A stretch of DNA of 64,000 bases from an uncultured Pseudobdellovibrionaceae bacterium (lineage in GTDB: Bacteria > Pseudomonadota > Alphaproteobacteria > Micavibrionales > Micavibrionaceae), in contig CAZFPB010000002.1 in assembly GCA_964520985.1 (NCBI GenBank), forward strand, positions 150,115-214,114, in the 5' to 3' direction. This document shows, piece after piece, positions 1 through 64,000 of the stretch; position 1 is the stretch's first letter; each line of letters starts with the position of its first letter. The translations under genes and the position numbers were made by a program. Under the pieces are notes generated by a model. That model did not search any database, was not told where the DNA came from, and worked only from the letters and a program-made list of their open reading frames with translations.

Positions 1-674
1 GAGATGATGGTATTATTGATGTTGATGGTTCAATTAACCACACGCTAGTGGAACGTTTATGGACACGTTTTCCGGTTAAATTTGGTACTGTGACTGGAAA
101 TTTTGATTGCAGGAGCACCATGTTAAAAACCTTACATGGTGCTCCTGATGTAGTTAAAGGTTCTTTCAATTGTACTGATAATGAGTTATCATCATTATTG
201 TGGTGTCCGCGAGAAGTTGGTGGATCATTTCTGTGTTCTAATAATTGGTTGACCTCTCTCCAACATGGTCCTAGTGAGGTTGGAGACATGTATACATGTT
301 CTTATAATAAACTAACTAATTTGATCGGCGCGCCTAATCAAGTTAGAGATTTTAATTGTCATATGAATCCTTTAACGTCATTGAAGGGAATGCCCAAAAA
401 AATATTAGATACGTTGATATGTTATATTGAACGAGGAACCGAAAAAGAAGCAAACCTCGATTATCGATTAATTCGTAATTATTTTGATCACTCACCCTCT
501 ACCGTGATCTGTAGTTTGAGTACTACCGTGTTAAATTGGTTGACTAACAATGGTATTCATACATTTCAAATTGTAGGAGAACCCGATGTTGGAAAACTAT
601 TTTGCACTACCGATATATTAACTGCTCAAGAGCAGATGATTGATCTTGGCTATAGTGAATTTGCAAAAATATAA
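1..674 (+). CDS. paralogous repeat-family protein (family A), 5' end off-window
   Basis: Reading frame stays open back to nt 3 (DDGIIDVDGSINHTLVERLW...), so the true start is upstream of the window. Has ~20-aa Cys-containing internal repeats (GxFxCxxNxLTSLxGAP) and the C-terminal ILTAQEQMIDLGYSEFAKI motif shared with 13 other ORFs here. Confidence 0.6.
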   Translation, partial: DDGIIDVDGSINHTLVERLWTRFPVKFGTVTGNFDCRSTMLKTLHGAPDVVKGSFNCTDNELSSLLWCPREVGGSFLCSNNWLTSLQHGPSEVGDMYTCSYNKLTNLIGAPNQVRDFNCHMNPLTSLKGMPKKILDTLICYIERGTEKEANLDYRLIRNYFDHSPSTVICSLSTTVLNWLTNNGIHTFQIVGEPDVGKLFCTTDILTAQEQMIDLGYSEFAKI

Positions 675-724
675 ATTATTTGTTGACGACAAATATTTTT
701 TTGGAAGACTATTACTCTGGCTGA

Positions 725-732
725 TATAAATA
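725..732 (+). promoter_or_regulatory. T4-type late promoter TATAAATA upstream of NAMPT
   Basis: Exact TATAAATA about 58 nt before the ATG at 790, with RBS GGAG at 778-781. Confidence 0.5.
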
Positions 733-789
733 ACTGTATCACGCTGATAGACGGTGTGGTAATTTCACAATAATAGAAAGGAGTTTTCT

Positions 790-2217
790 ATGACCTACGA
801 AAGCATTATTGACAATCCTCTTGTCCACAGTGATTCATACAAATATTCGCAATACCTGCAACTCCCTCCAAACAGTGAAGACAGCAGCACGTATGTTGAG
901 TCTCGTGGCGGTCGATATCCACAAACTGTAGTGTTTGGTAACCAAGCATTGGTCAAAAGTCGGTTTATGAAACCGATTACTCGTCAACATGTGGAAGAAG
1001 CACATGAGCTGCTTACAGAACATGGTGAACCTTTTAATTACGATGGATTCATGAAAATCGTACGCAAGTACGGTGGTTATATGCCGCTTCGAATTGAGGC
1101 GGTTGCAGAAGGATCTGTTGTTCCGACGGGCAATACGTTGCTTCGTGTTCGTCCGACTGACAGTGAGTTCGTGTGGCTTCCTGGTTTCTGGGAAACTGAA
1201 ATTCTACGTGGTACTTGGTATCCAACTACTGTTGCTACGTACAGCTGGCATATCAAAAAAATCATTAAACGGTATTTGGAAAAGACTGGTACACCAGAAC
1301 TGATTGATTTCAAACTGCACGATTTTGGTGCACGTGGAGTAAGTTCACGCGAATCTGCAGGTCTTGGTGGTCTTGCTCACTTGGTTAACTTCAAAGGAAC
1401 TGACACTGTTTCTGCACTTGCATATGGTCGTGCATTTTATAACTGTCGGATGGCTGGATATTCGATTCCTGCTTCTGAACACAGCACGATGACGAGCTGG
1501 GGTGGGCGCGAAGGTGAAGTTGCAGCAATGAATAACATGTTGCAACAATTTACAAAGCCAGGTCAATTGGTAGCATGTGTAAGTGACAGTTATGATATTA
1601 TGAATGCTTGCCTCAATATTTGGGGTGGTGTTCTGAAAGAAAAAGTACTGCAACTGCATGCCATCGGCGGTAAACTGGTTGTTCGTCCAGATAGTGGTGA
1701 TCCTGTTGAGATTACGCTTCAAGTAGTTGAGGCGCTGGCGAGCCGATTTGGTTTTACCACTAACAGCAAAGGATATAAAGTACTGCACCCAGCAGTTGGT
1801 ATTATCCAAGGGGATGGTATTGACGAAGCAATGGTTGAGAAAATTCTTGCAAATTATGAAAAACATGGTTGGTCGGCAGACAACATTACTTTTGGTTCTG
1901 GTGGTAAACTGCTGCAAGCCCACACTCGTGACGACCAAAAATTTGCAATGAAAATGTCGGCGATTAAAGTGGATAACGAATGGCGTGATGTGTTCAAAGA
2001 TCCGATCACTGATCCTGGCAAGAAATCGAAACGTGGTATTCTGACGTTGGAACGGAACATTCATTCTGGTAACTATCGTACGGTAAGTGATAGCCAGGAA
2101 ATCAAAGGTAGCGATGGTTGGTATAACGCAATGCTTCCTATCTATGATACTGGAGAGATGTTTAACGAAGTTGCATTTGACCAAGTACGTGCAAACGCGG
2201 AAGCAGGGGGCATATAA
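790..2217 (+). CDS. nadV: nicotinamide phosphoribosyltransferase (NAMPT)
   Basis: 475 aa. N-terminal HSDSYKYSQY resembles the NAMPT DSYK motif. DFGARGVSS and VRPDSGDP match the conserved NAMPT catalytic region. Good RBS. Confidence 0.85.
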   Translation: MTYESIIDNPLVHSDSYKYSQYLQLPPNSEDSSTYVESRGGRYPQTVVFGNQALVKSRFMKPITRQHVEEAHELLTEHGEPFNYDGFMKIVRKYGGYMPLRIEAVAEGSVVPTGNTLLRVRPTDSEFVWLPGFWETEILRGTWYPTTVATYSWHIKKIIKRYLEKTGTPELIDFKLHDFGARGVSSRESAGLGGLAHLVNFKGTDTVSALAYGRAFYNCRMAGYSIPASEHSTMTSWGGREGEVAAMNNMLQQFTKPGQLVACVSDSYDIMNACLNIWGGVLKEKVLQLHAIGGKLVVRPDSGDPVEITLQVVEALASRFGFTTNSKGYKVLHPAVGIIQGDGIDEAMVEKILANYEKHGWSADNITFGSGGKLLQAHTRDDQKFAMKMSAIKVDNEWRDVFKDPITDPGKKSKRGILTLERNIHSGNYRTVSDSQEIKGSDGWYNAMLPIYDTGEMFNEVAFDQVRANAEAGGI

Positions 2218-2230
2218 GCCCCCTTTTGTT
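2206..2230 (+). terminator. rho-independent terminator after NAMPT
   Basis: GGGGGC-ATATAA-GCCCCC hairpin followed by TTTTGTT; the stop codon lies in the loop. Confidence 0.7.
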
Positions 2231-2250
2231 GTTTATTAGGATAATAAAAA

Positions 2251-3009
2251 ATGGCTACTATTGTTAAATGTCCAAAAGAATTTGAACCACCTATCACTGT
2301 ATTTGTAGCAGGTGGTATTTCCAATACTGCAGATTGGCAAAAGAAATTTACTGATCTATTGTATCTTACGTTATCGGATCGTGTTCATCTTATTAATCCA
2401 CGTCGTGAAAGTTTTGACATTTCAGATCCAACTCAATCCGAGTATCAGATTGACTGGGAACATCGTCATCTAATGCATAGTGATCATGCAATCTTTTGGT
2501 TCTCACATGAAACGCTGTGTCCAATCACGTTGTTTGAATTGGGTAAATGGCTGGCGAGTAGGAAAGATGTTCATATTGGTGTGCATCCAGATTATGCACG
2601 TAGATTGGATGTAATCCATCAAACAGCTCATTTTAATCCTGAGATCAAGATTCATAGTACAATCGAAGATTTGGCTCGATCATTAGTTAATAAGTTGATT
2701 GAACAGTATGGTGAATCGATAACTCCATTCCGTACATATGGCATTATGAGACGGTACTATGAAACACCGCCAGCTAATGTGCCTGATGTGTGGAAAGTAA
2801 CAGTGCAATATCAACATAATAGACAATGGCCTGACACTTCTGCATTGTCACATTCATTGGTACGTTTGGTAGATGTTCTAGTAGATCTCACAACAGGCAA
2901 AGTTATAAAGCAGAGATTTGCTGAAGAAGATGCACCACCTATTAGTTTATTTGACAATTCTCCTTTAATGGATGAAAGGTTTTTAAGTCAACAACGTGAG
3001 CTGTTGTAA
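2251..3009 (+). CDS. nucleoside 2-deoxyribosyltransferase-like protein (SLOG superfamily)
   Basis: VFVAGGISNTADW ... DHAIFWF ... ITLFELGKW resembles the Nuc_deoxyri_tr2-like Rossmann family. Confidence 0.45.
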   Translation: MATIVKCPKEFEPPITVFVAGGISNTADWQKKFTDLLYLTLSDRVHLINPRRESFDISDPTQSEYQIDWEHRHLMHSDHAIFWFSHETLCPITLFELGKWLASRKDVHIGVHPDYARRLDVIHQTAHFNPEIKIHSTIEDLARSLVNKLIEQYGESITPFRTYGIMRRYYETPPANVPDVWKVTVQYQHNRQWPDTSALSHSLVRLVDVLVDLTTGKVIKQRFAEEDAPPISLFDNSPLMDERFLSQQRELL

Positions 3010-3014
3010 TATCT

Positions 3015-3554
3015 GTGTTGCTTAAATGTTATGCAGGAGTGGGATCTCGTTCCACTCCTAAACACATAATCGAACTGTTTGTAGAATTTGCTCATTACGC
3101 TGCTGAAAAACAGTGGACGTTATATTCAGGGGCCGCTGCTGGCGCTGATCAAGCCTTTGAAAAAGGATGCGATCTAGGCAACGGAAGCAAACAAATATTT
3201 TTGCCGTGGCCAAGATTCTGTAATAACCGATCACAACTGATTGAAATTGATCCACGTGCTTTTACTATTGTCCAATCGTTGCATCCTGTGTACAATGATC
3301 TCAGTGTAGGAGCTCGTAAGTTAGTTGCACGTGATGTTCTTCAGGTGTTGGGTTATGATTTATTCACTCCTGTTGACTTCGTATTATGTTATACTGCAGA
3401 TGGTTGCGAATCCGTAGAAGAATACAATAAAGATACGGGCGGAACTGGAATTGCAATATCAGTAGCTTCTAAATTTAGGATTCCTGTGTTTAACGTTGGG
3501 CGTGATATTTCACGAGCTGACGATGCACTTGCTCGTTTAGATATTAAATGGTGA
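3015..3554 (+). CDS. DprA/Smf-like Rossmann-fold protein (SLOG superfamily)
   Basis: AGVGSRSTP ... YSGAAAGADQAFEKG ... IFLPWP matches the DprA-type GSR...SGxAxGxDxxA nucleotide-binding signature. Confidence 0.5.
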   Translation: MLLKCYAGVGSRSTPKHIIELFVEFAHYAAEKQWTLYSGAAAGADQAFEKGCDLGNGSKQIFLPWPRFCNNRSQLIEIDPRAFTIVQSLHPVYNDLSVGARKLVARDVLQVLGYDLFTPVDFVLCYTADGCESVEEYNKDTGGTGIAISVASKFRIPVFNVGRDISRADDALARLDIKW

Positions 3555-3725
3555 TGGTATGGAACAATATAAATTGATTCGTGGTGGATATCAGGATCTT
3601 AGTGAAATTGAAAACACTGTAAACTTTTATATCAGCAAAGGATATAAACCAGTTGGACAACTATTAGTTGTTGAACCAACTGCATCAACACCTTTGTTCT
3701 TTCTTCAACAAATGGAATTGCAATA

Positions 3726-4193
3726 GTGACATTTCAAATAGTAGAACCGATTTTATCTTTTGATGGCCCATATCGTTTCCTGTCTAATTTTTACCCAGCA
3801 CCGATTAAGTGGCGAGGGTTAGAATGGACCACATCAGAGCACGCATATCAAGCATCAAAAACAAGTAATAAACTGCTACAACAGTTTATTTCGACGTTAC
3901 CTACTCCTAATGATGCTAAACAAGTTGGTAAGGCGTTAAGACTGCCATCTAATTGGGATGAAATTAAATTCACTTACATGCGTAGTGTTGTAAAAGCCAA
4001 ATTTACGCAAAATCCTAAATTGTTGGAAGCGTTAATTGAAACGTATCCAGCTCATTTAGAAGAGGGGAATTGGTGGAAGGATACGTGCTGGGGTGTTTGT
4101 CCTGTTGGTTCGGGAAATGGAGAAAACCATCTAGGAAAAATTCTGATGGAATTAAGATTGCATTACTGTACAGAAAATGCATTTGGATATTGA
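3726..4193 (+). CDS. NADAR (YbiA-like, DUF1768) domain protein
   Basis: YRFLSNFYPAPIKWRGLEWTTSEHAYQASK ... NHLGKILMELR closely parallels E. coli YbiA/NADAR motifs. Confidence 0.8.
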   Translation: MTFQIVEPILSFDGPYRFLSNFYPAPIKWRGLEWTTSEHAYQASKTSNKLLQQFISTLPTPNDAKQVGKALRLPSNWDEIKFTYMRSVVKAKFTQNPKLLEALIETYPAHLEEGNWWKDTCWGVCPVGSGNGENHLGKILMELRLHYCTENAFGY

Positions 4194-4200
4194 GGTTAGT

Positions 4201-4908
4201 ATGACCAAGAGTAAAAGATACATTTATTTAAGTGGTGGAATGCAGCACGCTGAGGAGCTGGGTGGTGTTTGGCGCGCTACGTGCAGTGAACGTCTGGACG
4301 AACTCGGATTCATTCCGGTCAATATTACTGCAATGGATATTGCATATAGTAAACAGTATGGAGTAGTTGAACCGTGCTTTGAATATAAAGATAATGAGCG
4401 TCATGTAGAAAAGAAATTGAACATTAGAAATCATTTTGTGTATGCTGATCTTGGTATCATTGAAGATTTCTGTTCAGCTCTTATTGTGTATTATGATGAG
4501 AGCGTACGTAAAGGTGCTGGAACATTATGCGAATGTCAGAAGGCATATGATCATAGAATTCCAGTGTTTCTTGTTAATGGATATGATTCGTTTGACCAAG
4601 TTCCAGGATGGTTGCAGGGGTTAACTACTAAGATGTTTAGTAGTTTTGAGCAGTTGTACCAATATTTGGAGCAGGTAACAGATAATGTAGCAATTCGCAA
4701 AGACATTCGTCAAGACAACATCGATAGCCATTTGTGTTTGGCATGCGGAACTATCGAAAATATTAGCAGCTCAAGATTAGTTGATCCTGAGTTCCTTCCG
4801 GAATATTGCACTAGCTGTAATCAGTTAGATACGCAATTAAACAAGCATACTAAGCAAGATAGATATCGATATTTTTGTAACTATCTGCTTGAATTAAATC
4901 GGCATTAA
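4201..4908 (+). CDS. nucleoside 2-deoxyribosyltransferase-like protein with C-terminal Cys-rich extension
   Basis: Start moved to ATG 4201 (GAGG upstream). YIYLSGGM ... IEDFCSALIVYYDESVRKGAGTLCECQKAYDHRIPVFLV is typical of the PF05014-type fold. C-terminal CLACG...CTSC is a zinc-ribbon-like cluster. Confidence 0.5.
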   Translation: MTKSKRYIYLSGGMQHAEELGGVWRATCSERLDELGFIPVNITAMDIAYSKQYGVVEPCFEYKDNERHVEKKLNIRNHFVYADLGIIEDFCSALIVYYDESVRKGAGTLCECQKAYDHRIPVFLVNGYDSFDQVPGWLQGLTTKMFSSFEQLYQYLEQVTDNVAIRKDIRQDNIDSHLCLACGTIENISSSRLVDPEFLPEYCTSCNQLDTQLNKHTKQDRYRYFCNYLLELNRH

Positions 4909-4924
4909 TAGAGAGGTAACTAAT

Positions 4925-5221
4925 ATGCCATATATCGTTGAAGATAAACGTCGTGTACTACAACAGTCTATTGATTCGTTGGTTAATGATCTGAGACAGC
5001 TGGAGTGTGACGATTCAAATAATTCCATGGCGGGTAATATTAATTATGTATTCACTACTGTATTGGCAAGAGTCTATAGCCCTGTTAACTATGATAACGT
5101 TAACGAAGTCTCTGGAATTCTTAGTTGCGTAGATAAAGAGTTTTATCGTCGCCTTGCAGCACCATACGAAGATCAGAAGTCGTTTGATAACGGTGATGTG
5201 TTTCCGTCTGATATTGGTTAA
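4925..5221 (+). CDS. hypothetical protein
   Basis: 98 aa ORF with RBS GAGAGG; no motif recognised. Confidence 0.4.
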   Translation: MPYIVEDKRRVLQQSIDSLVNDLRQLECDDSNNSMAGNINYVFTTVLARVYSPVNYDNVNEVSGILSCVDKEFYRRLAAPYEDQKSFDNGDVFPSDIG

Positions 5222-5287
5222 TTAGACGCCTTGGATATAATCGCCGTCAAATAATAATAGTAAATACCGGCGATTATATCTTTATAG

Positions 5288-5473
5288 GTGATTATTATGT
5301 TAAACGAATCAGATACATTATACGTTGTTCAAGTTAACGGCGTTAATATGGGACAACCTCAACCATCGTACAGATTAGCTGAAGCTACAATTGTACACCT
5401 TCCTCAAGATATGCAACGCGAAGCTCGCGTAGTTCCTATTTCAAGAACAGGCCAGCAATTGCTATTAGGTTAA
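5288..5473 (+). CDS. hypothetical small protein
   Basis: 61 aa ORF; no motif recognised. Confidence 0.35.
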   Translation: MIIMLNESDTLYVVQVNGVNMGQPQPSYRLAEATIVHLPQDMQREARVVPISRTGQQLLLG

Positions 5474-5486
5474 AAAGTTAGACGTA

Positions 5487-5678
5487 TTGCCCCCTTTTGT
5501 AGTAAATATAACGAATGTGCAAAGAGGGGAAAGTATGAACACGGATACACATGAAAGTTTATTGGAACTGATAGATCAGATCATTGAAGTTTTATCTGAT
5601 TATGAGGACAGATACATAGTTCCATTAGAACTTGCTGTTCAGTTGCGTGAAGTTGTTCAAATTATTCCAGAAGAATAA
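5487..5678 (+). CDS. hypothetical small acidic protein
   Basis: 63 aa ORF with RBS AGAGGGGAAAG upstream. Confidence 0.4.
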   Translation: MPPFVVNITNVQRGESMNTDTHESLLELIDQIIEVLSDYEDRYIVPLELAVQLREVVQIIPEE

Positions 5679-5720
5679 CGAATTAAAACTAAATAATAGA
5701 CTATTTCAAGGATTTTGTGT

Positions 5721-5886
5721 TGTGAAGTTGTCGCATGTTCTTTGTGAAAGCAAAGACAAGAGCCCCAAGAAGAAACGTAAGCGTTATTCTGATAATAATC
5801 ACCCGTTTCATTGGGAGACGCCTCAACAAGCACAAAAGAATTTGATTCAATATCTATGGTTTATGTCTAACGCAGATGCTACTTGA
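5721..5886 (+). CDS. possible small Lys/Arg-rich protein (GTG start)
   Basis: Fills the 5679-5882 gap. KKKRKR basic patch. Ends with an ATGA overlap into the next gene. Weak call. Confidence 0.25.
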
Positions 5887-5894
5887 GATTAATT

Positions 5895-6149
5895 ATGCCA
5901 GCTAAAAGTAAAGCTCAAACTAATTTTTTTAGAATGGTTCGCGCCTATCAAGATGGATCGTTAGATACATCTAAAATGACGGACCAACAAGTTAGTCGTC
6001 TCAGAAAGACAGCTAATTCGATATCAAAAACAGATGCATCTGTTTTTGCGAAAACTAAGGATAAGAAACTTCCAAAGCGTGTAGTTAATGAACAGATAAC
6101 TTTTTCTGATTTTTTATTTGTGGATAGTCTTACGGAAACACAACAATGA
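5895..6149 (+). CDS. hypothetical small basic protein
   Basis: ATG at 5895 preferred over the TTG at 5883; no motif recognised. Confidence 0.4.
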   Translation: MPAKSKAQTNFFRMVRAYQDGSLDTSKMTDQQVSRLRKTANSISKTDASVFAKTKDKKLPKRVVNEQITFSDFLFVDSLTETQQ

Positions 6150-6997
6150 GTATTTTAATTGAATTAATGAATTTGTCGGAAGTTTCGAAAGAAGCTGAGG
6201 CTGCTGTGTATCATGCTAACTACATGAAGACACGTAAGAAACCATATCGTAAGTATAATGCTAAGAAACATCGTCGGTTAAGTGAAAATCTTACAGTGAG
6301 TGATATTGATAAAGCTCATGCAATGTTACCTAAACAAGATAATGACAAAGATGTTCGTGACGATTTGTACTTACTTAAAACAATTGCAGATAAGTTAACA
6401 CCTGATAGCATTTTTGTTGAAAAGAATGACGATAGTGATACTGCTCCACATATCGCTCATTTCAAATATGCTATATCTGATAACCATAAAATGCTGCACA
6501 TTGTGCATACAATGAAAGAATTGTTTGGTAGCCCAGACCATAAAAATGCAAATGATACTGTTACAGTTGCATATTTCATTGATGATCATACTGGAAGAAC
6601 GATTGCGTTAATGCTAAACAAGCAAGAACATATTGCAAAAATTACGTTTGCTTTAAAGACAAAGAAACAAAAGGACGCTGAACCAGAACATGGTGATCAT
6701 CAAGTTTCCATATCTGAACGTGCTGGAGCACCAGCCGATTCGGCCGCCCCAACGGCTAATCACAGCCCCGATGATTCTACGGTCGATAAACTGTTGTACC
6801 TTCGCACGTCCGTGATTAATATGCTCAATAGTCATGACAAGATGAAAGACTACATTTACAATGCTCCGACGTTGTCAGATGCTAAAGAACGGTTAATCAA
6901 TGTAATTGCAGAAATGCCTGACAATCAATCGGTGTTGCCAAGTGATATTATTGAAGTTGCAGAACAAATTACAGCTACATATTGGGGTAAATCATGA
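6146..6997 (+). CDS. hypothetical protein
   Basis: 283 aa; ATGA overlap with the upstream gene; no motif recognised. Confidence 0.5.
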   Translation: MSILIELMNLSEVSKEAEAAVYHANYMKTRKKPYRKYNAKKHRRLSENLTVSDIDKAHAMLPKQDNDKDVRDDLYLLKTIADKLTPDSIFVEKNDDSDTAPHIAHFKYAISDNHKMLHIVHTMKELFGSPDHKNANDTVTVAYFIDDHTGRTIALMLNKQEHIAKITFALKTKKQKDAEPEHGDHQVSISERAGAPADSAAPTANHSPDDSTVDKLLYLRTSVINMLNSHDKMKDYIYNAPTLSDAKERLINVIAEMPDNQSVLPSDIIEVAEQITATYWGKS

Positions 6998-7197
6998 AAA
7001 CGAAAAAGTACAGAAACAAGGACCATGATCCTATTAAAAGTCCTGTCGCGAAAATGATGAATGATTTTAATCAAGCACAAACGCACCGCGACAAAAAGAA
7101 CGATTATAATCGCAAACCTAAACATAAGAAAATGTTAAACGATGATACAACCGAACGTTTAACATTTTCTCAATATCTGCTTGAATCTAGCAACTAA
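6994..7197 (+). CDS. hypothetical small basic protein
   Basis: 67 aa, Lys/His/Arg-rich; ATGA overlap. Confidence 0.4.
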   Translation: MKTKKYRNKDHDPIKSPVAKMMNDFNQAQTHRDKKNDYNRKPKHKKMLNDDTTERLTFSQYLLESSN

Positions 7198-7264
7198 TTT
7201 CCGGTTGACCCCCCATCCTAATTGTGGTACAATTGTTTATTGACAATTAGGAGACCTCTTTACT

Positions 7265-8353
7265 ATGAAAACCTACCTTGTTGGCGGCGCTGTCCGAGAC
7301 ATGCTCATGGGTTTAGAACCCAAAGACCAAGATTATGTTGTAGTAGGTGCAACTCCATCCCAAATGATCGAACTTGGTTATCATAAGGTTGGTTCTTCGT
7401 TCCCTGTTTTTCTGAAAAACAACTGCGAATATGCTCTTGCTCGAACTGAACGTAAGACGGGTGTTGGGTATAATGGGTTTGATGTAGATTACAATCCAAA
7501 CGTAACACTGGAACAAGATCTGCTGCGTCGTGATTTGACGATCAATAGTATTGCCCAAGATCCAGAAACTGGCGAATTGGTTGATCCGTATGGTGGGCTA
7601 CGGGACATCAAAAACAAAATGTTGCGTCACACAAGTGAAGCATTTGCAGAAGATCCAATTCGTGTTCTTCGAGTTGCTCGATTTGCAGCTCGCTATCCTG
7701 ATTTTTCTGTTGATCCACAAACATTAGATTTGATGGCTACGATTCTACCGGAGTTGCAATATGTTCCATATGAACGAATTTGGACGGAATTGGATAAAGG
7801 AATGCAAGAAAAGGCTCCATATCGCATGTTTGAAATATTGAACAATGTAGGTGCTTTTTCGAAACGCAAATCTGTGCTGTGGCCATATGGGGAAGCTACT
7901 ACATGGACGCCTCAACAATGGATTAATATGCAAGAAGCTGATGACCAATTAGCTGCATATGCATGTATTCTTAAAGGATTTGTTGAGAGTGCAGAACGCA
8001 ATTCGTTGTTCCAACAATATTGTGTTCCTGTCCATTATTACAAACCTGCGACTGCGTTGTGGAATAACCACACGCAGATTATGAAGTATTTGGAATTGAC
8101 GATTGATCAAAAACTGACGTTGTTCAATAACATACGTGCATTTACTGATGCAAGCACGTTGAAATGGGCAATCGGAATGTTAGCAAATTTGGATCAATCA
8201 TTCGATTATGTTGGTGTTTGGACGTACGTAACACGTGATCTCAATGCGTTGAGTCAGCTTGACCTTGAAACTGTGGCTACTAAGGCAACCGGTAACAAAG
8301 CGGTTGCTATATATCAAGCACGGTATCAATGTTTAGCGCAACTATATGAGTGA
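7265..8353 (+). CDS. cca: tRNA nucleotidyltransferase (CCA-adding enzyme)
   Basis: YLVGGAVRDMLMG head-domain motif and RRDLTINSIA (RRD motif) of class II CCA-adding enzymes / poly(A) polymerase family; 362 aa; RBS GGAGA. Confidence 0.85.
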   Translation: MKTYLVGGAVRDMLMGLEPKDQDYVVVGATPSQMIELGYHKVGSSFPVFLKNNCEYALARTERKTGVGYNGFDVDYNPNVTLEQDLLRRDLTINSIAQDPETGELVDPYGGLRDIKNKMLRHTSEAFAEDPIRVLRVARFAARYPDFSVDPQTLDLMATILPELQYVPYERIWTELDKGMQEKAPYRMFEILNNVGAFSKRKSVLWPYGEATTWTPQQWINMQEADDQLAAYACILKGFVESAERNSLFQQYCVPVHYYKPATALWNNHTQIMKYLELTIDQKLTLFNNIRAFTDASTLKWAIGMLANLDQSFDYVGVWTYVTRDLNALSQLDLETVATKATGNKAVAIYQARYQCLAQLYE

Positions 8354-9680
8354 TCAGGTTCAACCATTAATAATCAGTAATTCCCGTTTTGAGTTTATCG
8401 CATCGCAATGGTGCGATAAACTCATTTCCGCTTTCGACCATGATCATACTGTTTCCCTTGATAGTTTCAGATTCTTTGATGCAATTCAACATACAAAGAT
8501 TATGACATGTTTGAATCAGGTGGATACTGGTGAAACACCTGCTATTAAATGCAATGCTATTATCAATTTGTTATCGTTAGCTGATCCGACTGCACAATAC
8601 AAATACACACAATGGTTGGTTGCAAAGTATTGCAAAAAGGATTTTTCAATCCAAGATTTGGAACGAATAAAACTTGAACTAGAACGATTTGAGCAACATA
8701 AGAACAAATTAGCCTGTAAAGATATTAACCAATATAAATCGATTCGTGATGTGTATGTTGTAATTCAGCAACTTCTATCAGAACCGCGGTTAGTATCGTT
8801 GACGGAAATAGAACAGCAGTTCATCAATGATAACCAAGCAACAATTTTCTATCACGATGATAAGCTAAAAATCATTATTCCGTTAACCCAAATCGCATCT
8901 TGTTATTTTGGTCGTGGAACGCGTTGGTGCACTGCTGCAACGCAAACTACTAATCATTTTGATACTTATAACAGACAAGGGCCTTTATACGTTGTACAGT
9001 TCAAACATGATAAGTATCAATTTCACTTTGAAACTAATTCGTTCAGAGATGCGCTCGATGCCTCTGTTCCAATATCACGGTTAGTGCATAACATACCACA
9101 GTTGAAAAAAGCATTTGAACAACAAGCAGTTCAATTTGACATATTAGAATTATTGTCAGTTGTTACTTCTGAACATCTGTTTAAATTTTTGATTAACAAA
9201 CATGTTGATAATGATAGACTACAATCAATCTTAGAAATTCATCATAACGCAATAGACGATGATATTGTTGAACTGTTATTAACTAAACACCCACGTTTTA
9301 TAAACTATATTCAGCCTCATCAACAAAATATTTCGATTGCTGTTACTATGGTGGATGTATTAGGAGTTGATGTTGCTCAAAGATTAGTTCGTAAAGATTT
9401 ACAAGCGAATGATAAATTTAAAGAAGCATTGGTAGTTAAAAGACCGATGTTGTTAAAGTCCCCAAAAGTTACAGCTCATCAAACATCATCGATGGTGCAT
9501 AAAGTAATTGCAAAGTCTCCTATGATGTTGAGATATGTGCGTAAAGATTTGATAACACCTGAATTAGCTATGTTGGCAGTATCTGCACATCCTGCAAGTT
9601 TCTTTCAAGTTCCAAGACACATGCGTACAAAACAGTTAATTGATCTGTATACCCAATCCAAGAAATATAATAACCAATAA
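8346..9680 (+). CDS. hypothetical protein
   Basis: 444 aa; contains GRGTRWCTAAT; no confident family assignment. Confidence 0.5.
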   Translation: MSDQVQPLIISNSRFEFIASQWCDKLISAFDHDHTVSLDSFRFFDAIQHTKIMTCLNQVDTGETPAIKCNAIINLLSLADPTAQYKYTQWLVAKYCKKDFSIQDLERIKLELERFEQHKNKLACKDINQYKSIRDVYVVIQQLLSEPRLVSLTEIEQQFINDNQATIFYHDDKLKIIIPLTQIASCYFGRGTRWCTAATQTTNHFDTYNRQGPLYVVQFKHDKYQFHFETNSFRDALDASVPISRLVHNIPQLKKAFEQQAVQFDILELLSVVTSEHLFKFLINKHVDNDRLQSILEIHHNAIDDDIVELLLTKHPRFINYIQPHQQNISIAVTMVDVLGVDVAQRLVRKDLQANDKFKEALVVKRPMLLKSPKVTAHQTSSMVHKVIAKSPMMLRYVRKDLITPELAMLAVSAHPASFFQVPRHMRTKQLIDLYTQSKKYNNQ

Positions 9681-9717
9681 CGATAAATACAAAATACCTT
9701 ATTTGTGGAGCAGTAAG

Positions 9718-9966
9718 ATGCCATCTATTACATATTCATATGTTGTCAATCAATCCGTATGGACTATTGATGCAACGTATGGTGTTCGTTGTGGAATTGT
9801 GAAAACAGTAACATACAATGCTAATGTTGCTAATGTAGATCCAGACGTCGAATATCAGATTCAGTACACCGATTCTATGCATGGAAGCCAAACACTAAAA
9901 GAAGAATTTATCTTTGGTGATATTGATACCGCATTAGCTTCTTATAAAGATTTAATTACTTGCTGA
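9718..9966 (+). CDS. hypothetical small protein
   Basis: Start moved to ATG 9718 to avoid overlapping the upstream gene. Confidence 0.4.
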   Translation: MPSITYSYVVNQSVWTIDATYGVRCGIVKTVTYNANVANVDPDVEYQIQYTDSMHGSQTLKEEFIFGDIDTALASYKDLITC

Positions 9967-9975
9967 GATAAAATA

Positions 9976-10353
9976 ATGAAAACTTTTTTAGAATTTTTAG
10001 ATGAATCTGGTTATATGCCTGATATGGGCAGAGCTTGGACACAAACGTTTGGTGTAGGTTCACCTGAACCTGCTGAAGAACATCCTGACCCTAAATTAAA
10101 TCAAGCATTGAAGCGGCTTCATAGACAATCATATAACATGCGTCGCTCTGACAAAAAAGAAATGGATCGGATTGCTGATATTACTCGGCAACGCGATGAA
10201 GCAGGAATGCATGATTTAACTCCTAACAATTTCATGATCTGGAAAAATGAATACGAAAAACTTTCGAGTGATCCAGAGTTTGATCGTATGTCAGAACAAG
10301 AGAAAGATCAGTATATTCGCCAACGTTTACGTTTGCCGTCAGAGAATTATTAA
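9976..10353 (+). CDS. hypothetical protein
   Basis: 125 aa, charged. Confidence 0.45.
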   Translation: MKTFLEFLDESGYMPDMGRAWTQTFGVGSPEPAEEHPDPKLNQALKRLHRQSYNMRRSDKKEMDRIADITRQRDEAGMHDLTPNNFMIWKNEYEKLSSDPEFDRMSEQEKDQYIRQRLRLPSENY

Positions 10354-10356
10354 TCA

Positions 10357-11286
10357 ATGATTTTGATAAACGCTTCTCCGTACATTCCGCCACTTCCTCC
10401 AGGTCCTAATGGTGATGATTTTGAATCGGTTCATGTGTTCGGCGCCACAATGTTAGTTGGTGTTGGAATGCGAACTAGTGGTTTAAACATGATAGTTGCC
10501 GGAACAATAGGTGGGCAACGTAATTTGCTGTTTTCATCAGATGGTGGTGAGACCTGGAGTATTAATGCATTACCTCTTCCAACTGACGGAGTTAACCGTC
10601 AGCCATCAGCATTGGGGTTATCTGGAACGCGTACTTATATAGGACGAATTTCAACCACGGGAAATAACACCACTGGTAATGCTAACCTACAGTATGCATC
10701 TAACTACAATTCAATTTTTTCAAACGTTACGTACACGATGACGGGTGGAATTATTAGCATTGGGATGTCTGGAACGACAGCTGTGTTTTTGTCAGGGGCA
10801 GGACTGGTTAATGGTACAACTGATTTTAGTAGTTTTACAGGAACAAGTAACCTTTCACCTATTAGCCCAACCTCTATTATGTATGGAAACGGCATTTATT
10901 TAATGCTTGGAAGTAATGGTGTTTGTACTCTTAATGGTACAGCTGCGACTGGTTGGAATACGACTTCAATATCTGGATTAGATTTGACTGTTGCAGAATA
11001 TGCTGATGGAACGTGGTTGGGTGGCGGACTCAGTGGAAAGTTAGCGGTATCTACTACTGGTACTTCTTGGACTACAAAATCGTCACCATTGCCAGATAAC
11101 ATAAACAGTATTGCTTATGGAAATGGGGCGTGGGGTGTAATGACAAGTAACCAAATTGCATTCTCTGTAGATCTTAATTCGTGGCAGGTGTTTGATGTTA
11201 AAGGGTCTTCTGCTTATGGATTATGTTACAGTAATAATAGATTTATGTACGTGGCTAGCAATCAGCTATACGCGTTAAATTGGTAA
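10357..11286 (+). CDS. BNR/Asp-box repeat protein (paralog 1)
   Basis: SSDGGETWS matches the Asp-box SxDxGxTW exactly. Further degenerate copies STTGTSWTT and NLNSWQ. N-terminus MILINASPYIPP is shared with the downstream paralog. Confidence 0.55.
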   Translation: MILINASPYIPPLPPGPNGDDFESVHVFGATMLVGVGMRTSGLNMIVAGTIGGQRNLLFSSDGGETWSINALPLPTDGVNRQPSALGLSGTRTYIGRISTTGNNTTGNANLQYASNYNSIFSNVTYTMTGGIISIGMSGTTAVFLSGAGLVNGTTDFSSFTGTSNLSPISPTSIMYGNGIYLMLGSNGVCTLNGTAATGWNTTSISGLDLTVAEYADGTWLGGGLSGKLAVSTTGTSWTTKSSPLPDNINSIAYGNGAWGVMTSNQIAFSVDLNSWQVFDVKGSSAYGLCYSNNRFMYVASNQLYALNW

Positions 11287-11304
11287 ATTGAGGATTTTTT
11301 AAAA

Positions 11305-12240
11305 ATGATTTTAATTAATGCTACTCCGTATATTCCACCGGGTCCTCAGTTGCCAGATGCTGCTGACTTTGCTTCTCTTTTTGTGTTCCCTATCACTATG
11401 ACGTTACAGAATAATGGGTTATATCATGAACCTGGATCTAATACGTTATCAATCGGCGGCGCCAATTCTGGTCAAGGATCATTTAGTGTATCAACGGACG
11501 CTGGTGCCAGTTGGACAACGTATGGATTACCTGTTCCATCTGGTGGAAGCGCATCTAACGGTGCTACTGCGGTATTAACGAATGGTGCACAAGGGTATGT
11601 TAGTCGTAGTACAGGATCGAGCAGTGATGCTTCTAGAATTCAAACCTCCGCTAATTATACATCAACGTGGACTAACGTATCAACAAGCAATAACCTTGGA
11701 TCTGGTATCCGTTTCGCTGAAAACAGTGCTAACCAAATTGCATTGTTAACAAATAGTGGTCGAGTTAATAGTACAACGTCAAGAACGACGTGGTCGTCGA
11801 ATACTTCAGTTACTGCTATTGCTCCAAATAACTTGGTTGCTGGTAATGGAATATTTTTAGTGGTTGGTTCGGCTGGGGTTTCAACTTCTTCAAATGGTAC
11901 TAGTTGGACAAATACTACAATTGCGAGTTTAAATTTACTTACAGCTCGTTTTGATAATGGAATGTGGGTCGGTGGAGGAACTAATGGTAAGTTGATGACA
12001 AGTGCTACTGGTACTAGTTGGACAAACCAAACAACTCCATTGACCGATGATGTAGTAGGGATTGCATATGGAAATGGTGTTTGGGCTGCTTTGACGTCAA
12101 CGAAAATAGCGTTTTCGTTTGATGGAATTACATGGGTAGCACAAGATCCTCCAACGACTTCAGGTAATCATTCATTAGCGTATGTCAATGGCACATTCGT
12201 ATATATTAATGATAAAACTGTTTACTATTTAACATATTAA
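11305..12240 (+). CDS. BNR/Asp-box repeat protein (paralog 2)
   Basis: STDAGASWTT, SSNGTSWTN and SATGTSWTN are Asp-box-like repeats. Collinear with 10357-11286. Confidence 0.55.
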   Translation: MILINATPYIPPGPQLPDAADFASLFVFPITMTLQNNGLYHEPGSNTLSIGGANSGQGSFSVSTDAGASWTTYGLPVPSGGSASNGATAVLTNGAQGYVSRSTGSSSDASRIQTSANYTSTWTNVSTSNNLGSGIRFAENSANQIALLTNSGRVNSTTSRTTWSSNTSVTAIAPNNLVAGNGIFLVVGSAGVSTSSNGTSWTNTTIASLNLLTARFDNGMWVGGGTNGKLMTSATGTSWTNQTTPLTDDVVGIAYGNGVWAALTSTKIAFSFDGITWVAQDPPTTSGNHSLAYVNGTFVYINDKTVYYLTY

Positions 12241-12286
12241 ATTTATATAGGATAGTGTGTGATATTTCTTAAACAGAGAGTATCAC

Positions 12287-12517
12287 ATGCTGTCTAAATT
12301 TCCGGAAAAAATCGTTCAACCTAATCCCAATAAGAAAAAACCTCCTGTCAAATATGCGTCTTATCGTGAACAGGTATTGTTGCAACTTTTGCAATATATT
12401 ACTGAAGCACAAGCCGATCTGATTCTTGTTGATAATAAGCAGTCGATGTATGATATGCTTAGACTTCGTATGACACCAGAACAAGCAGCTCAATGGTTAT
12501 TAAATAATAAGGAATAA
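12287..12517 (+). CDS. hypothetical small protein
   Basis: 76 aa ORF with RBS; the antisense ORF 12269-12493 was rejected. Confidence 0.4.
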   Translation: MLSKFPEKIVQPNPNKKKPPVKYASYREQVLLQLLQYITEAQADLILVDNKQSMYDMLRLRMTPEQAAQWLLNNKE

Positions 12518-12518
12518 C

Positions 12519-13025
12519 ATGATTCAGATTAAAATATCGCTAGCAGGTAGGTTCAATAATTGTATTCCAACAATAGAATCTCACCAAGATAAGTACATGT
12601 GGAATCCAGAAACAATACGTGAAAATGAATTAAAATCTCATTTTAACCTTAATACGTTTTCCGATGTTTTGTCAAATTCTGGTCCTACCTTTTCACCTAT
12701 AACACTTCTTTCAAAAATGTTTATAAGAAATTCTAGTGACTTAAAAGGACTGGATTACAATACGCTACATATATCATTAGCAGGGTCTTTCGGGTTAGCT
12801 CATCAGTTAGTCGAGTTTGTTGATTATATGAATAACGATGAACAATCAAAGTATCAATATACCACATTTGAGAAATTATTAGACGTTGAAATATCATGCA
12901 CTAAATCATCAAAACGATACAAATTTCTTAATTGTTCATTAAAATCTGTTGAAATTCCAGTAATAACAGGAAACCTAACCAGCCACGTGTTTTTTAGATT
13001 TTTGCGGGTTGAAATTAACCAATAA
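12519..13025 (+). CDS. hypothetical protein
   Basis: 168 aa; TAACATG overlap with the upstream gene. Confidence 0.45.
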   Translation: MIQIKISLAGRFNNCIPTIESHQDKYMWNPETIRENELKSHFNLNTFSDVLSNSGPTFSPITLLSKMFIRNSSDLKGLDYNTLHISLAGSFGLAHQLVEFVDYMNNDEQSKYQYTTFEKLLDVEISCTKSSKRYKFLNCSLKSVEIPVITGNLTSHVFFRFLRVEINQ

Positions 13026-13070
13026 AATCAATGAGTTACAGAAAATAAACAAAAAATATGTAAAAAGTTG

Positions 13071-13099
13071 TTGACAAAGCACTAAATACAAAATAAGAT
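13071..13099 (+). promoter_or_regulatory. sigma70-like promoter (TTGACA-17-TAAGAT)
   Basis: TTGACA at 13071-76, a 17-nt spacer, then TAAGAT at 13094-99. Sits in an AT-rich gap ahead of a small ORF and the tRNA island. Confidence 0.45.
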
Positions 13100-13133
13100 G
13101 TGCAAACTTTTTACACAAACAGAGATTTTTGAA

Positions 13134-13232
13134 ATGAACGCAAACATAGCCATTATTAAGAACGCGAAGGCGGTGGTGAATAATACCACGAAGCGCGGGC
13201 AGGCTATGATTGGTGGTGGATGCAGCAACTAA
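13134..13232 (+). CDS. possible 32-aa peptide (MNANIAIIKNAKAVVNNTTKRGQAMIGGGCSN)
   Basis: Short ORF between the promoter at 13071 and the terminator at 13262. Below the 60-aa ORF-track cutoff, so found by reading. Confidence 0.25.
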   Translation: MNANIAIIKNAKAVVNNTTKRGQAMIGGGCSN

Positions 13233-13261
13233 AGCTGACAGAAACCGAAGAAAATCAAAAA

Positions 13262-13288
13262 CCTGGCCCTAAAAAGCCAGGTTTTTTC
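13262..13288 (+). terminator. rho-independent terminator
   Basis: CCTGGC-CCTAAAAA-GCCAGG hairpin followed by TTTTTTCG. Confidence 0.7.
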
Positions 13289-13541
13289 GTTTCTGGGATA
13301 TAAAAAATGAATAAAACAGAACAAGATCGACTGATAGCAGAAGCTAATATTCTTCTGGATCGAATAGAAGCAAATTTGCGTTTTATTGTTGAATCGATTC
13401 AGGAGCGTAAAAATGGATTTAGATGAAGTAGTTCGTAAAGCGATTGAGAAAATTGATAGCCTTACAGTTGACGAATTGGAACAAGCGTTAAACAAATACG
13501 GTTATTATCCTGAACGGAAGGATAACCAAGAATAAAGATTT

Positions 13542-13617
13542 GGGGCTAGGGACTGCAGGGGGTGGTCGTCTCACTTGCAATGAGAAAATCAGCGGGGTTC
13601 GATTCCCCGTAGCTCCA
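13542..13617 (+). tRNA. tRNA-Ala(TGC)-like
   Basis: Acceptor GGGGCTA/TAGCTCC with G3:U70 (Ala identity). Anticodon arm TCTCA-CTTGCAA-TGAGA. T-arm CGGGG-TTCGATT-CCCCG. D-loop atypical and variable region 7 nt, so moderate confidence. Confidence 0.5.
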
Positions 13618-13668
13618 CAAGTTAACCTTTAATGACGATAGTTGGTTATTAAAGGATAATGCATGTAT

Positions 13669-13757
13669 AGTAGAGTGGTGTAATGGTTGCACGCTAGGCT
13701 TATAACCTAGAAGCCCCAGATTAGGGCGTGGTGACGGGTTCGATTCCCTCCTCTACT
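13669..13757 (+). tRNA. tRNA-like element, degenerate (anticodon-arm-like CTAGG-CTTATAA-CCTAG, long extra arm)
   Basis: Acceptor-like AGTAGAG/CTCTACT, D-arm GTG-TAATGGTT-CAC, extra hairpin GCCC-CAGATTA-GGGC. The T-stem has only 3 clean bp. Possible pseudo-tRNA. Confidence 0.25.
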
Positions 13758-13767
13758 ACAGAACAAT

Positions 13768-13852
13768 AGTATTGTGGCCGAATGGGTAGGCAACAGCCTG
13801 ATAAGCTGTGTCAGTAATGACGAAGCTGGTTCGAGTCCAGTCAATACTACCA
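13768..13852 (+). tRNA. tRNA with Ile anticodon GAT and a long (type-II-like) variable arm; encoded CCA
   Basis: Acceptor AGTATTG/CAATACT + A + CCA. D GCC-GAATGGGTA-GGC. Anticodon arm ACAGC-CTGATAA-GCTGT. A 15-nt variable arm with hairpin GTCA-GTAA-TGAC. T GCTGG-TTCGAGT-CCAGT. 85 nt. Confidence 0.5.
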
Positions 13853-13865
13853 ATTAGATGGTAGA

Positions 13866-14192
13866 TTGTATATGTATGCACTACAGTACGCTGATTTTCG
13901 ACCCCGCCCATATAATGTGCGGGACATTATAGAAATAGTTATTGATTGGCCAGTGAAAGGATTTGGTTGGATAAGTGGCCAGTTAGATACCACATTAATG
14001 GAATTTTCTAGTGTTAGAGAGTTGTTTAACAAAATTGAAGATTTACCAGATCAATTTTGTTTTAACAGTGAACATTGTAGCGGATTTGTTCAAGGAAATA
14101 ATGTTACAATGCGATTAGGATTAAGCGCCAAAATATCTACGTCGAACGCATCATGGAAGGTAATGTTTGATGAAGTGTCACGACAAAAGTGA
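13866..14192 (+). CDS. hypothetical protein
   Basis: 108 aa ORF between tRNAs. Confidence 0.4.
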   Translation: MYMYALQYADFRPRPYNVRDIIEIVIDWPVKGFGWISGQLDTTLMEFSSVRELFNKIEDLPDQFCFNSEHCSGFVQGNNVTMRLGLSAKISTSNASWKVMFDEVSRQK

Positions 14193-14370
14193 TGAAGAAG
14201 TGATTGAGTTATCTCGTAGCTTGCAGTATGGTTGTCAACAGCAACGAGAGATGATAGCAGAAGCGAAGAGACGTGGAATATTTGATGGTGAACAACATTT
14301 GAGATTGAGTCCAATTGGACAGTTGCTTGAACATAATCCAAATATTGTTAATCGTAGAGTGTAGTTAAAT

Positions 14371-14445
14371 GGGGTGCTGGCGTAATGGCAGCGCACGAGA
14401 CTTTTAATCTCGCAGGTCTGGGTTCGAGTCCCAGGCGCCCCACCA
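14371..14445 (+). tRNA. tRNA-Lys(TTT), CCA encoded
   Basis: Acceptor GGGGTGC/GCGCCCC, D GCG-TAATGGCA-GCGC, anticodon arm CGAGA-CTTTTAA-TCTCG, T CTGGG-TTCGAGT-CCCAG, ACCA 3' end. Confidence 0.85.
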
Positions 14446-14462
14446 AATAGCTTGAGGTATGT

Positions 14463-14768
14463 ATGTTTATAGATATCCGTAAAGCTAATAAGATTGTTGT
14501 TACACAACATGCAAAGCAGCGTGCTTATCAACGTGCTAAGTTGTTTATGTTTCAACATGAATTAGCAAATATACATATCTTTTTGCAGAATGATTTTTTA
14601 TCGTCTTCTGTAGATATGAAATTTGTAGTGGTGCCGTTCTACAAGAACAAGTTGGAAACTAAGTACGGTAAAGGAAGTTTTATTAGCCATTCCAAGTTGT
14701 TTAAGTACATGGCAATGTGTGACAATGATAGGATAGTTATCCGTTCAGTTGCATACATAGGAAATTAG
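14463..14768 (+). CDS. hypothetical protein
   Basis: 101 aa ORF with RBS GAGG. Confidence 0.4.
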   Translation: MFIDIRKANKIVVTQHAKQRAYQRAKLFMFQHELANIHIFLQNDFLSSSVDMKFVVVPFYKNKLETKYGKGSFISHSKLFKYMAMCDNDRIVIRSVAYIGN

Positions 14769-14775
14769 TTACAAT

Positions 14776-14852
14776 GCTCGATTGAAGCCGAATGGGAAGG
14801 CACGATCCTTACAAGGTCGGACGCGGTGGTTCGATTCCACCATCGAGCACCA
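14776..14852 (+). tRNA. tRNA-Val(TAC), CCA encoded
   Basis: Acceptor GCTCGAT/ATCGAGC, anticodon arm CGATC-CTTACAA-GGTCG, T GGTGG-TTCGATT-CCACC, ACCA. Confidence 0.85.
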
Positions 14853-14869
14853 AGTTTTGAGATGGTTTC

Positions 14870-15133
14870 ATGACCCTTGATGAATTATTAGATACAGAAA
14901 TACGTGGTGGTAGATACTGGTTTAAGAATTCAGGGAATGGAACAGTTCGCAAGTTTTTAACCTTGCGATCGTTGCTAGACCGAAATGGAACGTACAACAT
15001 ACAATTTGATTGTACTAAGTATACGGGCACTGTTATTTGTAACGATGCTGAAAATGGTCTAGTTGTTGTACAAATGCTTCATAATGAACATATGAGGTAT
15101 GGGTTCAAGTGGCCATTTAATAAAGCTCAGTAA
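14870..15133 (+). CDS. hypothetical protein
   Basis: 87 aa; its stop codon lies inside the 5' end of the next tRNA. Confidence 0.4.
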   Translation: MTLDELLDTEIRGGRYWFKNSGNGTVRKFLTLRSLLDRNGTYNIQFDCTKYTGTVICNDAENGLVVVQMLHNEHMRYGFKWPFNKAQ

Positions 15134-15199
15134 ACTTTGACGGTGAAGCCTTGCCTTGTAAGCAAGCGGAAGACAGTTCGAATCTGTCACTGAGCTCCA
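15125..15199 (+). tRNA. tRNA-Thr(TGT), CCA encoded
   Basis: Acceptor GCTCAGT/ACTGAGC, anticodon arm CTTGC-CTTGTAA-GCAAG, T GACAG-TTCGAAT-CTGTC, TCCA end. Confidence 0.85.
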
Positions 15200-15215
15200 A
15201 ACAAGAGTTGATTGT

Positions 15216-15419
15216 ATGAAAAATATAAATGATGGTGAGTGGTATCCATGTGCATGTATGGGACCGACAGGTGATGATCCTTACTGTCGTTGTGAGATGA
15301 GACGCAGAGGATTAACTCCAACACCACTGTGGACACCTGAAGCAAGAGAAGAATTGAAAAAAGCACTTCAACGAGTGATGGAAATAGAAGATGAAATGTT
15401 AAATCAGTCAAAGGACTGA
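15216..15419 (+). CDS. hypothetical small Cys-containing protein
   Basis: 67 aa with CACMGPTGDDPYCRCE. Confidence 0.4.
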   Translation: MKNINDGEWYPCACMGPTGDDPYCRCEMRRRGLTPTPLWTPEAREELKKALQRVMEIEDEMLNQSKD

Positions 15420-15428
15420 TTTAACAAT

Positions 15429-15499
15429 AGGTCTGTCGTCTAATGGCAAGACACACCCCTGATTAGGGTGGAACTCAGGTTCGAGTCCTGACTGACCTA
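15429..15499 (+). tRNA. tRNA-Ile(GAT)-like variant (U at position 37, one acceptor mismatch)
   Basis: Anticodon arm CACCC-CTGATTA-GGGTG is nearly identical to the canonical Ile tRNA at 18021, except a T at position 37. D GTCT-AATGGCA-AGAC; T TCAGG-TTCGAGT-CCTGA. Confidence 0.5.
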
Positions 15500-15504
15500 C
15501 GAAG

Positions 15505-15580
15505 GTGAGACCATCGTTCAACGGAGAGGATACCGGTCGCGGAGATCGGAGATCTAGGTTCGAATCCTAGTGGAATTACC
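15505..15580 (+). other. tRNA-like fragment with a canonical T-arm and tandem GGAGATC GGAGATC, no acceptor pairing found
   Basis: CTAGG-TTCGAAT-CCTAG T-arm at 15554-15570; no complementary 5' acceptor partner within about 80 nt upstream. Confidence 0.25.
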
Positions 15581-15634
15581 TGTGGATAAATAAACAATTG
15601 TTGTGCTCTCCATAAATACTCTATTTGGAGTATT

Positions 15635-16192
15635 TTGAAGTTGTGGAAGTGCAAACATTGTAATATTGAGTTTAATTTTGATACCAAATCTGAAAAAGCA
15701 AACCATACCAGATGGTGTCATTTAAATCCAAAAAGAAGTCAATTTATAGAAGAGAATAAGCAAAGAGCTGTCGAACGCAACATTCAACGATTTGGGTTGT
15801 TTGTTGATATTGACGTTGAATGTTCTACTTGTGAATGTACATTCACAATAACAGAGCGATCCAAACTCTTTGACAGTAATAAAAAGTATTATTGTAGTAA
15901 AACGTGTTCTAATAGTGTTGGTGGTGCAGCAAACGCAGCTAGATTAGAAGCGAATGGTGAATTTAAAAGTTACACAGTAATATGTTTTAAACATCATAAA
16001 AGATGTTGTATACTGTGTGGCTTTGATAAAATAGTTGAAGTGCATCATTATGATTATAACCATCATAATAATGTACCTGAGAATTTAGTTCCTTTATGTC
16101 CAAATCATCATCAAATGGTGCATTCGAAATATAGGAGCGAGATAATTTCTGACGTCGATGCATATGTTAAGAAATTTAAAGATGGGCTGTAG
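15635..16192 (+). CDS. HNH endonuclease with N-terminal zinc-finger-like region
   Basis: C-terminal CILCGF...VEVHHYD...NLVPLCPNHHQMVH is an HNH motif. N-terminal CKHCN...HTRWCH. Embedded in the tRNA island. Confidence 0.65.
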   Translation: MKLWKCKHCNIEFNFDTKSEKANHTRWCHLNPKRSQFIEENKQRAVERNIQRFGLFVDIDVECSTCECTFTITERSKLFDSNKKYYCSKTCSNSVGGAANAARLEANGEFKSYTVICFKHHKRCCILCGFDKIVEVHHYDYNHHNNVPENLVPLCPNHHQMVHSKYRSEIISDVDAYVKKFKDGL

Positions 16193-16255
16193 GTGTTGAT
16201 GGGGGCACGCGAGCTTTGCACGCTTGAGGGAACGGTTCGATTCCGTTACGGTCCA
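16184..16255 (+). tRNA. tRNA-Ala(TGC)
   Basis: Acceptor GGGCTGT/ACGGTCC with G3:U70. D GTGT-TGATGGGG-GCAC. Anticodon arm CGAGC-TTTGCAC-GCTTG. T AACGG-TTCGATT-CCGTT. Overlaps the HNH stop codon. Confidence 0.65.
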
Positions 16256-16272
16256 CAAATAGAGGATTAAAC

Positions 16273-16509
16273 ATGCTTGTACGTGTGAAAGACCTTAAAA
16301 AGTTTGACGGTTATGTGTTTGGTGCTGATTGCTTCTTAAAGAATTGGCCTGAAATTAAAACAACTGGTATTGAAGTAAAACTGATTGGTGAGTTTTACTA
16401 TGTAATGGTAGATGGAAAACAAGCAGGTCTTTCTGCTTTTTTCAGTGAAGAAGAAATGCAATACCTCGAACAGGTTCCTCCTGATGTGTCGAGTCTAGTA
16501 AAGGATTAA
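16273..16509 (+). CDS. hypothetical small protein
   Basis: 78 aa with RBS GAGGA. Confidence 0.4.
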   Translation: MLVRVKDLKKFDGYVFGADCFLKNWPEIKTTGIEVKLIGEFYYVMVDGKQAGLSAFFSEEEMQYLEQVPPDVSSLVKD

Positions 16510-16511
16510 GT

Positions 16512-16835
16512 GTGAAGATATTGTTTGTGTGCAGACAGGGAAGAATGAGAAGTAGGACAGCTGCCCATGTCTTTAAAAGCTACACAGTTGACACGCAGTA
16601 TTGTGGTACAGATAGTGACAGTCATGTTCCATGTACACAGGATATGATTGATAAATGTGACATAATTGTGTGTATGGAAGATCAAAATTATTGGGAGATA
16701 GTTCAAAATTTTGATCTGAATGGAAGACCAATTAAGACGCTAGGTCTTCCAGACGAATATGATTACATGGATGATGGATTGATTCAGTTGTTAAAGATCG
16801 CTCTATCAAAGAATGGAATTTTAAATTTTTTGTAG
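16512..16835 (+). CDS. hypothetical protein
   Basis: 107 aa, Cys-rich. Confidence 0.4.
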   Translation: MKILFVCRQGRMRSRTAAHVFKSYTVDTQYCGTDSDSHVPCTQDMIDKCDIIVCMEDQNYWEIVQNFDLNGRPIKTLGLPDEYDYMDDGLIQLLKIALSKNGILNFL

Positions 16836-16839
16836 TAAT

Positions 16840-16912
16840 TATTAGTTGGTGTAGTGGGAGCACAATGACCCGCAGAGGGTTAGAGGGAATGGTTCGAATC
16901 CATTACTAATAG
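16840..16912 (+). tRNA. tRNA, anticodon unresolved (non-canonical anticodon loop)
   Basis: Acceptor TATTAGT/ACTAATA, D GTGT-AGTGGGA-GCAC, T AATGG-TTCGAAT-CCATT. Best anticodon stem is TGACC/GGTTA with loop CGCAGAG, which lacks U33. Confidence 0.45.
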
Positions 16913-16998
16913 CGTAAGCGACGTTGCTTAGTAGAATCTGTAATCCTCTCTTTGGACGGGACCAGGCGGGGGCGATCGCAAAGGTTTGGAGTTGTGTT

Positions 16999-17226
16999 AT
17001 GAAAATGTGGTATGTTCTTGTTGAAATGAAAAATTCTACAAGACCGTTGATTGATACTGTTGTGACTGATGATACTGTTGAACAATCACAATTAGAAGAG
17101 TACGTGAATGCGATGTACGCAAAATATAACATGGCTTCGCATTTTTTAAGTGTGAAAAGCGTGCATGATATTGGACCTTGCTATACAATTATGGGTACAG
17201 AAGTTACATTTATGGATGAAAATTAA
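16999..17226 (+). CDS. hypothetical small protein
   Basis: Start moved to ATG 16999 to clear the upstream tRNA. Confidence 0.35.
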   Translation: MKMWYVLVEMKNSTRPLIDTVVTDDTVEQSQLEEYVNAMYAKYNMASHFLSVKSVHDIGPCYTIMGTEVTFMDEN

Positions 17227-17234
17227 GAAATAAT

Positions 17235-17324
17235 TCCGCTCGGGCTGGCTAGGTGAAGGCTTTCGGCTGTTAACCGAATGACTCCTTAAATGGAGGCGAG
17301 GTTCGAATCCTCGGGGCGGAGCCA
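17235..17324 (+). tRNA. tRNA with Asn anticodon GTT and a long (type-II-like) variable arm; CCA encoded
   Basis: Acceptor TCCGCTC/GGGCGGA + G + CCA. Anticodon arm TTCGG-CTGTTAA-CCGAA. An 18-nt variable arm with hairpin CTCC-TTAAAT-GGAG. T CGAGG-TTCGAAT-CCTCG. 90 nt. Confidence 0.5.
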
Positions 17325-17343
17325 AATTAAAGAGAATAGAAGT

Positions 17344-17775
17344 ATGAGAGGTGATAGAACAAAACAGAAGGGAACGCTGGGTGAGCTTTGTGTTATGTTT
17401 GAAGCAGCGAAACGTGGATATAATGTTCTAGTGCCTTGTGGTGATTATTCTCAATACGATTTAGTGGTAGAACGTAACGGAAAGTTTGAACGAGTTCAGG
17501 TTAAATCTGTAACTCCAAAAGATGGAAAGTTGTGTGTTCATACTAAAAGTATGACTTTTGACAAAGAACAAAGTACAAATAATCGAAGTAAACAAGTAAA
17601 ATATTCTGCAGGTGATTTTGATTGGTTAGCTGCGTATGATTTAGAAAATGATGAAGTATATTTCATTCCGGCAAATTTAGTAGTTAATCGAACAAGTTTT
17701 GCATTGCGTTTATCTGATACAAAGAATGGTCAAATAGCAAATGTTCGATTTGCTAAAGACTTTCAAAATTGGTAA
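17344..17775 (+). CDS. PD-(D/E)XK-like nuclease family protein (putative)
   Basis: Start moved to ATG 17344 to clear the tRNA. GDYSQYDLVVERNGKFERVQVKS has a D...(D/E)xK arrangement typical of restriction-endonuclease-fold nucleases. Confidence 0.4.
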   Translation: MRGDRTKQKGTLGELCVMFEAAKRGYNVLVPCGDYSQYDLVVERNGKFERVQVKSVTPKDGKLCVHTKSMTFDKEQSTNNRSKQVKYSAGDFDWLAAYDLENDEVYFIPANLVVNRTSFALRLSDTKNGQIANVRFAKDFQNW

Positions 17776-17785
17776 ACATTAGTAT

Positions 17786-17927
17786 TGGCATGTAGCTCAG
17801 CGGTAGAGCTGGTGACTGTTTTGGTTGTAATTCAACCATTATCGTTTCTATGAGACGATAAGAATTGATGTATAAACATCACAGATTAATCACCCGGTCG
17901 TAGGTTCGATCCCTACCATGCCAGCCA
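17786..17927 (+). tRNA. interrupted tRNA gene: intact 5' and 3' halves separated by a 76-nt three-hairpin insert in the anticodon loop; CCA encoded
   Basis: 5' half is TGGCATG-TA-GCTC-AGCGGTA-GAGC-T-GGTGA. 3' half is TCACC-CGGTC-GTAGG-TTCGATC-CCTAC-CATGCCA-G-CCA. Acceptor pairs 7/7. Anticodon stem GGTGA/TCACC encloses an insert with hairpins TGGTTG/CAACCA, TTATCGT/ACGATAA and GATGT/ACATC. Confidence 0.55.
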
Positions 17928-18020
17928 TTGTGAATATTGGGCTCTTGACCCAATGTGGTAAGGTTGCTGAGATGGGGCAACTAGTGTCTAGCGAATTGGA
18001 AGGGGGCGAAGACACAAACT

Positions 18021-18092
18021 AGCGGATTAGCTCAGTGGTAGAGCACACCCCTGATAAGGGTGGGGCCATGGGATCGTAACCCATATCCGCTA
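18021..18092 (+). tRNA. tRNA-Ile(GAT)
   Basis: Acceptor AGCGGAT/ATCCGCT, D GCTC-AGTGGTA-GAGC, anticodon arm CACCC-CTGATAA-GGGTG, T ATGGG-ATCGTAA-CCCAT (A at position 54). Confidence 0.8.
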
Positions 18093-18094
18093 CA

Positions 18095-18198
18095 GAATCG
18101 TAAGTGGGCAGGACTAGGGTTCGATTCCCTTTAGGTATGGTACTGAACATGAGGCGCTGAAAGCCTCAGCCTTCAAGGTTCGATTTCTTGACGATTCT
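18095..18198 (+). ncRNA. elongated tRNA-like RNA (104 nt): terminal acceptor stem, two T-arm-like hairpins and an anticodon-arm-like hairpin
   Basis: Ends GAATCGT/ACGATTC pair 7/7. 3' proximal T-arm CAAGG-TTCGATT-TCTTG. Internal AGGG-TTCGATT-CCCT. Hairpin TGAGGC-GCTGAAA-GCCTCA. Confidence 0.4.
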
Positions 18199-18221
18199 TC
18201 AACTAACGTAGAATAAAAAAT

Positions 18222-18530
18222 ATGAATCGTCTGCAATGGTTATTATCCAAATTAGCTGAAGAAGCTAGTGAAGTCAGTCAAATCTCCCTTAAAACATCTC
18301 AATTTGGTCCGGATGAAGTCATGCCTGGCCAGCCGTTAACAAACTTTCAACGTACTCATGGTGAGTTGAATGATTTGTTGGCTATTGTTGAAGTGCTTAA
18401 TGATGAGTATAATTTTGATTTTAAATGTGATCTAAATTCATTAGATCGCAACGCTATTGAATTAAAGAAACAGAAGCTTGAAAAATACTATCGTTATTCT
18501 GTGAGCTTAGGATTGGTTAAAGATGAGTGA
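18222..18530 (+). CDS. hypothetical protein
   Basis: 102 aa ORF. Confidence 0.4.
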   Translation: MNRLQWLLSKLAEEASEVSQISLKTSQFGPDEVMPGQPLTNFQRTHGELNDLLAIVEVLNDEYNFDFKCDLNSLDRNAIELKKQKLEKYYRYSVSLGLVKDE

Positions 18531-19080
18531 CATCATTAAACTGTATGGTAAAGATATTGATATTTCCAATCTGAAACTGTCTGATATCACAAATGCATTT
18601 GTTGATAATATTTGGACAGAACAAGAATTAGAAAAAATGTGTCAAACTCATCGTAGCCAACAAAATACTTTTGTATATTTTGAAAGTGATGAATTATATC
18701 ATGCAATGTTCGAAATATTGGAAACGATGAACGTTGATATTCAGCATATTAAAAATAAGCTAATTGCTAAACTAGCGCCTCATATCTATCTTAACGATTG
18801 CGATTATTCGATACAAGATGTAACGGTGCCTGCATATTCGGATGGTGAATCGTGTTTAACAGCTACAATTGTAAGATATGTTGTAAAAGTGGATACGGTA
18901 AATGACGTGCGGGGCCAAATTAAATCGAAGCTCAAACAAGCTATTAAACGACGTGACCAAAAACAACGCGAAATAAAAGAAGACCTTGAAACATTGAATC
19001 GTCTGCAGCAAAAATATGGCGCTCAACTTGATACCCTTTTACAAAAGGAACAGTCAGATGAAGGCTATCCGTATTCATAA
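18523..19080 (+). CDS. hypothetical protein
   Basis: 185 aa; ATGA overlap with the upstream ORF. Confidence 0.45.
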   Translation: MSDIIKLYGKDIDISNLKLSDITNAFVDNIWTEQELEKMCQTHRSQQNTFVYFESDELYHAMFEILETMNVDIQHIKNKLIAKLAPHIYLNDCDYSIQDVTVPAYSDGESCLTATIVRYVVKVDTVNDVRGQIKSKLKQAIKRRDQKQREIKEDLETLNRLQQKYGAQLDTLLQKEQSDEGYPYS

Positions 19081-19085
19081 TATAA

Positions 19086-19161
19086 GCACAGTCGTATCGG
19101 GTGGTCCGAGACAACGAAGGCCAAGTTGGATAAATTGGTTCGATTCCAATACTGTGCGCCA
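19086..19161 (+). tRNA. tRNA, anticodon unresolved; CCA encoded
   Basis: Acceptor GCACAGT/ACTGTGC + G + CCA and T ATTGG-TTCGATT-CCAAT are canonical. The D/anticodon region GTATCGGGTGGTCCGAGACAACGAAGGCCAAG does not give a canonical 7-nt U33 anticodon loop. Confidence 0.5.
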
Positions 19162-19178
19162 ATAATAAAAGGTGTAAA

Positions 19179-19541
19179 ATGCAAGATCAATTCATCCGTG
19201 GATATACATGTGTATCTAAAACGTGGTACGGTTCATATGTTTTAGAAAATATGGGACCTGATATTTGTGAAATGTTTATCGTAGGTATGTACAACGCAAA
19301 CACAATTAAACCTTTAGGTGAATTCTCAATAATTTGGTTTAAGCACCAAGGTAAGGTAATACCAAAAGTAGAAATGATCGACAGCGGTTGGAAAGCATTT
19401 CATACGTCAGGTATATTAAGTGCATTAGTTCAAGCTGAACATGTTGGAAATACATCACCTGATGATATTGAACAGTTGTTATTGAATTTGAATTTCATTA
19501 ATGTGACTCAACAAGAACAATCATCAGACCTAGACTACTGA
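19179..19541 (+). CDS. hypothetical protein
   Basis: 120 aa ORF. Confidence 0.4.
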   Translation: MQDQFIRGYTCVSKTWYGSYVLENMGPDICEMFIVGMYNANTIKPLGEFSIIWFKHQGKVIPKVEMIDSGWKAFHTSGILSALVQAEHVGNTSPDDIEQLLLNLNFINVTQQEQSSDLDY

Positions 19542-19548
19542 GGACGCA

Positions 19549-20001
19549 ATGATGCATTTGGTTTATAAAAAAATTGTCATGAAAGTGGCACAAGCCTTGA
19601 TTAATGATTTTTCAATGGTGTCATTCGAAGATGCTCACAAATATTTGATTCCTGAAGATCAGATAGATGACATGAAATATGTTGTTACTGAAACGCAGAT
19701 TCAAAAATTTGTGGATGCAATAACAGAAACAGTTGTTAATATGTGTGCAACAGAATTGGATGAGATTCAGTGGCACGTGGATAACGGAACACAGAAACCG
19801 TATAAGAATGCAGTTGATCTTGCGCAACAGATACGTCGGAAATTCTTGGTGGATGATTGGATTTCTGTTGATGACCGGTTGCCCTCCGATGGTGATTTTA
19901 TCGAAGGCAAGTCAAAAGATGGTACATGGACTGAAACGTGGGATAGTGATGAACCTCTTGGGTTGATGACTCATTGGCGATTGGTCGAACAGGAACAATA
20001 A
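19549..20001 (+). CDS. hypothetical protein
   Basis: 150 aa. Confidence 0.4.
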   Translation: MMHLVYKKIVMKVAQALINDFSMVSFEDAHKYLIPEDQIDDMKYVVTETQIQKFVDAITETVVNMCATELDEIQWHVDNGTQKPYKNAVDLAQQIRRKFLVDDWISVDDRLPSDGDFIEGKSKDGTWTETWDSDEPLGLMTHWRLVEQEQ

Positions 20002-20372
20002 TGGGCTGTTTTGTCTACAATGTAATTGGCGTTACTGATGATTATGAATGTCGTGATCATGAAATAATTAAATCGTTTTTTAATGAACAGAAAGCAATTG
20101 ATTTTTGTAATGAATTACGAAAAGATTTGCCAATTCTTAGTGCTATTTCTAATGGATTTATAAGCTACATGGCGAATTGGTGGGAAGGTAATCCGTATTC
20201 ATCAGTTGTGAATAATGTAGATGATTTTGATGAAAAGTATCTTAAAACAGTAACCGACTACGCAAACCGATTTACAACTGATCAAGAGATAGTTGATTAT
20301 TTTGTGCAAAACGCCCATCAGGATTTTCACAGAAAATCGTACATAGTCAGATCAATATGGGTGGACGATTAA
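20001..20372 (+). CDS. hypothetical protein
   Basis: Start at the TAATG overlap at 20001. Confidence 0.4.
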   Translation: MGCFVYNVIGVTDDYECRDHEIIKSFFNEQKAIDFCNELRKDLPILSAISNGFISYMANWWEGNPYSSVVNNVDDFDEKYLKTVTDYANRFTTDQEIVDYFVQNAHQDFHRKSYIVRSIWVDD

Positions 20373-20651
20373 ATGATAAAACCAAAACCAGATTATCAAT
20401 ACCTGTACATTACGTGTAAGGGAAAAGGTGGTGTTTATAAACTGATTTGTGCAGCTGATGGTGCTGGAACAAGTCGTGGAACCACTAAAATAGTATATCA
20501 AGACGCATTCGATGACTTGCGCTTTTTCGTTCGTGATTCCGAAGATTTTTATGAGCGAATGGAACTTATTCCTCGAGAGCAAATAGAACAAGCAATTCAA
20601 ACAGAATTTGATAATAGAGAACAAGATGGACAATCGAATATTAAGTATTAA
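20373..20651 (+). CDS. hypothetical protein
   Basis: 92 aa. Confidence 0.4.
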   Translation: MIKPKPDYQYLYITCKGKGGVYKLICAADGAGTSRGTTKIVYQDAFDDLRFFVRDSEDFYERMELIPREQIEQAIQTEFDNREQDGQSNIKY

Positions 20652-21021
20652 CGGGAAAGGTGATCAGTTCCTACAAGAAGTATTGACCTTAGCCTTTAAG
20701 CAACAGGGCTACATTCAAAAATGTGATGGTTGGGCTGAAAATGAAGCAGGCCTAATTCTGCTGTGGAGTGCAGAAGATAAGGAAACTCATAAGTTTCCAG
20801 GTGGCGGACTAACGGCTGAACAAGTAACACCAATTGTTAGTGCTTGGTTGAAAAACAACGACCCCAATAAGTTTGACTTGGGCGATTGGGAACACGATCT
20901 TAGTCATGACGGCCACAACTCTGTTGGTTTTCGAGTGTATTGTGAAGATTGGGGTCATGCTGGTGGATTTCATTGCGCAATTTGTGCAGTGAAACCAGTT
21001 TATCTGTGGCATGGAAAATAA
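20608..21021 (+). CDS. hypothetical protein
   Basis: 137 aa with a C-terminal His/Cys cluster; overlaps the upstream ORF, so the true start may be an internal ATG. Confidence 0.35.
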   Translation: MIIENKMDNRILSINGKGDQFLQEVLTLAFKQQGYIQKCDGWAENEAGLILLWSAEDKETHKFPGGGLTAEQVTPIVSAWLKNNDPNKFDLGDWEHDLSHDGHNSVGFRVYCEDWGHAGGFHCAICAVKPVYLWHGK

Positions 21022-21023
21022 TT

Positions 21024-21344
21024 ATGAGCCAGTTATCTTTGTTGGAAAATCCACACATATCAATTGAAGACAGATTGGAAATTGCAAAAGGTGCTGTAGA
21101 GTACTTTGAACAACTGAGTACGTGTTGGAAGACAGCGTATGATAATTCTAAACAAGAGTTAGAAGACTATCAAACGTTTGTAATCGGCACATTAGCACAA
21201 CTTGGTGCTGTTACTAAAAAAGCTGATGGTTCTCCTCGTTTTCATTTGGATATTTTAATGGATCCGAAAGGACTATTAATGGTTGAACCGGGTGAACAGT
21301 TAATTGCTGCAAAAGATGTTGACGAATCATCAAACGATGAGTAA
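21024..21344 (+). CDS. hypothetical protein
   Basis: Start moved to ATG 21024. Confidence 0.4.
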   Translation: MSQLSLLENPHISIEDRLEIAKGAVEYFEQLSTCWKTAYDNSKQELEDYQTFVIGTLAQLGAVTKKADGSPRFHLDILMDPKGLLMVEPGEQLIAAKDVDESSNDE

Positions 21345-21377
21345 GATTACTAAATAACACTTCGGTGTTATTTAAAA

Positions 21378-21452
21378 GCTCAGTAAACTTTGATGGTGAA
21401 GCCTTGTCTTGTAAGCAAGCGGAAGGCGGTTCGAATCCGCCACTGAGCTCCA
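21378..21452 (+). tRNA. tRNA-Thr(TGT), second copy; CCA encoded
   Basis: Near-identical to 15125-15199 in acceptor, D and anticodon arms (CTTGT-CTTGTAA-GCAAG). T-arm differs (GGCGG-TTCGAAT-CCGCC). Confidence 0.85.
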
Positions 21453-21464
21453 GAGATTTAACCT

Positions 21465-21725
21465 ATGAAAATGCATAAAATAGAATTGTACGTTTTGGAT
21501 TTTGAAGATTATGGGATTGAAGAGTGTACTTCGATATTAGAACACATCGATCCTCACGGAGCTATAGTAAAAGTTAATCCAATTGGTTCTGTTGAGATCG
21601 GTGAATGGCATGATGGCCATGAATTAAATTTCCGTAGTACGGATTATAATAAGTATTTCGCAAAAGCAGATGATGATCGTCGAGTTCAATGGTATCATCG
21701 TTTTTGCAAAAATTCTGAACAATAG
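21465..21725 (+). CDS. hypothetical protein
   Basis: 86 aa. Confidence 0.4.
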   Translation: MKMHKIELYVLDFEDYGIEECTSILEHIDPHGAIVKVNPIGSVEIGEWHDGHELNFRSTDYNKYFAKADDDRRVQWYHRFCKNSEQ

Positions 21726-21726
21726 T

Positions 21727-21856
21727 AAGTGACGATAATCGGATCGTAAAAATAACAGATAGGTTGGTGGTAGGTTCCAATGAGCTTAGTGCTTACGTCC
21801 TCCATATAATGCCTGATGCACTGTTATCGGATAAGGTTCAATTCCTTACGCTTACT
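21727..21856 (+). ncRNA. elongated or interrupted tRNA-like locus (about 130 nt)
   Basis: 5' GTAAGTG pairs with 3' CGCTTAC (one GU) next to a canonical T-arm TAAGG-TTCAATT-CCTTA. D-arm-like CGAT-AATCGG-ATCG. A 6-bp helix TAACAG/CTGTTA encloses about 60 nt. Confidence 0.3.
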
Positions 21857-21993
21857 CGAAGATGTTGCGTAGTGAACGGTTACTTCGACTGTTAATCGAG
21901 AAGAGAAGGTTCGAATCCTTCCATCCCGTAGGGATGTAGTGTAATGGTAGCACTCTAAAATCTCCGTTTGCGTTTTTATCTCATCTTTTTTAT

Positions 21994-22077
21994 AAGTCAG
22001 TAGACTAGCAAGTGTCGCCCTAGTCAGATAGCTCGAAAGAGCTGGAGTTCCAGTAGGTTCGAATCCTACCTGGCTTG
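21994..22077 (+). tRNA. tRNA-like, type-II length (84 nt), anticodon unresolved
   Basis: Acceptor AAGTCAG/CTGGCTT (one GU), T GTAGG-TTCGAAT-CCTAC. Internal 6-bp GACTAG/CTAGTC helix and AGCTC-GAAA-GAGCT hairpin. Confidence 0.3.
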
Positions 22078-22079
22078 CT

Positions 22080-22199
22080 AACGTAATGGTCTAGCGGATA
22101 AGACACTCGTACGAGGGTTGGAAGCTGTTCGATTCAGCTGAATGCACGGTGACCGTAATTCCGCAACGAGAAAGGTACGTTCGAATCGTACTTACGTTT
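22080..22199 (+). ncRNA. elongated tRNA-like RNA (120 nt) with a terminal acceptor stem and two T-arm-like hairpins
   Basis: Ends AACGTAA/TTACGTT pair 7/7. 3' T-arm GTACG-TTCGAAT-CGTAC. Internal AGCTG-TTCGATT-CAGCT. D-loop-like TAGCGGATAA. Confidence 0.35.
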
Positions 22200-22219
22200 C
22201 ATTTATTAAGGATTACATA

Positions 22220-22807
22220 ATGACAGATGTAATTGTTCATAATGCTTATGGCAACATTGACGTATATCCAGCAACTTTAGAACACGCCCTCAAATTAGTT
22301 AATCTGCAAGTGTTTAGTGGTGATTATTCGAATGCTTGTGAATTCTTTGAAAATATAAAAAACAAAATAAACATTAGTGGAGATATGGTATGCAGAGCAA
22401 TACACGACGTGTGTATGTTACCTGTTGATACTCCATCAAAGTATCTAAATGCATTGACAGATGGTAAGTATCGTACCATTACAGCAGATATTAAGAATGA
22501 AACAATAATATATTTGTGGAATCATCAAATTACCATAAAACATCCAACATATAGTGGAATGTTTGGCAGGTTAACTATACTGCAACCTCAACGATCCTTA
22601 ACCTATTTGAAACAGTTTGATCAACAAACAGATTGTTATTTTTATTATCCAGATCAATTAGACCGATATTCGCAATTGCGGTGTATTATTGAAGGAAGAT
22701 GGAAAGAAACAGCTAGTGAAATTAGCAAAATTAAATACATTGTTGAATTTCTGAATGAACATTATTCAAACGATAGTAAATTTTACATTACATCAATACA
22801 GGAATAG
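22220..22807 (+). CDS. hypothetical protein
   Basis: Start moved to ATG 22220 (MTDVIVHNAYG), downstream of the tRNA-like element. Confidence 0.45.
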   Translation: MTDVIVHNAYGNIDVYPATLEHALKLVNLQVFSGDYSNACEFFENIKNKINISGDMVCRAIHDVCMLPVDTPSKYLNALTDGKYRTITADIKNETIIYLWNHQITIKHPTYSGMFGRLTILQPQRSLTYLKQFDQQTDCYFYYPDQLDRYSQLRCIIEGRWKETASEISKIKYIVEFLNEHYSNDSKFYITSIQE

Positions 22808-22809
22808 TT

Positions 22810-23034
22810 ATGTCTTTACAAGATAAATTAAACGAACTTGAACAATTCATTCGTGCTAAAGCTGAAACAGAAACATGGGACGATCAGTTTATTGATAAAG
22901 ATGGTAATTTCACAGATGTTTGTGTATTTGACTTATCGGGTGGTAATGTAGACGATGCATACGAAGGTGGAGCACGTGCAGGCGAATCACGCTTTGCATG
23001 TGAATTACTAGAACGTTTCTTCAAACCAGAGTAA
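22810..23034 (+). CDS. hypothetical small acidic protein
   Basis: 74 aa. Confidence 0.4.
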   Translation: MSLQDKLNELEQFIRAKAETETWDDQFIDKDGNFTDVCVFDLSGGNVDDAYEGGARAGESRFACELLERFFKPE

Positions 23035-23039
23035 CAGTT

Positions 23040-23222
23040 ATGGATATTAGTGTTCAACTAGTAGAAGCACTTGCACAAGAGGCAGGGCTTGACCAATTAT
23101 GTGGTTGGGATGATGATAACAATCCTAAAGATTACTACGAATGTTGGCCGGAAGATCTGCAGAGATTTGCAGTGCTATTGATTGAACATTATAAGCTAAA
23201 AACTGTTGACCTTCCTGCCTAA
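23040..23222 (+). CDS. hypothetical small acidic protein
   Basis: 60 aa. Confidence 0.35.
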   Translation: MDISVQLVEALAQEAGLDQLCGWDDDNNPKDYYECWPEDLQRFAVLLIEHYKLKTVDLPA

Positions 23223-23241
23223 ATAGGTTATAGTGTTATAA

Positions 23242-23496
23242 ATGGTAGTAACTGCAATGGGTTCTAACTGTATGAAAACACTGGATGAGTACAAGCGTCT
23301 TATTGGTTATACGGTTAGAAAGACTTCTCGTAAACCGTTTAAGTCTGGGACCAAGGTAAATACTGTTGCAGGAGTGGTGGTTCATCCGTTTCTGGGTGTA
23401 CCGAGTTTTACGTTTGTTGAGGATGATTCTTATGTCGAATGCCGCCGGTGTCGTTCAGTTGAACAGCAACCAAGAAAAATACTGGATTCCGAGTGA
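23242..23496 (+). CDS. hypothetical protein
   Basis: 84 aa. Confidence 0.35.
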   Translation: MVVTAMGSNCMKTLDEYKRLIGYTVRKTSRKPFKSGTKVNTVAGVVVHPFLGVPSFTFVEDDSYVECRRCRSVEQQPRKILDSE

Positions 23497-23650
23497 CGGT
23501 GATGCACCGCATGCTATTTGCTTTTCTGGATCGGAAGCATTTGGTTTTGGTGCAAATTACATCGACTCGTTTGACGAAAAAGGTAAACGACTGTGTACGT
23601 ACACGCTAAATAGTGATGGTGAGACGTATACCTGTCATCTCATCAACTAA
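23441..23650 (+). CDS. hypothetical protein
   Basis: Start at ATG 23441 with RBS GAGGA; overlaps the upstream ORF by 56 nt in another frame. Confidence 0.35.
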   Translation, partial: AAGVVQLNSNQEKYWIPSDGDAPHAICFSGSEAFGFGANYIDSFDEKGKRLCTYTLNSDGETYTCHLIN

Positions 23651-23656
23651 CTAGTT

Positions 23657-23729
23657 GCCGCACAAACTTTGATTGGTGAAGCCCTTCTTGGTAAGAAGGC
23701 AGAAGACAGTTCGAATCTGTCGTGTGGCA
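23657..23729 (+). tRNA. tRNA-Thr(GGT)
   Basis: Acceptor GCCGCAC/GTGTGGC, D-arm shared with the other Thr genes, anticodon arm CCTTC-TTGGTAA-GAAGG, T GACAG-TTCGAAT-CTGTC. Confidence 0.8.
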
Positions 23730-23734
23730 CAAAT

Positions 23735-23809
23735 GCTCAGTAAACTTTGCTGGTGAAGCCCGCTCTCGTAAAGCGGTTGAAGACAGTTCGAATCTGTCAC
23801 TGAGCTCCA
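23735..23809 (+). tRNA. tRNA-Thr(CGT), CCA encoded
   Basis: Acceptor GCTCAGT/ACTGAGC, anticodon arm CCGCT-CTCGTAA-AGCGG, T GACAG-TTCGAAT-CTGTC, TCCA. Confidence 0.8.
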
Positions 23810-23827
23810 ACTCATCGGAGAAATTGT

Positions 23828-24103
23828 ATGAGTTCCTTTCTTGAGCAATACTTTCAAAATCAAATGCAGGAAGTTCCTATCAATAGCCAAGTATTGAAGG
23901 AAATCAATTTCGTTCGTGAAAAACATGGATATCCAACTTACTCGTCTGATAAAGTTGGTAAACATCTGTTGTACTATTTTGTTGAAGCTAACAACAAACT
24001 TTCCTTGGCCAATGTGTGGGAAGATGATGTTGAATTGCGTTTAAGAAACGCAGAGTATGTGGAGTCACACGCAGACAAACCTGTATTCAAATACAACGAT
24101 TAA
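23828..24103 (+). CDS. hypothetical protein
   Basis: 91 aa. Confidence 0.4.
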   Translation: MSSFLEQYFQNQMQEVPINSQVLKEINFVREKHGYPTYSSDKVGKHLLYYFVEANNKLSLANVWEDDVELRLRNAEYVESHADKPVFKYND

Positions 24104-24113
24104 CGGGATACTT

Positions 24114-24536
24114 ATGAGTATCAACAAAGGTCGAGCAGCGAAACGAAGTTTCGCTAAACGTGCTGAGATAAAATTTCATCAGTACCCTCACATTCCAATG
24201 AAAAAGGAATCCAAGGTATTGAGGAGGTTGATGTCCGAAACAGGATTGACAGAGCAACAATTGCGTGAACATTCAACATACCGAAAACAATTGTCTGATG
24301 CTCAAGTTGTTCCGCATTATCGGTATGGTAACAATGAAAAGATAATTGAACGGTGTCTTCGTTCTGTTGTTAAACAGTTCATGGAGAAGCATGATGTAAC
24401 GTCTCCATGGGATGAACGAGTTCAACAAGATGTAATTGAACATCTTTCAAGACCTAACAGTATATTCAGCATTTATCGGTATCAGGAAGAAATGTTGGCG
24501 TTATTCAAACGAAAATATGTTCGAAAGTCGCATTAA
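24114..24536 (+). CDS. hypothetical protein
   Basis: Start moved to ATG 24114 (MSINKGRAAK). Confidence 0.4.
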   Translation: MSINKGRAAKRSFAKRAEIKFHQYPHIPMKKESKVLRRLMSETGLTEQQLREHSTYRKQLSDAQVVPHYRYGNNEKIIERCLRSVVKQFMEKHDVTSPWDERVQQDVIEHLSRPNSIFSIYRYQEEMLALFKRKYVRKSH

Positions 24537-24566
24537 GATAATTTACAATTATTAAGGAATAATAGC

Positions 24567-24881
24567 ATGCCACTTGAATATGATGACATTCCTGGCAGTT
24601 GGGGAGTTTACTCTAAAGACTGGCCTCATCTGACCTTTACGTCTGAACGAGATCTTGAAAGAGCATACGTTGCTTGCACCTTGGAACGAATTGTTCCATA
24701 TGGTAGTTATGTCAGATGTGATCCTGACTTGCGAGTTGAAACGAAAGAGCAACTTGAAACACTAAAGCAACATTTGAAAACATGCGAACCGTTTCCACCA
24801 GAACAACCTCATAGCAACAAAGAATTGTACGCATTCTATGCAAAGTTGCGCCAGCAAGGAGAGGAACGCGCTCCTCGTTGA
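24567..24881 (+). CDS. hypothetical protein
   Basis: 104 aa. Confidence 0.4.
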   Translation: MPLEYDDIPGSWGVYSKDWPHLTFTSERDLERAYVACTLERIVPYGSYVRCDPDLRVETKEQLETLKQHLKTCEPFPPEQPHSNKELYAFYAKLRQQGEERAPR

Positions 24882-24893
24882 GATTTTGCAGCT

Positions 24894-25451
24894 ATGCTAA
24901 CAAACAAAGAAGATATCCAACATTGGCTTAAAGATCATTATGTGTCTAATTATGTTATTAATGATGATTTAACTGTCGATGTCAAAAGTATAGGTGTCGA
25001 TCTCGATAGTCATCAATTGGAATCACTGCCAGTTCAATTCGGACGAGTTGAAGGATACTTTCTTTGTGGGAATAACAAGTTAAAGACGTTACAAGGTGCA
25101 CCTACGTACTGTTCAGTGATGAGATGTCACAACAATTTTCTGTCGACGTTGGAATACGTTCCTAAAACTATTTTAAGTGTACTTGAATGTAGTGGAAATC
25201 CTATTATTGAATATAGATCAGTGTATAAAAACATATCGTGGGTGCAAACTGTCATACTACCATCGTCACCATGTCCTGGGTTTTTATATTGGTTAACAAT
25301 TCCTGGGTTACAAGAAATTAGTCTTCCTTTAAACATGTTCAATGAATTATTCATAGGAATCGTTCAAACAAATTTGCATGATGGTCGTAATTTGTTGCGA
25401 TGTCAAGAGGAGTTAATTGATGCTGGGTTGTCTAAATGGGCGATATTGTGA
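24894..25451 (+). CDS. paralogous repeat-family protein (family A)
   Basis: N-terminal MLTNKEDIQHWLK...INDDLTVDV, internal GxFxCxxNxL(K/T)TLQGAP repeats, C-terminal LLRCQEELIDAGLSKWAIL. Confidence 0.6.
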   Translation: MLTNKEDIQHWLKDHYVSNYVINDDLTVDVKSIGVDLDSHQLESLPVQFGRVEGYFLCGNNKLKTLQGAPTYCSVMRCHNNFLSTLEYVPKTILSVLECSGNPIIEYRSVYKNISWVQTVILPSSPCPGFLYWLTIPGLQEISLPLNMFNELFIGIVQTNLHDGRNLLRCQEELIDAGLSKWAIL

Positions 25452-25462
25452 CAGAGCATCAA

Positions 25463-26092
25463 ATGTTGACTAATAAAAAAGATATCGCCAAATGGCTCAA
25501 AGCTCACAATGTATATAAATTTGCCATTAATGATGATCTAACAGTAGATACGTTCGAAAGTGTAGTTTTCCCACGGAAAAAAATATCATCGTTGCCTGTA
25601 AAGTTTAATGAAGTACATGGTAATTTTTTCTGTGTTGGTACTCAGTTAACTACATTATTTGGATGCCCAACTAAAGTCAGTAGCATATTTGATTGCAGTT
25701 TTAATTTTATAACTAATTTAGATTATGCTCCTATTTCATGTGATGCATTTGTATGCGACACAAATCCGATTACAGATTTAACACCGTTAAAACATTGTCG
25801 TTTTAATCATTTGCATTGTATAGATCTCTTAGTTAAGTCATATCGTAATATTTTAGATATTGTAAAGTACTGCAAGACAATTTCAGTTACTGGGTCTGTT
25901 CCAGGAATTCCTTGTATTGCAGAAATTCCTGGGATGATACAAATTGGTATTCATGATGGTACTTATAATTCTTCTTATAAACAGGATAGAGTACCTATAA
26001 TTCGTTGGTTTGATGTTTTGCAACACAATGACATTCTATCGTTTCAAGAATTGCTATTTGAAAGTGGATTTCCACAGTGGACTAAAATGTGA
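25463..26092 (+). CDS. paralogous repeat-family protein (family A)
   Basis: Start at ATG 25463 by analogy (MLTNKKDIAKWLK). C-terminal LLFESGFPQWTKM is a divergent copy of the motif. Confidence 0.55.
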   Translation: MLTNKKDIAKWLKAHNVYKFAINDDLTVDTFESVVFPRKKISSLPVKFNEVHGNFFCVGTQLTTLFGCPTKVSSIFDCSFNFITNLDYAPISCDAFVCDTNPITDLTPLKHCRFNHLHCIDLLVKSYRNILDIVKYCKTISVTGSVPGIPCIAEIPGMIQIGIHDGTYNSSYKQDRVPIIRWFDVLQHNDILSFQELLFESGFPQWTKM

Positions 26093-26493
26093 CAAAGCAG
26101 ATATTAACATCTAATTATGCCCGCCATAAACATGATCCAAATGCTTATGGGATAAGTGTTCCAGGGTTACCGAGATGGTACACAGGAAAGCGTCTCAAAT
26201 TCCTTGCTCCAACCTGGGAAATTGTTAAGCAATATAAAATCGACGACCATAATGTAGGTAGACACGAAGCAGAACAGTTATACATCAATCGGTATTTTGA
26301 TTTGTTATTAAACGAACGTGGTTTAACAGCTCAATCCATATACGATCAAATCCCAGATCAGGCAATTCTGTTGTGTTATGAGAAGCCAGAAGATTTTTGT
26401 CATCGTCGTTTACTTGCTGAGTTTTTGGAGTTAGAATTAGGTATTAACGTACCAGAAGTGGCACTAATACCACAGAGCGGATTTGAAGAATGA
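26089..26493 (+). CDS. DUF488-like protein
   Basis: C-terminal EDFCHRRLLAEFLE resembles the DUF488 CHRxxLA signature; 134 aa. Confidence 0.35.
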   Translation: MTKQILTSNYARHKHDPNAYGISVPGLPRWYTGKRLKFLAPTWEIVKQYKIDDHNVGRHEAEQLYINRYFDLLLNERGLTAQSIYDQIPDQAILLCYEKPEDFCHRRLLAEFLELELGINVPEVALIPQSGFEE

Positions 26494-26753
26494 TTCCAAT
26501 ACGATTGCGAAACAAGATAACTATATCATGCTATGCGATGGTTAGTGGATTATTTGCAGACATGCATAATCCAAAATGTCGTGGATCTAAGTTTAGTTGG
26601 GATAACTTTGCAGACATGGCTGGCTGTCATTGCGAAGCTAATATATTTGTCCACATACCAGTTCCTGACAAATACAAAACTGCTGTTCAACAAAACGCAA
26701 AAATTCTTGGTCTTACTATTGCTCAAACCCTTGTACAACGGATGACTGAATAA
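26490..26753 (+). CDS. hypothetical protein
   Basis: 87 aa, Cys/His-containing. Confidence 0.35.
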   Translation: MIPIRLRNKITISCYAMVSGLFADMHNPKCRGSKFSWDNFADMAGCHCEANIFVHIPVPDKYKTAVQQNAKILGLTIAQTLVQRMTE

Positions 26754-27385
26754 TGCACTTTGATCACATGTATGGCCGCCTCGAATATGCAATGCATAAC
26801 ATCACTAACCACAACGTCGGTGAAGTTATTGCTGTTGGTGTTCCAAATTACTTCAACGTATATCAAGTACAACAGCATCCTAAAACCAACGAAATGTATT
26901 TAAGTGATTGCAAAGGAACACATAACAATTGGGAACGTAAGATTTACGTTCCCCGTAACTTTTCTTGTATCAAATACGGTTTCGATCTACATGGTGTATT
27001 GGATACGTTTGATCACTATTGCACCATGGCTACCTTGATGAAACGTGCTGGGCATGAAGTTCATGTGATCACAGGGATGAAACAATCTCCTGAGGTTGAA
27101 CACCAACTGAAAAAATTAGGTGTGGAATATACACACTATTTTTCTATTGTTGATTATCTGGAACCGAGTGGAATCGTCACATGGGATAATGGGATGCCAT
27201 GGACTGATGACACCAAAGCGTGGAATGAAGCGAAAGCCCACTATTGCATTGAACACAAAATTGATGTATTGTTTGATGATTCAGAAATTTATCGTCAAGT
27301 GTTTAATGACCTTAATGTACCAACCACATTTTGTTTGGTAAACAATCCGAACAGAAAAATATATGCAACAAGACAACCAAAATAA
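26753..27385 (+). CDS. HAD-superfamily hydrolase-like (possible 5'-nucleotidase)
   Basis: FDLHGVLDTF resembles HAD motif I; VLFDDSE is a motif-IV-like DD. Confidence 0.35.
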   Translation: MHFDHMYGRLEYAMHNITNHNVGEVIAVGVPNYFNVYQVQQHPKTNEMYLSDCKGTHNNWERKIYVPRNFSCIKYGFDLHGVLDTFDHYCTMATLMKRAGHEVHVITGMKQSPEVEHQLKKLGVEYTHYFSIVDYLEPSGIVTWDNGMPWTDDTKAWNEAKAHYCIEHKIDVLFDDSEIYRQVFNDLNVPTTFCLVNNPNRKIYATRQPK

Positions 27386-27403
27386 CAAAAGGATAAAGAT
27401 GTT

Positions 27404-28465
27404 ATGGCAGGTTTACAGAAAAAAGTAATTCAGCGGTATATCAAAGACCGTACTAACTTTTGGGCGATGTCTATTAAGCGTCCTGATTGTTTGAAAGAGA
27501 TTCTCAAGCTGGATTGGGTTGAATCTGCAGATGAAACCAGCGAAGAAGATGAGAAGAAAATTCGTCAATTCCAACAAGACATTATCGACCATATTGTAGT
27601 AACTGGCGGTTGCCTTGTTTCGATGTTGCTTGGTGAAGAAGTCAATGATGTTGATATCTATTTTACCGACCGTGACATTGCTCGTAAGGTAGCTCAATAC
27701 TATCTTAATGTAATGGCAATGGAAGGTGATATTGCTAAAACTTTCCACGTAAGCGACATTGGTGTTAAAGATAGCGAAACTGGCATTGACATCATGATTC
27801 GCAGTCAAGGCGTTGCTGGTCAAGAAATTACTGAGAAGTCATCTCACGAATACCGTTATTTCGAAATGGAAGCGGATAACGTGGTTGAAGATTTCTTTAA
27901 AGCATATGCAAGACAGCGTTCAAAGAAAGACCTTCCTAAGCATTCTGTTGCCTACATGACGTCCAATGCAATTTCATTGGAAAACGGAATCCAACTGATT
28001 TTCCGTTTTGTTGGTAATGTTGACGAAATTCATAAGAATTTTGATTTTATTCACTGCACCAATTATTGGACAATTGGTACTGGGGTTGTTTATCGGGCGG
28101 AAGCACTGCAAGCAATCCTTGAAAAGCGTTTAGTGTATATTGGTTCTCTGTTTCCAGTATCGGCATTGTTCCGTGTTCGTAAATTTATTGGACGTGGTTA
28201 TCGGATTTCTGCAGGTGAGATTGTTAAAATAGCGTTTGATATTTCCAAACTTGACTTGGAAGACGTTACAACGTTACGCCAGCAATTGATTGGATGTGAT
28301 TCTGCGTACTTTAATGAAGTGATTTCTGTAATTAAAGACGGAGTCGCAGGCGGCCGCGCCCTGGATCGCACATATTTGATTGAAGTGTTGGATCGAGTAT
28401 TCAAAGATGAAATTGTTCAAATTGAAACTGATTCGATGCTGAATGACGAAAAAGATGGCGGTTAA
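27404..28465 (+). CDS. Pol-beta-superfamily nucleotidyltransferase (minimal NTase fold), specificity unknown
   Basis: VVTGGCLVSMLLGEEVNDVDIYF fits hG[GS]x9-13Dh[DE]h. A downstream acidic residue lies in TGIDIMIR. 353 aa. Confidence 0.5.
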   Translation: MAGLQKKVIQRYIKDRTNFWAMSIKRPDCLKEILKLDWVESADETSEEDEKKIRQFQQDIIDHIVVTGGCLVSMLLGEEVNDVDIYFTDRDIARKVAQYYLNVMAMEGDIAKTFHVSDIGVKDSETGIDIMIRSQGVAGQEITEKSSHEYRYFEMEADNVVEDFFKAYARQRSKKDLPKHSVAYMTSNAISLENGIQLIFRFVGNVDEIHKNFDFIHCTNYWTIGTGVVYRAEALQAILEKRLVYIGSLFPVSALFRVRKFIGRGYRISAGEIVKIAFDISKLDLEDVTTLRQQLIGCDSAYFNEVISVIKDGVAGGRALDRTYLIEVLDRVFKDEIVQIETDSMLNDEKDGG

Positions 28466-28467
28466 TC

Positions 28468-28848
28468 ATGGCTAACGGAGAACGTGAATTGTTGTTCTCC
28501 GTTACTGCTGCCGATTGTGATTGGTCTTACACGAAAGGTTCTGGTAACGGAGGGCAGAAGAAAAACAAAACCAGTTCTGCTGTCCACTGCAAACATAGAG
28601 CGAGCGGTGCTCGTGGTTATGCTGAAGATTCGAGAAGTCAACGTGAAAATAAACAGTTGGCTTTTGAACGTATGGTCAATACGCCAGAATTTAAAAAATG
28701 GCACCAACTGGAAGTGATGCGAATAACTGGTCAACAAGCTGCAATTGAAGATGCAGTTAATCGTGAAATGAAAAAAATCAAGGTTGAGGTTATTCAAGAT
28801 GGAAAATGGACCGAAGTCGATAGAGACGCTGTTCTTCCAGACGAGTGA
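28468..28848 (+). CDS. GGQ-motif peptidyl-tRNA hydrolase domain protein (RF-1 domain, ArfB/YaeJ-like)
   Basis: YTKGSGNGGQKKNKTSSAVHCKHRASG parallels the SGPGGQxVNKxxSAV catalytic loop of release factors / ArfB. 126 aa with a basic C-terminus. Confidence 0.6.
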   Translation: MANGERELLFSVTAADCDWSYTKGSGNGGQKKNKTSSAVHCKHRASGARGYAEDSRSQRENKQLAFERMVNTPEFKKWHQLEVMRITGQQAAIEDAVNREMKKIKVEVIQDGKWTEVDRDAVLPDE

Positions 28849-28852
28849 GGAC

Positions 28853-29059
28853 ATGTCGACACGTGCGAAAGTGCGTCGTCATCTTATGTATGACTATTTT
28901 GTTCATAAAGATTCCACCACATCTCAATTCTATCTTGATAAACTGGAACGAATGAGTGACGAAACGCTGGAACAGCTTTACGACAAACTGTTCCAGTTTA
29001 AAGGTTTTCAAGAGTGGGTTAAATTCTTACACCAACAATTGGATCAACAAGATGAGTAA
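28853..29059 (+). CDS. hypothetical small protein
   Basis: Start moved to ATG 28853 (RBS GAGGA). Confidence 0.35.
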   Translation: MSTRAKVRRHLMYDYFVHKDSTTSQFYLDKLERMSDETLEQLYDKLFQFKGFQEWVKFLHQQLDQQDE

Positions 29060-29507
29060 CGTCATTTTTCTGGATGTTGATGGTGTAATGGCACCTACCA
29101 AGATGGTATTTCATCCTTCTCATGTAAAAGGATCTGTCATTAATATTTTTGATCCAGTTGCTGTTGGAATGATTAATCAATTGCCGATGGATGTGGGACC
29201 GTGCAGTATTGTACTGACAAGTGTATGGCGTAAACAAGGATTCGATCGTTGTCAGGCTATGTTCTCAATGAACAAAGTAACAGTTCCGTTTCATGAACAA
29301 TGGTGTACAGATCCTACAATGTCAAATCGGACAAGGTCAATCACAGAATGGATTGATCAATATGGTGCTTCAGGTTATCGATATCTGGTAGTAGATGATG
29401 AAGCGTTGGATTGTACTATAGGTCATTTGTTTCTTCGTACTTGTACTGATAACGGATTTATGTTTTCCGATTATGAAGAAATGAGATTAATTTTGGAGAC
29501 ACAATAA
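29052..29507 (+). CDS. HAD-superfamily phosphatase-like protein
   Basis: N-terminal MSNVIFLDVDGVM is a DxDG(T/V) motif I. Confidence 0.5.
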   Translation: MSNVIFLDVDGVMAPTKMVFHPSHVKGSVINIFDPVAVGMINQLPMDVGPCSIVLTSVWRKQGFDRCQAMFSMNKVTVPFHEQWCTDPTMSNRTRSITEWIDQYGASGYRYLVVDDEALDCTIGHLFLRTCTDNGFMFSDYEEMRLILETQ

Positions 29508-30359
29508 ATGGGTTGTTGGAATGAAACTTGTGCCATCACAAATCTGCCAATTCTGTATGGTGAAGCTGTCTATGGGTTAATGTTATCTCAATGGCCTGCT
29601 GATGCGTATTCCAGTCGCGGGTGTCATGCTGGTGATTTTTGGCAATTGTTGCCTTGCATGGTTCAAGGCAATTATGACGATTATGGTCGTGTTGAAGACA
29701 TTGATGATCTTGATCTTGAATTAATCCGTAAACATCAAAGATTGTGTGATATTGATGGTGATAAACTTGAAGATATCACACAAGAATTATTATTCAAGTT
29801 AGAGAAAGATGGTAAATTATTTCATGCAAACATATACGGTTCCGCCCCCCGACTCGTTCAATTTATTATGATCAAGAAGACAGTAATTGATGATATCAAA
29901 TCAAATTTCAAATTGAAGTATCACTATCCGGTCAGAGAGTATACGTACCAACAAATAGTTGATACGATGATTGAGTATTGCAATAACTATGCTCAATCGT
30001 TAAAAGTAGATGATTATAGCGATACATTGTTGAACTATGACCCAAGTATTGGAAGAAAAGTAGATCCATTTGCAAAATCTATTTTACAAAATTGTAGAAG
30101 TAGTGTGATAGATTGGCATCGTGTTGCTAACCAAGATCAAAAGTCTATTGAACGGAATTGTGAATATATCACTTTGAAAGTGTTGTTGGATAATTTACTG
30201 GACGGTAGTCGTCAATTGTGGAGTCCAACAGCAGGTAAAGGCTCGCAGGATACAGAAACTGACATTCACAGATATATTGCTAATTTGGTGTTGAGCCAAG
30301 CTGATATCGTTGATAAACAATCGTGTTATGACGACGAAATGGACGAAGATGATGAGTGA
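29508..30359 (+). CDS. hypothetical protein with acidic C-terminus
   Basis: 283 aa; TAAATG overlap. Confidence 0.45.
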   Translation: MGCWNETCAITNLPILYGEAVYGLMLSQWPADAYSSRGCHAGDFWQLLPCMVQGNYDDYGRVEDIDDLDLELIRKHQRLCDIDGDKLEDITQELLFKLEKDGKLFHANIYGSAPRLVQFIMIKKTVIDDIKSNFKLKYHYPVREYTYQQIVDTMIEYCNNYAQSLKVDDYSDTLLNYDPSIGRKVDPFAKSILQNCRSSVIDWHRVANQDQKSIERNCEYITLKVLLDNLLDGSRQLWSPTAGKGSQDTETDIHRYIANLVLSQADIVDKQSCYDDEMDEDDE

Positions 30360-30681
30360 CAATGATGATTTTGTACAACAAGTGAATCAAGTAATTCACG
30401 ATTCGACTCAACACCTGCGTGATTTATTGACTAAAGTCAATTATCTAACGGCTGAACAAAACATTGACTATTTAAACAAAGTTGGTAATGTATTAACGAA
30501 TATTTGTACAGTTCAACAATCGCTCATTAATCATTTAAATGAGCGAGTAACCAACAAAGATAGAATATTCGAAGAAATCGTTTCTACACTTCGCGTGATG
30601 GCAGATAAGATGAACGACACGGATGACACAGCATCTCGTGCGTTACACATGATTCAAAAATATACAGGAAAACTACCATGA
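30349..30681 (+). CDS. hypothetical protein
   Basis: Start at ATG 30349 (MMSDNDD). Confidence 0.4.
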   Translation: MMSDNDDFVQQVNQVIHDSTQHLRDLLTKVNYLTAEQNIDYLNKVGNVLTNICTVQQSLINHLNERVTNKDRIFEEIVSTLRVMADKMNDTDDTASRALHMIQKYTGKLP

Positions 30682-31070
30682 ACTATCCAAAACAAATTAT
30701 TGTGATTCGAAAGGATCTCAATATGAGAAAAGGTAAAATGGTTTCTCAAGGTGCACATGCATCTATGGGAGCCGTGTTATCTGTAATGCAAAAAGAATAT
30801 CCGGATATGTGGCATTTGGCCATGGATAAACATCCAGCTCTTCAAGAATGGTTGAATGGACCATTCACTAAAATTACTGTGTCAGTTGACAGTGAACAAG
30901 AACTATTGGATCTGCAGGAAAAAGCAAAAGAAGCAGGTTTTATTAATTGTCTGATTACTGACAATGGCACTACTGAGTTCGGTGGCGTTCCGACTAACAC
31001 TGCACTTGCGATTGGACCTGCATACAGTGATGAACTTGCTCCACTGACTGGACATTTGAAACTGCTATGA
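30678..31070 (+). CDS. peptidyl-tRNA hydrolase, PTH2 family
   Basis: QIIVIRKDLNMRKGKMVSQGAHAS matches the PTH2 signature (vvRxDLxMxxGKxaAQxxHA). 130 aa. Confidence 0.6.
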   Translation: MNYPKQIIVIRKDLNMRKGKMVSQGAHASMGAVLSVMQKEYPDMWHLAMDKHPALQEWLNGPFTKITVSVDSEQELLDLQEKAKEAGFINCLITDNGTTEFGGVPTNTALAIGPAYSDELAPLTGHLKLL

Positions 31071-31279
31071 CAATTCCTTCTGATGTATGGATCGAATTCG
31101 ATCATCTTATTTGGCATAGTGGTGAAGTAATTCCCGTTCGAGCGCAAGTTCTGTTAATTGCGCTCGAACGTCGAACGATGCGGGTACGTATGTTTCGAAA
31201 AGATAATGGTGAATATTTCACGACAGTTGATCGTGATGCGGATGTATTTTTTGAAAACTATAGTATAGTGCCCAAGTAA
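31067..31279 (+). CDS. hypothetical small protein
   Basis: 70 aa. Confidence 0.35.
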   Translation: MTIPSDVWIEFDHLIWHSGEVIPVRAQVLLIALERRTMRVRMFRKDNGEYFTTVDRDADVFFENYSIVPK

Positions 31280-31337
31280 CACAACTATAACAGATGTGTT
31301 TTAACCTTTCTAAAAAATCTTTTGGAGAACAAAAACA

Positions 31338-32663
31338 ATGTTCGTTACCACAGTAACTGTTGCACTCATTGGCTTCTTGGTTTGGATGTTGGTGGCATTT
31401 GCACTTCGTAAAGTCGTACCGACTAATGAAGTTCATATTGTCCAATCTGCTAAACAAACAATTTCTTATGGTAAAGACCATGCTGCAGGAAACACTTATT
31501 ACAAGGTTCCAAGTTGGATTCCTCGTTATGGTGTAACCACAATTATGCTTCCTGTTTCCAACTTCGACCAAGACTTGCCTGCGTACGATGCGTATGACCG
31601 TGGGCGCGTTCCGTTCGTCGTTGATATCAAAGCATTCTTCCGAATCGACAATCCAGAAATGGCTGCGCAGCGGGTGTCGTCTTTCAATGAACTATTGGAA
31701 CAACTGCGTGCAATTCTTCAAGGTGCTATTCGTAGTATTCTGGCATCTAAGGATATTGAAGAAATCCTTCAAGGTCGCAGTGAAATTGGTACAATGTTTA
31801 CTGAGGAAGTTGATGAACAACTGAAACAGTGGGGTGTTAGCACTGTCAAAAACATTGAACTAATGGACATTCGTGACTCAGCGGGTTCGCAAGTTATTGC
31901 GAATATCATGGAGAAGAAAAAGTCTCTGATTGAAAAAGAAAGCCGTATTGAAGTGGCAAATAACAAAAAAGAAGCAAGCATTGCTGAAATTAGTGCAGCT
32001 CGCGACACCGAAATTCAACGACAAGCTGCCGCTCAGCAAATCGGTGAACGTACTGCTCAGAAAGACCAAGCAATTGGTATTGCAAATGAGCAGGCTCAGC
32101 AGAACATTAAAGAGCAGCAGAAAGTAACTACCGAAAAAGAAATTGCAGTTGTTAAAGTTGCTGAAACTGGTCGTGCTCAGGTTCAACGTGAAGTGCAAGT
32201 TATTGCTGCTAATCAACAACGCGAAACCGAAGTTATTAAAGCTGAAGGTCAGAAGCAAACTACCGTTCTGGTTGCTGAAGGTAATCTGCAAAGCACTCGA
32301 CTGGAAGCTGAAGGTATTCAAGCAGAAGGTGTGGCTCGTGCTGATGCTGAGAAAGCAATGCAACTGGCACCTGTTGAAGCGCAGATCGTTCTTGCGAAAG
32401 AAATTGGTGAAAACCAAGGTTACCAGCAATATCTGATTAGCGTCCGCACGATCGAAAAAGATCAAGTTGTTGGTATCGAACAAGCCAAAGCTCTGTCTGA
32501 TGCAGACATCAAAGTTATCGCAAACAGCGGTGATGTTAACAGCGGCATGAACAGCGTGATGGATCTGCTGTCTGCCAAAGGTGGAACTGCTCTGGGTGCT
32601 GCTGTGGAAGCATTCAAACAGACTCCTGCTGGTGAAGCCTTGCTTAACAACATCGGTAAATAA
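31338..32663 (+). CDS. SPFH/band-7 (flotillin/YqiK-like) membrane protein
   Basis: N-terminal TM helix (VTVALIGFLVWMLVAFAL). SPFH-like core (RVPFVVDIKAFFRIDNPEMAAQRV). A long Ala/Gln/Glu coiled-coil and a C-terminal Gly/Ala tail. 441 aa. Confidence 0.55.
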   Translation: MFVTTVTVALIGFLVWMLVAFALRKVVPTNEVHIVQSAKQTISYGKDHAAGNTYYKVPSWIPRYGVTTIMLPVSNFDQDLPAYDAYDRGRVPFVVDIKAFFRIDNPEMAAQRVSSFNELLEQLRAILQGAIRSILASKDIEEILQGRSEIGTMFTEEVDEQLKQWGVSTVKNIELMDIRDSAGSQVIANIMEKKKSLIEKESRIEVANNKKEASIAEISAARDTEIQRQAAAQQIGERTAQKDQAIGIANEQAQQNIKEQQKVTTEKEIAVVKVAETGRAQVQREVQVIAANQQRETEVIKAEGQKQTTVLVAEGNLQSTRLEAEGIQAEGVARADAEKAMQLAPVEAQIVLAKEIGENQGYQQYLISVRTIEKDQVVGIEQAKALSDADIKVIANSGDVNSGMNSVMDLLSAKGGTALGAAVEAFKQTPAGEALLNNIGK

Positions 32664-32693
32664 CTCTCCTGGTTGACCTGTAGTTAAAAAGAA

Positions 32694-32718
32694 GGGACAG
32701 TAAAATGTCCCTTTTTTC
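32694..32718 (+). terminator. rho-independent terminator
   Basis: GGGACA-GTAAAA-TGTCCC followed by TTTTTTCG. Confidence 0.7.
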
Positions 32719-32755
32719 GTTTTAACGACATTATAGTTTCGATAAGGTGCTCTAA

Positions 32756-33142
32756 ATGACAATCACTGTACCTATTTTGCCGGTTGATACTCCTACGATT
32801 AACAATCGGATTTATACAACTGAAGCTGTGGAACAAGCATTACAGAAAGTGAAAGAGCCAGTATTTGGTGGATTTGTTAATGATTATGAAGGCATTGATA
32901 TCGCTATAGAAAATTATGCATTTCGTGCATCAAATCTTAGAATTCACGATGGAAATGTTATTGCTGAAATTGAAATTCTTAACACACCGAAAGGTTTGGT
33001 ATTAGAAGATTTGCTGAATAGTGTTTGTCCAATGAGATTTGCAGCAGCAGGTACATGTAGAATTGAGAATCAACAGATAACCGAATACGAAATCCGTACT
33101 GTACAATTAGTTGCTGAGGGCGTATTTGAAGAAGGAAATTAA
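32756..33142 (+). CDS. hypothetical protein
   Basis: 128 aa. Confidence 0.4.
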   Translation: MTITVPILPVDTPTINNRIYTTEAVEQALQKVKEPVFGGFVNDYEGIDIAIENYAFRASNLRIHDGNVIAEIEILNTPKGLVLEDLLNSVCPMRFAAAGTCRIENQQITEYEIRTVQLVAEGVFEEGN

Positions 33143-33143
33143 T

Positions 33144-34166
33144 ATGGATAAGTTATTAACACGTGATCAGTTTCGAACTCAGGTATTCGAAAGGGATAAA
33201 CATAAGTGCGTGTTTTGTGACAACCCTGCAGTAGATGCGCATCACATTATGGAACGTAGATTATGGCCTGATGGTGGTTATTATCTATCTAATGGTGCAA
33301 GTGTTTGTCAAACACATCACATTATGTGTGAGACGACGGAAATTTCACTAGATGACGTTCGTGAAGCGTGTGGAATTCTTAAACCAATCATTCCGCCACA
33401 TTTGTATGGTGATCAGCCATATGACAAATGGGGCAATCCTATTCTTGCAAATGGGCAACGAGTAATTGGTGAATTGTTCTTTGACGAAAGCGTTCAAAAA
33501 ATTCTCGGTCAAGGTAAAGTTCTTGATCTGTTTACCCATTATGTCAAATATCCAAGAACCCATCATTTGCACTGGTCGGAAAATGTTAATGACGATGATC
33601 GTGTAATTGAATCGTTAAAACATTTTGAAGGAGAACGAGTTATTGTCACCACTAAGATGGATGGTGAAAGTACTACGATGTACACCGACTATATACATGC
33701 TCGCAGTGTTGACGGTCGTTCTCACCCATCACGAGATTATGTCAAACAACTGTGGAGCAGGTTTGCACACGATATTCCTGAACGGTGGCGAATTTGTGGT
33801 GAGAATCTGTATGCTCGTCACTCAATTACATATGATGACCTTCCAAGCTATTTGATGGGTTTTTCTGTATGGAATGAACGAAACGTTGCGTTGTCGTGGG
33901 ATGACACTGTCGAATGGTTTGAGTTACTTGGAATTGAATGTGTTCCTGTATTGTATGATGGTATCTGGAATGAAACTACTATTAAGCAGTTGTGGAATTC
34001 ATCGATGTGGGACAATTGCGAAGGATATGTAGTTCGAGTAGCTGATGAGATTACATACGGGGACTTTCGTCATAAAGTCGGCAAGTTTGTAAGGAAAGAT
34101 CACATTCAAACGATTAAACATTGGATGTATGGACAACCTATTGTTCCTAATAAATTGAGGAAGTAG
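33144..34166 (+). CDS. HNH-nuclease-domain / RNA-ligase (nucleotidyltransferase KxDG) fusion protein
   Basis: Start at ATG 33144 (RBS AAGGAA). N-terminal CVFCDNPAVDAHHIMERRLWPDGGYYLSNGASVCQTHH is an HNH motif. Central VIVTTKMDGEST is the ligase motif I (KxDG). 341 aa. Confidence 0.5.
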   Translation: MDKLLTRDQFRTQVFERDKHKCVFCDNPAVDAHHIMERRLWPDGGYYLSNGASVCQTHHIMCETTEISLDDVREACGILKPIIPPHLYGDQPYDKWGNPILANGQRVIGELFFDESVQKILGQGKVLDLFTHYVKYPRTHHLHWSENVNDDDRVIESLKHFEGERVIVTTKMDGESTTMYTDYIHARSVDGRSHPSRDYVKQLWSRFAHDIPERWRICGENLYARHSITYDDLPSYLMGFSVWNERNVALSWDDTVEWFELLGIECVPVLYDGIWNETTIKQLWNSSMWDNCEGYVVRVADEITYGDFRHKVGKFVRKDHIQTIKHWMYGQPIVPNKLRK

Positions 34167-34168
34167 TA

Positions 34169-34597
34169 ATGCTGTGTATAAACTGTGGCGGAACTCTCTG
34201 TACAACTGTAGACAGTGTTAAACAGACATCACTGTTACTTGGCTGTTTGTTAACTGATCCTGTTGAAGTCGAAAAGTGCATGAACTGTGACAAAATTGTA
34301 TTTCCGTACTATTCAGCAAAACAGGTGGGTGAATTCGTACGACACGCGGAACAAAAAGCAATTGAACAACTGCCAATTGGCGAATTTATTACGATTAAAC
34401 AGGTTAGTGAAATTCTTGAAATTTCTATCGAGAAAATTCGAGATGATAAACGAATTTCACGTGGATTTATCATTCAGCATAAAGTTGGACCAGTAACACT
34501 TTATTTCCGACCATCAGTTGAACGATATAAACAAATTGGTGATGGTAGGATCCTTTTACGGAAGACATCAATCAATGAACGTGGGTATCTACCATAA
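34169..34597 (+). CDS. hypothetical protein with N-terminal Cys4 zinc ribbon
   Basis: CINCGG...CMNCDK; 142 aa. Confidence 0.4.
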   Translation: MLCINCGGTLCTTVDSVKQTSLLLGCLLTDPVEVEKCMNCDKIVFPYYSAKQVGEFVRHAEQKAIEQLPIGEFITIKQVSEILEISIEKIRDDKRISRGFIIQHKVGPVTLYFRPSVERYKQIGDGRILLRKTSINERGYLP

Positions 34598-34784
34598 TAA
34601 TTTAGGATCTGGGGATTGGATCAAGGTTATTGCAACTAAAAACGGCAAACAAACAATTCTGTTTGAAGGCCATCGTTTAATTGCAGGTGATCTACGTTGG
34701 ATCCTCACTTCAGTAATGAGTATGGGTCCAATTGAAACAGTAATGAATTTTCAAATGACTGACGAAGAAATCAATAACATATAA
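34575..34784 (+). CDS. possible small protein (start uncertain)
   Basis: ORF 34518-34784 overlaps the upstream gene; an internal ATG at 34575 reduces the overlap. Confidence 0.25.
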   Translation: MNVGIYHNNLGSGDWIKVIATKNGKQTILFEGHRLIAGDLRWILTSVMSMGPIETVMNFQMTDEEINNI

Positions 34785-34794
34785 GGAAAACAAA

Positions 34795-36312
34795 ATGGCA
34801 AATAAAAAACTCAACCCAAAAGGTAAAGATATTAAAGGTAATATCGTTGCGGTTGCTGCGAAACATGATCGCCAGTTGGCTCGTTCTGGTAATGGAAATC
34901 TTCAGTTTGTAAAAACTGCTCGTTCCGATTTGTATGCTATCATTACGTCTACGCTGTATGGACGTGATACGTATTATAATTCTGGTGACCAAATCGTCGC
35001 TCGACTGAAACAACAGATCGACGCTGTGGTTAATGAAGAAGATGGGCCAGACTTTATTGCAAACTTGATTATTCATGCTCGTACAGAAATGCACATTCGA
35101 ACGATTCCGATCGTTGCAACTGTGCATCTTGCAAAGTCATTGCGTGATCAAGGTAAGACGTTTGAATCAATGCGTCGTCTTGTATGTGATGTTATTACTC
35201 GTGCAGATCAGATTACTGATATGTATGCGTATTCGCTAACCGTATTCGGCGACAAGAAAAAAGTGCCAATGGCAATTAAGCGTGGTGTTGCTGACGCATT
35301 TAACAAATTTGATGAATATCAATTTGCTAAGTACAACCGCAGCAATGAATTGAAAATGCGTGACGTATTACGAATTGTTCACCCTGTTGCTGCAAACGTG
35401 GCACAAGGTGAGATTTTTAGTCGTATTATGTCTGATACGTTAGCTACTCCATATACGTGGGAAACTCAGTTGAGCGAAAATGGTCAGCGTGATCCCAAAG
35501 AACGTAAATCGCTTGACGAATTATGGACAGAGCTGTTCACGTCTGGAAAGATGGGTTATATGGCTCAGTTGCGTAATCTGCGTAACTTGGAACAGAATGT
35601 ATCTCATCAACCGACATTGAAAGCAGTTGCAAGTGTGATTGCAGATCCAGATCGTGTTGAAAAATCGAAACAATTGCCTTTTGATTTTACAGAGGCATAT
35701 AAAGCAGTAAGTAATTCGACCTTGAAGACTGCTGTTTCACGTGCGATCGATCACAGTGTTGGTAATATTCCAGCACTTGGTAAAAACGTATGGATCATCG
35801 TTGATGCGTCTGGATCGATGAGTGGATTTCCACGTGAAATGTCAACGATGTTCGCCGCCGCGATTTACAAGAATGCGACGTTCAATCCTGAAGTTGAGAA
35901 TCATGCGCTAACGGTTTTTGGATCGAAAGCACATATGGTTACTGATTTGGATTGCAACCAATCCATTTTTCATATTGCACAGAAGTTTCAGAAAAACTTG
36001 GGAGCAACAGATTTTGACGAAGCGTTACAATTAAAATCAAAACTTGGTTTTAATCCTGACACAGTAATTGTGTTCACGGACAATGAAATTGATGATATGC
36101 CATATGGCAATCTTGCTTATGCATTTGATGATAAATGTGTCAAAATTGCTGTTAACTTGGAAGCGTCGGTAACGACTCCTTTCATTCGTGAAAATGGATG
36201 GTACGAATTGGCAGGTTGGTCTACTAACATGTTTAAGTTCGTTCGAGCTATTCGTGACAAACGAACAGCAGTTGATGTTCTAAGTGTTCCATACGGAACA
36301 GTGCAATATTAA
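34795..36312 (+). CDS. rsr: Ro60/Rsr ortholog (TROVE domain + von Willebrand factor A domain)
   Basis: C-terminal vWA MIDAS motifs: WIIVDASGSMSG (DxSxS), LGATDFDEAL, VIVFTDNEIDD (FTDNE identical to human Ro60). N-terminal helical region with LYGRDTYY (compare GSEGGTYY) and LRIVHPVAA (compare RIHPFHIL). 505 aa. Confidence 0.75.
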   Translation: MANKKLNPKGKDIKGNIVAVAAKHDRQLARSGNGNLQFVKTARSDLYAIITSTLYGRDTYYNSGDQIVARLKQQIDAVVNEEDGPDFIANLIIHARTEMHIRTIPIVATVHLAKSLRDQGKTFESMRRLVCDVITRADQITDMYAYSLTVFGDKKKVPMAIKRGVADAFNKFDEYQFAKYNRSNELKMRDVLRIVHPVAANVAQGEIFSRIMSDTLATPYTWETQLSENGQRDPKERKSLDELWTELFTSGKMGYMAQLRNLRNLEQNVSHQPTLKAVASVIADPDRVEKSKQLPFDFTEAYKAVSNSTLKTAVSRAIDHSVGNIPALGKNVWIIVDASGSMSGFPREMSTMFAAAIYKNATFNPEVENHALTVFGSKAHMVTDLDCNQSIFHIAQKFQKNLGATDFDEALQLKSKLGFNPDTVIVFTDNEIDDMPYGNLAYAFDDKCVKIAVNLEASVTTPFIRENGWYELAGWSTNMFKFVRAIRDKRTAVDVLSVPYGTVQY

Positions 36313-36337
36313 AAAAGGGGCTTAAGCCCCTTTTTTA
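36311..36337 (+). terminator. rho-independent terminator (bidirectional: A-run / GGGGC-TTAA-GCCCC / T-run)
   Basis: AAAAAAGGGGCTTAAGCCCCTTTTTT sits between convergent genes. Confidence 0.75.
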
Positions 36338-36669
36338 TTGTCTATTGGTTTTGGTGCTGTTACGTCATGAATCCAAATTGCCCATTTATATAATCGCACA
36401 TAAGCAAGCAATTGCATAATTGGATGTGCAATCAAGTTGTGGATAGACCATACGTGTTTCCGCCACATTAATCGTTTGCCTTCTAGGGCTGATGGTTTAA
36501 TAGCCCACAGCAATTCAATGGCAAAGAAACCTGATACTGTGTCAACTCCATGTGTGTGATAAACAGTAAGTTGCAGGTGTTCAATATTTGTGTCATCAAC
36601 ATACTGAATGGTTGATTTTTCTACAACACCATTATCTGTTTTGAAAAATTGGTTCATAATGTAATCCAA
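36322..36669 (-). CDS. hypothetical protein
   Basis: 115 aa on the - strand, abutting the family A tandem array. Confidence 0.4.
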   Translation of the reverse strand: MDYIMNQFFKTDNGVVEKSTIQYVDDTNIEHLQLTVYHTHGVDTVSGFFAIELLWAIKPSALEGKRLMWRKHVWSIHNLIAHPIMQLLAYVRLYKWAIWIHDVTAPKPIDNKKGA

Positions 36670-37322
36670 TTGTCGTTGTAGCCAGCATCAATCATTTCTT
36701 CTTGGCACAAGAGAATATCTTTTGTACTGGAATGCTGATTTAGTATTCGTGAAACTTCTTCGCATGTTACAGTATCAAGTTCAATCCAAAATTCATGGTA
36801 TCCATCAACCAATAACCAATACAAAAGACCTGGAATTAGAGTATTAGACATAACACCGATCGTAGATGGATTATCTACTGACAACATAATAGCAGGTTTG
36901 CCATAATGCTTTCCATATGCACTACCAACATACTTAATATAATGATGGATGTTTTTATAGGTAACAATCGGATTTTGTTTACAATTAAATGAACCACCAA
37001 CAAAACTTGGAGCTCCATATAACGATTTTATTTTGTTGCGACTACAGTCAAATGATCCTTTCACTGATTTAGGAGCGCCTATCAGAGTAACCAATTCACA
37101 CTCATCGCAATAAAAGTTACCATTAACAGTATCAAATGTGATGGGTATTTTGCCGCCTTCTATTGACTCTTTACTTAATACGACATCACAATCTGTTGAA
37201 ACTGAATAATCGTCATTAATTGTATATGCAGAAACGTTCCACCAAGTCAAATAAAGTTGGATCATTTTAAGTTTTTGTTGATGAAGATATTCATCACGTG
37301 CTGTTCTTAGAGCGTAGCCCAT
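36654..37322 (-). CDS. paralogous repeat-family protein (family A)
   Basis: C-terminal LLCQEEMIDAGYNDNWITL; internal GNFYCDECELVTLIGAPKSVKGSFDCSRNKIKSLYGAP repeats. Confidence 0.6.
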   Translation of the reverse strand: MGYALRTARDEYLHQQKLKMIQLYLTWWNVSAYTINDDYSVSTDCDVVLSKESIEGGKIPITFDTVNGNFYCDECELVTLIGAPKSVKGSFDCSRNKIKSLYGAPSFVGGSFNCKQNPIVTYKNIHHYIKYVGSAYGKHYGKPAIMLSVDNPSTIGVMSNTLIPGLLYWLLVDGYHEFWIELDTVTCEEVSRILNQHSSTKDILLCQEEMIDAGYNDNWITL

Positions 37323-37987
37323 TGATGTAATCCGCGATCCATTAATTGTTCTTGAGCACTTAGAATATCATTAGTCAGAGCATTTTGCGTAAGAATATCA
37401 GACATAACAGAGTATTCATTATTCTTAACTAAGATACACCGAAACGTATGAAGTCCCTTTATTAGGGTCCAATACAACAATCCATCGATTGGAATTAATG
37501 ACGATTCACTGACCATTTGATCAATGAATGCGTTTGTGGTTAAAGGAATGTAGATAGGAGTCAGTTTAGAATTGATAGACCCTCCTATTTGGTCACACAT
37601 TTTATGAATATTTTTATATGTAACGATTGGGTTGTCTGTACAACTAAAAGCCCCAACTATCTTTTTAGGCATATGTTCTAACGTCGTCAGATCGTTAGTG
37701 TTACAGTCAAAATATCCATTGACATATTCTGGACCATTTATTAATGATTTAAGTCCTGTATGTGTGCAATCAAAGTTACCATCTATGTGTCTAATCTTAA
37801 ACGGAAAATATTTGAAATGTCCAAGAGTTTTACAAGATTGATGTATATCTACGATGTATTGATATGTGTTTACATTAGTGTGTATTTCGTATTGTGAGAC
37901 GTTCCACCTATTCAAAAAGTATTCTATTTCAGATTTTTGAATATTCTCAGGCGTAACACTATCACCATCTGGAAATTTAAAGTTCAT
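37307..37987 (-). CDS. paralogous repeat-family protein (family A)
   Basis: C-terminal ILSAQEQLMDRGLHQWATL. Confidence 0.6.
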   Translation of the reverse strand: MNFKFPDGDSVTPENIQKSEIEYFLNRWNVSQYEIHTNVNTYQYIVDIHQSCKTLGHFKYFPFKIRHIDGNFDCTHTGLKSLINGPEYVNGYFDCNTNDLTTLEHMPKKIVGAFSCTDNPIVTYKNIHKMCDQIGGSINSKLTPIYIPLTTNAFIDQMVSESSLIPIDGLLYWTLIKGLHTFRCILVKNNEYSVMSDILTQNALTNDILSAQEQLMDRGLHQWATL

Positions 37988-38640
37988 AACTTTGCCCAGT
38001 CACTATATCCAGCGTCAATTAATGCTTCCTGACACCCAAGAAGATCTTGTGATTTTAAGTATTTGTTGAAAATTTGATATATGGGTCCTATATTATCGGT
38101 CAGCGCGGGTAAGTTAATATAATTCATTCCAGGAATTAACATCCAATATAGTATTCCTTTAGCTGGTCCTTCTTCAATAATTACGGAACTACAAAACTTT
38201 AATGATTTTATAATATGTTTGTGTGTTGTAATGCGATTGCCACCAATCATACATGTACTTTCTACATGTTCTGGAAAGTATTTCCAATCTGTTATATGGT
38301 TATTTGCACACATAAAATTATTATTAATAGAACGTGGAGCATATTGTAACGATTTTAACTCATTGTAATTGCAATTAAACGTTCCTTCCACGTGAGTTGG
38401 TGATCCTTTGAGTGATGTTAATTTATTACTCGCAATGTTAAACTCACCATGAACTACACCAAATTGAATCGGAAGGTATGTTAAACCGTTATCCAAAAGA
38501 TTTACTGAGTCGTCAACATCTACAGTAAAATCATCATTGACAGTATACTTTTCAATACCATATCTTCTTAACCAAGATCGTATTTTTTGTTTATCGACGT
38601 ACATGTTATCAGTTTTAGTATATTTGGTCATGGTTGTCAC
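37984..38640 (-). CDS. paralogous repeat-family protein (family A)
   Basis: C-terminal LLGCQEALIDAGYSDWAKL. Confidence 0.6.
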   Translation of the reverse strand: MTTMTKYTKTDNMYVDKQKIRSWLRRYGIEKYTVNDDFTVDVDDSVNLLDNGLTYLPIQFGVVHGEFNIASNKLTSLKGSPTHVEGTFNCNYNELKSLQYAPRSINNNFMCANNHITDWKYFPEHVESTCMIGGNRITTHKHIIKSLKFCSSVIIEEGPAKGILYWMLIPGMNYINLPALTDNIGPIYQIFNKYLKSQDLLGCQEALIDAGYSDWAKL

Positions 38641-39227
38641 ATCATTGCAAAATTAGCATACCCAGCATCAATCAATGCTTCTTGACATTTGAGAATGTCA
38701 CCGTCGAGTTGAGCATAGTGGTTTATGATATCTGATACATGTATCGCTTCATTATCGTCGAATATATCACTACTCAAGTGTATTTTACAGGTTTTATATC
38801 TTAACCAATTTAAAATTCCTGGGACTGGATAAATTGGTATTGCAATTACAGCGTTTAAATGACTTGAACCGACTGAAGTAATATGTTGTCGAAGGTCACA
38901 AAAACTACTAATTTTATTATCAGAACAATCAAAGTGTAAATGTATCCATTTGGGCGCCCCTTGTAAAGAAACCAGTTGGTTTCTACCGCAGAAAAATGAT
39001 CCATATACAACATCCGGACTATTAGTCAACGACGTCAACTGATTATGGGCGCAATCAAAATCTCCATTAATGAAACCGAATTTAAATGGAAGAACACGTT
39101 GTTTAACCCGAAACGAGATATCAACATTCTGAGACACATCAACTACAAGGTTATCATGAATCTTGTAGTTGACGATGTTCCATTCATCTAATTGATGTTC
39201 AATTTGAGTTTTGGTAAAGGTTGTCAC
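38637..39227 (-). CDS. paralogous repeat-family protein (family A)
   Basis: C-terminal ILKCQEALIDAGYANFAMM. Confidence 0.6.
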   Translation of the reverse strand: MTTFTKTQIEHQLDEWNIVNYKIHDNLVVDVSQNVDISFRVKQRVLPFKFGFINGDFDCAHNQLTSLTNSPDVVYGSFFCGRNQLVSLQGAPKWIHLHFDCSDNKISSFCDLRQHITSVGSSHLNAVIAIPIYPVPGILNWLRYKTCKIHLSSDIFDDNEAIHVSDIINHYAQLDGDILKCQEALIDAGYANFAMM

Positions 39228-39230
39228 GAT

Positions 39231-40493
39231 TTACCCAATACGTTGTAGATCAACTCGTCCACCCGTTTTCTGTGACAAATCGAAATAATATTCAATAAAT
39301 CCAATCACTCGTTCAGGATCAATGTTACGATTAAACACAATGTTAGGACCATGATTTTCAAGATATACAGCTTTAATTCCTGGCCATACTTCTTCAAGAC
39401 CTGTACTGGTATTAAGCCCACATTCATGACTACCACATTCAAAATTGCGTTGGGCACGAGTTGGGAAGTTAATAACACCAGCCCGAAGCGGACAGTGGAA
39501 ATGAACAATACAATCAACGTCTTGATGTTGTTCGAAAATAATTCGTTGTGATTGACCGCCCACAGATGGTTTAGCACCAATAGCTACCACGTTATCACTA
39601 TCGTATGCAGTAACGTGAACTAATCCGATACTATTGAGATTATTAAAGTTGGTTTTACGTTTTGACGTCAGAAATGTTTTGTTATCAACCTTGACGGCAA
39701 AGTGTCCTGCAGTAACACCGTTAAATGTTTTATATGCGTCATTGACGATGCAATAATTAACTACCTCACGAAGAGAATTTGGAATCATTTCTGATTTCCA
39801 ATCAATAGAATCGCCAGGAATAACAGTTGAACGAGTGTACGTTAACTCGCAGCGTTTCATGGTCATCTCAACCAAATGATTCAGAACATACGCTCTATCT
39901 GTAGAAACATGATAACGAGCTTCTTCTGGGACAACAATCATGTTAAGCCCAGTTTTAGTATCATTAGCCAATACTAAATTACAGCTATTTTGTTTTAACA
40001 AATTGAGACCAGCGATGTATTGTTCGTCTTCAGTTGCACCACACGTCGTTTTAAATGCAACTAAGAAGATATCTTTACGATGTCGTCGAATTCGTCCAAT
40101 CAATTTATCAGCAACAGTCAAATCAATAGAATATGGACCGTTGCGAGATAGCAGGCGATCAGATATTTTTCCAGATGGAACATCACCAACCTGCCCATCA
40201 AAATCGCACAGTGCTGCATTAAAAATTACAACTTTAGTGTTAAGGTCATTAACTACATTATCAACCCATTGGCTAACGTCTTGGTTTGTAATAATGGGAG
40301 AAACCGAATCAGCCATTTTGGTAAGAGTGGTATTAATGCGGTAACTATGCAATGTGTCATGTTTAAACAAATAATTGAGGAATGCTTTATCGAGATGGAT
40401 TGCAGTGGATCCAAATGCAGGCGCTGCTAATGCTAGATGATTACGAACGTAACTGAATGTACCACCACCAATGATTTGAATTGTCCGAAACAT
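39231..40493 (-). CDS. two-domain protein: CoaB/DFP-like Rossmann domain fused to a class-II-aldolase/adducin-like domain (putative)
   Basis: N-terminal IIGGGTFSYVRNHLALAAPAFGSTA resembles the PPC-synthetase (CoaB) P-loop region. C-terminal NGVTAGHFAVKVD ... CIVHFHCP resembles a class II aldolase metal-binding His cluster. 420 aa. Confidence 0.35.
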   Translation of the reverse strand: MFRTIQIIGGGTFSYVRNHLALAAPAFGSTAIHLDKAFLNYLFKHDTLHSYRINTTLTKMADSVSPIITNQDVSQWVDNVVNDLNTKVVIFNAALCDFDGQVGDVPSGKISDRLLSRNGPYSIDLTVADKLIGRIRRHRKDIFLVAFKTTCGATEDEQYIAGLNLLKQNSCNLVLANDTKTGLNMIVVPEEARYHVSTDRAYVLNHLVEMTMKRCELTYTRSTVIPGDSIDWKSEMIPNSLREVVNYCIVNDAYKTFNGVTAGHFAVKVDNKTFLTSKRKTNFNNLNSIGLVHVTAYDSDNVVAIGAKPSVGGQSQRIIFEQHQDVDCIVHFHCPLRAGVINFPTRAQRNFECGSHECGLNTSTGLEEVWPGIKAVYLENHGPNIVFNRNIDPERVIGFIEYYFDLSQKTGGRVDLQRIG

Positions 40494-40570
40494 TTTGTTT
40501 TACCCTCAAACAGGAAAATTGAATTGAAAATATGTTAGTAGAACATAGTGAATATTTCAACAAAAATAAT

Positions 40571-40597
40571 GTTGACAAAATGATTCGATGTGTATAA
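40571..40597 (+). promoter_or_regulatory. sigma70-like promoter (TTGACA ... TATAAT)
   Basis: TTGACA at 40571-76 and a perfect TATAAT at 40592-97; the 15-nt spacer is short. Confidence 0.4.
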
Positions 40598-40657
40598 TGT
40601 GCAGCCTGTTGATGAGATCAACATCAAAAAATAATAACAATATTCAGGAGAAGAGAA

Positions 40658-40852
40658 ATGACTAAGAATAAAAATTATGTAGGGAAAGAAGTTGTAATTG
40701 ATGCAGGCACCAAAGTACGCACTCAAGGCATTGTTGAAAAACAACAAATGCGCACTGTTGTTCGCGTTCGTTCGCAAGAGCCAACCCGTAGCGGCAAAGT
40801 TCGCATCAGCTGGAAACGTAACGGCTACGCTGCAAGCACCATTATCGGCTAA
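40658..40852 (+). CDS. hypothetical small basic protein (64 aa) with own promoter, strong RBS and terminator
   Basis: RBS CAGGAGAAGAGAAATG; the only + strand gene in a - strand block. Confidence 0.5.
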   Translation: MTKNKNYVGKEVVIDAGTKVRTQGIVEKQQMRTVVRVRSQEPTRSGKVRISWKRNGYAASTIIG

Positions 40853-40878
40853 GAAATAAGCCTATTAGGCCGAAAGTG

Positions 40879-40912
40879 ATAGAGAAGGTCAAGCCTTCTC
40901 TATCTTTTGTTG
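40879..40912 (+). terminator. rho-independent terminator (probably bidirectional)
   Basis: ATAGAGAAGG-TCAAG-CCTTCTCTAT followed by CTTTTGTTGTT. Confidence 0.65.
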
Positions 40913-41524
40913 TTCACTCCAGGTATAGATGTAATCCCCAGCAAAATCTCGTACCAGTAAAAATGACTGTTGTTCTATGTCAAACAATTTAACTTCTGCA
41001 ATATAATCATCTAAGTATTTGTCAAAAACCATTTCTCCATCAATTCTACGTTGACCATTCATTATCGCGTAATGTGCAACTGCATTCATTTCTAACAATT
41101 GATTCGGACCTTGACCTTGCAAGTTGGCCAAGACGGCAATCTGTTCTAATGGAATGTTGGTCAGTGCTGCAAATACTTGACTACCGAGATATCGAATTGA
41201 CTGTTGCATGTATCCTGGCAGATTGCTAATCAAATGCCACTGAGGATTAACGTTGCCACCAGCTAACGGTAATGTCGTTATTACTGCGGGCAACGTTGTG
41301 TGTTGTGGCTGAGTAGGTATGAATCCTTGACCTGCGTAAGCAGGTATTTTTTGATTAAGTTGGTTGAGCAATCTTGTTGCGTGATGTGGTAATTTAATAT
41401 TGGCTACAGATTGGGAGGTCTGTAGTTGATTGACCAGCTGACCAAACGGAATTGAAAAATATTGTGTGCTATCTTGATAAAAATCAATTCGACTGTTGCT
41501 TGGTTTATTTTTTGTTGGTATCAT
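40889..41524 (-). CDS. hypothetical protein
   Basis: 211 aa, - strand. Confidence 0.45.
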   Translation of the reverse strand: MIPTKNKPSNSRIDFYQDSTQYFSIPFGQLVNQLQTSQSVANIKLPHHATRLLNQLNQKIPAYAGQGFIPTQPQHTTLPAVITTLPLAGGNVNPQWHLISNLPGYMQQSIRYLGSQVFAALTNIPLEQIAVLANLQGQGPNQLLEMNAVAHYAIMNGQRRIDGEMVFDKYLDDYIAEVKLFDIEQQSFLLVRDFAGDYIYTWSEQQKIEKA

Positions 41525-41574
41525 GATGTCTATTATATTTGATTAGTTGTGTATTTACTTGACGGAGTTGTGGT

Positions 41575-42396
41575 ATGCCCAAGACGTTTCTGATGTGTGA
41601 GCCCGAATTCTTTGGTGTGGAATACGTAATTAATCCGCACATGAGTGGTAATGTCGGAACTGTGAATCGCCATCTGGCATTTAGCCAATGGGAAAATCTG
41701 GTTGCTGTAATTCAGGATTATGCTGACGTATGTCAAATTGCTCCTGAACCTGACCTTCCCGACATGGTATTCACTGCAAACGCAGGGCTGGTTGATCGGT
41801 ATGAAGGCCGGTTTATTCCAAGTTCATTCAAGTTTGCTCAACGTCAACGTGAATCAAAAATGTTTGAGCAGTGGTTCGCCGATCGTGGTTGGGAAATTCT
41901 TAATCTTTCAAATGAAAGCACGTTGTTTGAAGGGGCTGGCGACTGTTTAGTTGATGCACGTGGTCAATATTGGATGGGACATGGTCATCGTTCTAATGAA
42001 CAAGCTGCAGATGATATCAAAAGCCTATTCGAACTTGAAGGAGAGGTCATTACTCTTAAACTGACCAATCCAAATTATTATCATCTTGATATCGTGTTCT
42101 GTCCGTTGGATACTGGCGCGATTCTGTGGCATAGTGATGCTTTTGATGCGCTTTCTCGACAAACTGTAGAGTTCTATGCACTGATTCATGATATTGAGCT
42201 AATTGATATTTCTGAAGACGATGCCAAACGATTTGCTTGTAATTCAGTATCAATTGGTAATAATCTGATTATGCCTTACTGCAGTATTGATCTTGAAAAG
42301 AAGTTGTCGAAAATTGACGTTAAGCCTATTGTGGTTAACGTTAGTGAGTTTATCAAGGCTGGTGGTGCCGTTAAGTGTTTGACACTACAATTCTAA
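41575..42396 (+). CDS. amidinotransferase-superfamily enzyme (DDAH / arginine-deiminase-like)
   Basis: HLDIVFCPL and C-terminal KAGGAVKCLTLQF (GGG-x-x-C catalytic Cys motif) are typical of dimethylarginine dimethylaminohydrolase / amidinotransferase folds. 273 aa. Confidence 0.55.
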   Translation: MPKTFLMCEPEFFGVEYVINPHMSGNVGTVNRHLAFSQWENLVAVIQDYADVCQIAPEPDLPDMVFTANAGLVDRYEGRFIPSSFKFAQRQRESKMFEQWFADRGWEILNLSNESTLFEGAGDCLVDARGQYWMGHGHRSNEQAADDIKSLFELEGEVITLKLTNPNYYHLDIVFCPLDTGAILWHSDAFDALSRQTVEFYALIHDIELIDISEDDAKRFACNSVSIGNNLIMPYCSIDLEKKLSKIDVKPIVVNVSEFIKAGGAVKCLTLQF

Positions 42397-42408
42397 AATA
42401 GATAGGTT

Positions 42409-42480
42409 GACTGATTAGTATAATGGCATTACACAGGTCTCTAAAGCCGTGAGACGAGGGTTCGAATCCCTCATCAGTCA
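42409..42480 (+). tRNA. tRNA-like, atypical (9-nt anticodon-type loop), identity unresolved
   Basis: Acceptor GACTGAT/ATCAGTC, D GTA-TAATGGCAT-TAC, T GAGGG-TTCGAAT-CCCTC. The only helix available for the anticodon arm is GTCTC/GAGAC around TAAAGCCGT. Confidence 0.35.
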
Positions 42481-42634
42481 CAGTTATAAATAAAACATAA
42501 CTACCCAAAGGAGAAACAAAAATGAAAGTAACATCTTGCTAGATTTTTAATACACGTGCTCCACCCCATAATTATAAAAATATAGGTCAATACAATAAAC
42601 TTAACGATTTTTATATTTTATTAGGAGCAGTACA

Positions 42635-43081
42635 ATGAACCGTTTTAAATCCAAATCTGAATACCTGAACTTTCGCCAAGCGTGGCGTGAATCTTTTAAC
42701 AAAATCAAAACAGGTGATAGTCGTAAATTCACTTGTACTGATATGATATTGTTTAACCTGATGCGTGGCAGTTGTATATCAACAGGTTTTGCTAAAATTA
42801 CGAATTCAAATAAGTTGATGAATGGTCATGCACCATATTTGTCGCTCAGTCAAGCACATTACTGCCTGAAAGGCGTTTGTCTTACAGCAAAATTGTATCT
42901 CGACAAATCTGATAAAGAAGATCGTTGGCGTGAACGTCGTAAAGCACAATTGGATGCTTTTCTGCAACCGTATCATGGCACAATTACGATTGAAATGCTT
43001 GCTGAGTTGCATAATGAGCTGCTTAGCAATGTTCCAAACGTATATCGCGGTGTAGAACCTCAAGTTCAACAAGCCGCATAA
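42635..43081 (+). CDS. hypothetical protein
   Basis: 148 aa. Confidence 0.4.
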   Translation: MNRFKSKSEYLNFRQAWRESFNKIKTGDSRKFTCTDMILFNLMRGSCISTGFAKITNSNKLMNGHAPYLSLSQAHYCLKGVCLTAKLYLDKSDKEDRWRERRKAQLDAFLQPYHGTITIEMLAELHNELLSNVPNVYRGVEPQVQQAA

Positions 43082-43160
43082 CCATCAGTTGATCTAGACA
43101 AGAATGCACAGTATCATTTTTTGATATTGTGCATTTTTTATAACAACAATGGAGTAGTTA

Positions 43161-44348
43161 ATGTCTACGTTCAAAGTTCCTGTTACTCAAATCCTCGACA
43201 TTAAACCGATCGACGGCGCCGATAAAATCGAACTGGCAACAATCAAAGGCTATCAAGTTGTTGTTCAGAAAGGTGCGTTTGTGGTTGGCGATTATGTCGT
43301 GTACATTCCTGAAGATTCAATTGTTCCAGCCAACATTCTTCACACTCTAAATTTGACTGGAAAATTGGCTGGTCCTGATAAGAATCGTGTCAAAGCAATT
43401 AAATTGAAAGGCGTTGTGAGTCAAGGTATTGTTCTTCCGACACAATCCTTAGATAACGAAACGTTAATTGTTACGGTTCACCAAAATGATGAAGTTGGAC
43501 AAATCGCCTTGTGTGATCAATTCAACGATGGAGTTAAGACGTCTTATTGTGTACAACCAGACGAAGATGTCGCAACAATATTGCGAATTACCAAATATGA
43601 TCCGCCTATTCCTGTAGCAATGGCTGGTGAAGTGTATAATGCAGGAAAAGATGTGACTGTTCACTTTGACGTTGAGAACCTTAAATCGTATCCTGATGTC
43701 CTTGTGGAAGGTGAACCTGTTATTTTCACCGAAAAAGGTCACGGTACATTTACTGGTATTGGTATTTTGCCACCCTCGCATCGTGGTGGACAGCACATTG
43801 AAGGTAAATTTGTAATCTTCTCCAAAGGATTAGGAGCAGATGGATTGTGCTTTAAAGATAACGAAGCCAATAAAAATAACGTTTACCTTAAAACATTACG
43901 TGAGGCTGGCGTATTGCAAGCACTTAGTGATTATTGGGAAACGATGGTTAATAATGATGAACCAATGTTTATTCTTGGTGAAACGTATGGTGGTAGTGTT
44001 CAAAAAGGAATGAATTACGGAACGAACGTGCCCCAATTTAGAGCATTTAAAATTGTGGTTGGCTTTAGAGGTAATCAACGGTTCCTTGATTACTCAACAT
44101 ATTGGCAAATTATCGCGAAAATGGGGCTTCAAAAAATGCCGGTTTTGTATAGCGGACCATTTACTCAAGAAGCTGTTAAAATGTTCACGTCTGGACTCGA
44201 AACGCTTAGTGGTACTCAGTCCCACATTCGTGAGGGAATTGTAATTGAGCCAGAAATTCCGCGATATGATAACCAGATTGGTCATGTATTGCTCAAATCT
44301 GTTAGTGATGAATACCTGACTATGAAAGGTGTTTCTGATTATCGATGA
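43161..44348 (+). CDS. RNA ligase, Rnl2/Rnl5-like nucleotidyltransferase with N-terminal OB-like domain
   Basis: Motif I VIFTEKGHGTF (KxHGT), motif III FILGETYGGSVQKG, motif IV IREGIVIEPE, motif V VLLKSVSDEYLTMKG. The N-terminal approx. 90 aa resemble an OB/tRNA-binding-like fold. Confidence 0.6.
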   Translation: MSTFKVPVTQILDIKPIDGADKIELATIKGYQVVVQKGAFVVGDYVVYIPEDSIVPANILHTLNLTGKLAGPDKNRVKAIKLKGVVSQGIVLPTQSLDNETLIVTVHQNDEVGQIALCDQFNDGVKTSYCVQPDEDVATILRITKYDPPIPVAMAGEVYNAGKDVTVHFDVENLKSYPDVLVEGEPVIFTEKGHGTFTGIGILPPSHRGGQHIEGKFVIFSKGLGADGLCFKDNEANKNNVYLKTLREAGVLQALSDYWETMVNNDEPMFILGETYGGSVQKGMNYGTNVPQFRAFKIVVGFRGNQRFLDYSTYWQIIAKMGLQKMPVLYSGPFTQEAVKMFTSGLETLSGTQSHIREGIVIEPEIPRYDNQIGHVLLKSVSDEYLTMKGVSDYR

Positions 44349-44557
44349 AGAAATTAAAAGCAAATCAGCGACATGGATGTTATTACTGTAAACAGCAGGG
44401 GGTAAAAACTCCTGCTGTTTATAGAGGAGATGGAATTACTGGGGCATCGTATACTGCTTGTGAACAACATAAGCCAGATTTAGACAAATACGAACGAAAA
44501 CAATATGAACGCGATCAGCATTTAACAGAAGCTGATTATCAAACGTGGTATAGATAA
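44345..44557 (+). CDS. hypothetical small Cys-containing protein
   Basis: 70 aa; CYYCK...CEQH. Confidence 0.4.
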   Translation: MKKLKANQRHGCYYCKQQGVKTPAVYRGDGITGASYTACEQHKPDLDKYERKQYERDQHLTEADYQTWYR

Positions 44558-44558
44558 T

Positions 44559-44981
44559 ATGTCGTCTAGTCAACCCATTCACAATTTGATTCGTACAATC
44601 ACCAATCCATATTCATTGCTGTTTGGATCAGCAACGGCAACAGTTCTTCGTCATAACAATGTTGAAATGTTTGGGATATATTTCTCTTCTATCATTGTAA
44701 CGTTAATGTGGATTCTTTACATACTGATCATGATCGGCGTGTTCAGTGTATTGAGTATGTCTCCAGAAAACCTAAAAATGGTTAAAAGTGAGATGAAGTT
44801 GGAGAAATCTAATGTATGGAGACGTCATATTGGAATGTTGGCGTTTGCCATTGCTTATATGATGTTGGTATCTGTTGGATATGTCATTTCTGGAGTTGTA
44901 TTTTTCGTGTGTGCATACTTCATATATTCAATTGGGATTAAATGGACTAAAGAAGCCCAACAAAAAACATCAACCAGTTGA
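44559..44981 (+). CDS. hypothetical membrane protein
   Basis: Three to four hydrophobic helices. Confidence 0.45.
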   Translation: MSSSQPIHNLIRTITNPYSLLFGSATATVLRHNNVEMFGIYFSSIIVTLMWILYILIMIGVFSVLSMSPENLKMVKSEMKLEKSNVWRRHIGMLAFAIAYMMLVSVGYVISGVVFFVCAYFIYSIGIKWTKEAQQKTSTS

Positions 44982-45025
44982 CCTGTTGGTCAAAATAGTG
45001 TACCCTATAGTAAACATGTCAGAGG

Positions 45026-45277
45026 ATGTTCGTCATGGGTATTGGTACTGTTCAACTTGTCAAAAAAGTGGACTTTGATCCGCAAAATCCTGAACATATG
45101 GAAGCATTTGAGATGCTTTGCATTGGGACTAAAGACGAAGACGGCATAATTCGTTTTCGTCAACATCCCACACTACGATTCAATGTCAAATGGCCGTATA
45201 CGGATCTGAGAACGTTGATGTTTCATGCCGTAGGACGTGCATATGTGGAAACAAACAAGAAAGTAGCCAATGGGTAA
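45026..45277 (+). CDS. hypothetical protein
   Basis: 83 aa. Confidence 0.4.
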   Translation: MFVMGIGTVQLVKKVDFDPQNPEHMEAFEMLCIGTKDEDGIIRFRQHPTLRFNVKWPYTDLRTLMFHAVGRAYVETNKKVANG

Positions 45278-45566
45278 GTGTCCAATCTGTAAGCGCAAAC
45301 TAGGTGATGTTCTCGTCAATGGACACCATCTAATTCCTAAAGAAATGGGGGGCAAAGAAGTAATTGCCCTCCATAAAATTTGTCATGACAAAATTCATCA
45401 CACGTTTGCTAACCACGAATTGGCAAGCGTGTATAACACTGTTGAAATGATTGTTTCCCATCCGGAAATCATCAAATTCATCAAGTGGATTAAAAACAAA
45501 GAGCCTAGTTTTTACGATAAAAGCAAAGATACTGCTCACCGTCGTAGCAAACGACGAAAACGATAA
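45270..45566 (+). CDS. HNH endonuclease (small)
   Basis: CPICKRK...NGHHLIPKEMGGKE...LHKICHDKIHH is an HNH motif; basic C-terminal tail. Confidence 0.65.
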   Translation: MGKCPICKRKLGDVLVNGHHLIPKEMGGKEVIALHKICHDKIHHTFANHELASVYNTVEMIVSHPEIIKFIKWIKNKEPSFYDKSKDTAHRRSKRRKR

Positions 45567-45746
45567 TAAATAGCTTGATGAACGATAATAAATCTGATAC
45601 CAAAAACGCATCCGACATTAAAAGACTGCAACAGGCTGTTGTAACCTTACAACGGCAAGTTAACCATTTGTCTAAAGAAAACCGTCGCATTAAAGCTGAC
45701 TATGAACGGTTGCAAAACAACATTAACATAATACTAAGAAAATTAA

Positions 45747-46163
45747 ATGGTTAATTTCATTATTCCTATACTTAAATTTGTAAAAGACAACTGGAAAGTA
45801 ACTATAGTTAGTATACTCGCTGTAAGTCTGTTCTTTTACGTAGACGGATTACGTGATGACGTCACACAACTAACTAACGAACTGAAACTAGCCAACCAAC
45901 AAATTGAAATGAATCAATTTCAAATTGAATTGTGTGCTGACGCAAATAAAGTATTGCGAGATCAAATTAGTGGGTTTAATAATGTTATTTCTGATTGGTC
46001 TAAAGTATCACAGCAACACATTGCTAAAATGGAAGGACTAACTGTAATAATTAATAAACAGCATCAATCTGTCACTGCTCAAATATCAAAAATATTAGCA
46101 GGTGAACAACCACAAACGTGTGAAGATGCAATCCAATATCTGATCTACGAGGCTAACAAATGA
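45747..46163 (+). CDS. i-spanin-like protein (N-terminal TM + coiled coil)
   Basis: N-terminal TM helix and a coiled-coil periplasmic part. ATGA overlap with the downstream lipoprotein gene. Confidence 0.5.
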   Translation: MVNFIIPILKFVKDNWKVTIVSILAVSLFFYVDGLRDDVTQLTNELKLANQQIEMNQFQIELCADANKVLRDQISGFNNVISDWSKVSQQHIAKMEGLTVIINKQHQSVTAQISKILAGEQPQTCEDAIQYLIYEANK

Positions 46164-46495
46164 AAAAGTTAGCATTGATTGCAATGTGTGTTGTTTTAGT
46201 GGCATGTCAAAAAACTTTTGTTAAACCTGAAATCGTTTACGTTGATAAACCAGTATTCACTTGTCCAGCTCCTCCTGCCGTTCCACAATATCAACTGTTA
46301 ACTTCCACATTAACGAGAGATGATGCGAAGAATCCTGGAAAAGTTGCACAATATTACAATGCTGATATTGTTCAATTAAAGGGAACGATTGAGATATATG
46401 AAATGATTTTGCAACAATACAAAGCAGGCGCCATTGATACACAACAATTACAGCAACGTGTTGATGCTCTTTATAATGAGTTAAAACAGAAATAA
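46160..46495 (+). CDS. o-spanin-like lipoprotein
   Basis: Signal peptide MKKLALIAMCVVLVAC with lipobox LVAC; 111 aa. Confidence 0.5.
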   Translation: MKKLALIAMCVVLVACQKTFVKPEIVYVDKPVFTCPAPPAVPQYQLLTSTLTRDDAKNPGKVAQYYNADIVQLKGTIEIYEMILQQYKAGAIDTQQLQQRVDALYNELKQK

Positions 46496-46530
46496 TAACA
46501 TAAATATTGCCATCTACCGATGGATAATAT

Positions 46531-46809
46531 ATGAAACTTGATCAAGTGCTTCTCGAAAAGAAATCTCATTTTCAAATTCTAAAGCAGAATGAGATTCCTT
46601 TAACATCACAAGAACGTGAAGAAGCAATTAAGCGGAAAGCTGTGTGGGATTTTAGCCACGTAAAAACACCAACTTCAGCCATTTGGAAAGGTAAGAATTC
46701 CAAAGGTGATATTGAGTACGTCACTAATACACATCGCGCATATAACACTGCACCTACATTAAAAGGTGCTATTCGTCGCTTCCACGATTTTATTAAAGGT
46801 ACTGCATAA
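46531..46809 (+). CDS. hypothetical protein
   Basis: 92 aa. Confidence 0.4.
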   Translation: MKLDQVLLEKKSHFQILKQNEIPLTSQEREEAIKRKAVWDFSHVKTPTSAIWKGKNSKGDIEYVTNTHRAYNTAPTLKGAIRRFHDFIKGTA

Positions 46810-46810
46810 A

Positions 46811-47557
46811 ATGTATCCAGGACAGGAAAACGAATTATCAAAAGTTGCTAAGAAAATGAAAACCCGTAAACAGCTGTCAAAGACAGATTACGGTGGTTCA
46901 AAGAACGTTTCGATTGAAAAGGTAAACCTATGTGCAACTGATGGATCTGGTAAGTGCTACGGATCGCGCGCCATTGCTGTTAAATCAGAAGACCAAGACA
47001 TGTCAGTTCTGCAAATGCTTCACACATTAAATGAAGCAGATGACATTTCTGCATTGCCTGACATGGTGATTAAAGAAATTCAAGGTAAAGTTCGCGAAGG
47101 TGCAAAAGACTTAGATCAGAAATGGGCTAATGCTCTTGAACTTGCTCATAAAGCATATCAAGTTTGCAACGTTCGATTGCCTACTCCAGCACAAACAGGA
47201 GCATGGAAACAATACGAAGACATGATCACATATGCTGTCAAGCAATTAGCAGCAACTCGTGGTTTGGATGGTGATTGGAGAATGACTTCGGCTGTTGTAG
47301 TTGAGAATGAGAACGGTAAGCCACAACATATTGGAACTCGTCGTTTCTTTGTTGAAATCCCTGGTGCTGAAACCAAAGAGGTCGCCGCTAAAGACCTTGA
47401 TGAAATCATTGATAAGATCACAAATAAAGTTCGCTCTAGTAGACACGTTCACAATACAAAAGTAACTGTTGACCATCGTACAGAACATGGTGCCATTTTG
47501 TATGTGTGGGTGGATAATGTTAAGAGGGAGAAGGTTGTAATTAAACAACACGCATAA
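46811..47557 (+). CDS. hypothetical protein
   Basis: Start at ATG 46811. A 9-bp hairpin (47561-47582) follows. Confidence 0.45.
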   Translation: MYPGQENELSKVAKKMKTRKQLSKTDYGGSKNVSIEKVNLCATDGSGKCYGSRAIAVKSEDQDMSVLQMLHTLNEADDISALPDMVIKEIQGKVREGAKDLDQKWANALELAHKAYQVCNVRLPTPAQTGAWKQYEDMITYAVKQLAATRGLDGDWRMTSAVVVENENGKPQHIGTRRFFVEIPGAETKEVAAKDLDEIIDKITNKVRSSRHVHNTKVTVDHRTEHGAILYVWVDNVKREKVVIKQHA

Positions 47558-47583
47558 CCATATTCTCCCAGTCTTGGGAGAAT

Positions 47584-48102
47584 ATGATGCAACAATTGAC
47601 GAGTCGCAATCAAATATTGGATTGGTTGTTTGCTCATGATAAGGCTATACGTAGCAGACGCAAATATTTGATACGGTACGATGACACTGATAATACGTGG
47701 TATGTTTCAGTTAATGGTGATTTATCTCTTGTATATGCAGATATAACTTGTATTCCCTTCCGTCTGGATTTCATCCATGGCAGCTTTAATGCACAGCATA
47801 CAAAAATATCAAATGTGTCAGATCTCCCAGCTCATGTTTTTGGAAGTCTTGGCATTAGTCATACCAAAATAACTTCGTTACATAACATTCATCATTTTGT
47901 ACAATCATGTCACACGTTTGTATCCGGATCTGATCATGTCACTCATCTTCTTGGGTTGTTTTCAATTGAAAGATTGAATCGTGTAATAACAATTGAAAAT
48001 GATACTATGGAAATCATAAACAGACATTTACCCTCACGCAATATGTTAGCTTGTCAGGAAGAACTAATTGATGCTGGTTACGTCGAGTGTGCGAAACTAT
48101 GA
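47584..48102 (+). CDS. paralogous repeat-family protein (family A)
   Basis: C-terminal MLACQEELIDAGYVECAKL. Confidence 0.6.
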   Translation: MMQQLTSRNQILDWLFAHDKAIRSRRKYLIRYDDTDNTWYVSVNGDLSLVYADITCIPFRLDFIHGSFNAQHTKISNVSDLPAHVFGSLGISHTKITSLHNIHHFVQSCHTFVSGSDHVTHLLGLFSIERLNRVITIENDTMEIINRHLPSRNMLACQEELIDAGYVECAKL

Positions 48103-48833
48103 GTAAAAATGCGTGGTCTAAATTTCAAGATATGTTTATTGCTCGTACGTTGCCTCCTGAAGAAATTGAACGAAGGAAGCGAGCACATGAAGAGTACCTA
48201 TTTCAAGAATTAGTTCATAAAAGTATTTACGATTTACGGCTATCGTTTACCGGGTTTCATATTGACCATGCCCGCCGGTGTGTTGATTTCAAAGATCCAG
48301 TGAATGTTCGTGGGTATAACGGCTCAGAGCTACCATTTCAATTTGGAACCGTTCGTAGCATGTGTCAATTTGAATCTTGCGAACTTCGAACGATCAAACA
48401 TCTTCCAACGATGACATCACATGGCTCCCTATATGTCCATCGATGTAAACTAAACACGCTTGACTATGACATCATTAATTACAAGCATGATGTTACATAT
48501 CAATTTTCAGATAATGGAATAACACATTTTACCAATAAGATTGTGTTGCCATATGGAAAACTGACTTTAATGGAACCTGGCATTAAATCGTTAAAGAATA
48601 TTCATCATTTTATTAACGTGAGATCGTTAACATTATCATGTCCAATTGACAGTAATGTTCTCGGATTGTTGTTAATACCTTCTTTAGAGGCTTTATCTTT
48701 TGTTTTTTCGAAAGAGTACGCTCATTTAAATCAAGTAATGGATATTGTGTGTCGACATTTAGACACAAGAAACATTTTAGCCTGCCAAGAAGAGTTAATT
48801 GATGCAGGTTTTGGAGATTATGCGAAGTTATGA
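48099..48833 (+). CDS. paralogous repeat-family protein (family A)
   Basis: C-terminal ILACQEELIDAGFGDYAKL; start at ATG 48099. Confidence 0.55.
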   Translation: MSKNAWSKFQDMFIARTLPPEEIERRKRAHEEYLFQELVHKSIYDLRLSFTGFHIDHARRCVDFKDPVNVRGYNGSELPFQFGTVRSMCQFESCELRTIKHLPTMTSHGSLYVHRCKLNTLDYDIINYKHDVTYQFSDNGITHFTNKIVLPYGKLTLMEPGIKSLKNIHHFINVRSLTLSCPIDSNVLGLLLIPSLEALSFVFSKEYAHLNQVMDIVCRHLDTRNILACQEELIDAGFGDYAKL

Positions 48834-49498
48834 CAGAAGATGATAAACTATCTCAATTTGTTGAAAATGCTACAAAAGGAATTGAAGAACTTAATTTGGG
48901 TGATCATTATTACGTAATGAACGCTAAGATGTTAACCGTTGATTTCAGGCAATCAGTTGAGATTAAAGAGTACCACAAAGAAGAATTACCATTTCAGTTT
49001 GGACCGGTTGAAGGATCTTTTTCTATTGCAAATAGTAATATTAGAAATCTTAAAGGCATTCCTCCACATTGTTATGGGAGTGGAATTAGTATATTGGGTT
49101 GTGAGTTACAATCATTACAACATCACAGTTTTGATCCCAATTTTTCTACAGAAATAGTGATTGAAGGTGGGCATCTTACTAAAATAGATGTTCCGATTAA
49201 CTTACCTAAAGGTTATATTCGCATAACTCACACTGACATAACTAATTTGAAAGATATTCATAAAGTTCTGCGGGTTAGAGCATTAAGAATGTTTTCAAAT
49301 CCAATAAAATCTCATGTGCTTGGACTTCTGTTAATTCCTGAATTAACAAGTTTCACATTAGATGCATATTCTATAAATTTTGATGAAAGTCTTAGAGCAG
49401 CGAGTAAAATTTTACAAAAACATCTCGACACACGAAATATTCTTGCTTGTCAAGAAGATTTAATAGATGCTGGCTTATGCGAATTCGCTAAACTTTAA
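48830..49498 (+). CDS. paralogous repeat-family protein (family A)
   Basis: C-terminal ILACQEDLIDAGLCEFAKL. Confidence 0.6.
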   Translation: MTEDDKLSQFVENATKGIEELNLGDHYYVMNAKMLTVDFRQSVEIKEYHKEELPFQFGPVEGSFSIANSNIRNLKGIPPHCYGSGISILGCELQSLQHHSFDPNFSTEIVIEGGHLTKIDVPINLPKGYIRITHTDITNLKDIHKVLRVRALRMFSNPIKSHVLGLLLIPELTSFTLDAYSINFDESLRAASKILQKHLDTRNILACQEDLIDAGLCEFAKL

Positions 49499-49518
49499 TA
49501 ACAACGGAGAAAAATAAT

Positions 49519-50229
49519 ATGACCGAAGATCAAAACATTTCATGTTCTATGATGGGTGAAGCAAACGTACCAGTTGTACCAGTTGTACACAAGCATATTG
49601 ATTATGGATGTGGAGAAACAAAAGCTGTTAGTGAAACAAGGTTAAATCGATTGCAACAAGCTGAATCTGACTTGGTCTATAGTTTGTGGGAGGTTTATAA
49701 AATAAGTCAACTAACTACATACACTTTATATCCAGTAGAACTGGGTTTAACTTATAAACTTTCTCCCTTAGGTGTGTTCTTTTGGACGATTACTGCTCAC
49801 GGATACGATAATAAATCTGCTAGTGAACATTTTGTGGCTGACATGCAAGATCCAACTAAAACTCTTGAGAGTATTAAAAGAGTTGTAGATTCCGTTACTG
49901 ATCAAGTACAACCAAAAATTACCATTGCAAAAAATAATTGGGATATGATGATCGATTATTCTCATGTAGTAAAAGTACCAAAAGAATATTTAATCCAACC
50001 TATGGAAAGCGTTAGTTTAACGCGCCTTAGAGAACAACTCGGATTACAACAGTCAGGATTAATCACATCTGAAGAACCAGTTCAACTTCAAGTTGATTTT
50101 GAAGCGTTCAATTTGTGGAACTGTGGTGCTGGAATTGGTATTGCAGGCGACGAACCTAACCAAGTAGAACAAGACAAAGAAGTATCAGCTATTAGCGACT
50201 ATGATCGTGCAATGAAGATTGTTCGTTGA
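49519..50229 (+). CDS. hypothetical protein
   Basis: 236 aa. Confidence 0.45.
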   Translation: MTEDQNISCSMMGEANVPVVPVVHKHIDYGCGETKAVSETRLNRLQQAESDLVYSLWEVYKISQLTTYTLYPVELGLTYKLSPLGVFFWTITAHGYDNKSASEHFVADMQDPTKTLESIKRVVDSVTDQVQPKITIAKNNWDMMIDYSHVVKVPKEYLIQPMESVSLTRLREQLGLQQSGLITSEEPVQLQVDFEAFNLWNCGAGIGIAGDEPNQVEQDKEVSAISDYDRAMKIVR

Positions 50230-50288
50230 TATAATCGATTGAATAGTGTAGCATCTCCACAAATAATTATAACAAATGGAGATGCTAC

Positions 50289-51140
50289 ATGCACATCAAA
50301 GGGTATTCACCAAGTTTCTGTTTTATTGCTCCAACCGATTACTTACACTACGTTACTGGAGCCACTAACACCCATCTTGTCCTTGCACATTTAGTAGATA
50401 AAGATCCTGTTTACGCTGAATTTTATAAAAATCGTAGTGAACAAGGTGATCTTGTTATTTGTGATAACGGTGCATATGAACTTGGACACAGCTACGATCC
50501 TAATAAACTAATCGAACTTGGACGTAAATGTGGTGCTGAAGTATTAGTTCTTCCCGATTATCCATTTGAACAAGCCTCTAAAACGATAGCTGCAGCCGTT
50601 GAATACATTCCTTTGTTTAAACAAGCAGGTTTCAAAACGTTCTTTGTTCCTCAATCACAGAGAGGCGACTTAGAAGATTGGATTGCTGGATATACATGGG
50701 CTGCTCGTCATCCTGATATTGATTGCATTGGATATTCTATTCTTGGAATTCCAAATGCTTTGCCTGAAATTGAACCATCTTATGCTCGTGTAGTAATGGC
50801 ACAAATTCTTAACACTCGTAAAATCTATGCATATGATAAACACAGTCATTACTTAGGTCTTAATGCAGGTCCTGGATTAGAGATTCCATCGCTGTTGCGA
50901 ATGGGCGTACTTGATACTGTGGATTCATCTGGTCCAGTTTGGGCTGCAATTCTTGGTCACCAATACAGCGATGATTACGATAGCTTACAAGCTGGTCGTA
51001 AAATCAAAATGCCTGTGCAATTTGATCTCAAGTTAACGAAAGACTTGGATACGATGAAACGTATTCAAAATAATATAGCTAAAACCCTTGCTTTGTTTAA
51101 CGATGATGACAAACAATCTATTTGGTACGCACAAGAATAA
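50289..51140 (+). CDS. tRNA-guanine-transglycosylase-like protein (DpdA-like, putative 7-deazaguanine DNA transglycosylase)
   Basis: HYLGLNAGPGLEIPSLLRMGVLDTVDSSGPVWAAILGH parallels the TGT signature hLfGvGxPxDxxxxVxxGvDmFDcVxPTRxARxG. Confidence 0.5.
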   Translation: MHIKGYSPSFCFIAPTDYLHYVTGATNTHLVLAHLVDKDPVYAEFYKNRSEQGDLVICDNGAYELGHSYDPNKLIELGRKCGAEVLVLPDYPFEQASKTIAAAVEYIPLFKQAGFKTFFVPQSQRGDLEDWIAGYTWAARHPDIDCIGYSILGIPNALPEIEPSYARVVMAQILNTRKIYAYDKHSHYLGLNAGPGLEIPSLLRMGVLDTVDSSGPVWAAILGHQYSDDYDSLQAGRKIKMPVQFDLKLTKDLDTMKRIQNNIAKTLALFNDDDKQSIWYAQE

Positions 51141-51154
51141 TAAGGAAAGATGCC

Positions 51155-51727
51155 ATGGTTATAATGGAACATTTATGGAACCACCCAGCAGGTGGTTCTG
51201 CACACTTTGAGTATTCAAAACTAAAAGAACTTGAGTTGTTAACGTTAGTTGCTGACATGATGAAATGGCCGTCCGCTCGGGGGGATCGGCAAGGATACAA
51301 TCCTGGATACGACGGTTGGATTGGTGAAAAAACGTTCGAAGTTAAATTCCAATCCAGTGCAGAAATGATAATTGAATACGCTCGTTACGATGGAACTCCA
51401 TCTGGAATATCGTTATCGACAGCTGATTACTGGTTATTAGTAAACAGAAGTTCAATTAAAGCTAAACCAGCAGGCAAAGTTCGTTGTTTGCCAACCGCGA
51501 CTCTTCGGGATTATGTTGATCAATCCATTATTATGAATAACGTGCGAGTATATGAGCCATCAGCATCAGGCCCGGGTAGTCGTAATGTTACATTGGATCC
51601 GTGGAAATTAGGTGATGATGGTTGGATGTTCGATGTTCCAGCCATTCTTGAATTTGACAAAGTAATTGGATACAATTTGAATTTACATTCAATTAATCAA
51701 AACTATAAAAGACAACATACACTATAA
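51155..51727 (+). CDS. hypothetical protein
   Basis: Start at ATG 51155 (RBS AAGGAAAGA). Confidence 0.45.
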   Translation: MVIMEHLWNHPAGGSAHFEYSKLKELELLTLVADMMKWPSARGDRQGYNPGYDGWIGEKTFEVKFQSSAEMIIEYARYDGTPSGISLSTADYWLLVNRSSIKAKPAGKVRCLPTATLRDYVDQSIIMNNVRVYEPSASGPGSRNVTLDPWKLGDDGWMFDVPAILEFDKVIGYNLNLHSINQNYKRQHTL

Positions 51728-51737
51728 GGAAAATACC

Positions 51738-51971
51738 ATGTCTAAATATCAAATCAATGACGAAGAACAACAAAATATTAACAACTGGTTTGTGTATCAT
51801 GCACCTAAGAGTGATCAACTTAATCGTTATCAAGAACTGCGTGACGCAGGTAAACAACTTGCAGAAACTATTCTGAAAAACTGCCCGCCAAGTCCTGATC
51901 GTACTGTAGCTATTCGTAAGATTCGTGAAGCGATCATGGTTGCAAATGCTTCTATTGCTTGCTACGAATAA
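51738..51971 (+). CDS. hypothetical small protein
   Basis: 77 aa. Confidence 0.4.
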   Translation: MSKYQINDEEQQNINNWFVYHAPKSDQLNRYQELRDAGKQLAETILKNCPPSPDRTVAIRKIREAIMVANASIACYE

Positions 51972-51977
51972 GGAACT

Positions 51978-52298
51978 GTGATGGCAAATGTATTAACTAT
52001 GGAACGTGTTTTCGAGTTAATCCGTGAAGAGCGTGCTTATCAAGATAGCAAGTATGGTGTTGATAAAGAGCAATCGCTTGCTGGTTTTATTGCTGTTCTT
52101 CGTGCTGAACTTGTTGAAGCGGAAGAAGGATGGATTAAAAACAAAGTGGGGAGAAATTCCCCACTTCACGAGATTTTACAAGTTGCAGCAACTGCTGTTG
52201 CATGTCTTGAAAAATATGGAGCTACAGGTACAACGATTTCAACAGATGATCGTCAACCTTCATGGCCTTACGAAATTCTAAATCAAGATACTCCATGA
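51978..52298 (+). CDS. hypothetical protein
   Basis: 106 aa. Confidence 0.4.
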   Translation: MMANVLTMERVFELIREERAYQDSKYGVDKEQSLAGFIAVLRAELVEAEEGWIKNKVGRNSPLHEILQVAATAVACLEKYGATGTTISTDDRQPSWPYEILNQDTP

Positions 52299-52462
52299 GT
52301 AAATTACACGCTGAGTTGGTTTGGTTGCAAAATTATGAATTTTCGTTACTAACACAAGTTCGAATCGGTACATTATTCAAACAAGTGAAACGTAAATTCG
52401 AACTTGAATTAGACAACTCAGTTAAATTGAAATGGGTAAAAATAGATGGACTCAACGATTGA
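52262..52462 (+). CDS. small paralog (ELxWLxxYE N-terminal motif family), copy 1
   Basis: MSKLHAELVWLQNYEF; one of four tandem 66-82 aa ORFs sharing this N-terminus. Confidence 0.4.
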   Translation: MALRNSKSRYSMSKLHAELVWLQNYEFSLLTQVRIGTLFKQVKRKFELELDNSVKLKWVKIDGLND

Positions 52463-52643
52463 AACTTTGGCTGATGCCTTAACATATCTCAAGCAACATC
52501 ATGAACAACAGATGACGGAAGCAATTGCAACTGCTATTAAAGATGAAATAGATAGAGAACTGTTGAGAACACTAGTTGGAAAAGCCAATGATGCACAAAC
52601 GCGTACAACTGTGAGTCAGATATTGAATGACATCATTGAATGA
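52446..52643 (+). CDS. hypothetical small protein
   Basis: 65 aa. Confidence 0.35.
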   Translation: MDSTIETLADALTYLKQHHEQQMTEAIATAIKDEIDRELLRTLVGKANDAQTRTTVSQILNDIIE

Positions 52644-52842
52644 AGAATTGAGATGGGTACAATCGTACGATCTAAGAAAAACCATGGTAGATTTGTTTGG
52701 CGAAAAGTTTGATCAAATTACGCACGTATCATATGATGAAGATCAAGAGTGGATTAATGTTATGATTAAGCCTATCACGCCCGTCAGTCACATTATAATA
52801 AAAACCATAATATCTGGTGAGTCTAATGACATCAATCTTTAA
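52627..52842 (+). CDS. small paralog (ELxWLxxYE family), copy 2
   Basis: MTSLNEELRWVQSYDL. Confidence 0.4.
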   Translation: MTSLNEELRWVQSYDLRKTMVDLFGEKFDQITHVSYDEDQEWINVMIKPITPVSHIIIKTIISGESNDINL

Positions 52843-53017
52843 TGAGCTTGAATGGTTAGCAATATATGAGACGGGTAATAAGTCTTACCACCAACTAGCA
52901 ACAGAATGTATTGAAACCATTGTTGAAATGCGTGAATTAGTAACTGAACTAGAATCGTTGTTGGAAGAAATTACACCGACCTTAGCTGCCATGGAACAAT
53001 GGAGATTTGATATATGA
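52817..53017 (+). CDS. small paralog (ELxWLxxYE family), copy 3
   Basis: MSLMTSIFNELEWLAIYE. Confidence 0.4.
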   Translation: MSLMTSIFNELEWLAIYETGNKSYHQLATECIETIVEMRELVTELESLLEEITPTLAAMEQWRFDI

Positions 53018-53262
53018 GTACAATGGATGACGAATTAAAATGGTTAAATAACCGTGAATTCGAACAAAATTTAAAAAAGATACTGGAAACTGTACCGAAT
53101 ATAAAAATTGGCACATATAATCCATACCGATCGCAATTCATGTTAGATTACATTGAACCACCAAAAAATCAAAATCAAATGAATACACAATTGATTACAT
53201 ATACACATAAAATAAGAATAAATAAGGAACCATATGTTTATTTCCCCAAAGACTGCAATTGA
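53014..53262 (+). CDS. small paralog (ELxWLxxYE family), copy 4
   Basis: MSTMDDELKWLNNREF. Confidence 0.4.
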   Translation: MSTMDDELKWLNNREFEQNLKKILETVPNIKIGTYNPYRSQFMLDYIEPPKNQNQMNTQLITYTHKIRINKEPYVYFPKDCN

Positions 53263-53788
53263 AAATGGATGGATTACTCATCCAAAATGTAATTCAATCC
53301 AAGACTGGACAGATAATAAGTTTATAAGTCCAAATGCAATCGACTTCACTGCTGATGTATTGCATCGAGTAGTACATACAGATGTTGCTATCCTATCTGA
53401 AAAACGCAAAACGATGCGGTTACATTCCGAAGTTGAAATGATGATTGAAAAACGACCTAATGGAGAAAAATATTGGGTTATCGGTGCAGACACTGTACAC
53501 GATTTCACATCAGACATGTATGTCAAAGTTCCAAATGGCGTTGCTTGTTTGTTGATAGCTCGATCGACGTTGACACGTAACGGTGTGTTCATAACTTCTG
53601 GATTGTATGATCAAGGATTTGAAGGGCACATTGGTGGCACTATATATACGCCAGGTGGATCATTATGGCTTGCGCAGAATACACGAATTGGTCAAATTAT
53701 CTTCGTAGCATCTGAGGATAGTGGTGTGTTGTATGCTGGCGGTTGGAATCATGCTACTGGAACACATTATACCGGTGAAAAACTATAA
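53234..53788 (+). CDS. dCTP deaminase / dUTPase-fold protein
   Basis: LIARSTLTRNGVFITSGLYDQGFEGHIGGTIYTPGG...IGQIIF matches the dCTP-deaminase-family pattern (GxxDxGFxGxIxLExxN...xQ). Confidence 0.5.
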   Translation: MFISPKTAIENGWITHPKCNSIQDWTDNKFISPNAIDFTADVLHRVVHTDVAILSEKRKTMRLHSEVEMMIEKRPNGEKYWVIGADTVHDFTSDMYVKVPNGVACLLIARSTLTRNGVFITSGLYDQGFEGHIGGTIYTPGGSLWLAQNTRIGQIIFVASEDSGVLYAGGWNHATGTHYTGEKL

Positions 53789-53801
53789 TTAGGAGAAAAC
53801 C

Positions 53802-54041
53802 ATGGACAAACAAGTTATGATTAGTGCAAGTTTGTTAGGATTGATGATGGACTTGTTAGTTCGTCATTCTCAATTCAATCCAGCAAAAACAGAAGAAGAA
53901 CAAGATCTGCAACGTGCAACTAGTATTGCAATTTCAAAAGCAGAAGCTTCATTGACACAAGGTGTTGCCAATCCACGTTCATTCTCTGGTAGTGAAATTG
54001 GATCTTCATCTATAGATCCAACTAAAAGTAACTATCTGTGA
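53802..54041 (+). CDS. hypothetical small protein
   Basis: 79 aa. Confidence 0.35.
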   Translation: MDKQVMISASLLGLMMDLLVRHSQFNPAKTEEEQDLQRATSIAISKAEASLTQGVANPRSFSGSEIGSSSIDPTKSNYL

Positions 54042-54045
54042 GGTA

Positions 54046-54672
54046 ATGATGGGCAAGCCTCGCGGATATTCACAATACATGTTGGTTGCGGATTGCGAAA
54101 CGACTGGGATTGCATATGGATGTGATGATCCTAGCTTTGATCCGTCAACCAATCAGTACTATCAATCAGTTTCTTGGGGGTTGATTGTAGCTGAAACAGA
54201 AACCTTTGAACCAATTGATCAGTTGTACGTTGAAATCAAATGGGATGGAAAAAGCGTATGGGATAAAGAAGCTGAACAAGTTCATGGATTAACTAAGAAC
54301 TACCTTGACTTCTATGGTATCAATTCGCAGGAAGCCGTAATTGAAATTGGTAATCTAGTTTACAAATATTGGGGAGCCGATAAACCAATAATGTTGCTTG
54401 GTCATAACGTAGTATCGTTTGACAAACCTTTCTTGCAACGTTTAATGCGTAGTGAAGGGATTGATCTTCGATTTGGCAATCGTCACATTGATACATGTTC
54501 AATCGGTCTGGCAACGTTTGGTACATACAATTCCGACGACCTGTTTGAAGCAGCAGGACTTCCAAAACGTGATCCGTCACACCATAACGCATTGGAAGAT
54601 GCTAATTATTCATTATCGGCTGCGCGAACGGTAAAACAGTTATGGCAAGGATTGGTGGCTCCAGAACTATGA
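54046..54672 (+). CDS. DEDDh 3'-5' exonuclease (DnaQ-like)
   Basis: Exo I MLVADCETTG, Exo II LLGHNVVSFDKPFL, Exo III HHNALEDANYS. Confidence 0.75.
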   Translation: MMGKPRGYSQYMLVADCETTGIAYGCDDPSFDPSTNQYYQSVSWGLIVAETETFEPIDQLYVEIKWDGKSVWDKEAEQVHGLTKNYLDFYGINSQEAVIEIGNLVYKYWGADKPIMLLGHNVVSFDKPFLQRLMRSEGIDLRFGNRHIDTCSIGLATFGTYNSDDLFEAAGLPKRDPSHHNALEDANYSLSAARTVKQLWQGLVAPEL

Positions 54673-55130
54673 ACTACTTTGAACCAACATACAAAGAAAT
54701 TCATCAAGCATGTTTAGACATGGCAAATGAAATCGAACAACGCAATCTTGATTTGGATTATGTTGTTGCATTATGTCGAGGTGGCGCCATTCCTGGCGTT
54801 ATCTTGTCACACATGCTCAATCTTCCATTAATCATGCTTGATTATTCATCCACTGACGGAAAAGGTGATGATAAAAATCATAGCAATGACTTAATTGATA
54901 TTGCAAGTGGTTCGTCGTTTTTGTTAGTTGACGATATTGCTGATTCGGGAAAAACGATCAAAGAAATTACCGAACATTATGGTAATCCAGCTTGGGGTTG
55001 TCAGATTTATACTGCAGTGTTGTATTATAAATCTCCAAGCGAGATTGTTCGTCCCCATTTTGTTTGGCGCAATATAACACCATCTAGTCCATGGGTTGTA
55101 TTTCCTTGGGAGATTACAATTGGGTTATAA
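54669..55130 (+). CDS. phosphoribosyltransferase (type I PRT fold)
   Basis: Start at ATG 54669. FLLVDDIADSGKTIKEI is the PRPP-binding motif. Confidence 0.6.
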   Translation: MNYFEPTYKEIHQACLDMANEIEQRNLDLDYVVALCRGGAIPGVILSHMLNLPLIMLDYSSTDGKGDDKNHSNDLIDIASGSSFLLVDDIADSGKTIKEITEHYGNPAWGCQIYTAVLYYKSPSEIVRPHFVWRNITPSSPWVVFPWEITIGL

Positions 55131-55335
55131 TATCGTTGATGCTGCTAAAGACCTTATCACTACTGGTAAAGTCGAAATAGCGGATGATGAAACAATTCTC
55201 GAACGAATTAACACATGTGGGTCGTGTGAAATCCGTAATGCATTAACTAACATTTGTACTGCATGTGGATGTTTCATTCCAGCGAAAGCTAGATTGAAAA
55301 AATCAGAATGTCCGTTAGACTTGTGGGAAAAATAG
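55096..55335 (+). CDS. hypothetical Cys-rich small protein
   Basis: CGSCE...CTACGC; followed by hairpin GACTGGC-AGT-GCCAGTC (55339-55355). Confidence 0.4.
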   Translation: MYFLGRLQLGYNIVDAAKDLITTGKVEIADDETILERINTCGSCEIRNALTNICTACGCFIPAKARLKKSECPLDLWEK

Positions 55336-55353
55336 ACTGGCAGTGCCAGTCTA

Positions 55354-55980
55354 TTAACTGATATCCTTAATAGGATTGATTTCGCAAGTGAATCCTTTAT
55401 ATTTTCTGAAATCGTTTTCTCCAGAATAATCTACAGAATTGTCACCCAGTTTAAATTTGAATCCGAATTGCAACACCAAAGCGCGATTGCTTTGTCCCCA
55501 ACGATATACTACATAAAAGTGATAGAAACTACGTTTTGGAGTTGTGGCTTTTAATAATTGCCATCCAGTACTATTGAAATCATCACGAACATAATCTTGT
55601 CCATATAACTTTTCTATAGAAGTCGCTGTAGAAATATCACACGTTAGTTTGAACCGTTTGAAATTATTAGCTGGATTGCGAATAGCCGCCCACCACCACA
55701 TCGCTAGATACTTATTCCAGTTTCGCGATTTGTTCGCCCAATATCCACGCGTATCGCCTACTAATCCATCAATAGGATTGTCCCAGAGACTTAACCATGA
55801 CGGTAAACGAACTAACACCCAAGAACCATGTTGTGGGTACTGAGTGAATGGAATAGCTGGACCAGACGTTTTACGAAATGGAATTCCCACTGCTACTGCA
55901 AACAATCCAATAATCATCATTGGTAATTGAATAACTGTGCATATTAGAATTTGAATTGCTGCTTTCAAAATGTTTTTCAT
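55354..55980 (-). CDS. hypothetical membrane protein
   Basis: N-terminal hydrophobic segments; - strand, in the tail-fibre block. Confidence 0.45.
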   Translation of the reverse strand: MKNILKAAIQILICTVIQLPMMIIGLFAVAVGIPFRKTSGPAIPFTQYPQHGSWVLVRLPSWLSLWDNPIDGLVGDTRGYWANKSRNWNKYLAMWWWAAIRNPANNFKRFKLTCDISTATSIEKLYGQDYVRDDFNSTGWQLLKATTPKRSFYHFYVVYRWGQSNRALVLQFGFKFKLGDNSVDYSGENDFRKYKGFTCEINPIKDIS

Positions 55981-55989
55981 GATGTTCCC

Positions 55990-56619
55990 TTATTTTAATA
56001 ACTGTAATTGATGTTGTAGTTCGTCATTAAAGTCAAACGTTTTAAAAATGTTATACCGTTCAAGGTCGGATGTAGCATTTTTCATTTTTCGTTTAATGCT
56101 TGTTCTTACTGCAGCCGCCGCGATTAAATGTTCCTGACTTTTAATCTTAGCATTAAGTACTACTTGAGCAGCTTCAATTAATGTTAATCCATTAATGGCA
56201 ACTTCTGTCGCCGCTAACATTGGAAAATCTGTAATGATCGCTGTATTTGGATTAGCAATAACTCGTAATGCTTCTTCTAATTTTTGTTGGTATTCTAATA
56301 TTTGTCCAGGCGATGATGTGATTTCTTTTTCGCGAAGATGTTCAATTTGACGTTCAATTTGAATATCAATCAATTCAAGTGCTTTAGGGGATAAAGTAGC
56401 AACATATTCATCAAGTACAGCAGTTGGAGATATTCTTCTAAAATGCTGCAAGTAGAAATATTGTTCATCCTCGATTTTATCACGTCGTTGCATATATGGA
56501 ACTGCATTGTTAGGCAATGTTGTTCCGCCACCTGGCTGTACACTTTGTCCATCCCAATATACTAACTGTTGTACTTCATCATTGTCGACGATTGCATATG
56601 TTCCAATATCATGTTTCAT
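55990..56619 (-). CDS. hypothetical protein (possible tail-fibre accessory protein)
   Basis: Immediately downstream of the tail-fibre gene on the - strand; ATGA-type coupling. Confidence 0.35.
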   Translation of the reverse strand: MKHDIGTYAIVDNDEVQQLVYWDGQSVQPGGGTTLPNNAVPYMQRRDKIEDEQYFYLQHFRRISPTAVLDEYVATLSPKALELIDIQIERQIEHLREKEITSSPGQILEYQQKLEEALRVIANPNTAIITDFPMLAATEVAINGLTLIEAAQVVLNAKIKSQEHLIAAAAVRTSIKRKMKNATSDLERYNIFKTFDFNDELQHQLQLLK

Positions 56620-57971
56620 AATACATACCCTATAAGTTCAACTGTTGCCGAATCAAAACTGCCAGTAAAGCTAGAATTACCAACATACAGATCAAACACT
56701 TGTCCAGGAGCCAATTGACACAGTACTTGAGCTGCACTTGAGTTAGCGTCTCTCGATCCCCACGATCCGCCTTGATCCGCTGTATATCGTGGCCAGCCAG
56801 CGCTTCCACGCATCCAAATGTAACAAACTACATCTCCACCATCCGGTTGTGTTACCACATACGTTGTTTGCAATATTGCGTACTTAGCATTTACAGAACC
56901 AATATATGGTGTTATGTTAAATGTTGTCCAGTTAAGACCGTGAGCAAATCCCGGACTGCTCCAAAGCATGACAGGACTAATGAAAATTGGAGCTGATGAT
57001 GATGTTGCAATAGCACTATCAACATATTGTTTCGTTGCAGCATGCAATGGGTTAACAGGGTTTGCAGCTAACGTTAAATATCCGGTCATTGAATCGCCAG
57101 CTCTACTAACTTTATTCGCATTTACTACGTTAATAGTGCTATTAACAGCAGCAATTTGTCCGTCAACGTATGCTTTGTTAGTTAAATGAGCAGGTACAGT
57201 AGGAGCAAGTGGTGACGATACAGTTTGATAAAACGTAGCAGCACCCGTACTTCTTATTATTGTAAATGGTACATCTATAGTAACGCCGGCATCGTTAACA
57301 CGTCCTATTCCAAAATTACTTCCAGTGTTGCCACCTGATTCAACATCAGACATTGCGCCTACAGACCATCGAGATACGTTATTAGTTGTAAACGTTAATG
57401 GTCTATTAGTTCCGTTAGCGCCGTTTACAGTCAATCTAGGAGCAACTAACGGACCAGTCATCGTGTCACCAGCTTTCAATACAAAACGGGCATCTGATTG
57501 AGCTTTAGTGTAATAGTTTGTACCGACTAAAGCAGACGTAGTTAAATCTTGCCATACAGTTCCATCCCAATATGAGAACAGACCAGTAGTTGTGTTATAG
57601 TACATATCACCTACTGCGTCAGCAGGTGCTACTGGAGCACTCGAACCAAAACGTGTAGCAATTAATGATGCCCATCCAGGGTATACAGGATCGCTACTAA
57701 ACTTCTCGTCATATACACGAAGTCTCGACTGACCTTTGTTAAACCATAATTGACCGTTGATCGGTAACGATGGTGGAACGTTTCGACTAAAATTTTCCAA
57801 CATGTTAAGAATGTTTTGGTCCATGAATTGACCATAGTCAATTTTACCAGCACCTGGAAGAAGTATAGAAGTCGAATTGTCGACTTGCCCTGGCTGAATA
57901 ATGATTTGATGACCTGGATTCTCAGCAGCATCCGAAAATAAAACGTGGTAAATTGATGGTGTGATGGCCAT
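56616..57971 (-). CDS. tail fibre protein
   Basis: TNYYTKAQSDARFVLKAGDTMTGPL and NKAYVDGQIAAVN are characteristic tail-fibre motifs. Gly/Ser/Thr-rich C-terminal beta region. 451 aa. Confidence 0.65.
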   Translation of the reverse strand: MAITPSIYHVLFSDAAENPGHQIIIQPGQVDNSTSILLPGAGKIDYGQFMDQNILNMLENFSRNVPPSLPINGQLWFNKGQSRLRVYDEKFSSDPVYPGWASLIATRFGSSAPVAPADAVGDMYYNTTTGLFSYWDGTVWQDLTTSALVGTNYYTKAQSDARFVLKAGDTMTGPLVAPRLTVNGANGTNRPLTFTTNNVSRWSVGAMSDVESGGNTGSNFGIGRVNDAGVTIDVPFTIIRSTGAATFYQTVSSPLAPTVPAHLTNKAYVDGQIAAVNSTINVVNANKVSRAGDSMTGYLTLAANPVNPLHAATKQYVDSAIATSSSAPIFISPVMLWSSPGFAHGLNWTTFNITPYIGSVNAKYAILQTTYVVTQPDGGDVVCYIWMRGSAGWPRYTADQGGSWGSRDANSSAAQVLCQLAPGQVFDLYVGNSSFTGSFDSATVELIGYVL

Positions 57972-58133
57972 AAATATTTTTTCTCCAAATTATTACTTAT
58001 TTATCTAGTAATGCTGCCTCGATTTGATCAAACAGCATCCGGGTCATAATTTGTTATGACCTGCGTTGATTTGGAGTAACTACATGTCGTACTGTTATCT
58101 TTTTACCCAATAAATGTGACACGGGAGATCGCA

Positions 58134-58451
58134 ATGGGTCAAGATTTATCAGCCATCGACTTACAAAACTTACCACCTGAAACAGCGACAAAAAGAACGA
58201 AAGTGACCAAGAAAAGAGGCCGTAAAGGAAATAAAATCGTAACGGCTCTTAATGCCATACCAGAAATTCCTGTCGACTTTGATGATTTTGTTGCTCAACA
58301 TAAAGTGTCAGTTAATGTAATGAAACAACCGACTCGTTGGATCCATAAAATGGATGCCAAGGATGCTGAACGTATTGGTAAAGTTCACATCCAAAAAGAT
58401 AAAACCACTGGCAAAACAATGATCTGGCGTAGTAAGTCTGTAACAGCTTAA
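58134..58451 (+). CDS. hypothetical basic protein
   Basis: Start at ATG 58134 (RBS GGGAGA). Confidence 0.4.
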   Translation: MGQDLSAIDLQNLPPETATKRTKVTKKRGRKGNKIVTALNAIPEIPVDFDDFVAQHKVSVNVMKQPTRWIHKMDAKDAERIGKVHIQKDKTTGKTMIWRSKSVTA

Positions 58452-58488
58452 CTATAATTACATACTAACAATAATAAAGGATAACAAC

Positions 58489-59382
58489 ATGTCTAAATTT
58501 AAATGGGTGGAAACATTTCTTTCTGCTGAAGGTGAGGCCCAATATACTGGAAAAAATACAGTATACGTTCGCTTAACCAACTGCAACTTCAGTTGTAACG
58601 GATTCAACAATAAAGAAAATCTGATTGCAACTGATATTGACGTGTTAGGATTTAATCCTAGCGAATACGAAAACATCTATCACATGCCAGCAATTACTCG
58701 TGGATGTGATTCTGCATATGCATGGGATCCAAAGTTCTCACATATGTGGAAATCTGGCAATGAAGATGAACTTGCTCGTGAATTAGTTGACTTGATTCCT
58801 CACAAAAAATGGATCCATCCATACACTGGAATGGATTATGCGTTAAGTATTACTGGGGGTGAACCAAGCCTTCATGCAAAACAACTACCAGCATTACTTC
58901 ATCATCCGCTGCTTGATGACTGTCTGCATGTCATCTTTGAAACTAACTGTTCAGTTCCATTGACCATTAATTTCATTTCACAAATCAATGCATGGCTGTG
59001 CAAGAATCCACGTCGTCGTTGGACATGGTCTAATAGTCCAAAACTGTCGTCGAGTGGTGAGCCTCGTGATAAAGCGATTCGTCCTGACATCGCATTGCGA
59101 CAAGCAATGACTGCTGGTAAAACAGGTTTGAACCAAGTGGATCAATACTTTAAATTTGTTGTACATGATGAAGCGGACGTTGATGAAGTAGAATCTGTGA
59201 TGCAACAATATTATGCGGCAGGTGTAAATCGACTGGCCCCTGTATGGTTGATGCCTGCAAGTTGCACACACGAACAACAGCAACAAATTGCTCAGAACAT
59301 TGCAACTTTATGCATGGAACGTGGTTACTTGTTCTCATATCGTTTGCAAAATGCGTTATGGGAAAATGCTGTTGGTCGTTAA
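58489..59382 (+). CDS. QueE-like 7-carboxy-7-deazaguanine synthase (putative)
   Basis: N-terminal FLSAEGEAQYTGKNTVYVRLTNCNFSCNGF parallels QueE (F.S.QGEG...G.P..FIRL.GC...C). Confidence 0.45.
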   Translation: MSKFKWVETFLSAEGEAQYTGKNTVYVRLTNCNFSCNGFNNKENLIATDIDVLGFNPSEYENIYHMPAITRGCDSAYAWDPKFSHMWKSGNEDELARELVDLIPHKKWIHPYTGMDYALSITGGEPSLHAKQLPALLHHPLLDDCLHVIFETNCSVPLTINFISQINAWLCKNPRRRWTWSNSPKLSSSGEPRDKAIRPDIALRQAMTAGKTGLNQVDQYFKFVVHDEADVDEVESVMQQYYAAGVNRLAPVWLMPASCTHEQQQQIAQNIATLCMERGYLFSYRLQNALWENAVGR

Positions 59383-59395
59383 TAAATGATATTAA

Positions 59396-59417
59396 AGAGG
59401 GAGAAAAACCTCCCTCT
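59396..59417 (+). other. hairpin AGAGGGAG-AAAAAC-CTCCCTCT (weak terminator)
   Basis: 8-bp stem after the QueE-like gene; no clear T-run. Confidence 0.3.
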
Positions 59418-59442
59418 TGTACTAATAAGGAAAAGAACCAAA

Positions 59443-59876
59443 TGACATACTATAATGATAAACCAATTTATAGAGCTGCCATGGTTCCGTATGTTGTTGA
59501 AGATGGACAAATCTGGATGTTATTTCAGAAACCAAGTGATCCAACTTATGGTGGTGACAGTTATCAGTTAGCAAAAGGTAAAGTTGAAGAAGGTGAAACT
59601 GCTGAGGAAGCAGCAGTACGTGAAGCACAAGAAGAAGTAGGGTTATTTCGTGGAAACGTTGTCAAGGGACCTGAACATGTTGGATTATTTCTTGGGCGTA
59701 CTGATGTATATGTGTGCAAAGTGAAAGATCGTGATCTATTTGGTTTGCCAAGTGACGAAACTGAAAGCACGAAATGGATGACGTTAGAAGATTTTCTCAA
59801 TGAAGGTCGTTTGTTGCACAAACCAGTAGTTCAAGCATGCATACGAGCAATTGAACGGTTAGAAACTCAAGACTGA
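59443..59876 (+). CDS. Nudix hydrolase
   Basis: Start at ATG 59443 (RBS AAGGAAAAG). GKVEEGETAEEAAVREAQEEVG is a Nudix box (GX5EX7REUXEEXGU). Confidence 0.7.
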
Positions 59877-59889
59877 AAGAAGTGATGGA

Positions 59890-60531
59890 ATGACACACAG
59901 ATCAGGGCACCGTCGAAGCAAAATTAATGGTTGGTGTCATTCCATACAATTAAAGGACTTCTGTATTCTGTATAACACACACTTACAAGATTTTGTAATT
60001 AATGTGCATGAGTCTGTGGACTTACCGAAAGAGGTTGATCAACTTCCGTATCGATTTGGTGTAATCAAAGGCGGATTTAATTGTAGTTATTCTAAAATAA
60101 AATCATTCGAAAACTTTCCTACAATAATTTCCGGTAAATTGACTTTAAATCATACGCATATTAATCCAACAACATTAACTCACATGATTCATGCTGATCG
60201 TATTATTTGGCGCGCTGGATTCAATAGAGCAACTGAAACATTTGCATATCCTGACGGTATTGATCATTGTTTTCAGTATTTTGATACACGATATTTCGAA
60301 TGTAATGTTCACCCACATTTGTTAAAAATGATGTTGATCAAAAATCTGGTTAAGGTTTATGTATTAGATATTGCTTCAATCAATATAGACAATACAAAGA
60401 AAGTGTTTGATAACGTATTGTCTGAAAGTACATGTACAAAAATTATTAACGACCATATTGAAACTAAAGATATTCTGGTAGCTCAAGAACAGTTAATTGA
60501 TGCAGGTTTTGTAAAATTTGCAAAGTGGTGA
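59890..60531 (+). CDS. paralogous repeat-family protein (family A)
   Basis: C-terminal ILVAQEQLIDAGFVKFAKW. Confidence 0.55.
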   Translation: MTHRSGHRRSKINGWCHSIQLKDFCILYNTHLQDFVINVHESVDLPKEVDQLPYRFGVIKGGFNCSYSKIKSFENFPTIISGKLTLNHTHINPTTLTHMIHADRIIWRAGFNRATETFAYPDGIDHCFQYFDTRYFECNVHPHLLKMMLIKNLVKVYVLDIASINIDNTKKVFDNVLSESTCTKIINDHIETKDILVAQEQLIDAGFVKFAKW

Positions 60532-60534
60532 TAT

Positions 60535-61089
60535 ATGACATCCAAATTTATAACTGACTATAGCAAAATAAGTCAGTGGTTAATGGACAATAATATTCCT
60601 GGTGATAAATGTATCATCAACATCGACGGAACTGTTGATGTATCAACAGACGTTGACATTAGTGGCCGTAATCTTGAGCGAATTCCTATTAAATTTGGAA
60701 TAGTTTGGGGAAAGTTTTTATGCCATGGAAATAAATTAAAGTCGTTGGCAGGAGCACCAGATAAAGCAACGGTTCTGTTCTGTCAAAATAATGCACTAAC
60801 AACGTTAAATGATATTGTTATTGAGTGTAATTTAATGTTGTGTCATAACAACCCAATTACTTCATATAAAGATGTTATCAAACACATCAAATCAATACAT
60901 GGAGTGATGTTACCAAATAATAATATTCCGATACTGCAATGGTTTTTAATTGATTCGTTAAAAGAAATTGAGGTTGAACATAACACTGTTGTAAATGAAA
61001 TACTTAAAAGACATATTATTTCGAAAGACATATTAGCGTGTCAAGACGAATTAATCGATTCAGGTTTTACAGATTGGGCTAGATTGTGA
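60535..61089 (+). CDS. paralogous repeat-family protein (family A)
   Basis: C-terminal ILACQDELIDSGFTDWARL. Confidence 0.6.
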   Translation: MTSKFITDYSKISQWLMDNNIPGDKCIINIDGTVDVSTDVDISGRNLERIPIKFGIVWGKFLCHGNKLKSLAGAPDKATVLFCQNNALTTLNDIVIECNLMLCHNNPITSYKDVIKHIKSIHGVMLPNNNIPILQWFLIDSLKEIEVEHNTVVNEILKRHIISKDILACQDELIDSGFTDWARL

Positions 61090-61802
61090 GGTACCGGGAT
61101 CATTTTATTGCAAGCAGTTGGGTATACCAACTTATTGACGGTTGGATTACTAAAAATAAATTAAACGATACAATGTATGCAGTTTTAAAAGAACCATTTA
61201 GAGATTTATTATTTCATGATATTCGTATAGATGATTTTGAAATAGTTCTTACGAAACAAGATATTTGGTTAACCAATAATCCTGATGAGCTTTATGGAAT
61301 TCCTTTTAAATTACCTAACGTTCCTGGAGCATTTATAGCTGTAGATTCTCGAATGGAAAGTTTATGCAATTGTCCTGATGAAGTACAAGGTGCATTCGTG
61401 TGCGGATCTTTATACTTACGGTCACTGTTTGGAATCCCTAAAGTTATGCAAAACTGTGAAATTTTAGAGATTAATCGCGAGTTAACATATAGAAATATTC
61501 ATAAACAAGTTAATGTAGCGGATAGTGTAACTCTTCCTCATCATCCACGTCCGGGAATATTAAATTGGTTGCTAATACCATCAATACAAAGCATACATTT
61601 CCATGATTATTCGTTGGAACCAAACCCTGATCCTAAGATATATGGATGGCGCTCAGGTGATAAAGATCCTCGTCAAATATTCACTGATGGTGACCGCCAT
61701 TTAATTGAAAGTATATTGAATCGACACATTCATACAAAAGATATACTAACTGCTCAAGAAGAATTAATTGATGCTGGATTTGCTAGATGGGCTAGATTGT
61801 AA
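61086..61802 (+). CDS. paralogous repeat-family protein (family A)
   Basis: C-terminal ILTAQEELIDAGFARWARL. Confidence 0.6.
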   Translation: MRYRDHFIASSWVYQLIDGWITKNKLNDTMYAVLKEPFRDLLFHDIRIDDFEIVLTKQDIWLTNNPDELYGIPFKLPNVPGAFIAVDSRMESLCNCPDEVQGAFVCGSLYLRSLFGIPKVMQNCEILEINRELTYRNIHKQVNVADSVTLPHHPRPGILNWLLIPSIQSIHFHDYSLEPNPDPKIYGWRSGDKDPRQIFTDGDRHLIESILNRHIHTKDILTAQEELIDAGFARWARL

Positions 61803-62440
61803 TGGGCCGCGATGTTTCTTATCTATTCAGCACACCATTAAATAAATGGCTTCGGGATAATGGATGTAAGGAGCGCGTTGCATGTTGGTTAACTGATGAC
61901 AACACATATCATGTTACAACAGGTCCCGAGGGTATTTGTTTAAACGAGATTGATATTAATTCAATACCATTTATCATTGATGCAGTTCATGGTGATTTTG
62001 TTTGTCTTCATAGTCCCTCATCTACTCTAGTAGGTTGTCCACGAATAGTAAATGGTAACTTTCGTTTTGGGTCTAATGAATTAATTTCGCTAAGAGGATT
62101 GCCTCAAGTTGTTCGTGGAGGAGAATGTGATATTCGTGCAGTTGGCCCAGGAGTATCGTACTTAGACATCCATCATTATATTACAGTTGAAGGTGGGGCT
62201 TCACTTCCTGTTCGAGAGGATACTTCAGGGTTATTATATTGGTTATTGGTGCCTAATATTACTCAATTTTGCTTTTATACCCCACGGTCTCACATAATAT
62301 TAGGAGACCGATTACAAGAATCGTTTGAGATTTGTCTTAAACTTGAAACAATCTTTAATGCCCATGTAAAAACAAAAGATATTCTAGCAGCTCAAGATGA
62401 ATTAATTGATGCTGGACTTGGTGTGTATGCAACAATGTAG
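61802..62440 (+). CDS. paralogous repeat-family protein (family A)
   Basis: C-terminal ILAAQDELIDAGLGVYATM. Confidence 0.6.
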   Translation: MGRDVSYLFSTPLNKWLRDNGCKERVACWLTDDNTYHVTTGPEGICLNEIDINSIPFIIDAVHGDFVCLHSPSSTLVGCPRIVNGNFRFGSNELISLRGLPQVVRGGECDIRAVGPGVSYLDIHHYITVEGGASLPVREDTSGLLYWLLVPNITQFCFYTPRSHIILGDRLQESFEICLKLETIFNAHVKTKDILAAQDELIDAGLGVYATM

Positions 62441-62500
62441 GAAACTGCATTAAATATAATAAAATCATAAATACATCACCAAGTTATGTGGAGAATAATA

Positions 62501-63181
62501 ATGGATCTCAACCGAATCAGAAAATTGGCTGGACTTACCGAATCGTACGATGATGACACAATGACACGTTCTGAACGTGAGCTTGCCGACATGGCAGATC
62601 GTGATCTTAAAAAGAAAGGAATCAATGTTAAGGTTGATCCTGATAAAGACATGGAAAGATTAGCCAAAAAAGTAAAGAAGAAAGAAGAAAAAGAATTGGA
62701 TGACGATGCTGAAGAAGCTAAACCAGAAGAAAAGAAAGACAATGCTGAAGAAGCTAAAGCAAAAAGTGACACTAAACCAGAAGAAAAGAAAGATGATAGT
62801 GGTAAACCAGCTCGTGGTGAACATCGTGCACAAGCTCGTGAATACATGAAAGATCATGCTGGTAAAGGTCGTGCTGCATTTATGGCATTTGCTAAATCAA
62901 TCGGGATGGGTGTTGGCAATGCAACTCATTTCTGGCAACACAATCGCCCAGCGAGCCCTGTTAAAGGCGTATCTGAATGGTTTGTGTTAGTTCATCCATC
63001 ACTACCACACTATCAGCTTGCTGAAAACTGTGAAATGGGAACATATCAATGGGTTGATGCATATAGCAATATTGAACCTTTAGCATTTACTAAGTTAGAA
63101 GAAGCTACCAAATTAGCTGATCACTTACTGCAATGGAAATCTTGTGTTGCTGATATTCAAAAAGTTGTTGATGAAGAGTAA
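62501..63181 (+). CDS. hypothetical protein with Lys/Glu-rich low-complexity segment
   Basis: Start at ATG 62501 (RBS GGAGA). Contains KKKEEKELDDDAEEAKPEEKKD repeats. Confidence 0.45.
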   Translation: MDLNRIRKLAGLTESYDDDTMTRSERELADMADRDLKKKGINVKVDPDKDMERLAKKVKKKEEKELDDDAEEAKPEEKKDNAEEAKAKSDTKPEEKKDDSGKPARGEHRAQAREYMKDHAGKGRAAFMAFAKSIGMGVGNATHFWQHNRPASPVKGVSEWFVLVHPSLPHYQLAENCEMGTYQWVDAYSNIEPLAFTKLEEATKLADHLLQWKSCVADIQKVVDEE

Positions 63182-63220
63182 TACCAAGATTGACAAATAT
63201 GTAAAATGTAATACAATAAA

Positions 63221-63247
63221 GGGAGACGAAAGTCTCCCTTTCTTTTT
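63221..63247 (+). terminator. rho-independent terminator
   Basis: GGGAGAC-GAAA-GTCTCCC followed by TTTCTTTTT. Confidence 0.7.
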
Positions 63248-63263
63248 ATAGGATAATAACAAT

Positions 63264-63830
63264 ATGATTCTTAAATCAACCAAATCATTTCATAAACTAC
63301 CATGTGCTCATGCTCAATTTCAAGATTTCAACGGTCCTTGTAAATCATTCCACGGATACGATCGTTCAGTGACATTTGAATTTTCTGGTGAACCAGATCA
63401 ATATGGATGGATTGTCGGTTTTGGCCATCTTAAACCAGTTCGTGCATTTCTCGAATATTATTTTGATCATACAGCAGTAGCTCCAGCTAACGATCCTCGT
63501 CTTGATTCTATCAAACAAGCTGCAGAATCAGGATTATTTGATTTGCGTGTTCTTCCATATGGTGTGTCAATGGAAATGTCATCCGTATTCATTTGGGAAC
63601 AAGTAAACCCATATATCCATGGTATTTCTGATGGTAGAGCATGGATTTCCAAAGTTGAATGTCGCGAACACGATTCTAACAGTGCGTTTATTGAAGTGCC
63701 ACACCGTACTCTATCAATGTGTGCAAAAGCTGCTCAGGCATGGGATTCAAAACAATATTTGATTCAAAAATCTGAGTGGGATTACGTCCCTGTTCACAAA
63801 CTCGGAATTCAATCTGGCCTCGTCAAATAA
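63264..63830 (+). CDS. 6-pyruvoyl-tetrahydropterin-synthase / QueD-family protein (putative)
   Basis: PCAHAQF, CKSFHGYD (compare CxxLHGHxY), GWIVGFGHLK and FDHTAV (compare LDHxxLN) follow the PTPS/QueD pattern. Confidence 0.5.
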   Translation: MILKSTKSFHKLPCAHAQFQDFNGPCKSFHGYDRSVTFEFSGEPDQYGWIVGFGHLKPVRAFLEYYFDHTAVAPANDPRLDSIKQAAESGLFDLRVLPYGVSMEMSSVFIWEQVNPYIHGISDGRAWISKVECREHDSNSAFIEVPHRTLSMCAKAAQAWDSKQYLIQKSEWDYVPVHKLGIQSGLVK

Positions 63831-63838
63831 TATAAATA
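63831..63838 (+). promoter_or_regulatory. T4-type late promoter TATAAATA
   Basis: Exact TATAAATA about 32 nt upstream of the ATG at 63870. Confidence 0.45.
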
Positions 63839-63869
63839 CTTGATCATAAATCATGGAGAAAATAGTACA

Positions 63870-64000
63870 TGTCGACGTACGAAACACTGGCTGAGGCATT
63901 AATGGCACATCAATTTGGAACACAGTATCCGTTACTGAGACAGGTGCAACTTGGGTTGAAACAAAAATATCAGATCACCACTCGTGTGGATGATATTGCT
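63870..64000 (+). CDS. hypothetical protein, 3' end off-window
   Basis: ORF MSTYETLAEALMAHQFG... runs to the window end; RBS GGAGAAAA. Confidence 0.4.

What the first reader, a model, noticed from the sequence alone, without database searches (positions are those of the whole stretch)
13071..23809. Large tRNA island with an unusual composition (four tRNA-Thr, several Ile(GAT) paralogs, two Ala) interleaved with tiny ORFs
Between a sigma70-like promoter and about 23.8 kb, I can fold at least eight canonical tRNAs. These are Lys-TTT, Val-TAC, Thr-TGT twice (15125 and 21378, near-identical 5' halves but different T-arms), Thr-GGT, Thr-CGT, Ala-TGC (16184, with G3:U70) and Ile-GAT (18021). About ten further tRNA-like genes are present, many with encoded CCA. 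The four Thr genes share a distinctive D-arm (AAACTTTGNNGGTGAAG), pointing to in-phage duplication and anticodon switching. A CCA-adding enzyme (7265-8353) lies just upstream. Gene-by-gene alternation of tRNAs with 60-190 aa ORFs is typical of T4-like tRNA regions, but the degree of atypical members here is high.
Basis: seen in the sequence. Interest (0 to 1): 0.5.

Follow-up and report, generated by a model that had tools for sequence, protein, structure and literature searches.

The report
Phage tRNA island hiding a Y RNA
This is a real phage tRNA gene cluster: about ten of its genes look like ordinary tRNAs, and the rest are altered tRNAs and tRNA look-alikes, including a Y RNA that most likely partners a Ro protein encoded 13 kb downstream.

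Summary

The "further tRNA-like genes" are not one class.
- 21858-21988 is a YrlA-type Y RNA: T-arm, acceptor stem closed by a loop, D-arm, long terminal stem. A covariance model built only from RNAs next to Ro genes in other phages scores it 97 bits. The window encodes a Ro60 orthologue, two RNA ligases and a CCA-adding enzyme.
- 13669-13759, tRNA-Ile(UAU), belongs to a widespread, apparently undescribed family. Its long variable arm carries an invariant CAGAUUA loop.
- One tRNA-Asn has a 67-nt structured insert inside the anticodon.
- Two tRNAs carry an extra variable-arm hairpin, two have G33, and one has U37.
- Four or five tRNA-shaped RNAs have no anticodon loop.

The Thr D-arm motif is a trait of a widespread phage tRNA lineage, so it does not by itself show duplication within this phage. 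The isoacceptor set (Thr, Asn, Lys, Ala-UGC, Val-UAC, plus Ile) recurs in two other tRNA arrays, one from a syntenic relative.

Best reading: a decoding supplement for an AT-rich phage, combined with an RNA-repair and tRNA-mimic module. The kind is known; the variants are new.

The parts
7265..8353 (+). CCA-adding enzyme (tRNA nucleotidyltransferase), 5 kb upstream of the island
   Evidence: Pfam PolyA_pol head domain E 8e-22 plus PolyA_pol_RNAbd. tblastn gives 40-55% identity to annotated phage CCA tRNA nucleotidyltransferases. Eight of the 16 tRNA genes lack an encoded CCA.
13071..13099 (+). Sigma-70-like promoter match (TTGACA-17-TAAGAT)
   Evidence: It matches 10 of 12 positions. Promoter-like sites are not enriched in the region. 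A terminator-like hairpin follows at 13257-13286.
13257..13286 (+). Intrinsic-terminator-like hairpin with a T-run, between the promoter-like site and the first tRNA
   Evidence: The stem has 11-13 pairs and is followed by TTTTTTCGTTT.
13542..13618 (+). tRNA-Ala(UGC) with G3:U70, an atypical D-arm and no encoded CCA
   Evidence: ARAGORN. Rfam reports only a 25-bit tmRNA-clan match. The sequence was read.
13669..13759 (+). tRNA-Ile(UAU), 91 nt, with a long variable arm GCCC-CAGAUUA-GGGC. It is a member of a widespread conserved family.
   Evidence: ARAGORN and Rfam 50.9 bits. More than 100 distinct relatives occur in viral contigs with covarying V-stems.
13768..13852 (+). tRNA-Ile(GAU), 85 nt, with an extra variable-arm hairpin GUCA-GUAA-UGAC and an encoded CCA
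   Evidence: ARAGORN and Rfam 54.9 bits. Extra V-arm hairpins in class-I phage tRNAs are listed.
14371..14445 (+). tRNA-Lys(UUU), canonical, CCA encoded
   Evidence: ARAGORN and Rfam 65.3 bits.
14776..14852 (+). tRNA-Val(UAC), CCA encoded
   Evidence: ARAGORN and Rfam 37.2 bits.
15125..15199 (+). tRNA-Thr(UGU) of the phage A8/U14 D-arm lineage, CCA encoded
   Evidence: ARAGORN and Rfam 41.6 bits with alignment. The lineage is shown.
15429..15500 (+). tRNA-Ile(GAU) with U37 (anticodon loop CUGAUUA) and a U6.U67 mismatch
   Evidence: ARAGORN and Rfam 54.1 bits with alignment.
15507..15580 (+). Atypical tRNA, called 'Pro(CGG)'. The anticodon loop CGCGGAG has G33, and the acceptor stem has two mismatches.
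   Evidence: ARAGORN and Rfam 34.3 bits. The loop was compared with others.
16184..16256 (+). tRNA-Ala(UGC) with G3:U70
   Evidence: ARAGORN and Rfam 41.8 bits.
16840..16913 (+). Atypical tRNA, called 'Leu(CAG)'. The anticodon loop CGCAGAG has G33. The acceptor stem is all A-U or G-U. It has no long variable arm.
   Evidence: ARAGORN, Rfam 38.1 bits, loop comparison.
17235..17324 (+). tRNA-Asn(GUU), 90 nt, with U1-A72, G73, CCA and an extra variable-arm hairpin
   Evidence: ARAGORN and Rfam 34.8 bits. Long-V-arm tRNA-Asn genes occur in four other contigs.
17345..17775 (+). PD-(D/E)XK endonuclease gene lying between the two tRNA-Asn genes
   Evidence: Pfam PDDEXK_5, E 6e-29. The start codon was chosen from the sequence.
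17786..17927 (+). tRNA-Asn(GUU) body (U1-A72, G73, CCA) interrupted inside the anticodon by a 67-nt insert (17821-17887). The insert folds into three hairpins.
   Evidence: Rfam 51.1 bits with a 70-nt insertion in the anticodon loop. ARAGORN finds it in intron mode. Fold z-score is -5.1. No Rfam family matches the insert.
17928..18020 (+). Structured spacer of three hairpins, function unknown
   Evidence: Fold z-score -2.9; 0 of 200 shuffles fold as well.
18021..18093 (+). tRNA-Ile(GAU) with T-loop AUCGUAA (A54 and U58 where T54 and A58 are usual)
   Evidence: ARAGORN and Rfam 64.3 bits with alignment.
18095..18200 (+). tRNA-shaped RNA. It has a 7-bp terminal stem GAAUCGU/ACGAUUC, a T-arm and an anticodon-like hairpin. 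The D-arm is replaced by about 55 nt that contain a second T-arm-like hairpin.
   Evidence: Custom scan, ARAGORN relaxed mode, folds. No homologue was found.
19086..19161 (+). tRNA-like gene. It has a 7-bp acceptor stem, T-arm, G73 and CCA, but a 4-bp anticodon stem with a 9-nt loop.
   Evidence: Sequence. Only a weak tRNA-Sec match, 19.2 bits. Fold z-score is -0.6.
21378..21452 (+). tRNA-Thr(UGU), second copy, with a different T-arm
   Evidence: ARAGORN and Rfam 41.3 bits.
21725..21855 (+). tRNA-shaped RNA. It has an acceptor-like stem GUAAGUG/CGCUUAC, a D-like hairpin and a T-arm. A 7-bp stem carrying a 61-nt branched insert stands in place of the anticodon loop.
   Evidence: Custom scan and folds (z-score -1.9).
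21858..21988 (+). YrlA-type Y RNA. Its parts, 5' to 3', are: lower stem GAAGAUG/CAUCUUU; an internal loop with UUGCGUA and GUUUUUAUCU; an 8-bp stem GUGAACGG/CCGUUUGC; UUAC; an anticodon-arm-like hairpin UUCGA-CUGUUAA-UCGAG; the T-arm; a closed acceptor stem CAUCCC-GUA-GGGAUG; the D-arm.
   Evidence: Rfam YrlA 31.4 bits, E 6e-5. The MFE fold shows this architecture. Model R1, built without the window, scores it 97.1 bits with E about 1e-23.
21994..22078 (+). tRNA-shaped RNA whose anticodon stem is capped by a GAAA tetraloop, so it has no anticodon
   Evidence: ARAGORN relaxed mode and folds (z-score -1.8).
22080..22198 (+). tRNA-shaped RNA. The acceptor stem, D-arm (loop AGCGGAUA), anticodon stem CUCGU/ACGAG and T-arm are canonical. 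The anticodon loop is replaced by a 55-nt branched insert that contains a T-arm-like hairpin.
   Evidence: Custom scan, ARAGORN relaxed mode, fold. The z-score is +0.3.
23657..23730 (+). tRNA-Thr(GGU) with a D-loop one base longer than in the other Thr genes and no encoded CCA
   Evidence: ARAGORN only. The sequence was read.
23735..23809 (+). tRNA-Thr(CGU). Its acceptor stem and T-arm are identical to those of 15125. CCA is encoded.
   Evidence: ARAGORN and Rfam 37.5 bits.
33111..34166 (+). RNA ligase (Rnl-type), with weaker matches to HNH endonuclease families at its N-terminus
   Evidence: PHROG 24030, E 9e-142. Pfam RNA_ligase, E 3.5e-30. It is 64% identical to a Ralstonia phage RsoM2USA protein.
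34795..36312 (+). Ro60/Rsr orthologue (TROVE plus VWA domains), the presumed protein partner of the Y RNA
   Evidence: Pfam TROVE E 1.3e-23 and VWA_2 E 5.6e-7. PHROG 850 'RNA-binding protein'. tblastn hits annotated Ro-like and TROVE phage proteins.
43161..44348 (+). Second RNA ligase (OB-fold domain plus RNA_ligase domain)
   Evidence: Pfam PHA02142 and RNA_ligase. PHROG 968.

Best explanation
The region is the tRNA island of an uncultivated, AT-rich (38% GC) phage. The phage's closest protein relatives are in jumbo phages.

**1. About ten of the sixteen tRNA genes look fit to decode.** These are Lys-UUU, Val-UAC, Ala-UGC x2, Thr-UGU x2, Thr-GGU, Thr-CGU and Ile-GAU 18021, and probably Ile-UAU. 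They read A/U-rich codons that the phage uses heavily, so they supplement or replace host tRNAs during infection. Half of the tRNA genes lack an encoded CCA. The phage's own CCA-adding enzyme would complete them.

**2. Several paralogues carry changes at the places that tRNA-targeting enzymes read.** These are U37 in Ile-GAU 15429, G33 in two genes, extra variable-arm hairpins in Ile-GAU 13768 and Asn-GUU 17235, and a 67-nt insert that base-pairs with the anticodon in Asn-GUU 17786. I infer that these are nuclease-resistant substitutes, decoys, or products of the same arms race.

**3. 21858-21988 is a YrlA-type Y RNA.** It is a tRNA-shaped module with a closed acceptor stem, mounted on a long stem with a conserved internal loop. 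I infer that it binds the phage's Ro60 orthologue, encoded 12.8 kb downstream on the same strand. Together with the two RNA ligases and the CCA-adding enzyme, it would then form an RNA repair and quality-control module.

**4. The four or five remaining tRNA-shaped RNAs cannot decode.** They keep the acceptor stem and T-arm but have no anticodon loop. They are either further tRNA mimics or decaying duplicates.

**Shown:** the gene calls, the structures, the family memberships, and the co-occurrence with the Ro, ligase and CCA-enzyme genes.

**Inferred:** expression, processing, charging, Ro binding and any anti-defence role.
For: **tRNA calls.** ARAGORN finds 15 genes and Rfam 14 at or above its gathering score, all on the + strand.

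**Codon match.** In 77 window genes the relevant codon shares are AAA 0.77 of Lys, ACA 0.35, GCA 0.39, GTA 0.29 and ATT 0.63. GC content is 0.38.

**Conserved isoacceptor set.**
- The syntenic relative L042 carries Ala-TGC, Lys-TTT, Thr-GGT, Val-TAC, Asn-GTT x3, Thr-TGT, Met and Arg-TCT.
- The metagenome contig L248 carries Asn x2, Lys x2, Ala x2, Thr-GGT, Thr-TGT, Val and Ile-GAT x2.

**Y RNA.**
- The Rfam YrlA match aligns the T-arm, closed acceptor stem and D-arm.
- The MFE fold gives the same architecture.
- A family of 11 RNAs from other phage contigs, nine of them immediately beside Ro genes, has five helices with 88% of cells paired. 23 of 29 pairs show changes on both sides. 0 of 500 shuffles reach that value, and slid controls pair at 37-50%.
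- A model built from those RNAs alone scores the window RNA at 97.1 bits over its full length. The next-best match in the window scores 26 bits.
- Matches above 70 bits occur in 8 of 12 Ro-linked phage contigs. They occur in none of 129 other phage tRNA loci.

**Partner proteins.** Ro60 (TROVE plus VWA), two RNA ligases and the CCA-adding enzyme are all in the window.

**Published context.**
- YrlA RNAs lie next to Ro60 genes in bacteria and 22 phages and mimic tRNA (PMC4201824).
- Jumbo phages combine tRNAs, RNA ligases, CCA-adding enzymes and, in a subset, a TROVE protein with a tRNA-like partner (PMC7824862).
- Phage tRNAs carry anticodon-loop changes that are predicted to evade anticodon nucleases (PMC10264068).
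Against: - There is no expression, processing or aminoacylation data.
- The Y RNA lies 12.8 kb from the Ro gene. Chen et al. (2014) used a 4-kb criterion, and in most other phage contigs examined here the RNA sits directly beside Ro.
- It scores only 31 bits on Rfam's YrlA model, below the gathering score of 69.
- Its 5' motif, GUUGCGUAG, differs from the published GNCGAAN0-1G.
- The host is unknown, so neither codon compensation nor nuclease evasion can be tested.
- Codon usage does not explain four Thr and four Ile genes, nor the absence from the window of tRNAs for other abundant A/U-rich codons (GAA, CAA, TTA, GAT).
- No homologues were found for the insert of 17786-17927 or for the anticodon-less RNAs, so their conservation is untested.
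- Fold z-scores for most of them are unremarkable, from -1.9 to +0.9.
Confidence: 0.7

Rival explanations
1. The island is purely a codon-compensation device. It exists only to supply tRNAs for codons that the AT-rich phage uses more than its host does. The atypical members and the Y RNA are irrelevant passengers.
For: The well-formed tRNAs read the A- or U-ending codons preferred by the phage. The same isoacceptor set recurs in two other tRNA arrays, one from a syntenic relative.
Against: - Multiple paralogues exist for the same anticodon (Ile-GAU x3, Thr-UGU x2, Ala-UGC x2, Asn-GUU x2), and they differ precisely in the anticodon loop or variable arm.
- Thr-CGU, 'Pro-CGG' and 'Leu-CAG' read codons the phage uses little (0.19, 0.14, 0.12).
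- Other abundant A/U-rich codons have no tRNA in the window.
- The co-encoded Ro, ligase and CCA-enzyme genes point to RNA damage and repair.
Confidence: 0.2
2. The atypical members are decaying pseudogenes. This covers the G33 tRNAs, the insert-bearing tRNA-Asn, the two-T-arm RNA and the anticodon-less RNAs. On this view they were produced by duplication, recombination and endonuclease activity in a fast-evolving region and have no function.
For: - No homologues were found for these elements.
- Fold z-scores for most are near those of shuffled sequence.
- A PD-(D/E)XK endonuclease gene sits between the two tRNA-Asn genes.
- The Thr paralogues are mosaics.
Against: - Acceptor stems, T-arms and, where present, D-arms are intact, with no mismatches, in 17786, 21725, 21994 and 22080.
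- The 67-nt insert is strongly structured: z-score -5.1, and 0 of 200 shuffles fold as well.
- Comparable insert-bearing tRNAs with intact bodies recur in other phage arrays, for example five in L035.
- tRNA-Asn with an extra variable-arm hairpin recurs in four other contigs, each keeping the Asn-type features U1-A72 and G73.
- The one 'odd' element that could be tested comparatively, the Y RNA, turned out to be a conserved family member.
Confidence: 0.3
3. The insertions in the tRNA bodies are true introns. This covers 17821-17887 in the window and the 35-65-nt inserts 3' of the anticodon in L035. On this view an endonuclease removes them and a phage RNA ligase rejoins the exons. That would be a protein-dependent tRNA splicing pathway in a bacterial virus.
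For: - The tRNA bodies are intact on both sides of the insert. Removing 67 nt restores the canonical loop CUGUUAA in a tRNA with Asn-type features.
- The phage encodes two RNA ligases.
- Two L035 inserts share a 3' end, CGAAGAG.
Against: - No splicing endonuclease was identified.
- In the window the insert lies within the anticodon (positions 34-37), not at the canonical 37/38 position.
- No bulge-helix-bulge motif is evident.
- The insert is far too short for a group I intron, and no Rfam intron or ribozyme family matches it.
Confidence: 0.1

Closest known systems
Phage tRNA gene clusters (T4, T5 and jumbo phages)
   Same: - Many tRNA genes lie on one strand, interleaved with small ORFs and a homing-type endonuclease gene.
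- The tRNAs match the phage's A/U-rich codon usage.
- RNA ligases and a CCA-adding enzyme are co-encoded, as described for jumbo phages in PMC7824862.
   Different: - The isoacceptor range is narrow: Ile, Thr, Asn, Lys, Ala and Val, plus two atypical genes. Several paralogues exist per anticodon.
- About a third of the RNA genes are non-canonical.
- A Y RNA lies inside the island.
YrlA / bacterial Y RNAs (Rfam RF02553; Chen et al. 2014, PMC4201824; structure in bioRxiv 10.1101/312249)
   Same: - The order of elements is the same: T-arm, acceptor stem closed by a loop, UA, D-arm.
- These sit on a long stem formed by the 5' and 3' ends.
- A YUAY element (UUAC) precedes the 'V' hairpin.
- It lies on the same strand as a Ro60 (TROVE plus VWA) gene.
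- Phage examples are already known.
   Different: - It scores 31 bits against a gathering score of 69.
- The Ro-side motif is GUUGCGUAG, not GNCGAAN0-1G.
- It lies 12.8 kb from Ro, inside a tRNA island.
- Its 'V' hairpin is a full anticodon-arm look-alike: a 5-bp stem and the loop CUGUUAA, nearly identical to the anticodon arm of a tRNA-Asn in the relative L031.
- Salmonella YrlA has no anticodon loop.
Phage tRNAs with anticodon-loop changes proposed to evade anticodon nucleases (van den Berg et al. 2023, PMC10264068)
   Same: Paralogous phage tRNAs differ from the canonical form at anticodon-loop positions: U37, G33, and C33 in the L248 array. The phage also encodes RNA ligases.
   Different: - The host and its nucleases are unknown here.
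- The changes go beyond point substitutions: extra variable arms, a 67-nt insert, and complete loss of the anticodon loop.
Class II (long variable arm) tRNAs and allo-tRNAs (Mukai et al. 2017, PMC5389517)
   Same: Three tRNAs in the island have a base-paired variable arm. Allo-tRNAs likewise combine a long variable arm with anticodons of other amino acids.
   Different: - The anticodons are Ile (UAU, GAU) and Asn (GUU), not Leu, Ser or Tyr.
- The acceptor and T stems are the normal 7/5, not 8/4 or 9/3.
- The Asn genes keep Asn-type features (U1-A72, G73). The Ile genes have A73, not the G73 typical of Ser.
- The Ile(UAU) family has an invariant 7-nt V-loop, CAGAUUA.
tRNA-Ile(UAU) ('tRNA-Ile3') of Mycoplasma mobile, Bifidobacterium and Neorickettsia (mentioned in bioRxiv 10.1101/614032)
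   Same: A UAU anticodon reads AUA without lysidine.
   Different: - As far as I recall, the bacterial tRNA-Ile(UAU) described in the literature has an ordinary short variable region. I did not check this with a tool.
- The family here has a long variable arm with a conserved loop.
- It is mostly viral. About 49 examples occur among 185,579 bacterial species genomes.

Membership tests
tRNA (Rfam RF00005) | The covariance-model score reaches the gathering threshold of 29 bits | tested here: met
   Fourteen genes score between 34.3 and 65.3 bits. Thr-GGT 23657 and Ala-TGC 13542 are ARAGORN-only calls.
tRNA (functional decoder) | A 7-nt anticodon loop with U33 and a purine at position 37 | tested here: not met
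   The feature is met by 11 genes. Five genes fail it: 15429 (U37), 15507 and 16840 (G33), 17786 (loop interrupted by 67 nt) and 19086 (9-nt loop). The RNAs at 21725, 21994 and 22080 have no anticodon loop at all.
tRNA-Ala | G3:U70 wobble pair in the acceptor stem | tested here: met
   Both 13542 (GGGGCTA/TAGCTCC) and 16184 (GGGCTGT/ACGGTCC) have G3:U70.
YrlA (Rfam RF02553) | The covariance-model score reaches the gathering threshold of 69 bits | tested here: not met
   The score is 31.4 bits, with E 6e-5 on a 551-nt search. The tRNA-like module aligns well and the Ro-side stem does not.
YrlA (Chen et al. 2014) | A tRNA-like domain made of T-arm, closed acceptor stem and D-arm, with the RNA ends forming a long stem | tested here: met
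   The Rfam alignment, the MFE and centroid folds and the R1 alignment all show it.
YrlA (Chen et al. 2014) | Encoded within about 4 kb of a Ro60 (TROVE) gene, on the same strand | tested here: not met
   The strand is the same, but the RNA lies 12.8 kb upstream of the TROVE gene at 34795-36312. In the syntenic relative L031 the distance is about 8.5-9.4 kb. In seven other Ro-anchored phage contigs the RNA lies within about 2.6 kb of Ro, in most within 0.6 kb.
YrlA (Chen et al. 2014) | The motif GNCGAAN0-1G near the 5' end, proposed as the Ro contact | tested here: inconclusive
   The window has GUUGCGUAG. The phage family has G-U-K-S-C-R-W-A followed by G, for example GUGCCGUAG and GUUGCGAAG. 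This is similar but not identical.
YrlA / Y RNA | Binds Ro60 (Rsr) | not testable with these tools
   This needs immunoprecipitation or a binding assay.
Ro-linked phage YrlA-like family (model R1, defined here) | A full-length match to a covariance model built from RNAs of other Ro-encoding phage contigs, without the window sequence | tested here: met
   The match is 97.1 bits, E about 1e-23 (a rough calibration), covering model positions 1-129. The same model gives at most 49 bits in 129 phage tRNA loci not chosen for Ro.
Class II tRNA (Leu, Ser, Tyr) | A long base-paired variable arm together with a Leu, Ser or Tyr anticodon | tested here: not met
   The variable arms are present in 13669, 13768 and 17235. 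The anticodons are UAU, GAU and GUU.
Group I intron in a tRNA anticodon loop | A self-splicing ribozyme core of 200 nt or more | tested here: not met
   The insert is 67-70 nt. No Rfam intron or ribozyme family matches it at E up to 10.
Archaeal or eukaryal protein-spliced tRNA intron | Position 37/38 with a bulge-helix-bulge motif, plus a splicing endonuclease | tested here: inconclusive
   The window insert lies within positions 34-37, and no bulge-helix-bulge motif is evident in the fold. No endonuclease was sought beyond Pfam scans of 30 window proteins. The L035 inserts lie directly 3' of the loop.
   Window 13669-13759 fits. 105 distinct sequences were found. All four V-stem pairs covary in 27 diverse members.

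The most novel reading that the evidence does not exclude
The island is more than a decoding supplement. On this reading it is a toolkit of tRNA mimics that works with the phage's Ro60 protein, RNA ligases and CCA-adding enzyme. The toolkit would contain:
- a Y RNA that keeps a complete anticodon-arm look-alike;
- several anticodon-less tRNA bodies;
- a tRNA-Asn whose anticodon is masked by a structured insert;
- a tRNA-Ile(UAU) whose variable arm displays an invariant copy of the Ile GAU anticodon loop (CAGAUUA). This loop might act as a surrogate identity or recognition element for isoleucyl-tRNA synthetase or for another tRNA-Ile-specific enzyme.

If so, phages would have evolved a second, off-anticodon way to specify tRNA identity. 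They would also use tRNA-shaped decoys against host tRNA-targeting defences.
Probability: 0.15. Interest if true: 0.8.

Novelty: new variant of a known kind. Interest (0 to 1): 0.55.

Why it matters
Phage tRNA islands are usually annotated gene by gene and then set aside. Three points come out of this one.

1. **The low-scoring "tRNA-like" calls can hide other RNA classes.** Here one of them is a Y RNA that standard Rfam thresholds miss. It ties the island to a Ro60, RNA-ligase and CCA-enzyme repair module. It retains an intact anticodon-arm look-alike and sits among tandem tRNA genes. That arrangement is what the published "dimeric tRNA origin" model for YrlA predicts.

2. **The tRNA-Ile(UAU) gene belongs to a large conserved family that appears to be undescribed.**
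   - More than 100 distinct viral sequences were found.
   - It is unannotated in two cultured cyanophages.
   - About 49 bacterial genomes carry it.
   - Its variable arm carries an invariant loop resembling the Ile anticodon loop. This raises a directly testable question about how AUA-reading tRNAs are recognised.

3. **The isoacceptor set is conserved and the paralogues are diversified in the anticodon loop.** This gives concrete candidates for testing whether phage tRNAs are selected to resist host anticodon nucleases.

Tried and rejected
**Close relatives among cultured phages.** megablast of the 11-kb region against 50,697 phage records found only a 38-nt tRNA-Ile match.

**Orthologous loci for the atypical RNAs.**
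- The protein at 18523-19080 found no relative in viral contigs.
- The protein at 22220-22807 found none in metagenome contigs.
- An exact-protein look-up returned only the same phage from a Logan assembly, so it carried no comparative information.
- The second metagenome scan, using the Thr acceptor and D-arm, gave one 1.85-kb contig. That was useful for composition but not for the odd RNAs.

**Direct homology search.** blastn-short of the odd elements against all fetched loci matched only T-arms.

**Further Y RNAs in the window.** I asked whether the two-T-arm RNA (18095-18200) or 22080-22198 are additional YrlA-type RNAs. Model R1 gives them only partial matches of at most 18 bits, so I rejected this.

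**The Thr D-arm as evidence of in-phage duplication.** Rejected, because the motif is widespread.

**The 67-nt insert as a known ribozyme or intron.** No Rfam match was found.

**Fold-energy z-scores as a test of function for the odd RNAs.** They were uninformative except for 17786-17927 and the spacer 17928-18020.

**Literature searches.** Searches for long-variable-arm tRNA-Ile(UAU) and for protein-spliced introns in phage tRNAs found nothing relevant. The library covers open-access papers only, so the absence is not proof.

Full report
**1. Observation**

ARAGORN tRNA genes on the + strand between 13542 and 23809. It calls one more at 42409-42481 (anticodon CTA) and nothing else in the 64-kb window.

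Rfam's tRNA model reaches its gathering score for 14 genes in the island. One of these, 17786-17924, is 139 nt long and is missed by ARAGORN unless introns are allowed.

Both Ala genes have G3:U70. The two Thr-TGT genes differ mainly in the T-arm.

The CCA-adding enzyme is real. CCA is encoded in only 8 of the 16 tRNA genes.

The promoter-like site at 13071 exists, but a terminator-like hairpin at 13257-13286 follows it before the first tRNA. Promoter-like sites are not enriched in the region.

**2. What phage this is**

No cultured phage is close at the DNA level.

The window encodes the following proteins:
- NAMPT
- a CCA-adding enzyme
- an SPFH protein
- two RNA ligases
- a 505-aa protein with TROVE and VWA domains, which is a Ro60/Rsr orthologue

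The best protein matches are to jumbo phages of Ralstonia, Salicola, Caulobacter and Xanthomonas.

A syntenic relative exists in IMG/VR, contig IMGVR_UViG_3300036715_001783 (loci L031 and L042). Its Ro protein is 51% identical, and about a dozen other proteins are 27-57% identical in the same order. L045 is a second relative, with Ro 45% identical.

**3. The Y RNA**

*First evidence.* A relaxed Rfam scan gave a sub-threshold YrlA match at 21873-21973 (31.4 bits against a gathering score of 69). The T-arm, a closed acceptor stem (CAUCCC-GUA-GGGAUG), the UA linker and the D-arm align almost perfectly. The MFE and centroid folds of 21857-21992 give exactly this architecture on top of two stacked terminal helices.

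*Relatives.* Loci fetched with the Ro protein contain similar RNAs, in most contigs immediately beside the Ro gene and often in tandem. In L031 they lie about 9 kb upstream of Ro instead. They share these features:
- a 5' motif (G-U-K-S-C-R-W-A);
- an 8-bp helix that covaries freely, for example GTGAACGG/CCGTTTGC, GTCGAGAG/CTCTCGAC, GTATAGGG/CTCTATAC and AGCAAGTG/CACTTGCT;
- an invariant UACUUC;
- the T-arm, closed-stem and D-arm module;
- a U-rich 3' tail that ends in AUCUC or similar.

*Covariation.* I aligned 11 such RNAs, none from the window. On that alignment:
- 88.4% of cells pair;
- 23 of 29 pairs show changes on both sides;
- none of 500 shuffles reaches this;
- slid controls pair at 37-50%.

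*Leave-out test.* A covariance model built from those 11 scores window 21864-21983 at 97.1 bits over its full length. The next-best window match scores 26 bits and is just the anticodon arm plus T-arm of an ordinary tRNA.

*Specificity.* Matches above 70 bits occur in 8 of 12 Ro-linked contigs. They occur in none of 129 other phage tRNA loci, where the best score is 49 bits.

*Comparison with published YrlA.* This is the family described by Chen et al. 2014 (PMC4201824), which includes phage members. Three things differ here:
- The RNA falls below Rfam's threshold.
- It lies 12.8 kb from Ro, inside the tRNA island.
- Its 'V' hairpin is a full anticodon-arm look-alike, UUCGA-CUGUUAA-UCGAG. This is nearly identical to the anticodon arm of a tRNA-Asn in L031. 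Comparable loops occur in other members: CUCGUAA, CUUUUAA, CUAUUAA.

An RNA whose 5' two-thirds is the anticodon arm, variable loop and T-arm of one tRNA, and whose 3' part is the D-arm of the next, is what the 'dimeric tRNA origin' proposal predicts (bioRxiv 10.1101/312249, discussion).

**4. The Thr genes**

The motif AAACTTTGNNGGTGAAGCC is present in tRNA-Thr or tRNA-Lys(CTT) genes of 19 other viral contigs. Their other stems covary. It therefore marks a widespread phage tRNA lineage.

Read in standard numbering, and consistent with the Rfam alignment, this lineage has A8 and U14 where U8 and A14 are usual. The first D-stem pair is mismatched.

Within the window:
- three Thr genes share an identical acceptor stem;
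- three share an identical T-arm;
- the anticodon stems differ completely.

This is a mosaic. It suggests recombination or concerted evolution rather than a one-base anticodon switch.

**5. The long tRNAs**

*tRNA-Ile(UAU), 13669-13759.* Its variable arm is GCCC-CAGAUUA-GGGC.
My own estimate of the chance expectation is roughly 10-15 hits. The search gave 105 distinct tRNA-shaped sequences.
- In 27 diverse members every stem covaries, including all four V-stem pairs.
- The loop was fixed by the search, so its invariance is not independently shown. Even so, 65 of the 72 Ile(TAT) genes in the loci on hand carry it, in a sample selected by that same pattern.
- The family is present but unannotated in Synechococcus phages S-SRM01 and S-SKS1.
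- About 49 of 185,579 bacterial species genomes carry it, mostly Acidobacteriota MAGs.
- The loop has GAU at its centre, flanked by C and A, as in the tRNA-Ile(GAU) anticodon loop. It differs from that loop at the positions equivalent to 33 and 37. What it does is unknown.
- I found no paper on this family.

*Ile-GAU 13768 and Asn-GUU 17235.* Each has a short extra variable-arm hairpin. Such hairpins occur sporadically in class-I phage tRNAs (Asn, Lys, Thr, Arg, Gly, Cys, Trp). tRNA-Asn genes with this feature keep the Asn-type U1-A72 and G73 in four other contigs.

**6. Other atypical members**

- **17786-17927.** This is a tRNA-Asn body (U1-A72, G73, CCA) with 67 nt inserted within the anticodon. 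Removing 17821-17887 restores the loop CUGUUAA. The insert forms three hairpins and pairs with the anticodon. The fold z-score is -5.1. It is too short for a group I intron and matches no Rfam family. Similar inserts, placed just 3' of the anticodon loop, occur in at least five tRNAs of L035.
- **15429.** Position 37 is U.
- **15507 and 16840.** Their loops are CGCGGAG and CGCAGAG, both with G33. No other tRNA among 1,342 surveyed has this loop.
- **18021.** Positions 54 and 58 are A and U.
- **18095-18200, 21725-21855, 21994-22078 and 22080-22198.** These keep a perfect 7-bp terminal stem and a T-arm. The anticodon loop, or in 18095 the D-arm, is replaced by a tetraloop or by a 55-61-nt branched insert.
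- **19086-19161.** It has a 9-nt anticodon loop.
- No homologues were found for any of these, so I cannot tell whether they are functional mimics or decaying copies.

**7. Composition**

The phage is 38% GC and prefers A- or U-ending codons. The well-formed tRNAs read such codons: AAA, ACA, GCA, GTA, ATT/ATC, ATA and AAT/AAC.

The core set Ala-UGC, Lys-UUU, Val-UAC, Thr-UGU, Thr-GGU and Asn-GUU recurs in two places:
- in L042;
- in the compact array of metagenome contig L248, which also has two Ile-GAU genes, both with C33, and a Y-like stem without the tRNA domain.

The set is therefore conserved, not an accident of recent duplication.

Most of these tRNAs read ANN codons. From general knowledge, that is the class carrying t6A37, and it includes known targets of anticodon nucleases (Lys, Asn). 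I offer this only as a lead.

**8. Verdict**

The interpretation needs three changes:
- The Thr D-arm is a lineage trait.
- The 'tRNA-like' genes include a Y RNA and anticodon-less mimics.
- The island should be read together with the Ro60, RNA-ligase and CCA-enzyme genes in the same window.

Phage tRNA islands and phage YrlA RNAs are both known kinds. The particular variants here go beyond what I could find described. These are a Y RNA with an anticodon-arm look-alike embedded in the island, a conserved Ile(UAU) family with a pseudo-anticodon variable arm, and insert-bearing and G33 tRNAs.

Noticed in passing
window 42409-42481 (+): There is a tRNA with anticodon CTA, which would read the amber codon. 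ARAGORN labels it 'Pyl', and Rfam's tRNA model scores it 56.9 bits. TAG is the rarest stop codon among 77 window genes (5 TAG, 25 TGA, 47 TAA). The relative L042 has a tRNA-like gene with anticodon TTA at 11406-11480.
   Followed up: partly
window 13669-13759; loci L058-L177; MW015081.1 32944-33031: tRNA-Ile(UAU) genes with a long variable arm closing the loop CAGAUUA form a large family. There are more than 100 distinct viral sequences and about 49 bacterial genomes, mostly Acidobacteriota. The gene is unannotated in Synechococcus phages S-SRM01 and S-SKS1. I found no paper describing it.
   Followed up: yes
L035 11866-12002, 12010-12138, 18477-18586, 18593-18699, 19786-19916: Five otherwise canonical tRNAs (Leu-TAG, Ser-GCT, Ile-GAT, Arg-TCT, Trp-CCA) in one Ro-encoding phage contig carry 35-65-nt inserts directly 3' of the anticodon loop. 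Two of the inserts end in the same CGAAGAG.
   Followed up: partly
L248 about 1668-1730: Between two tRNA-Ile genes lies an RNA with the 5' motif of the Y-RNA family (GUUGCGUAG...UUACUUC), its 8-bp stem and its 3' tail (GAUUUUAACUC). It has no tRNA-like domain. It may be a YrlB-like minimal Y RNA.
   Followed up: no
window 15125, 21378, 23657, 23735; 18021: Conserved tertiary-pair positions appear swapped. The Thr lineage has A8/U14 (plus G21) instead of U8/A14. Ile-GAU 18021 has A54/U58 instead of T54/A58.
   Followed up: partly
window 17345-17775 (+): A PD-(D/E)XK endonuclease gene (Pfam PDDEXK_5) lies exactly between the long-arm tRNA-Asn and the insert-bearing tRNA-Asn. As far as I recall, this Pfam family includes an endonuclease encoded in a tRNA group I intron. 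A link to the insert is possible but was not tested.
   Followed up: no
window 13098-13292 (+): The strongest promoter-like site (13071-13099) and a strong terminator-like hairpin (13257-13286) bracket a unit of about 190 nt. It holds a 44-codon ORF just upstream of the island.
   Followed up: no
window 17928-18020 (+): The 93-nt spacer between the insert-bearing tRNA-Asn and tRNA-Ile folds into three hairpins. The z-score is -2.9, and 0 of 200 shuffles fold as well. It matches no Rfam family.
   Followed up: partly
window 16512-16835 (+): A small ORF inside the island has a marginal match to low-molecular-weight phosphatases (Pfam LMWPc, 23.7 bits against a cut-off of 23.2) and a CX5R-like motif. 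It could be an RNA-end-healing enzyme, but the evidence is weak.
   Followed up: no
window 790-2217 (+); 41575-42396 (+): The window also encodes a nicotinamide phosphoribosyltransferase (NAMPT) and a DDAH/amidinotransferase-like protein. Both are auxiliary metabolic genes unrelated to the island.
   Followed up: no

Follow-up and report, generated by a model that had tools for sequence, protein, structure and literature searches.

Two free-standing nuclease genes in a phage tRNA island as probable homing-type endonucleases tied to particular tRNA genes

Phage tRNA gene clusters serve as counter-defence arsenals against tRNA-cleaving host enzymes, and their assembly and exchange are poorly understood. 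In the 64,000-nt stretch of DNA analysed here (hereafter the window), two nuclease genes are embedded in a tRNA island. A first-pass annotation had likened both to the free-standing nucleases of T4-like phages, typically homing endonucleases, and suggested them to be either driving the tRNA duplications and insertions seen at the locus or belonging to a mobile cassette with tRNA-like cargo. We regard both genes as probably encoding free-standing, homing-type endonucleases of phage tRNA clusters that have tRNA genes as their landmarks; the features concerned are listed in Table 1.

Table 1. Nuclease genes of the tRNA island and the tRNA features next to them, in window coordinates
Feature	Position	Strand	Basis or detail
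Free-standing HNH endonuclease gene	15635..16192	+	ORF list, PHROG, invariant motif, AlphaFold2 model
tRNA-Ala(UGC), G3·U70 pair	16184..16256	+	ARAGORN; Rfam tRNA 41.8 bits
Long-variable-arm (type II) tRNA, GUU anticodon, 90 nt	17235..17324	+	ARAGORN; Rfam 34.8 bits; cloverleaf fold
Free-standing PD-(D/E)XK endonuclease gene, I-Ssp6803I family (PF11645), 143 aa	17344..17775	+	Pfam, PDB, fold match
tRNA-Asn(GUU) split in anticodon loop	17786..17927	+	Exon 1 17786-17818, insert 17819-17885, exon 2 17886-17927
67-nt insert, three small hairpins, in tRNA-Asn anticodon loop	17819..17885	+	Alignment, ARAGORN intron option

The HNH ORF encodes 185 aa when read from the TTG at 15635, ahead of which stands a GGAG Shine-Dalgarno sequence (15627-15630); a second TTG lies at 15641, and because the homologues begin with 'MW(K/E)CKHC', which corresponds to this second codon, translation may start 6 nt later. 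In the protein, an N-terminal zinc finger is followed by a central zinc ribbon and, at the C-terminus, by the HNH domain. In alignments of 16-19 homologues the HNH signature (C125xxC128, H137-H138, N150, C155, H159 and H163) was invariant or nearly so, as was a second zinc ribbon (C63/C66/C87/C91). Six 'HNH endonuclease' families of PHROG matched the protein (E 1e-8 to 2e-4), Pfam HNH_3 and HNH_2 did so only below their cut-offs, the PADLOC 'HEase' model matched weakly, and PDB sequences gave only weak, marginal matches (IscB, nicking-endonuclease HNH). Its AlphaFold2 model (mean pLDDT 92) returned only local Foldseek matches, to the HNH domains of McrA, IscB and Cap5 (E 0.03-0.1, probability up to 0.99). 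By its sequence, the ORF at 15635/15641-16192 is a real nuclease gene of the HNH family, which includes homing endonucleases.

The second ORF is part of a longer frame (17290-17775), within which the homologues start at 17344, and its GC3 of 0.18 is the lowest among the island ORFs. The Pfam model PF11645 (PDDEXK_5) matched it over profile positions 3-136 of 138 (E 6e-29; 101.3 bits against a cut-off of 26.1), the PADLOC 'HEase' model matched with E 2e-12, and the closest solved relative was I-Ssp6803I (PDB 2OST; E 5.7e-10), with which YDLV and VQVKS stretches aligned. The residues E14, D39, Q52 and K54, assigned to catalysis, are invariant among 14 PF11645 homologues. An AlphaFold2 model of the protein (mean pLDDT 88.7) had 2OST chains as its top four Foldseek matches in the PDB (TM 0.73, E 8e-11), in agreement with the nuclease fold proposed in the first pass. 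Neither nuclease had an NCBIfam model or matched a GIY-YIG profile in Pfam or PHROG. Sequence and predicted structure together identify this ORF as a real nuclease gene of the PF11645 family, and the first-pass view of both ORFs as nucleases of families that include homing endonucleases is upheld by the PHROG matches and HNH motif on the one hand and by PF11645 and 2OST on the other.

The group I intron of the Synechocystis tRNA-fMet gene has I-Ssp6803I as its homing endonuclease, and the known target of this enzyme is the anticodon stem-loop of a tRNA gene. The window protein shares with it the PF11645 family, the fold, the D...QxK active site and a similar size (143 aa against about 150 aa), although identity is only about 28-30%. 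Both are also associated with tRNA genes, and by analogy an anticodon stem-loop target is plausible here. The settings differ: I-Ssp6803I is intron-encoded at tRNA-fMet, whereas the gene described here stands alone between the tRNA genes of a phage, beside GUU tRNAs. A Rfam search of 12500-24500 (E<=1) recovered no group I intron around the nucleases, only tRNAs and a weak YrlA-like match, which excludes such an intron as host of the PD-(D/E)XK gene and bears out the free-standing status of both genes. The intron location is no bar to membership of PF11645, since it is a feature of the prototype and not of the protein family. Promoters or terminators belonging to either nuclease gene were not found above shuffled expectation. 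The I-Ssp6803I family has been described as generally encoded in cyanobacteria (PMC3384342); in contrast to this niche, the homologues identified here come from many families of phages.

We then considered how each gene is placed relative to its tRNA neighbours. The HNH ORF shares its final 9 nt, two sense codons and the TAG stop, with the 5' end of tRNA-Ala(UGC), so the overlap described in the first pass is real. Within the window this tight junction is not special, because all small ORFs of the island either overlap the following tRNA or stop no more than about 10 nt short of it; what sets it apart is that the pairing of the HNH gene with tRNA-Ala recurs in many other phages. Among 60 metagenomic lineages, defined as clusters at 80% amino-acid identity, tRNA-Ala(UGC) abuts or, usually, overlaps the end of the HNH ORF in 40, whereas tRNA-Ala(UGC) makes up 10.7% of tRNAs in the background (P~7e-25, a value that, like the one for PD-(D/E)XK below, treats lineages as independent, which holds only roughly). 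The junction itself is conserved ('AAAT|GGGG'), the upstream neighbours of the HNH genes differ between lineages, and the module is also present in the cultured Vibrio phage nt-1. Three lineages (L004, L008 and L011) carry tRNA-Ala(UGC) genes without the HNH gene. These comparisons support a non-random tie of the HNH family to one isoacceptor, and the conserved junction fits the earlier idea of a mobile cassette with tRNA cargo. Vertical inheritance of the pair as a useful two-gene unit would explain the same junction equally well.

The PD-(D/E)XK gene occupies the position first assigned to it, between the long-arm GUU tRNA, which ends 19 nt upstream of its start codon, and the split tRNA-Asn(GUU), which begins 10 nt past its stop codon. 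The long-arm GUU tRNA is a recurrent neighbour, with copies that could be aligned in L004 and L007, and a GUU tRNA adjoins the gene in seven of the first 11 lineages examined (P~1e-3), a count that leaves out three later contexts in which the neighbours are Ser, Ile and Met. A non-random tie of this nuclease lineage to GUU-anticodon tRNAs is thus supported. Along a shared backbone of Lys(UUU), long-arm GUU and Lys(CUU) tRNAs, the gene sits in three different slots (L004, L007 and L011). PF11645 relatives are located within or next to clusters of tRNA genes in most of the phage groups covered, among them Kuttervirus, Taipeivirus, a cyanophage, and Pseudoalteromonas, Streptomyces, Pectobacterium (T5-like) and KVP40-like phages; in T7-like phages and Bacillus phage PK2 they lie beside DNA polymerase genes instead. 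The synteny comparison proposed in the first pass revealed patchy distribution and variable position for both nucleases, with varying upstream flanks for the HNH gene.

Close DNA relatives were not among the sources of these comparisons. Megablast against the phage collection returned no close relative of the window, only a 38-nt tRNA match, and the phage search gave no similarity to T5; 'T4-like' is at most a tentative label for this phage. IMG/VR scans with both nucleases and two flanking proteins yielded nothing useful, a first metagenome scan with the PD-(D/E)XK alignment gave no confirmed match, and the one identical contig (L003) represents this same phage. These sources supplied no closely related genome lacking either nuclease gene in which an empty site could have been aligned nucleotide by nucleotide.

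Placement bears directly on the reading that both enzymes are ordinary housekeeping or accessory nucleases (an Hjc-type resolvase, a packaging-associated HNH or a host-DNA degrader) for which the island is merely a permissive spot. The island is indeed full of unrelated small ORFs, all tight against tRNAs, some Streptomyces phage homologues of the PD-(D/E)XK protein are annotated 'Holliday junction resolvase', and the second-best fold matches of its model were archaeal Hjc resolvases (E~6e-4, TM ~0.46). The match to I-Ssp6803I is nevertheless far better (TM 0.73 against about 0.46), relatives carry the genes sporadically and in varying positions, and the isoacceptor-specific linkage of the HNH family is hard to reconcile with a housekeeping enzyme. 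Even the homologues beside DNA polymerase genes fit the lineage-specific locations typical of homing endonucleases. Among the island ORFs, the two nucleases alone have homologues in the tRNA clusters of relatives, which otherwise diverge. We consider a housekeeping role improbable.

An equally improbable reading is that the nucleases are kept for the benefit of the phage, either through SegB-like amplification of tRNAs against tRNA-cleaving defences or as weapons that exclude the tRNA-region markers of competitors. SegB drives the amplification of anti-defence loci, tRNA-Tyr among them, and shows enrichment near tRNAs (PMC13096335). In the window, the only near-identical repeat is a tRNA-Thr(UGU) pair (15122-15199 and 21375-21452; 92% identical) that encloses a 6.2-kb block containing both nuclease genes, and same-anticodon tRNAs flank nuclease genes here (the GUU pair) and in L020 (an Ala pair). 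The latter tRNAs are strongly divergent and so are not recent duplicates; direct repeats bracketing either nuclease gene individually were not present in the window, nor was tandem amplification visible around either gene. A recent nuclease-driven tandem duplication was accordingly rejected, and the first-pass suggestion that the nucleases drove the tRNA duplications is not supported. A phage benefit, in any case, would be added to homing and does not exclude it.

The companion suggestion, that the nucleases drive insertions into tRNA genes, fared differently for the two genes. Removal of the 67-nt insert leaves a tRNA-Asn with a perfect cloverleaf, and the Rfam tRNA model matched the split gene (fold z-score -4.9) with 51.1 bits (17786-17924). 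The insert was placed by alignment to uninterrupted Asn tRNAs and by the ARAGORN intron option, with boundaries movable by up to 2 nt owing to a TT repeat; it matched no Rfam family. A repeated mobile element was excluded, as the insert is single-copy in the window. In L005, a tRNA-Asn (9871-9976) that adjoins the orthologous PD-(D/E)XK gene, 24 nt apart, carries a 32-nt insert at position 34/35, which is one placement allowed by the TT repeat of the window insert; the two inserts are unrelated in sequence. Other interrupted tRNAs lie by HNH genes: a tRNA-Ala with a 46-nt insert overlaps the end of an HNH ORF (L044), a tRNA-Pro with a 78-nt insert lies 60 nt past one (L023), and an interrupted tRNA-Leu in L005 abuts another HNH gene. 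The anticodon-loop inserts span 32-78 nt at positions 33-38 and matched no Rfam intron or ribozyme family. Several ARAGORN 'intron' calls were discarded as fusions of two neighbouring tRNAs, and the tRNA-Arg 'intron' of Klebsiella phage FKP10 proved to be a 29-nt internal duplication, not a comparable insert.

Interrupted tRNA-Asn genes were concentrated beside the PD-(D/E)XK nuclease (two of five, compared with 0 of 42 elsewhere; Fisher P=0.009), whereas the association of interrupted tRNAs with HNH partner tRNAs was not significant (P=0.16); all loci in both tests were ascertained via nuclease genes. For a causal link between nuclease and split tRNA, the data are thus suggestive in the case of tRNA-Asn but not significant for the HNH partners. 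Three lineages (L008, Kuttervirus/Taipeivirus and J2-1) pair the PD-(D/E)XK gene with an uninterrupted tRNA-Asn, so the insert is not needed for the nuclease and this tRNA to coexist.

The tRNA-splicing endonucleases of archaea are distantly related to the PD-(D/E)XK fold. Action of the PD-(D/E)XK enzyme on RNA, excising the anticodon-loop inserts from pre-tRNAs for phage RNA ligases to rejoin the halves, would suit an insert without a Rfam-recognised self-splicing intron, the proximity of gene and interrupted tRNA-Asn (10 nt in the window, 24 nt in L005), and a window that also encodes two RNA ligases (33111-34166 and 43161-44348), a CCA-adding enzyme and a Ro60/Y-RNA pair, but it is very unlikely: the nearest characterised relative is a DNA endonuclease whose metal-dependent D...QxK active site is conserved here, no splicing endonuclease was among the fold matches, many lineages have the gene with no interrupted tRNA nearby (L007, L008, L011, Kuttervirus and J2-1), and interrupted tRNAs also adjoin HNH genes instead.

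If both proteins are homing endonucleases, as we favour, the HNH enzyme would cut the DNA of a co-infecting related phage at a tRNA-Ala locus that lacks the HNH gene, and repair by recombination from the nuclease-bearing genome would copy the HNH gene and, with it, the neighbouring tRNA-Ala. Processing of tRNA-Ala by RNase P would remove the last codons and the stop of the HNH ORF, and this would probably hold expression of the nuclease down, as has been proposed for T4 segB/tRNA-Arg, where RNase P cuts between the last codon and the stop codon (PMC2330249). For the PD-(D/E)XK enzyme, the relationship to I-Ssp6803I and the preference for GUU-tRNA neighbours make the anticodon region of tRNA-Asn-type genes the likeliest target; the 67-nt insert in the middle of that region may render the phage's own tRNA-Asn uncleavable, in the manner of 'collaborative homing'.

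The closest precedents come from T4, T5 and a cyanophage. Like T4 SegB and T5 F-TflI/II/IV, the nucleases described here are free-standing, lie in a phage tRNA cluster and are absent from some relatives, and the end of T4 segB abuts tRNA-Arg in the same kind of overlap as that between the HNH gene and tRNA-Ala. SegB, in the T4 tRNA cluster, recognises the tRNA TψC motif (PMC2330249). It is a GIY-YIG enzyme, whereas here SegB-like behaviour would be displayed by other protein families, HNH and PD-(D/E)XK. SegB is also tRNA-associated across phages without preference for a tRNA isotype (PMC13096335), unlike the HNH family, for which two thirds of the lineages show the tie to tRNA-Ala(UGC). Free-standing nuclease genes that adjoin an interrupted gene are likewise known. 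In cyanophage S-PM2, F-CphI and the psbA group I intron engage in collaborative homing, in which the intron protects the host copy and the nuclease mobilises the intron (PMC6083498), and T4 mobE with I-TevIII is a comparable case (PMC2790892). The intervening sequence of psbA is a group I intron in a protein-coding gene, whereas the interrupted gene here is a tRNA, the insert of 67 nt (32-78 nt in relatives) contains no Rfam ribozyme, and its removal from the RNA is putative. At 32-78 nt, the inserts are too short to be group I introns. A tentative and rather doubtful extension of this comparison is that such short non-group-I anticodon-loop inserts are partners of tRNA-targeting homing nucleases, splitting the recognition site to confer self-immunity and then being removed by a protein-dependent cut-and-ligate pathway that has yet to be described for bacteria infected by phages; the RNA ligases, CCA-adding enzyme and Ro60/Y-RNA pair of this phage would suit such a pathway. 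The inserts would then be a new kind of tRNA intron, bacterial or phage, that comes with its own mobility system.

What is new here looks like a known kind of element, the homing nuclease of tRNA clusters, in two new guises. Two further nuclease families would act like T4 SegB, each tied to a particular tRNA isoacceptor, which points to homing endonucleases as general vehicles by which single tRNA genes pass between phages. For the PD-(D/E)XK homing family, the range would extend from a cyanobacterial intron niche to a widespread, free-standing phage niche, offering many natural variants of a compact DNA-recognition scaffold that may be aimed at tRNA genes. Should the anticodon-loop inserts turn out to be spliced, the bacterial world would have gained a new intron type.

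The tRNA island occupies about 13.5-24 kb of the window and holds 15 tRNA genes called by ARAGORN, to which Rfam added another, at 17786-17924, with a long insertion inside it. Profile searches, alignments and structural models confirmed the two nuclease ORFs, HNH and PD-(D/E)XK, that the first-pass annotation had placed within it. The best-supported reading, which we regard as probable for both, is that they are free-standing homing-type endonuclease genes with tRNA genes as landmarks. No other island ORF has homologues in the tRNA clusters of relatives, and their low GC3 (0.24 and 0.18, the two lowest values, versus 0.26-0.36 in the other island ORFs) hints weakly at a foreign origin. Each of the small ORFs there overlaps the next tRNA or stops within about 10 nt of it; tight ORF-tRNA junctions are thus a general property of the island. 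Three further tRNA-like sequences were called by neither ARAGORN nor Rfam (see table), and one ARAGORN tRNA gene with a CUA anticodon, a potential amber suppressor, lies far from the island.

Coordinates of island features, RNA-repair genes and comparable features in related phage loci (L-numbers)
Locus	Coordinates	Feature	Remarks
Window	7265-8353, 34795-36312	CCA-adding enzyme and Ro60/TROVE protein, respectively	RNA-repair set
Window	13542-13618	tRNA-Ala(UGC)-like gene	best score with tmRNA model RF00023, tRNA-like domain only, 25 bits
Window	13669-13759, 13768-13852	type II tRNAs of the UAU/GAU/GUU set	
Window	15122-15199, 21375-21452	tRNA-Thr(UGU) pair	92% identical
Window	15635-16192	HNH ORF	
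Window	16184-16256	tRNA-Ala(UGC)	
Window	16512-16835	small ORF, PF01451 (low-molecular-weight phosphotyrosine phosphatase family)	between tRNA-Ala and tRNA-Leu; 23.7 bits, barely above the Pfam cut-off of 23.2
Window	17235-17324	long-arm (type II) GUU tRNA	90 nt
Window	17344-17775	PD-(D/E)XK ORF	
Window	17786-17927	split tRNA-Asn(GUU)	67-nt insert at 17819-17885
Window	17928-18020	tRNA-like	hairpin with CUCUUGA loop, a Lys-CUU-like anticodon loop
Window	18094-18208	tRNA-like, 114 nt	acceptor stem GAATCGT/ACGATTC; two T-arm-like GGTTCGATT motifs
Window	19086-19165	tRNA-like	acceptor stem, T arm, encoded GCCA end; starts just past the end of ORF 18523-19080
Window	21873-21973	YrlA-like Y RNA	31 bits, under the Rfam gathering score
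Window	33111-34166, 43161-44348	RNA ligases (PF09414)	RNA-repair set
Window	42409-42481	tRNA with CUA anticodon	labelled tRNA-Pyl by ARAGORN
L004	10436-10530, 15183-15274	type II tRNAs of the UAU/GAU/GUU set	
L007	4771-4853	type II tRNA of the same set	
L008	4878-4970	type II tRNA of the same set	
L005	9871-9976	tRNA-Asn(GUU)	32-nt insert at position 34/35; 24 nt separate it from the orthologous PD-(D/E)XK gene downstream
L005	13692-13810	type II tRNA-Leu(UAA)	34-nt insert; abuts a minus-strand HNH gene (PF01844)
L044	2116-2237	G3·U70 tRNA-Ala	46-nt insert; overlaps the end of the HNH homologue
L023	6609-6783	interrupted tRNA-Pro(UGG)	60 nt past the HNH homologue
L004, L043, L079	16467-16597, 5086-5217, 5551-5699	tRNAs with inserts	no recognised nuclease alongside
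L023	1478-1949	GOLLD RNA (Rfam RF02032, 202 bits) with embedded tRNA	related 173-kb phage contig; adjoins a T4-type RNA ligase 1 gene and the tRNA cluster
L018	332-437, 1332-1437	'tRNA-Arg' of Klebsiella phage FKP10 (PP974338.1)	intron rejected

The HNH ORF encodes 185 aa from a TTG start and matched several 'HNH endonuclease' families of PHROG (E about 1e-8), and Pfam HNH models below their cut-offs only. Homologue starts align with a second TTG at 15641, 10 nt before which sits GGAG (15627-15630). In the homologue alignment the HNH signature (CxxC, HH, N, C, H, H) is invariant, and the protein also has a second zinc ribbon with four cysteines and, at its N terminus, a C2HC-like finger; the AlphaFold2 model was confident (mean pLDDT 92), its C-terminal domain showing local likeness only to the HNH domains of McrA, IscB and Cap5. 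The overlap with the 5' end of tRNA-Ala(UGC) described in the first-pass annotation is real, the tRNA gene containing the final two sense codons and the TAG stop. Scanning the alignment against metagenomes yielded 80 loci that fell into 60 clusters at 80% amino-acid identity; tRNA-Ala(UGC) stood at the ORF end in 40 of the 60, abutting or, typically, overlapped by 8-15 nt, against a background of 10.7% Ala(UGC) among 600 tRNAs in HNH loci (binomial P about 7e-25). Given this recurrent pairing, the overlap in the window is a local case of an arrangement of two genes that is widespread and strongly non-random. The junction is likewise conserved (commonly ...AAAT/GGGG..., with a C-terminal K-W-G coded across the tRNA 5' end), and what lies upstream changes widely from locus to locus (Lys, Thr, Asp, Pro, Gly, Arg, Ser, Met, Val, Cys or Tyr). 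Smaller clades have tRNA-Pro(UGG) or tRNA-Ala(GGC) as partner. The HNH/tRNA-Ala module is also present in L008, in L020, whose nuclease is flanked on both sides by mutually divergent tRNA-Ala genes, and in a cultured phage, the T4-like Vibrio phage nt-1 (HNH ORF189 overlapping tRNA-Ala). L004 (for example at 10634-10708), L008 and L011 have tRNA-Ala(UGC) genes without a nuclease. The tRNA-Ala(UGC)-like gene near the start of the island has an unusual D-arm (GGGACTGC..GGGGTGG), seen again in many HNH-attached metagenomic tRNA-Ala genes (for example L048, L054, L063 and L079).

The nuclease fold proposed for the second ORF was borne out. It matched PF11645 (PDDEXK_5; E 6e-29), its sole PDB sequence match was 2OST, the homing endonuclease I-Ssp6803I (E 5.7e-10), and the best fold matches of its AlphaFold2 model (mean pLDDT 88.7) were the four 2OST chains (TM 0.73, E 8e-11), followed far behind by archaeal Hjc resolvases. 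Residues E14, D39, Q52 and K54 are invariant across homologues. The ATG comes 19 nt past the end of the long-arm GUU tRNA, and the split tRNA-Asn begins 10 nt past the stop. Long-variable-arm tRNA genes with the anticodons UAU, GAU and GUU are conserved among related phages; these anticodons read Ile and Asn codons and as a rule belong to short-arm tRNAs. In the long-arm GUU tRNA the discriminator is G73 and the CCA end is encoded; tRNAs of this set might accept Ser, Leu or Tyr, or might serve as decoys.

Close DNA relatives of the window were found neither among sequenced phages nor in IMG/VR, and one Logan contig, L003, belongs to the window phage itself (100% identity). More distant phages, found via protein homologues, have backbone genes in common with the window whose products are 40-60% identical in amino-acid sequence (NAMPT, NADAR, CCA-adding enzyme and Ro60, the last two common to the window, L004, L008 and L011); the label 'T4-like' was not established for the window phage. 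Every orthologue of the PD-(D/E)XK gene (50-65% identity) sits within a tRNA cluster and stops 1-10 nt before a tRNA, between Lys(UUU) and the long-arm GUU tRNA in L004, the long-arm GUU tRNA and Lys(CUU) in L007, Lys(CUU) and Ile(GAU) in L011, tRNA-Asn(GUU) and Pro(UGG) in L005 and L006, and an ORF and an ordinary tRNA-Asn(GUU) in L008-L010. L004, L007 and L011 have the backbone Lys(UUU), GUU tRNA, Lys(CUU) in common and carry the gene in three different slots; such polymorphism of position is what a mobile gene would be expected to show. At about 30% identity, remoter homologues are likewise found in tRNA clusters: 23 nt past tRNA-Asn(GUU) in Kuttervirus and Taipeivirus, 45 nt ahead of it in Pseudoalteromonas phage J2-1, within the cluster of Cyanophage Sf-FR1, and overlapping tRNA-Ser in Streptomyces phage Bartholomune, tRNA-Ile in the T5-like Pectobacterium phage My1 and tRNA-Met in the KVP40-like Vibrio phage phi-pp2. 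The nearest tRNA is 138 nt off in Enterococcus phage EFP01 and about 450 nt off in an uncultured 484-kb phage; homologues in T7-like phages (gp5.3) and Bacillus phage PK2 lie near DNA polymerase genes instead. Of the first 11 lineages examined, 7 had a GUU-anticodon tRNA immediately beside the gene, versus about 2.5 expected from each locus's tRNA content (Poisson-binomial P about 1e-3; the three contexts with Ser, Ile and Met as neighbours lie outside this test). A housekeeping role for the nucleases, as resolvase or packaging HNH, is disfavoured by this patchy, position-variable and isoacceptor-linked distribution.

The split tRNA-Asn is interrupted within the anticodon loop (CUG/UUAA), and removal of the insert leaves a perfect 75-nt cloverleaf that has U1-A72 and G73 and in which the CCA is encoded. 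Three small hairpins make up the fold of the insert, which matched no Rfam family and has no second copy within the window. Rfam and the ARAGORN intron option revealed more tRNAs with short anticodon-loop inserts (32-78 nt) in nuclease-bearing phage loci, the affected Asn, Leu-UAA, Ala and Pro tRNAs being otherwise canonical; the inserts of L004, L005, L023, L043, L044 and L079 matched no Rfam intron or ribozyme. That of the L005 tRNA-Asn is unrelated to the window insert, and its position is one placement permitted by the TT repeat of the window; both L005 inserts have a hairpin motif in common (GCAYCTGCCYACG...CGGGTG). The tRNA-Leu(UAA) inserts lie at or beside U34/A35, the position classically occupied by the cyanobacterial group I intron. 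Interruption affected 2 of 5 tRNA-Asn genes beside a PD-(D/E)XK gene versus 0 of 42 elsewhere (Fisher P=0.009), an association that is suggestive only, as all loci were ascertained via nuclease genes; for HNH partner tRNAs the difference was not significant (2/62 versus 5/540, P=0.16).

The homing-endonuclease reading has close precedents. T4 SegB, a GIY-YIG enzyme whose gene lies among the clustered tRNA genes, recognises a motif of the TψC arm and is preferentially inherited along with flanking tRNA genes; the segB ORF ends at tRNA-Arg, so that the tRNA maturation cut falls between the last codon and the stop, a proposed limit on SegB expression (PMC2330249). By analogy, RNase P cleavage at 16183/16184 would strip the stop codon from the HNH mRNA. 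The F-Tfl endonucleases of phage T5, like both nucleases here, also lie in a tRNA cluster. The prototype I-Ssp6803I target is a 23-bp pseudo-palindrome (PMC3384342), and an insert in the middle of the tRNA-Asn anticodon loop would part two half-sites of the PD-(D/E)XK enzyme, which would fit the logic of 'collaborative homing' demonstrated for F-CphI and the psbA intron (PMC6083498). Uninterrupted tRNA-Asn adjoins the gene in three lineages, where protection, if needed, must therefore stem from sequence differences.

A beneficial role resembling that of SegB, which is enriched close to tRNAs across phages and able to amplify tRNA segments (PMC13096335), is compatible with homing and would consist in tRNA gene amplification or competitor exclusion. 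The earlier proposal that the nucleases drive tRNA duplications found no sign of recent events: flanking same-anticodon tRNAs are divergent, and repeats bracketing either gene individually are absent from the window. Just one tRNA duplication in the island looks clearly recent, the Thr(UGU) pair, whose copies lie about 6.25 kb apart and enclose a whole 6.2-kb block with both nuclease genes. In Klebsiella phage FKP10, the apparent intron of a 103-nt 'tRNA-Arg' proved to be a 29-nt internal tandem duplication of the D-arm and anticodon-stem region; the whole 1-kb segment carrying it is present twice, which could reflect real amplification or an assembly artefact. The boldest alternative casts the PD-(D/E)XK protein as an RNA-splicing enzyme in a phage that encodes two RNA ligases, a CCA-adding enzyme and Ro60 with a Y-RNA-like gene; however, the conserved active site is of DNase type, its model's fold matches include no splicing endonuclease, and many lineages have the gene without an interrupted tRNA. 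We consider it unlikely that these inserts constitute a novel class of spliced tRNA introns linked to the nucleases.

Free-standing homing endonucleases of phage tRNA clusters are an already known kind. What appears to be new is that the I-Ssp6803I family, so far described as intron-encoded and mostly cyanobacterial, is widespread as a free-standing gene in such clusters, that an HNH family is bound to a single isoacceptor, tRNA-Ala(UGC), via a conserved ORF-tRNA fusion junction, and that short anticodon-loop inserts other than group I recur in the partner tRNAs of nucleases.
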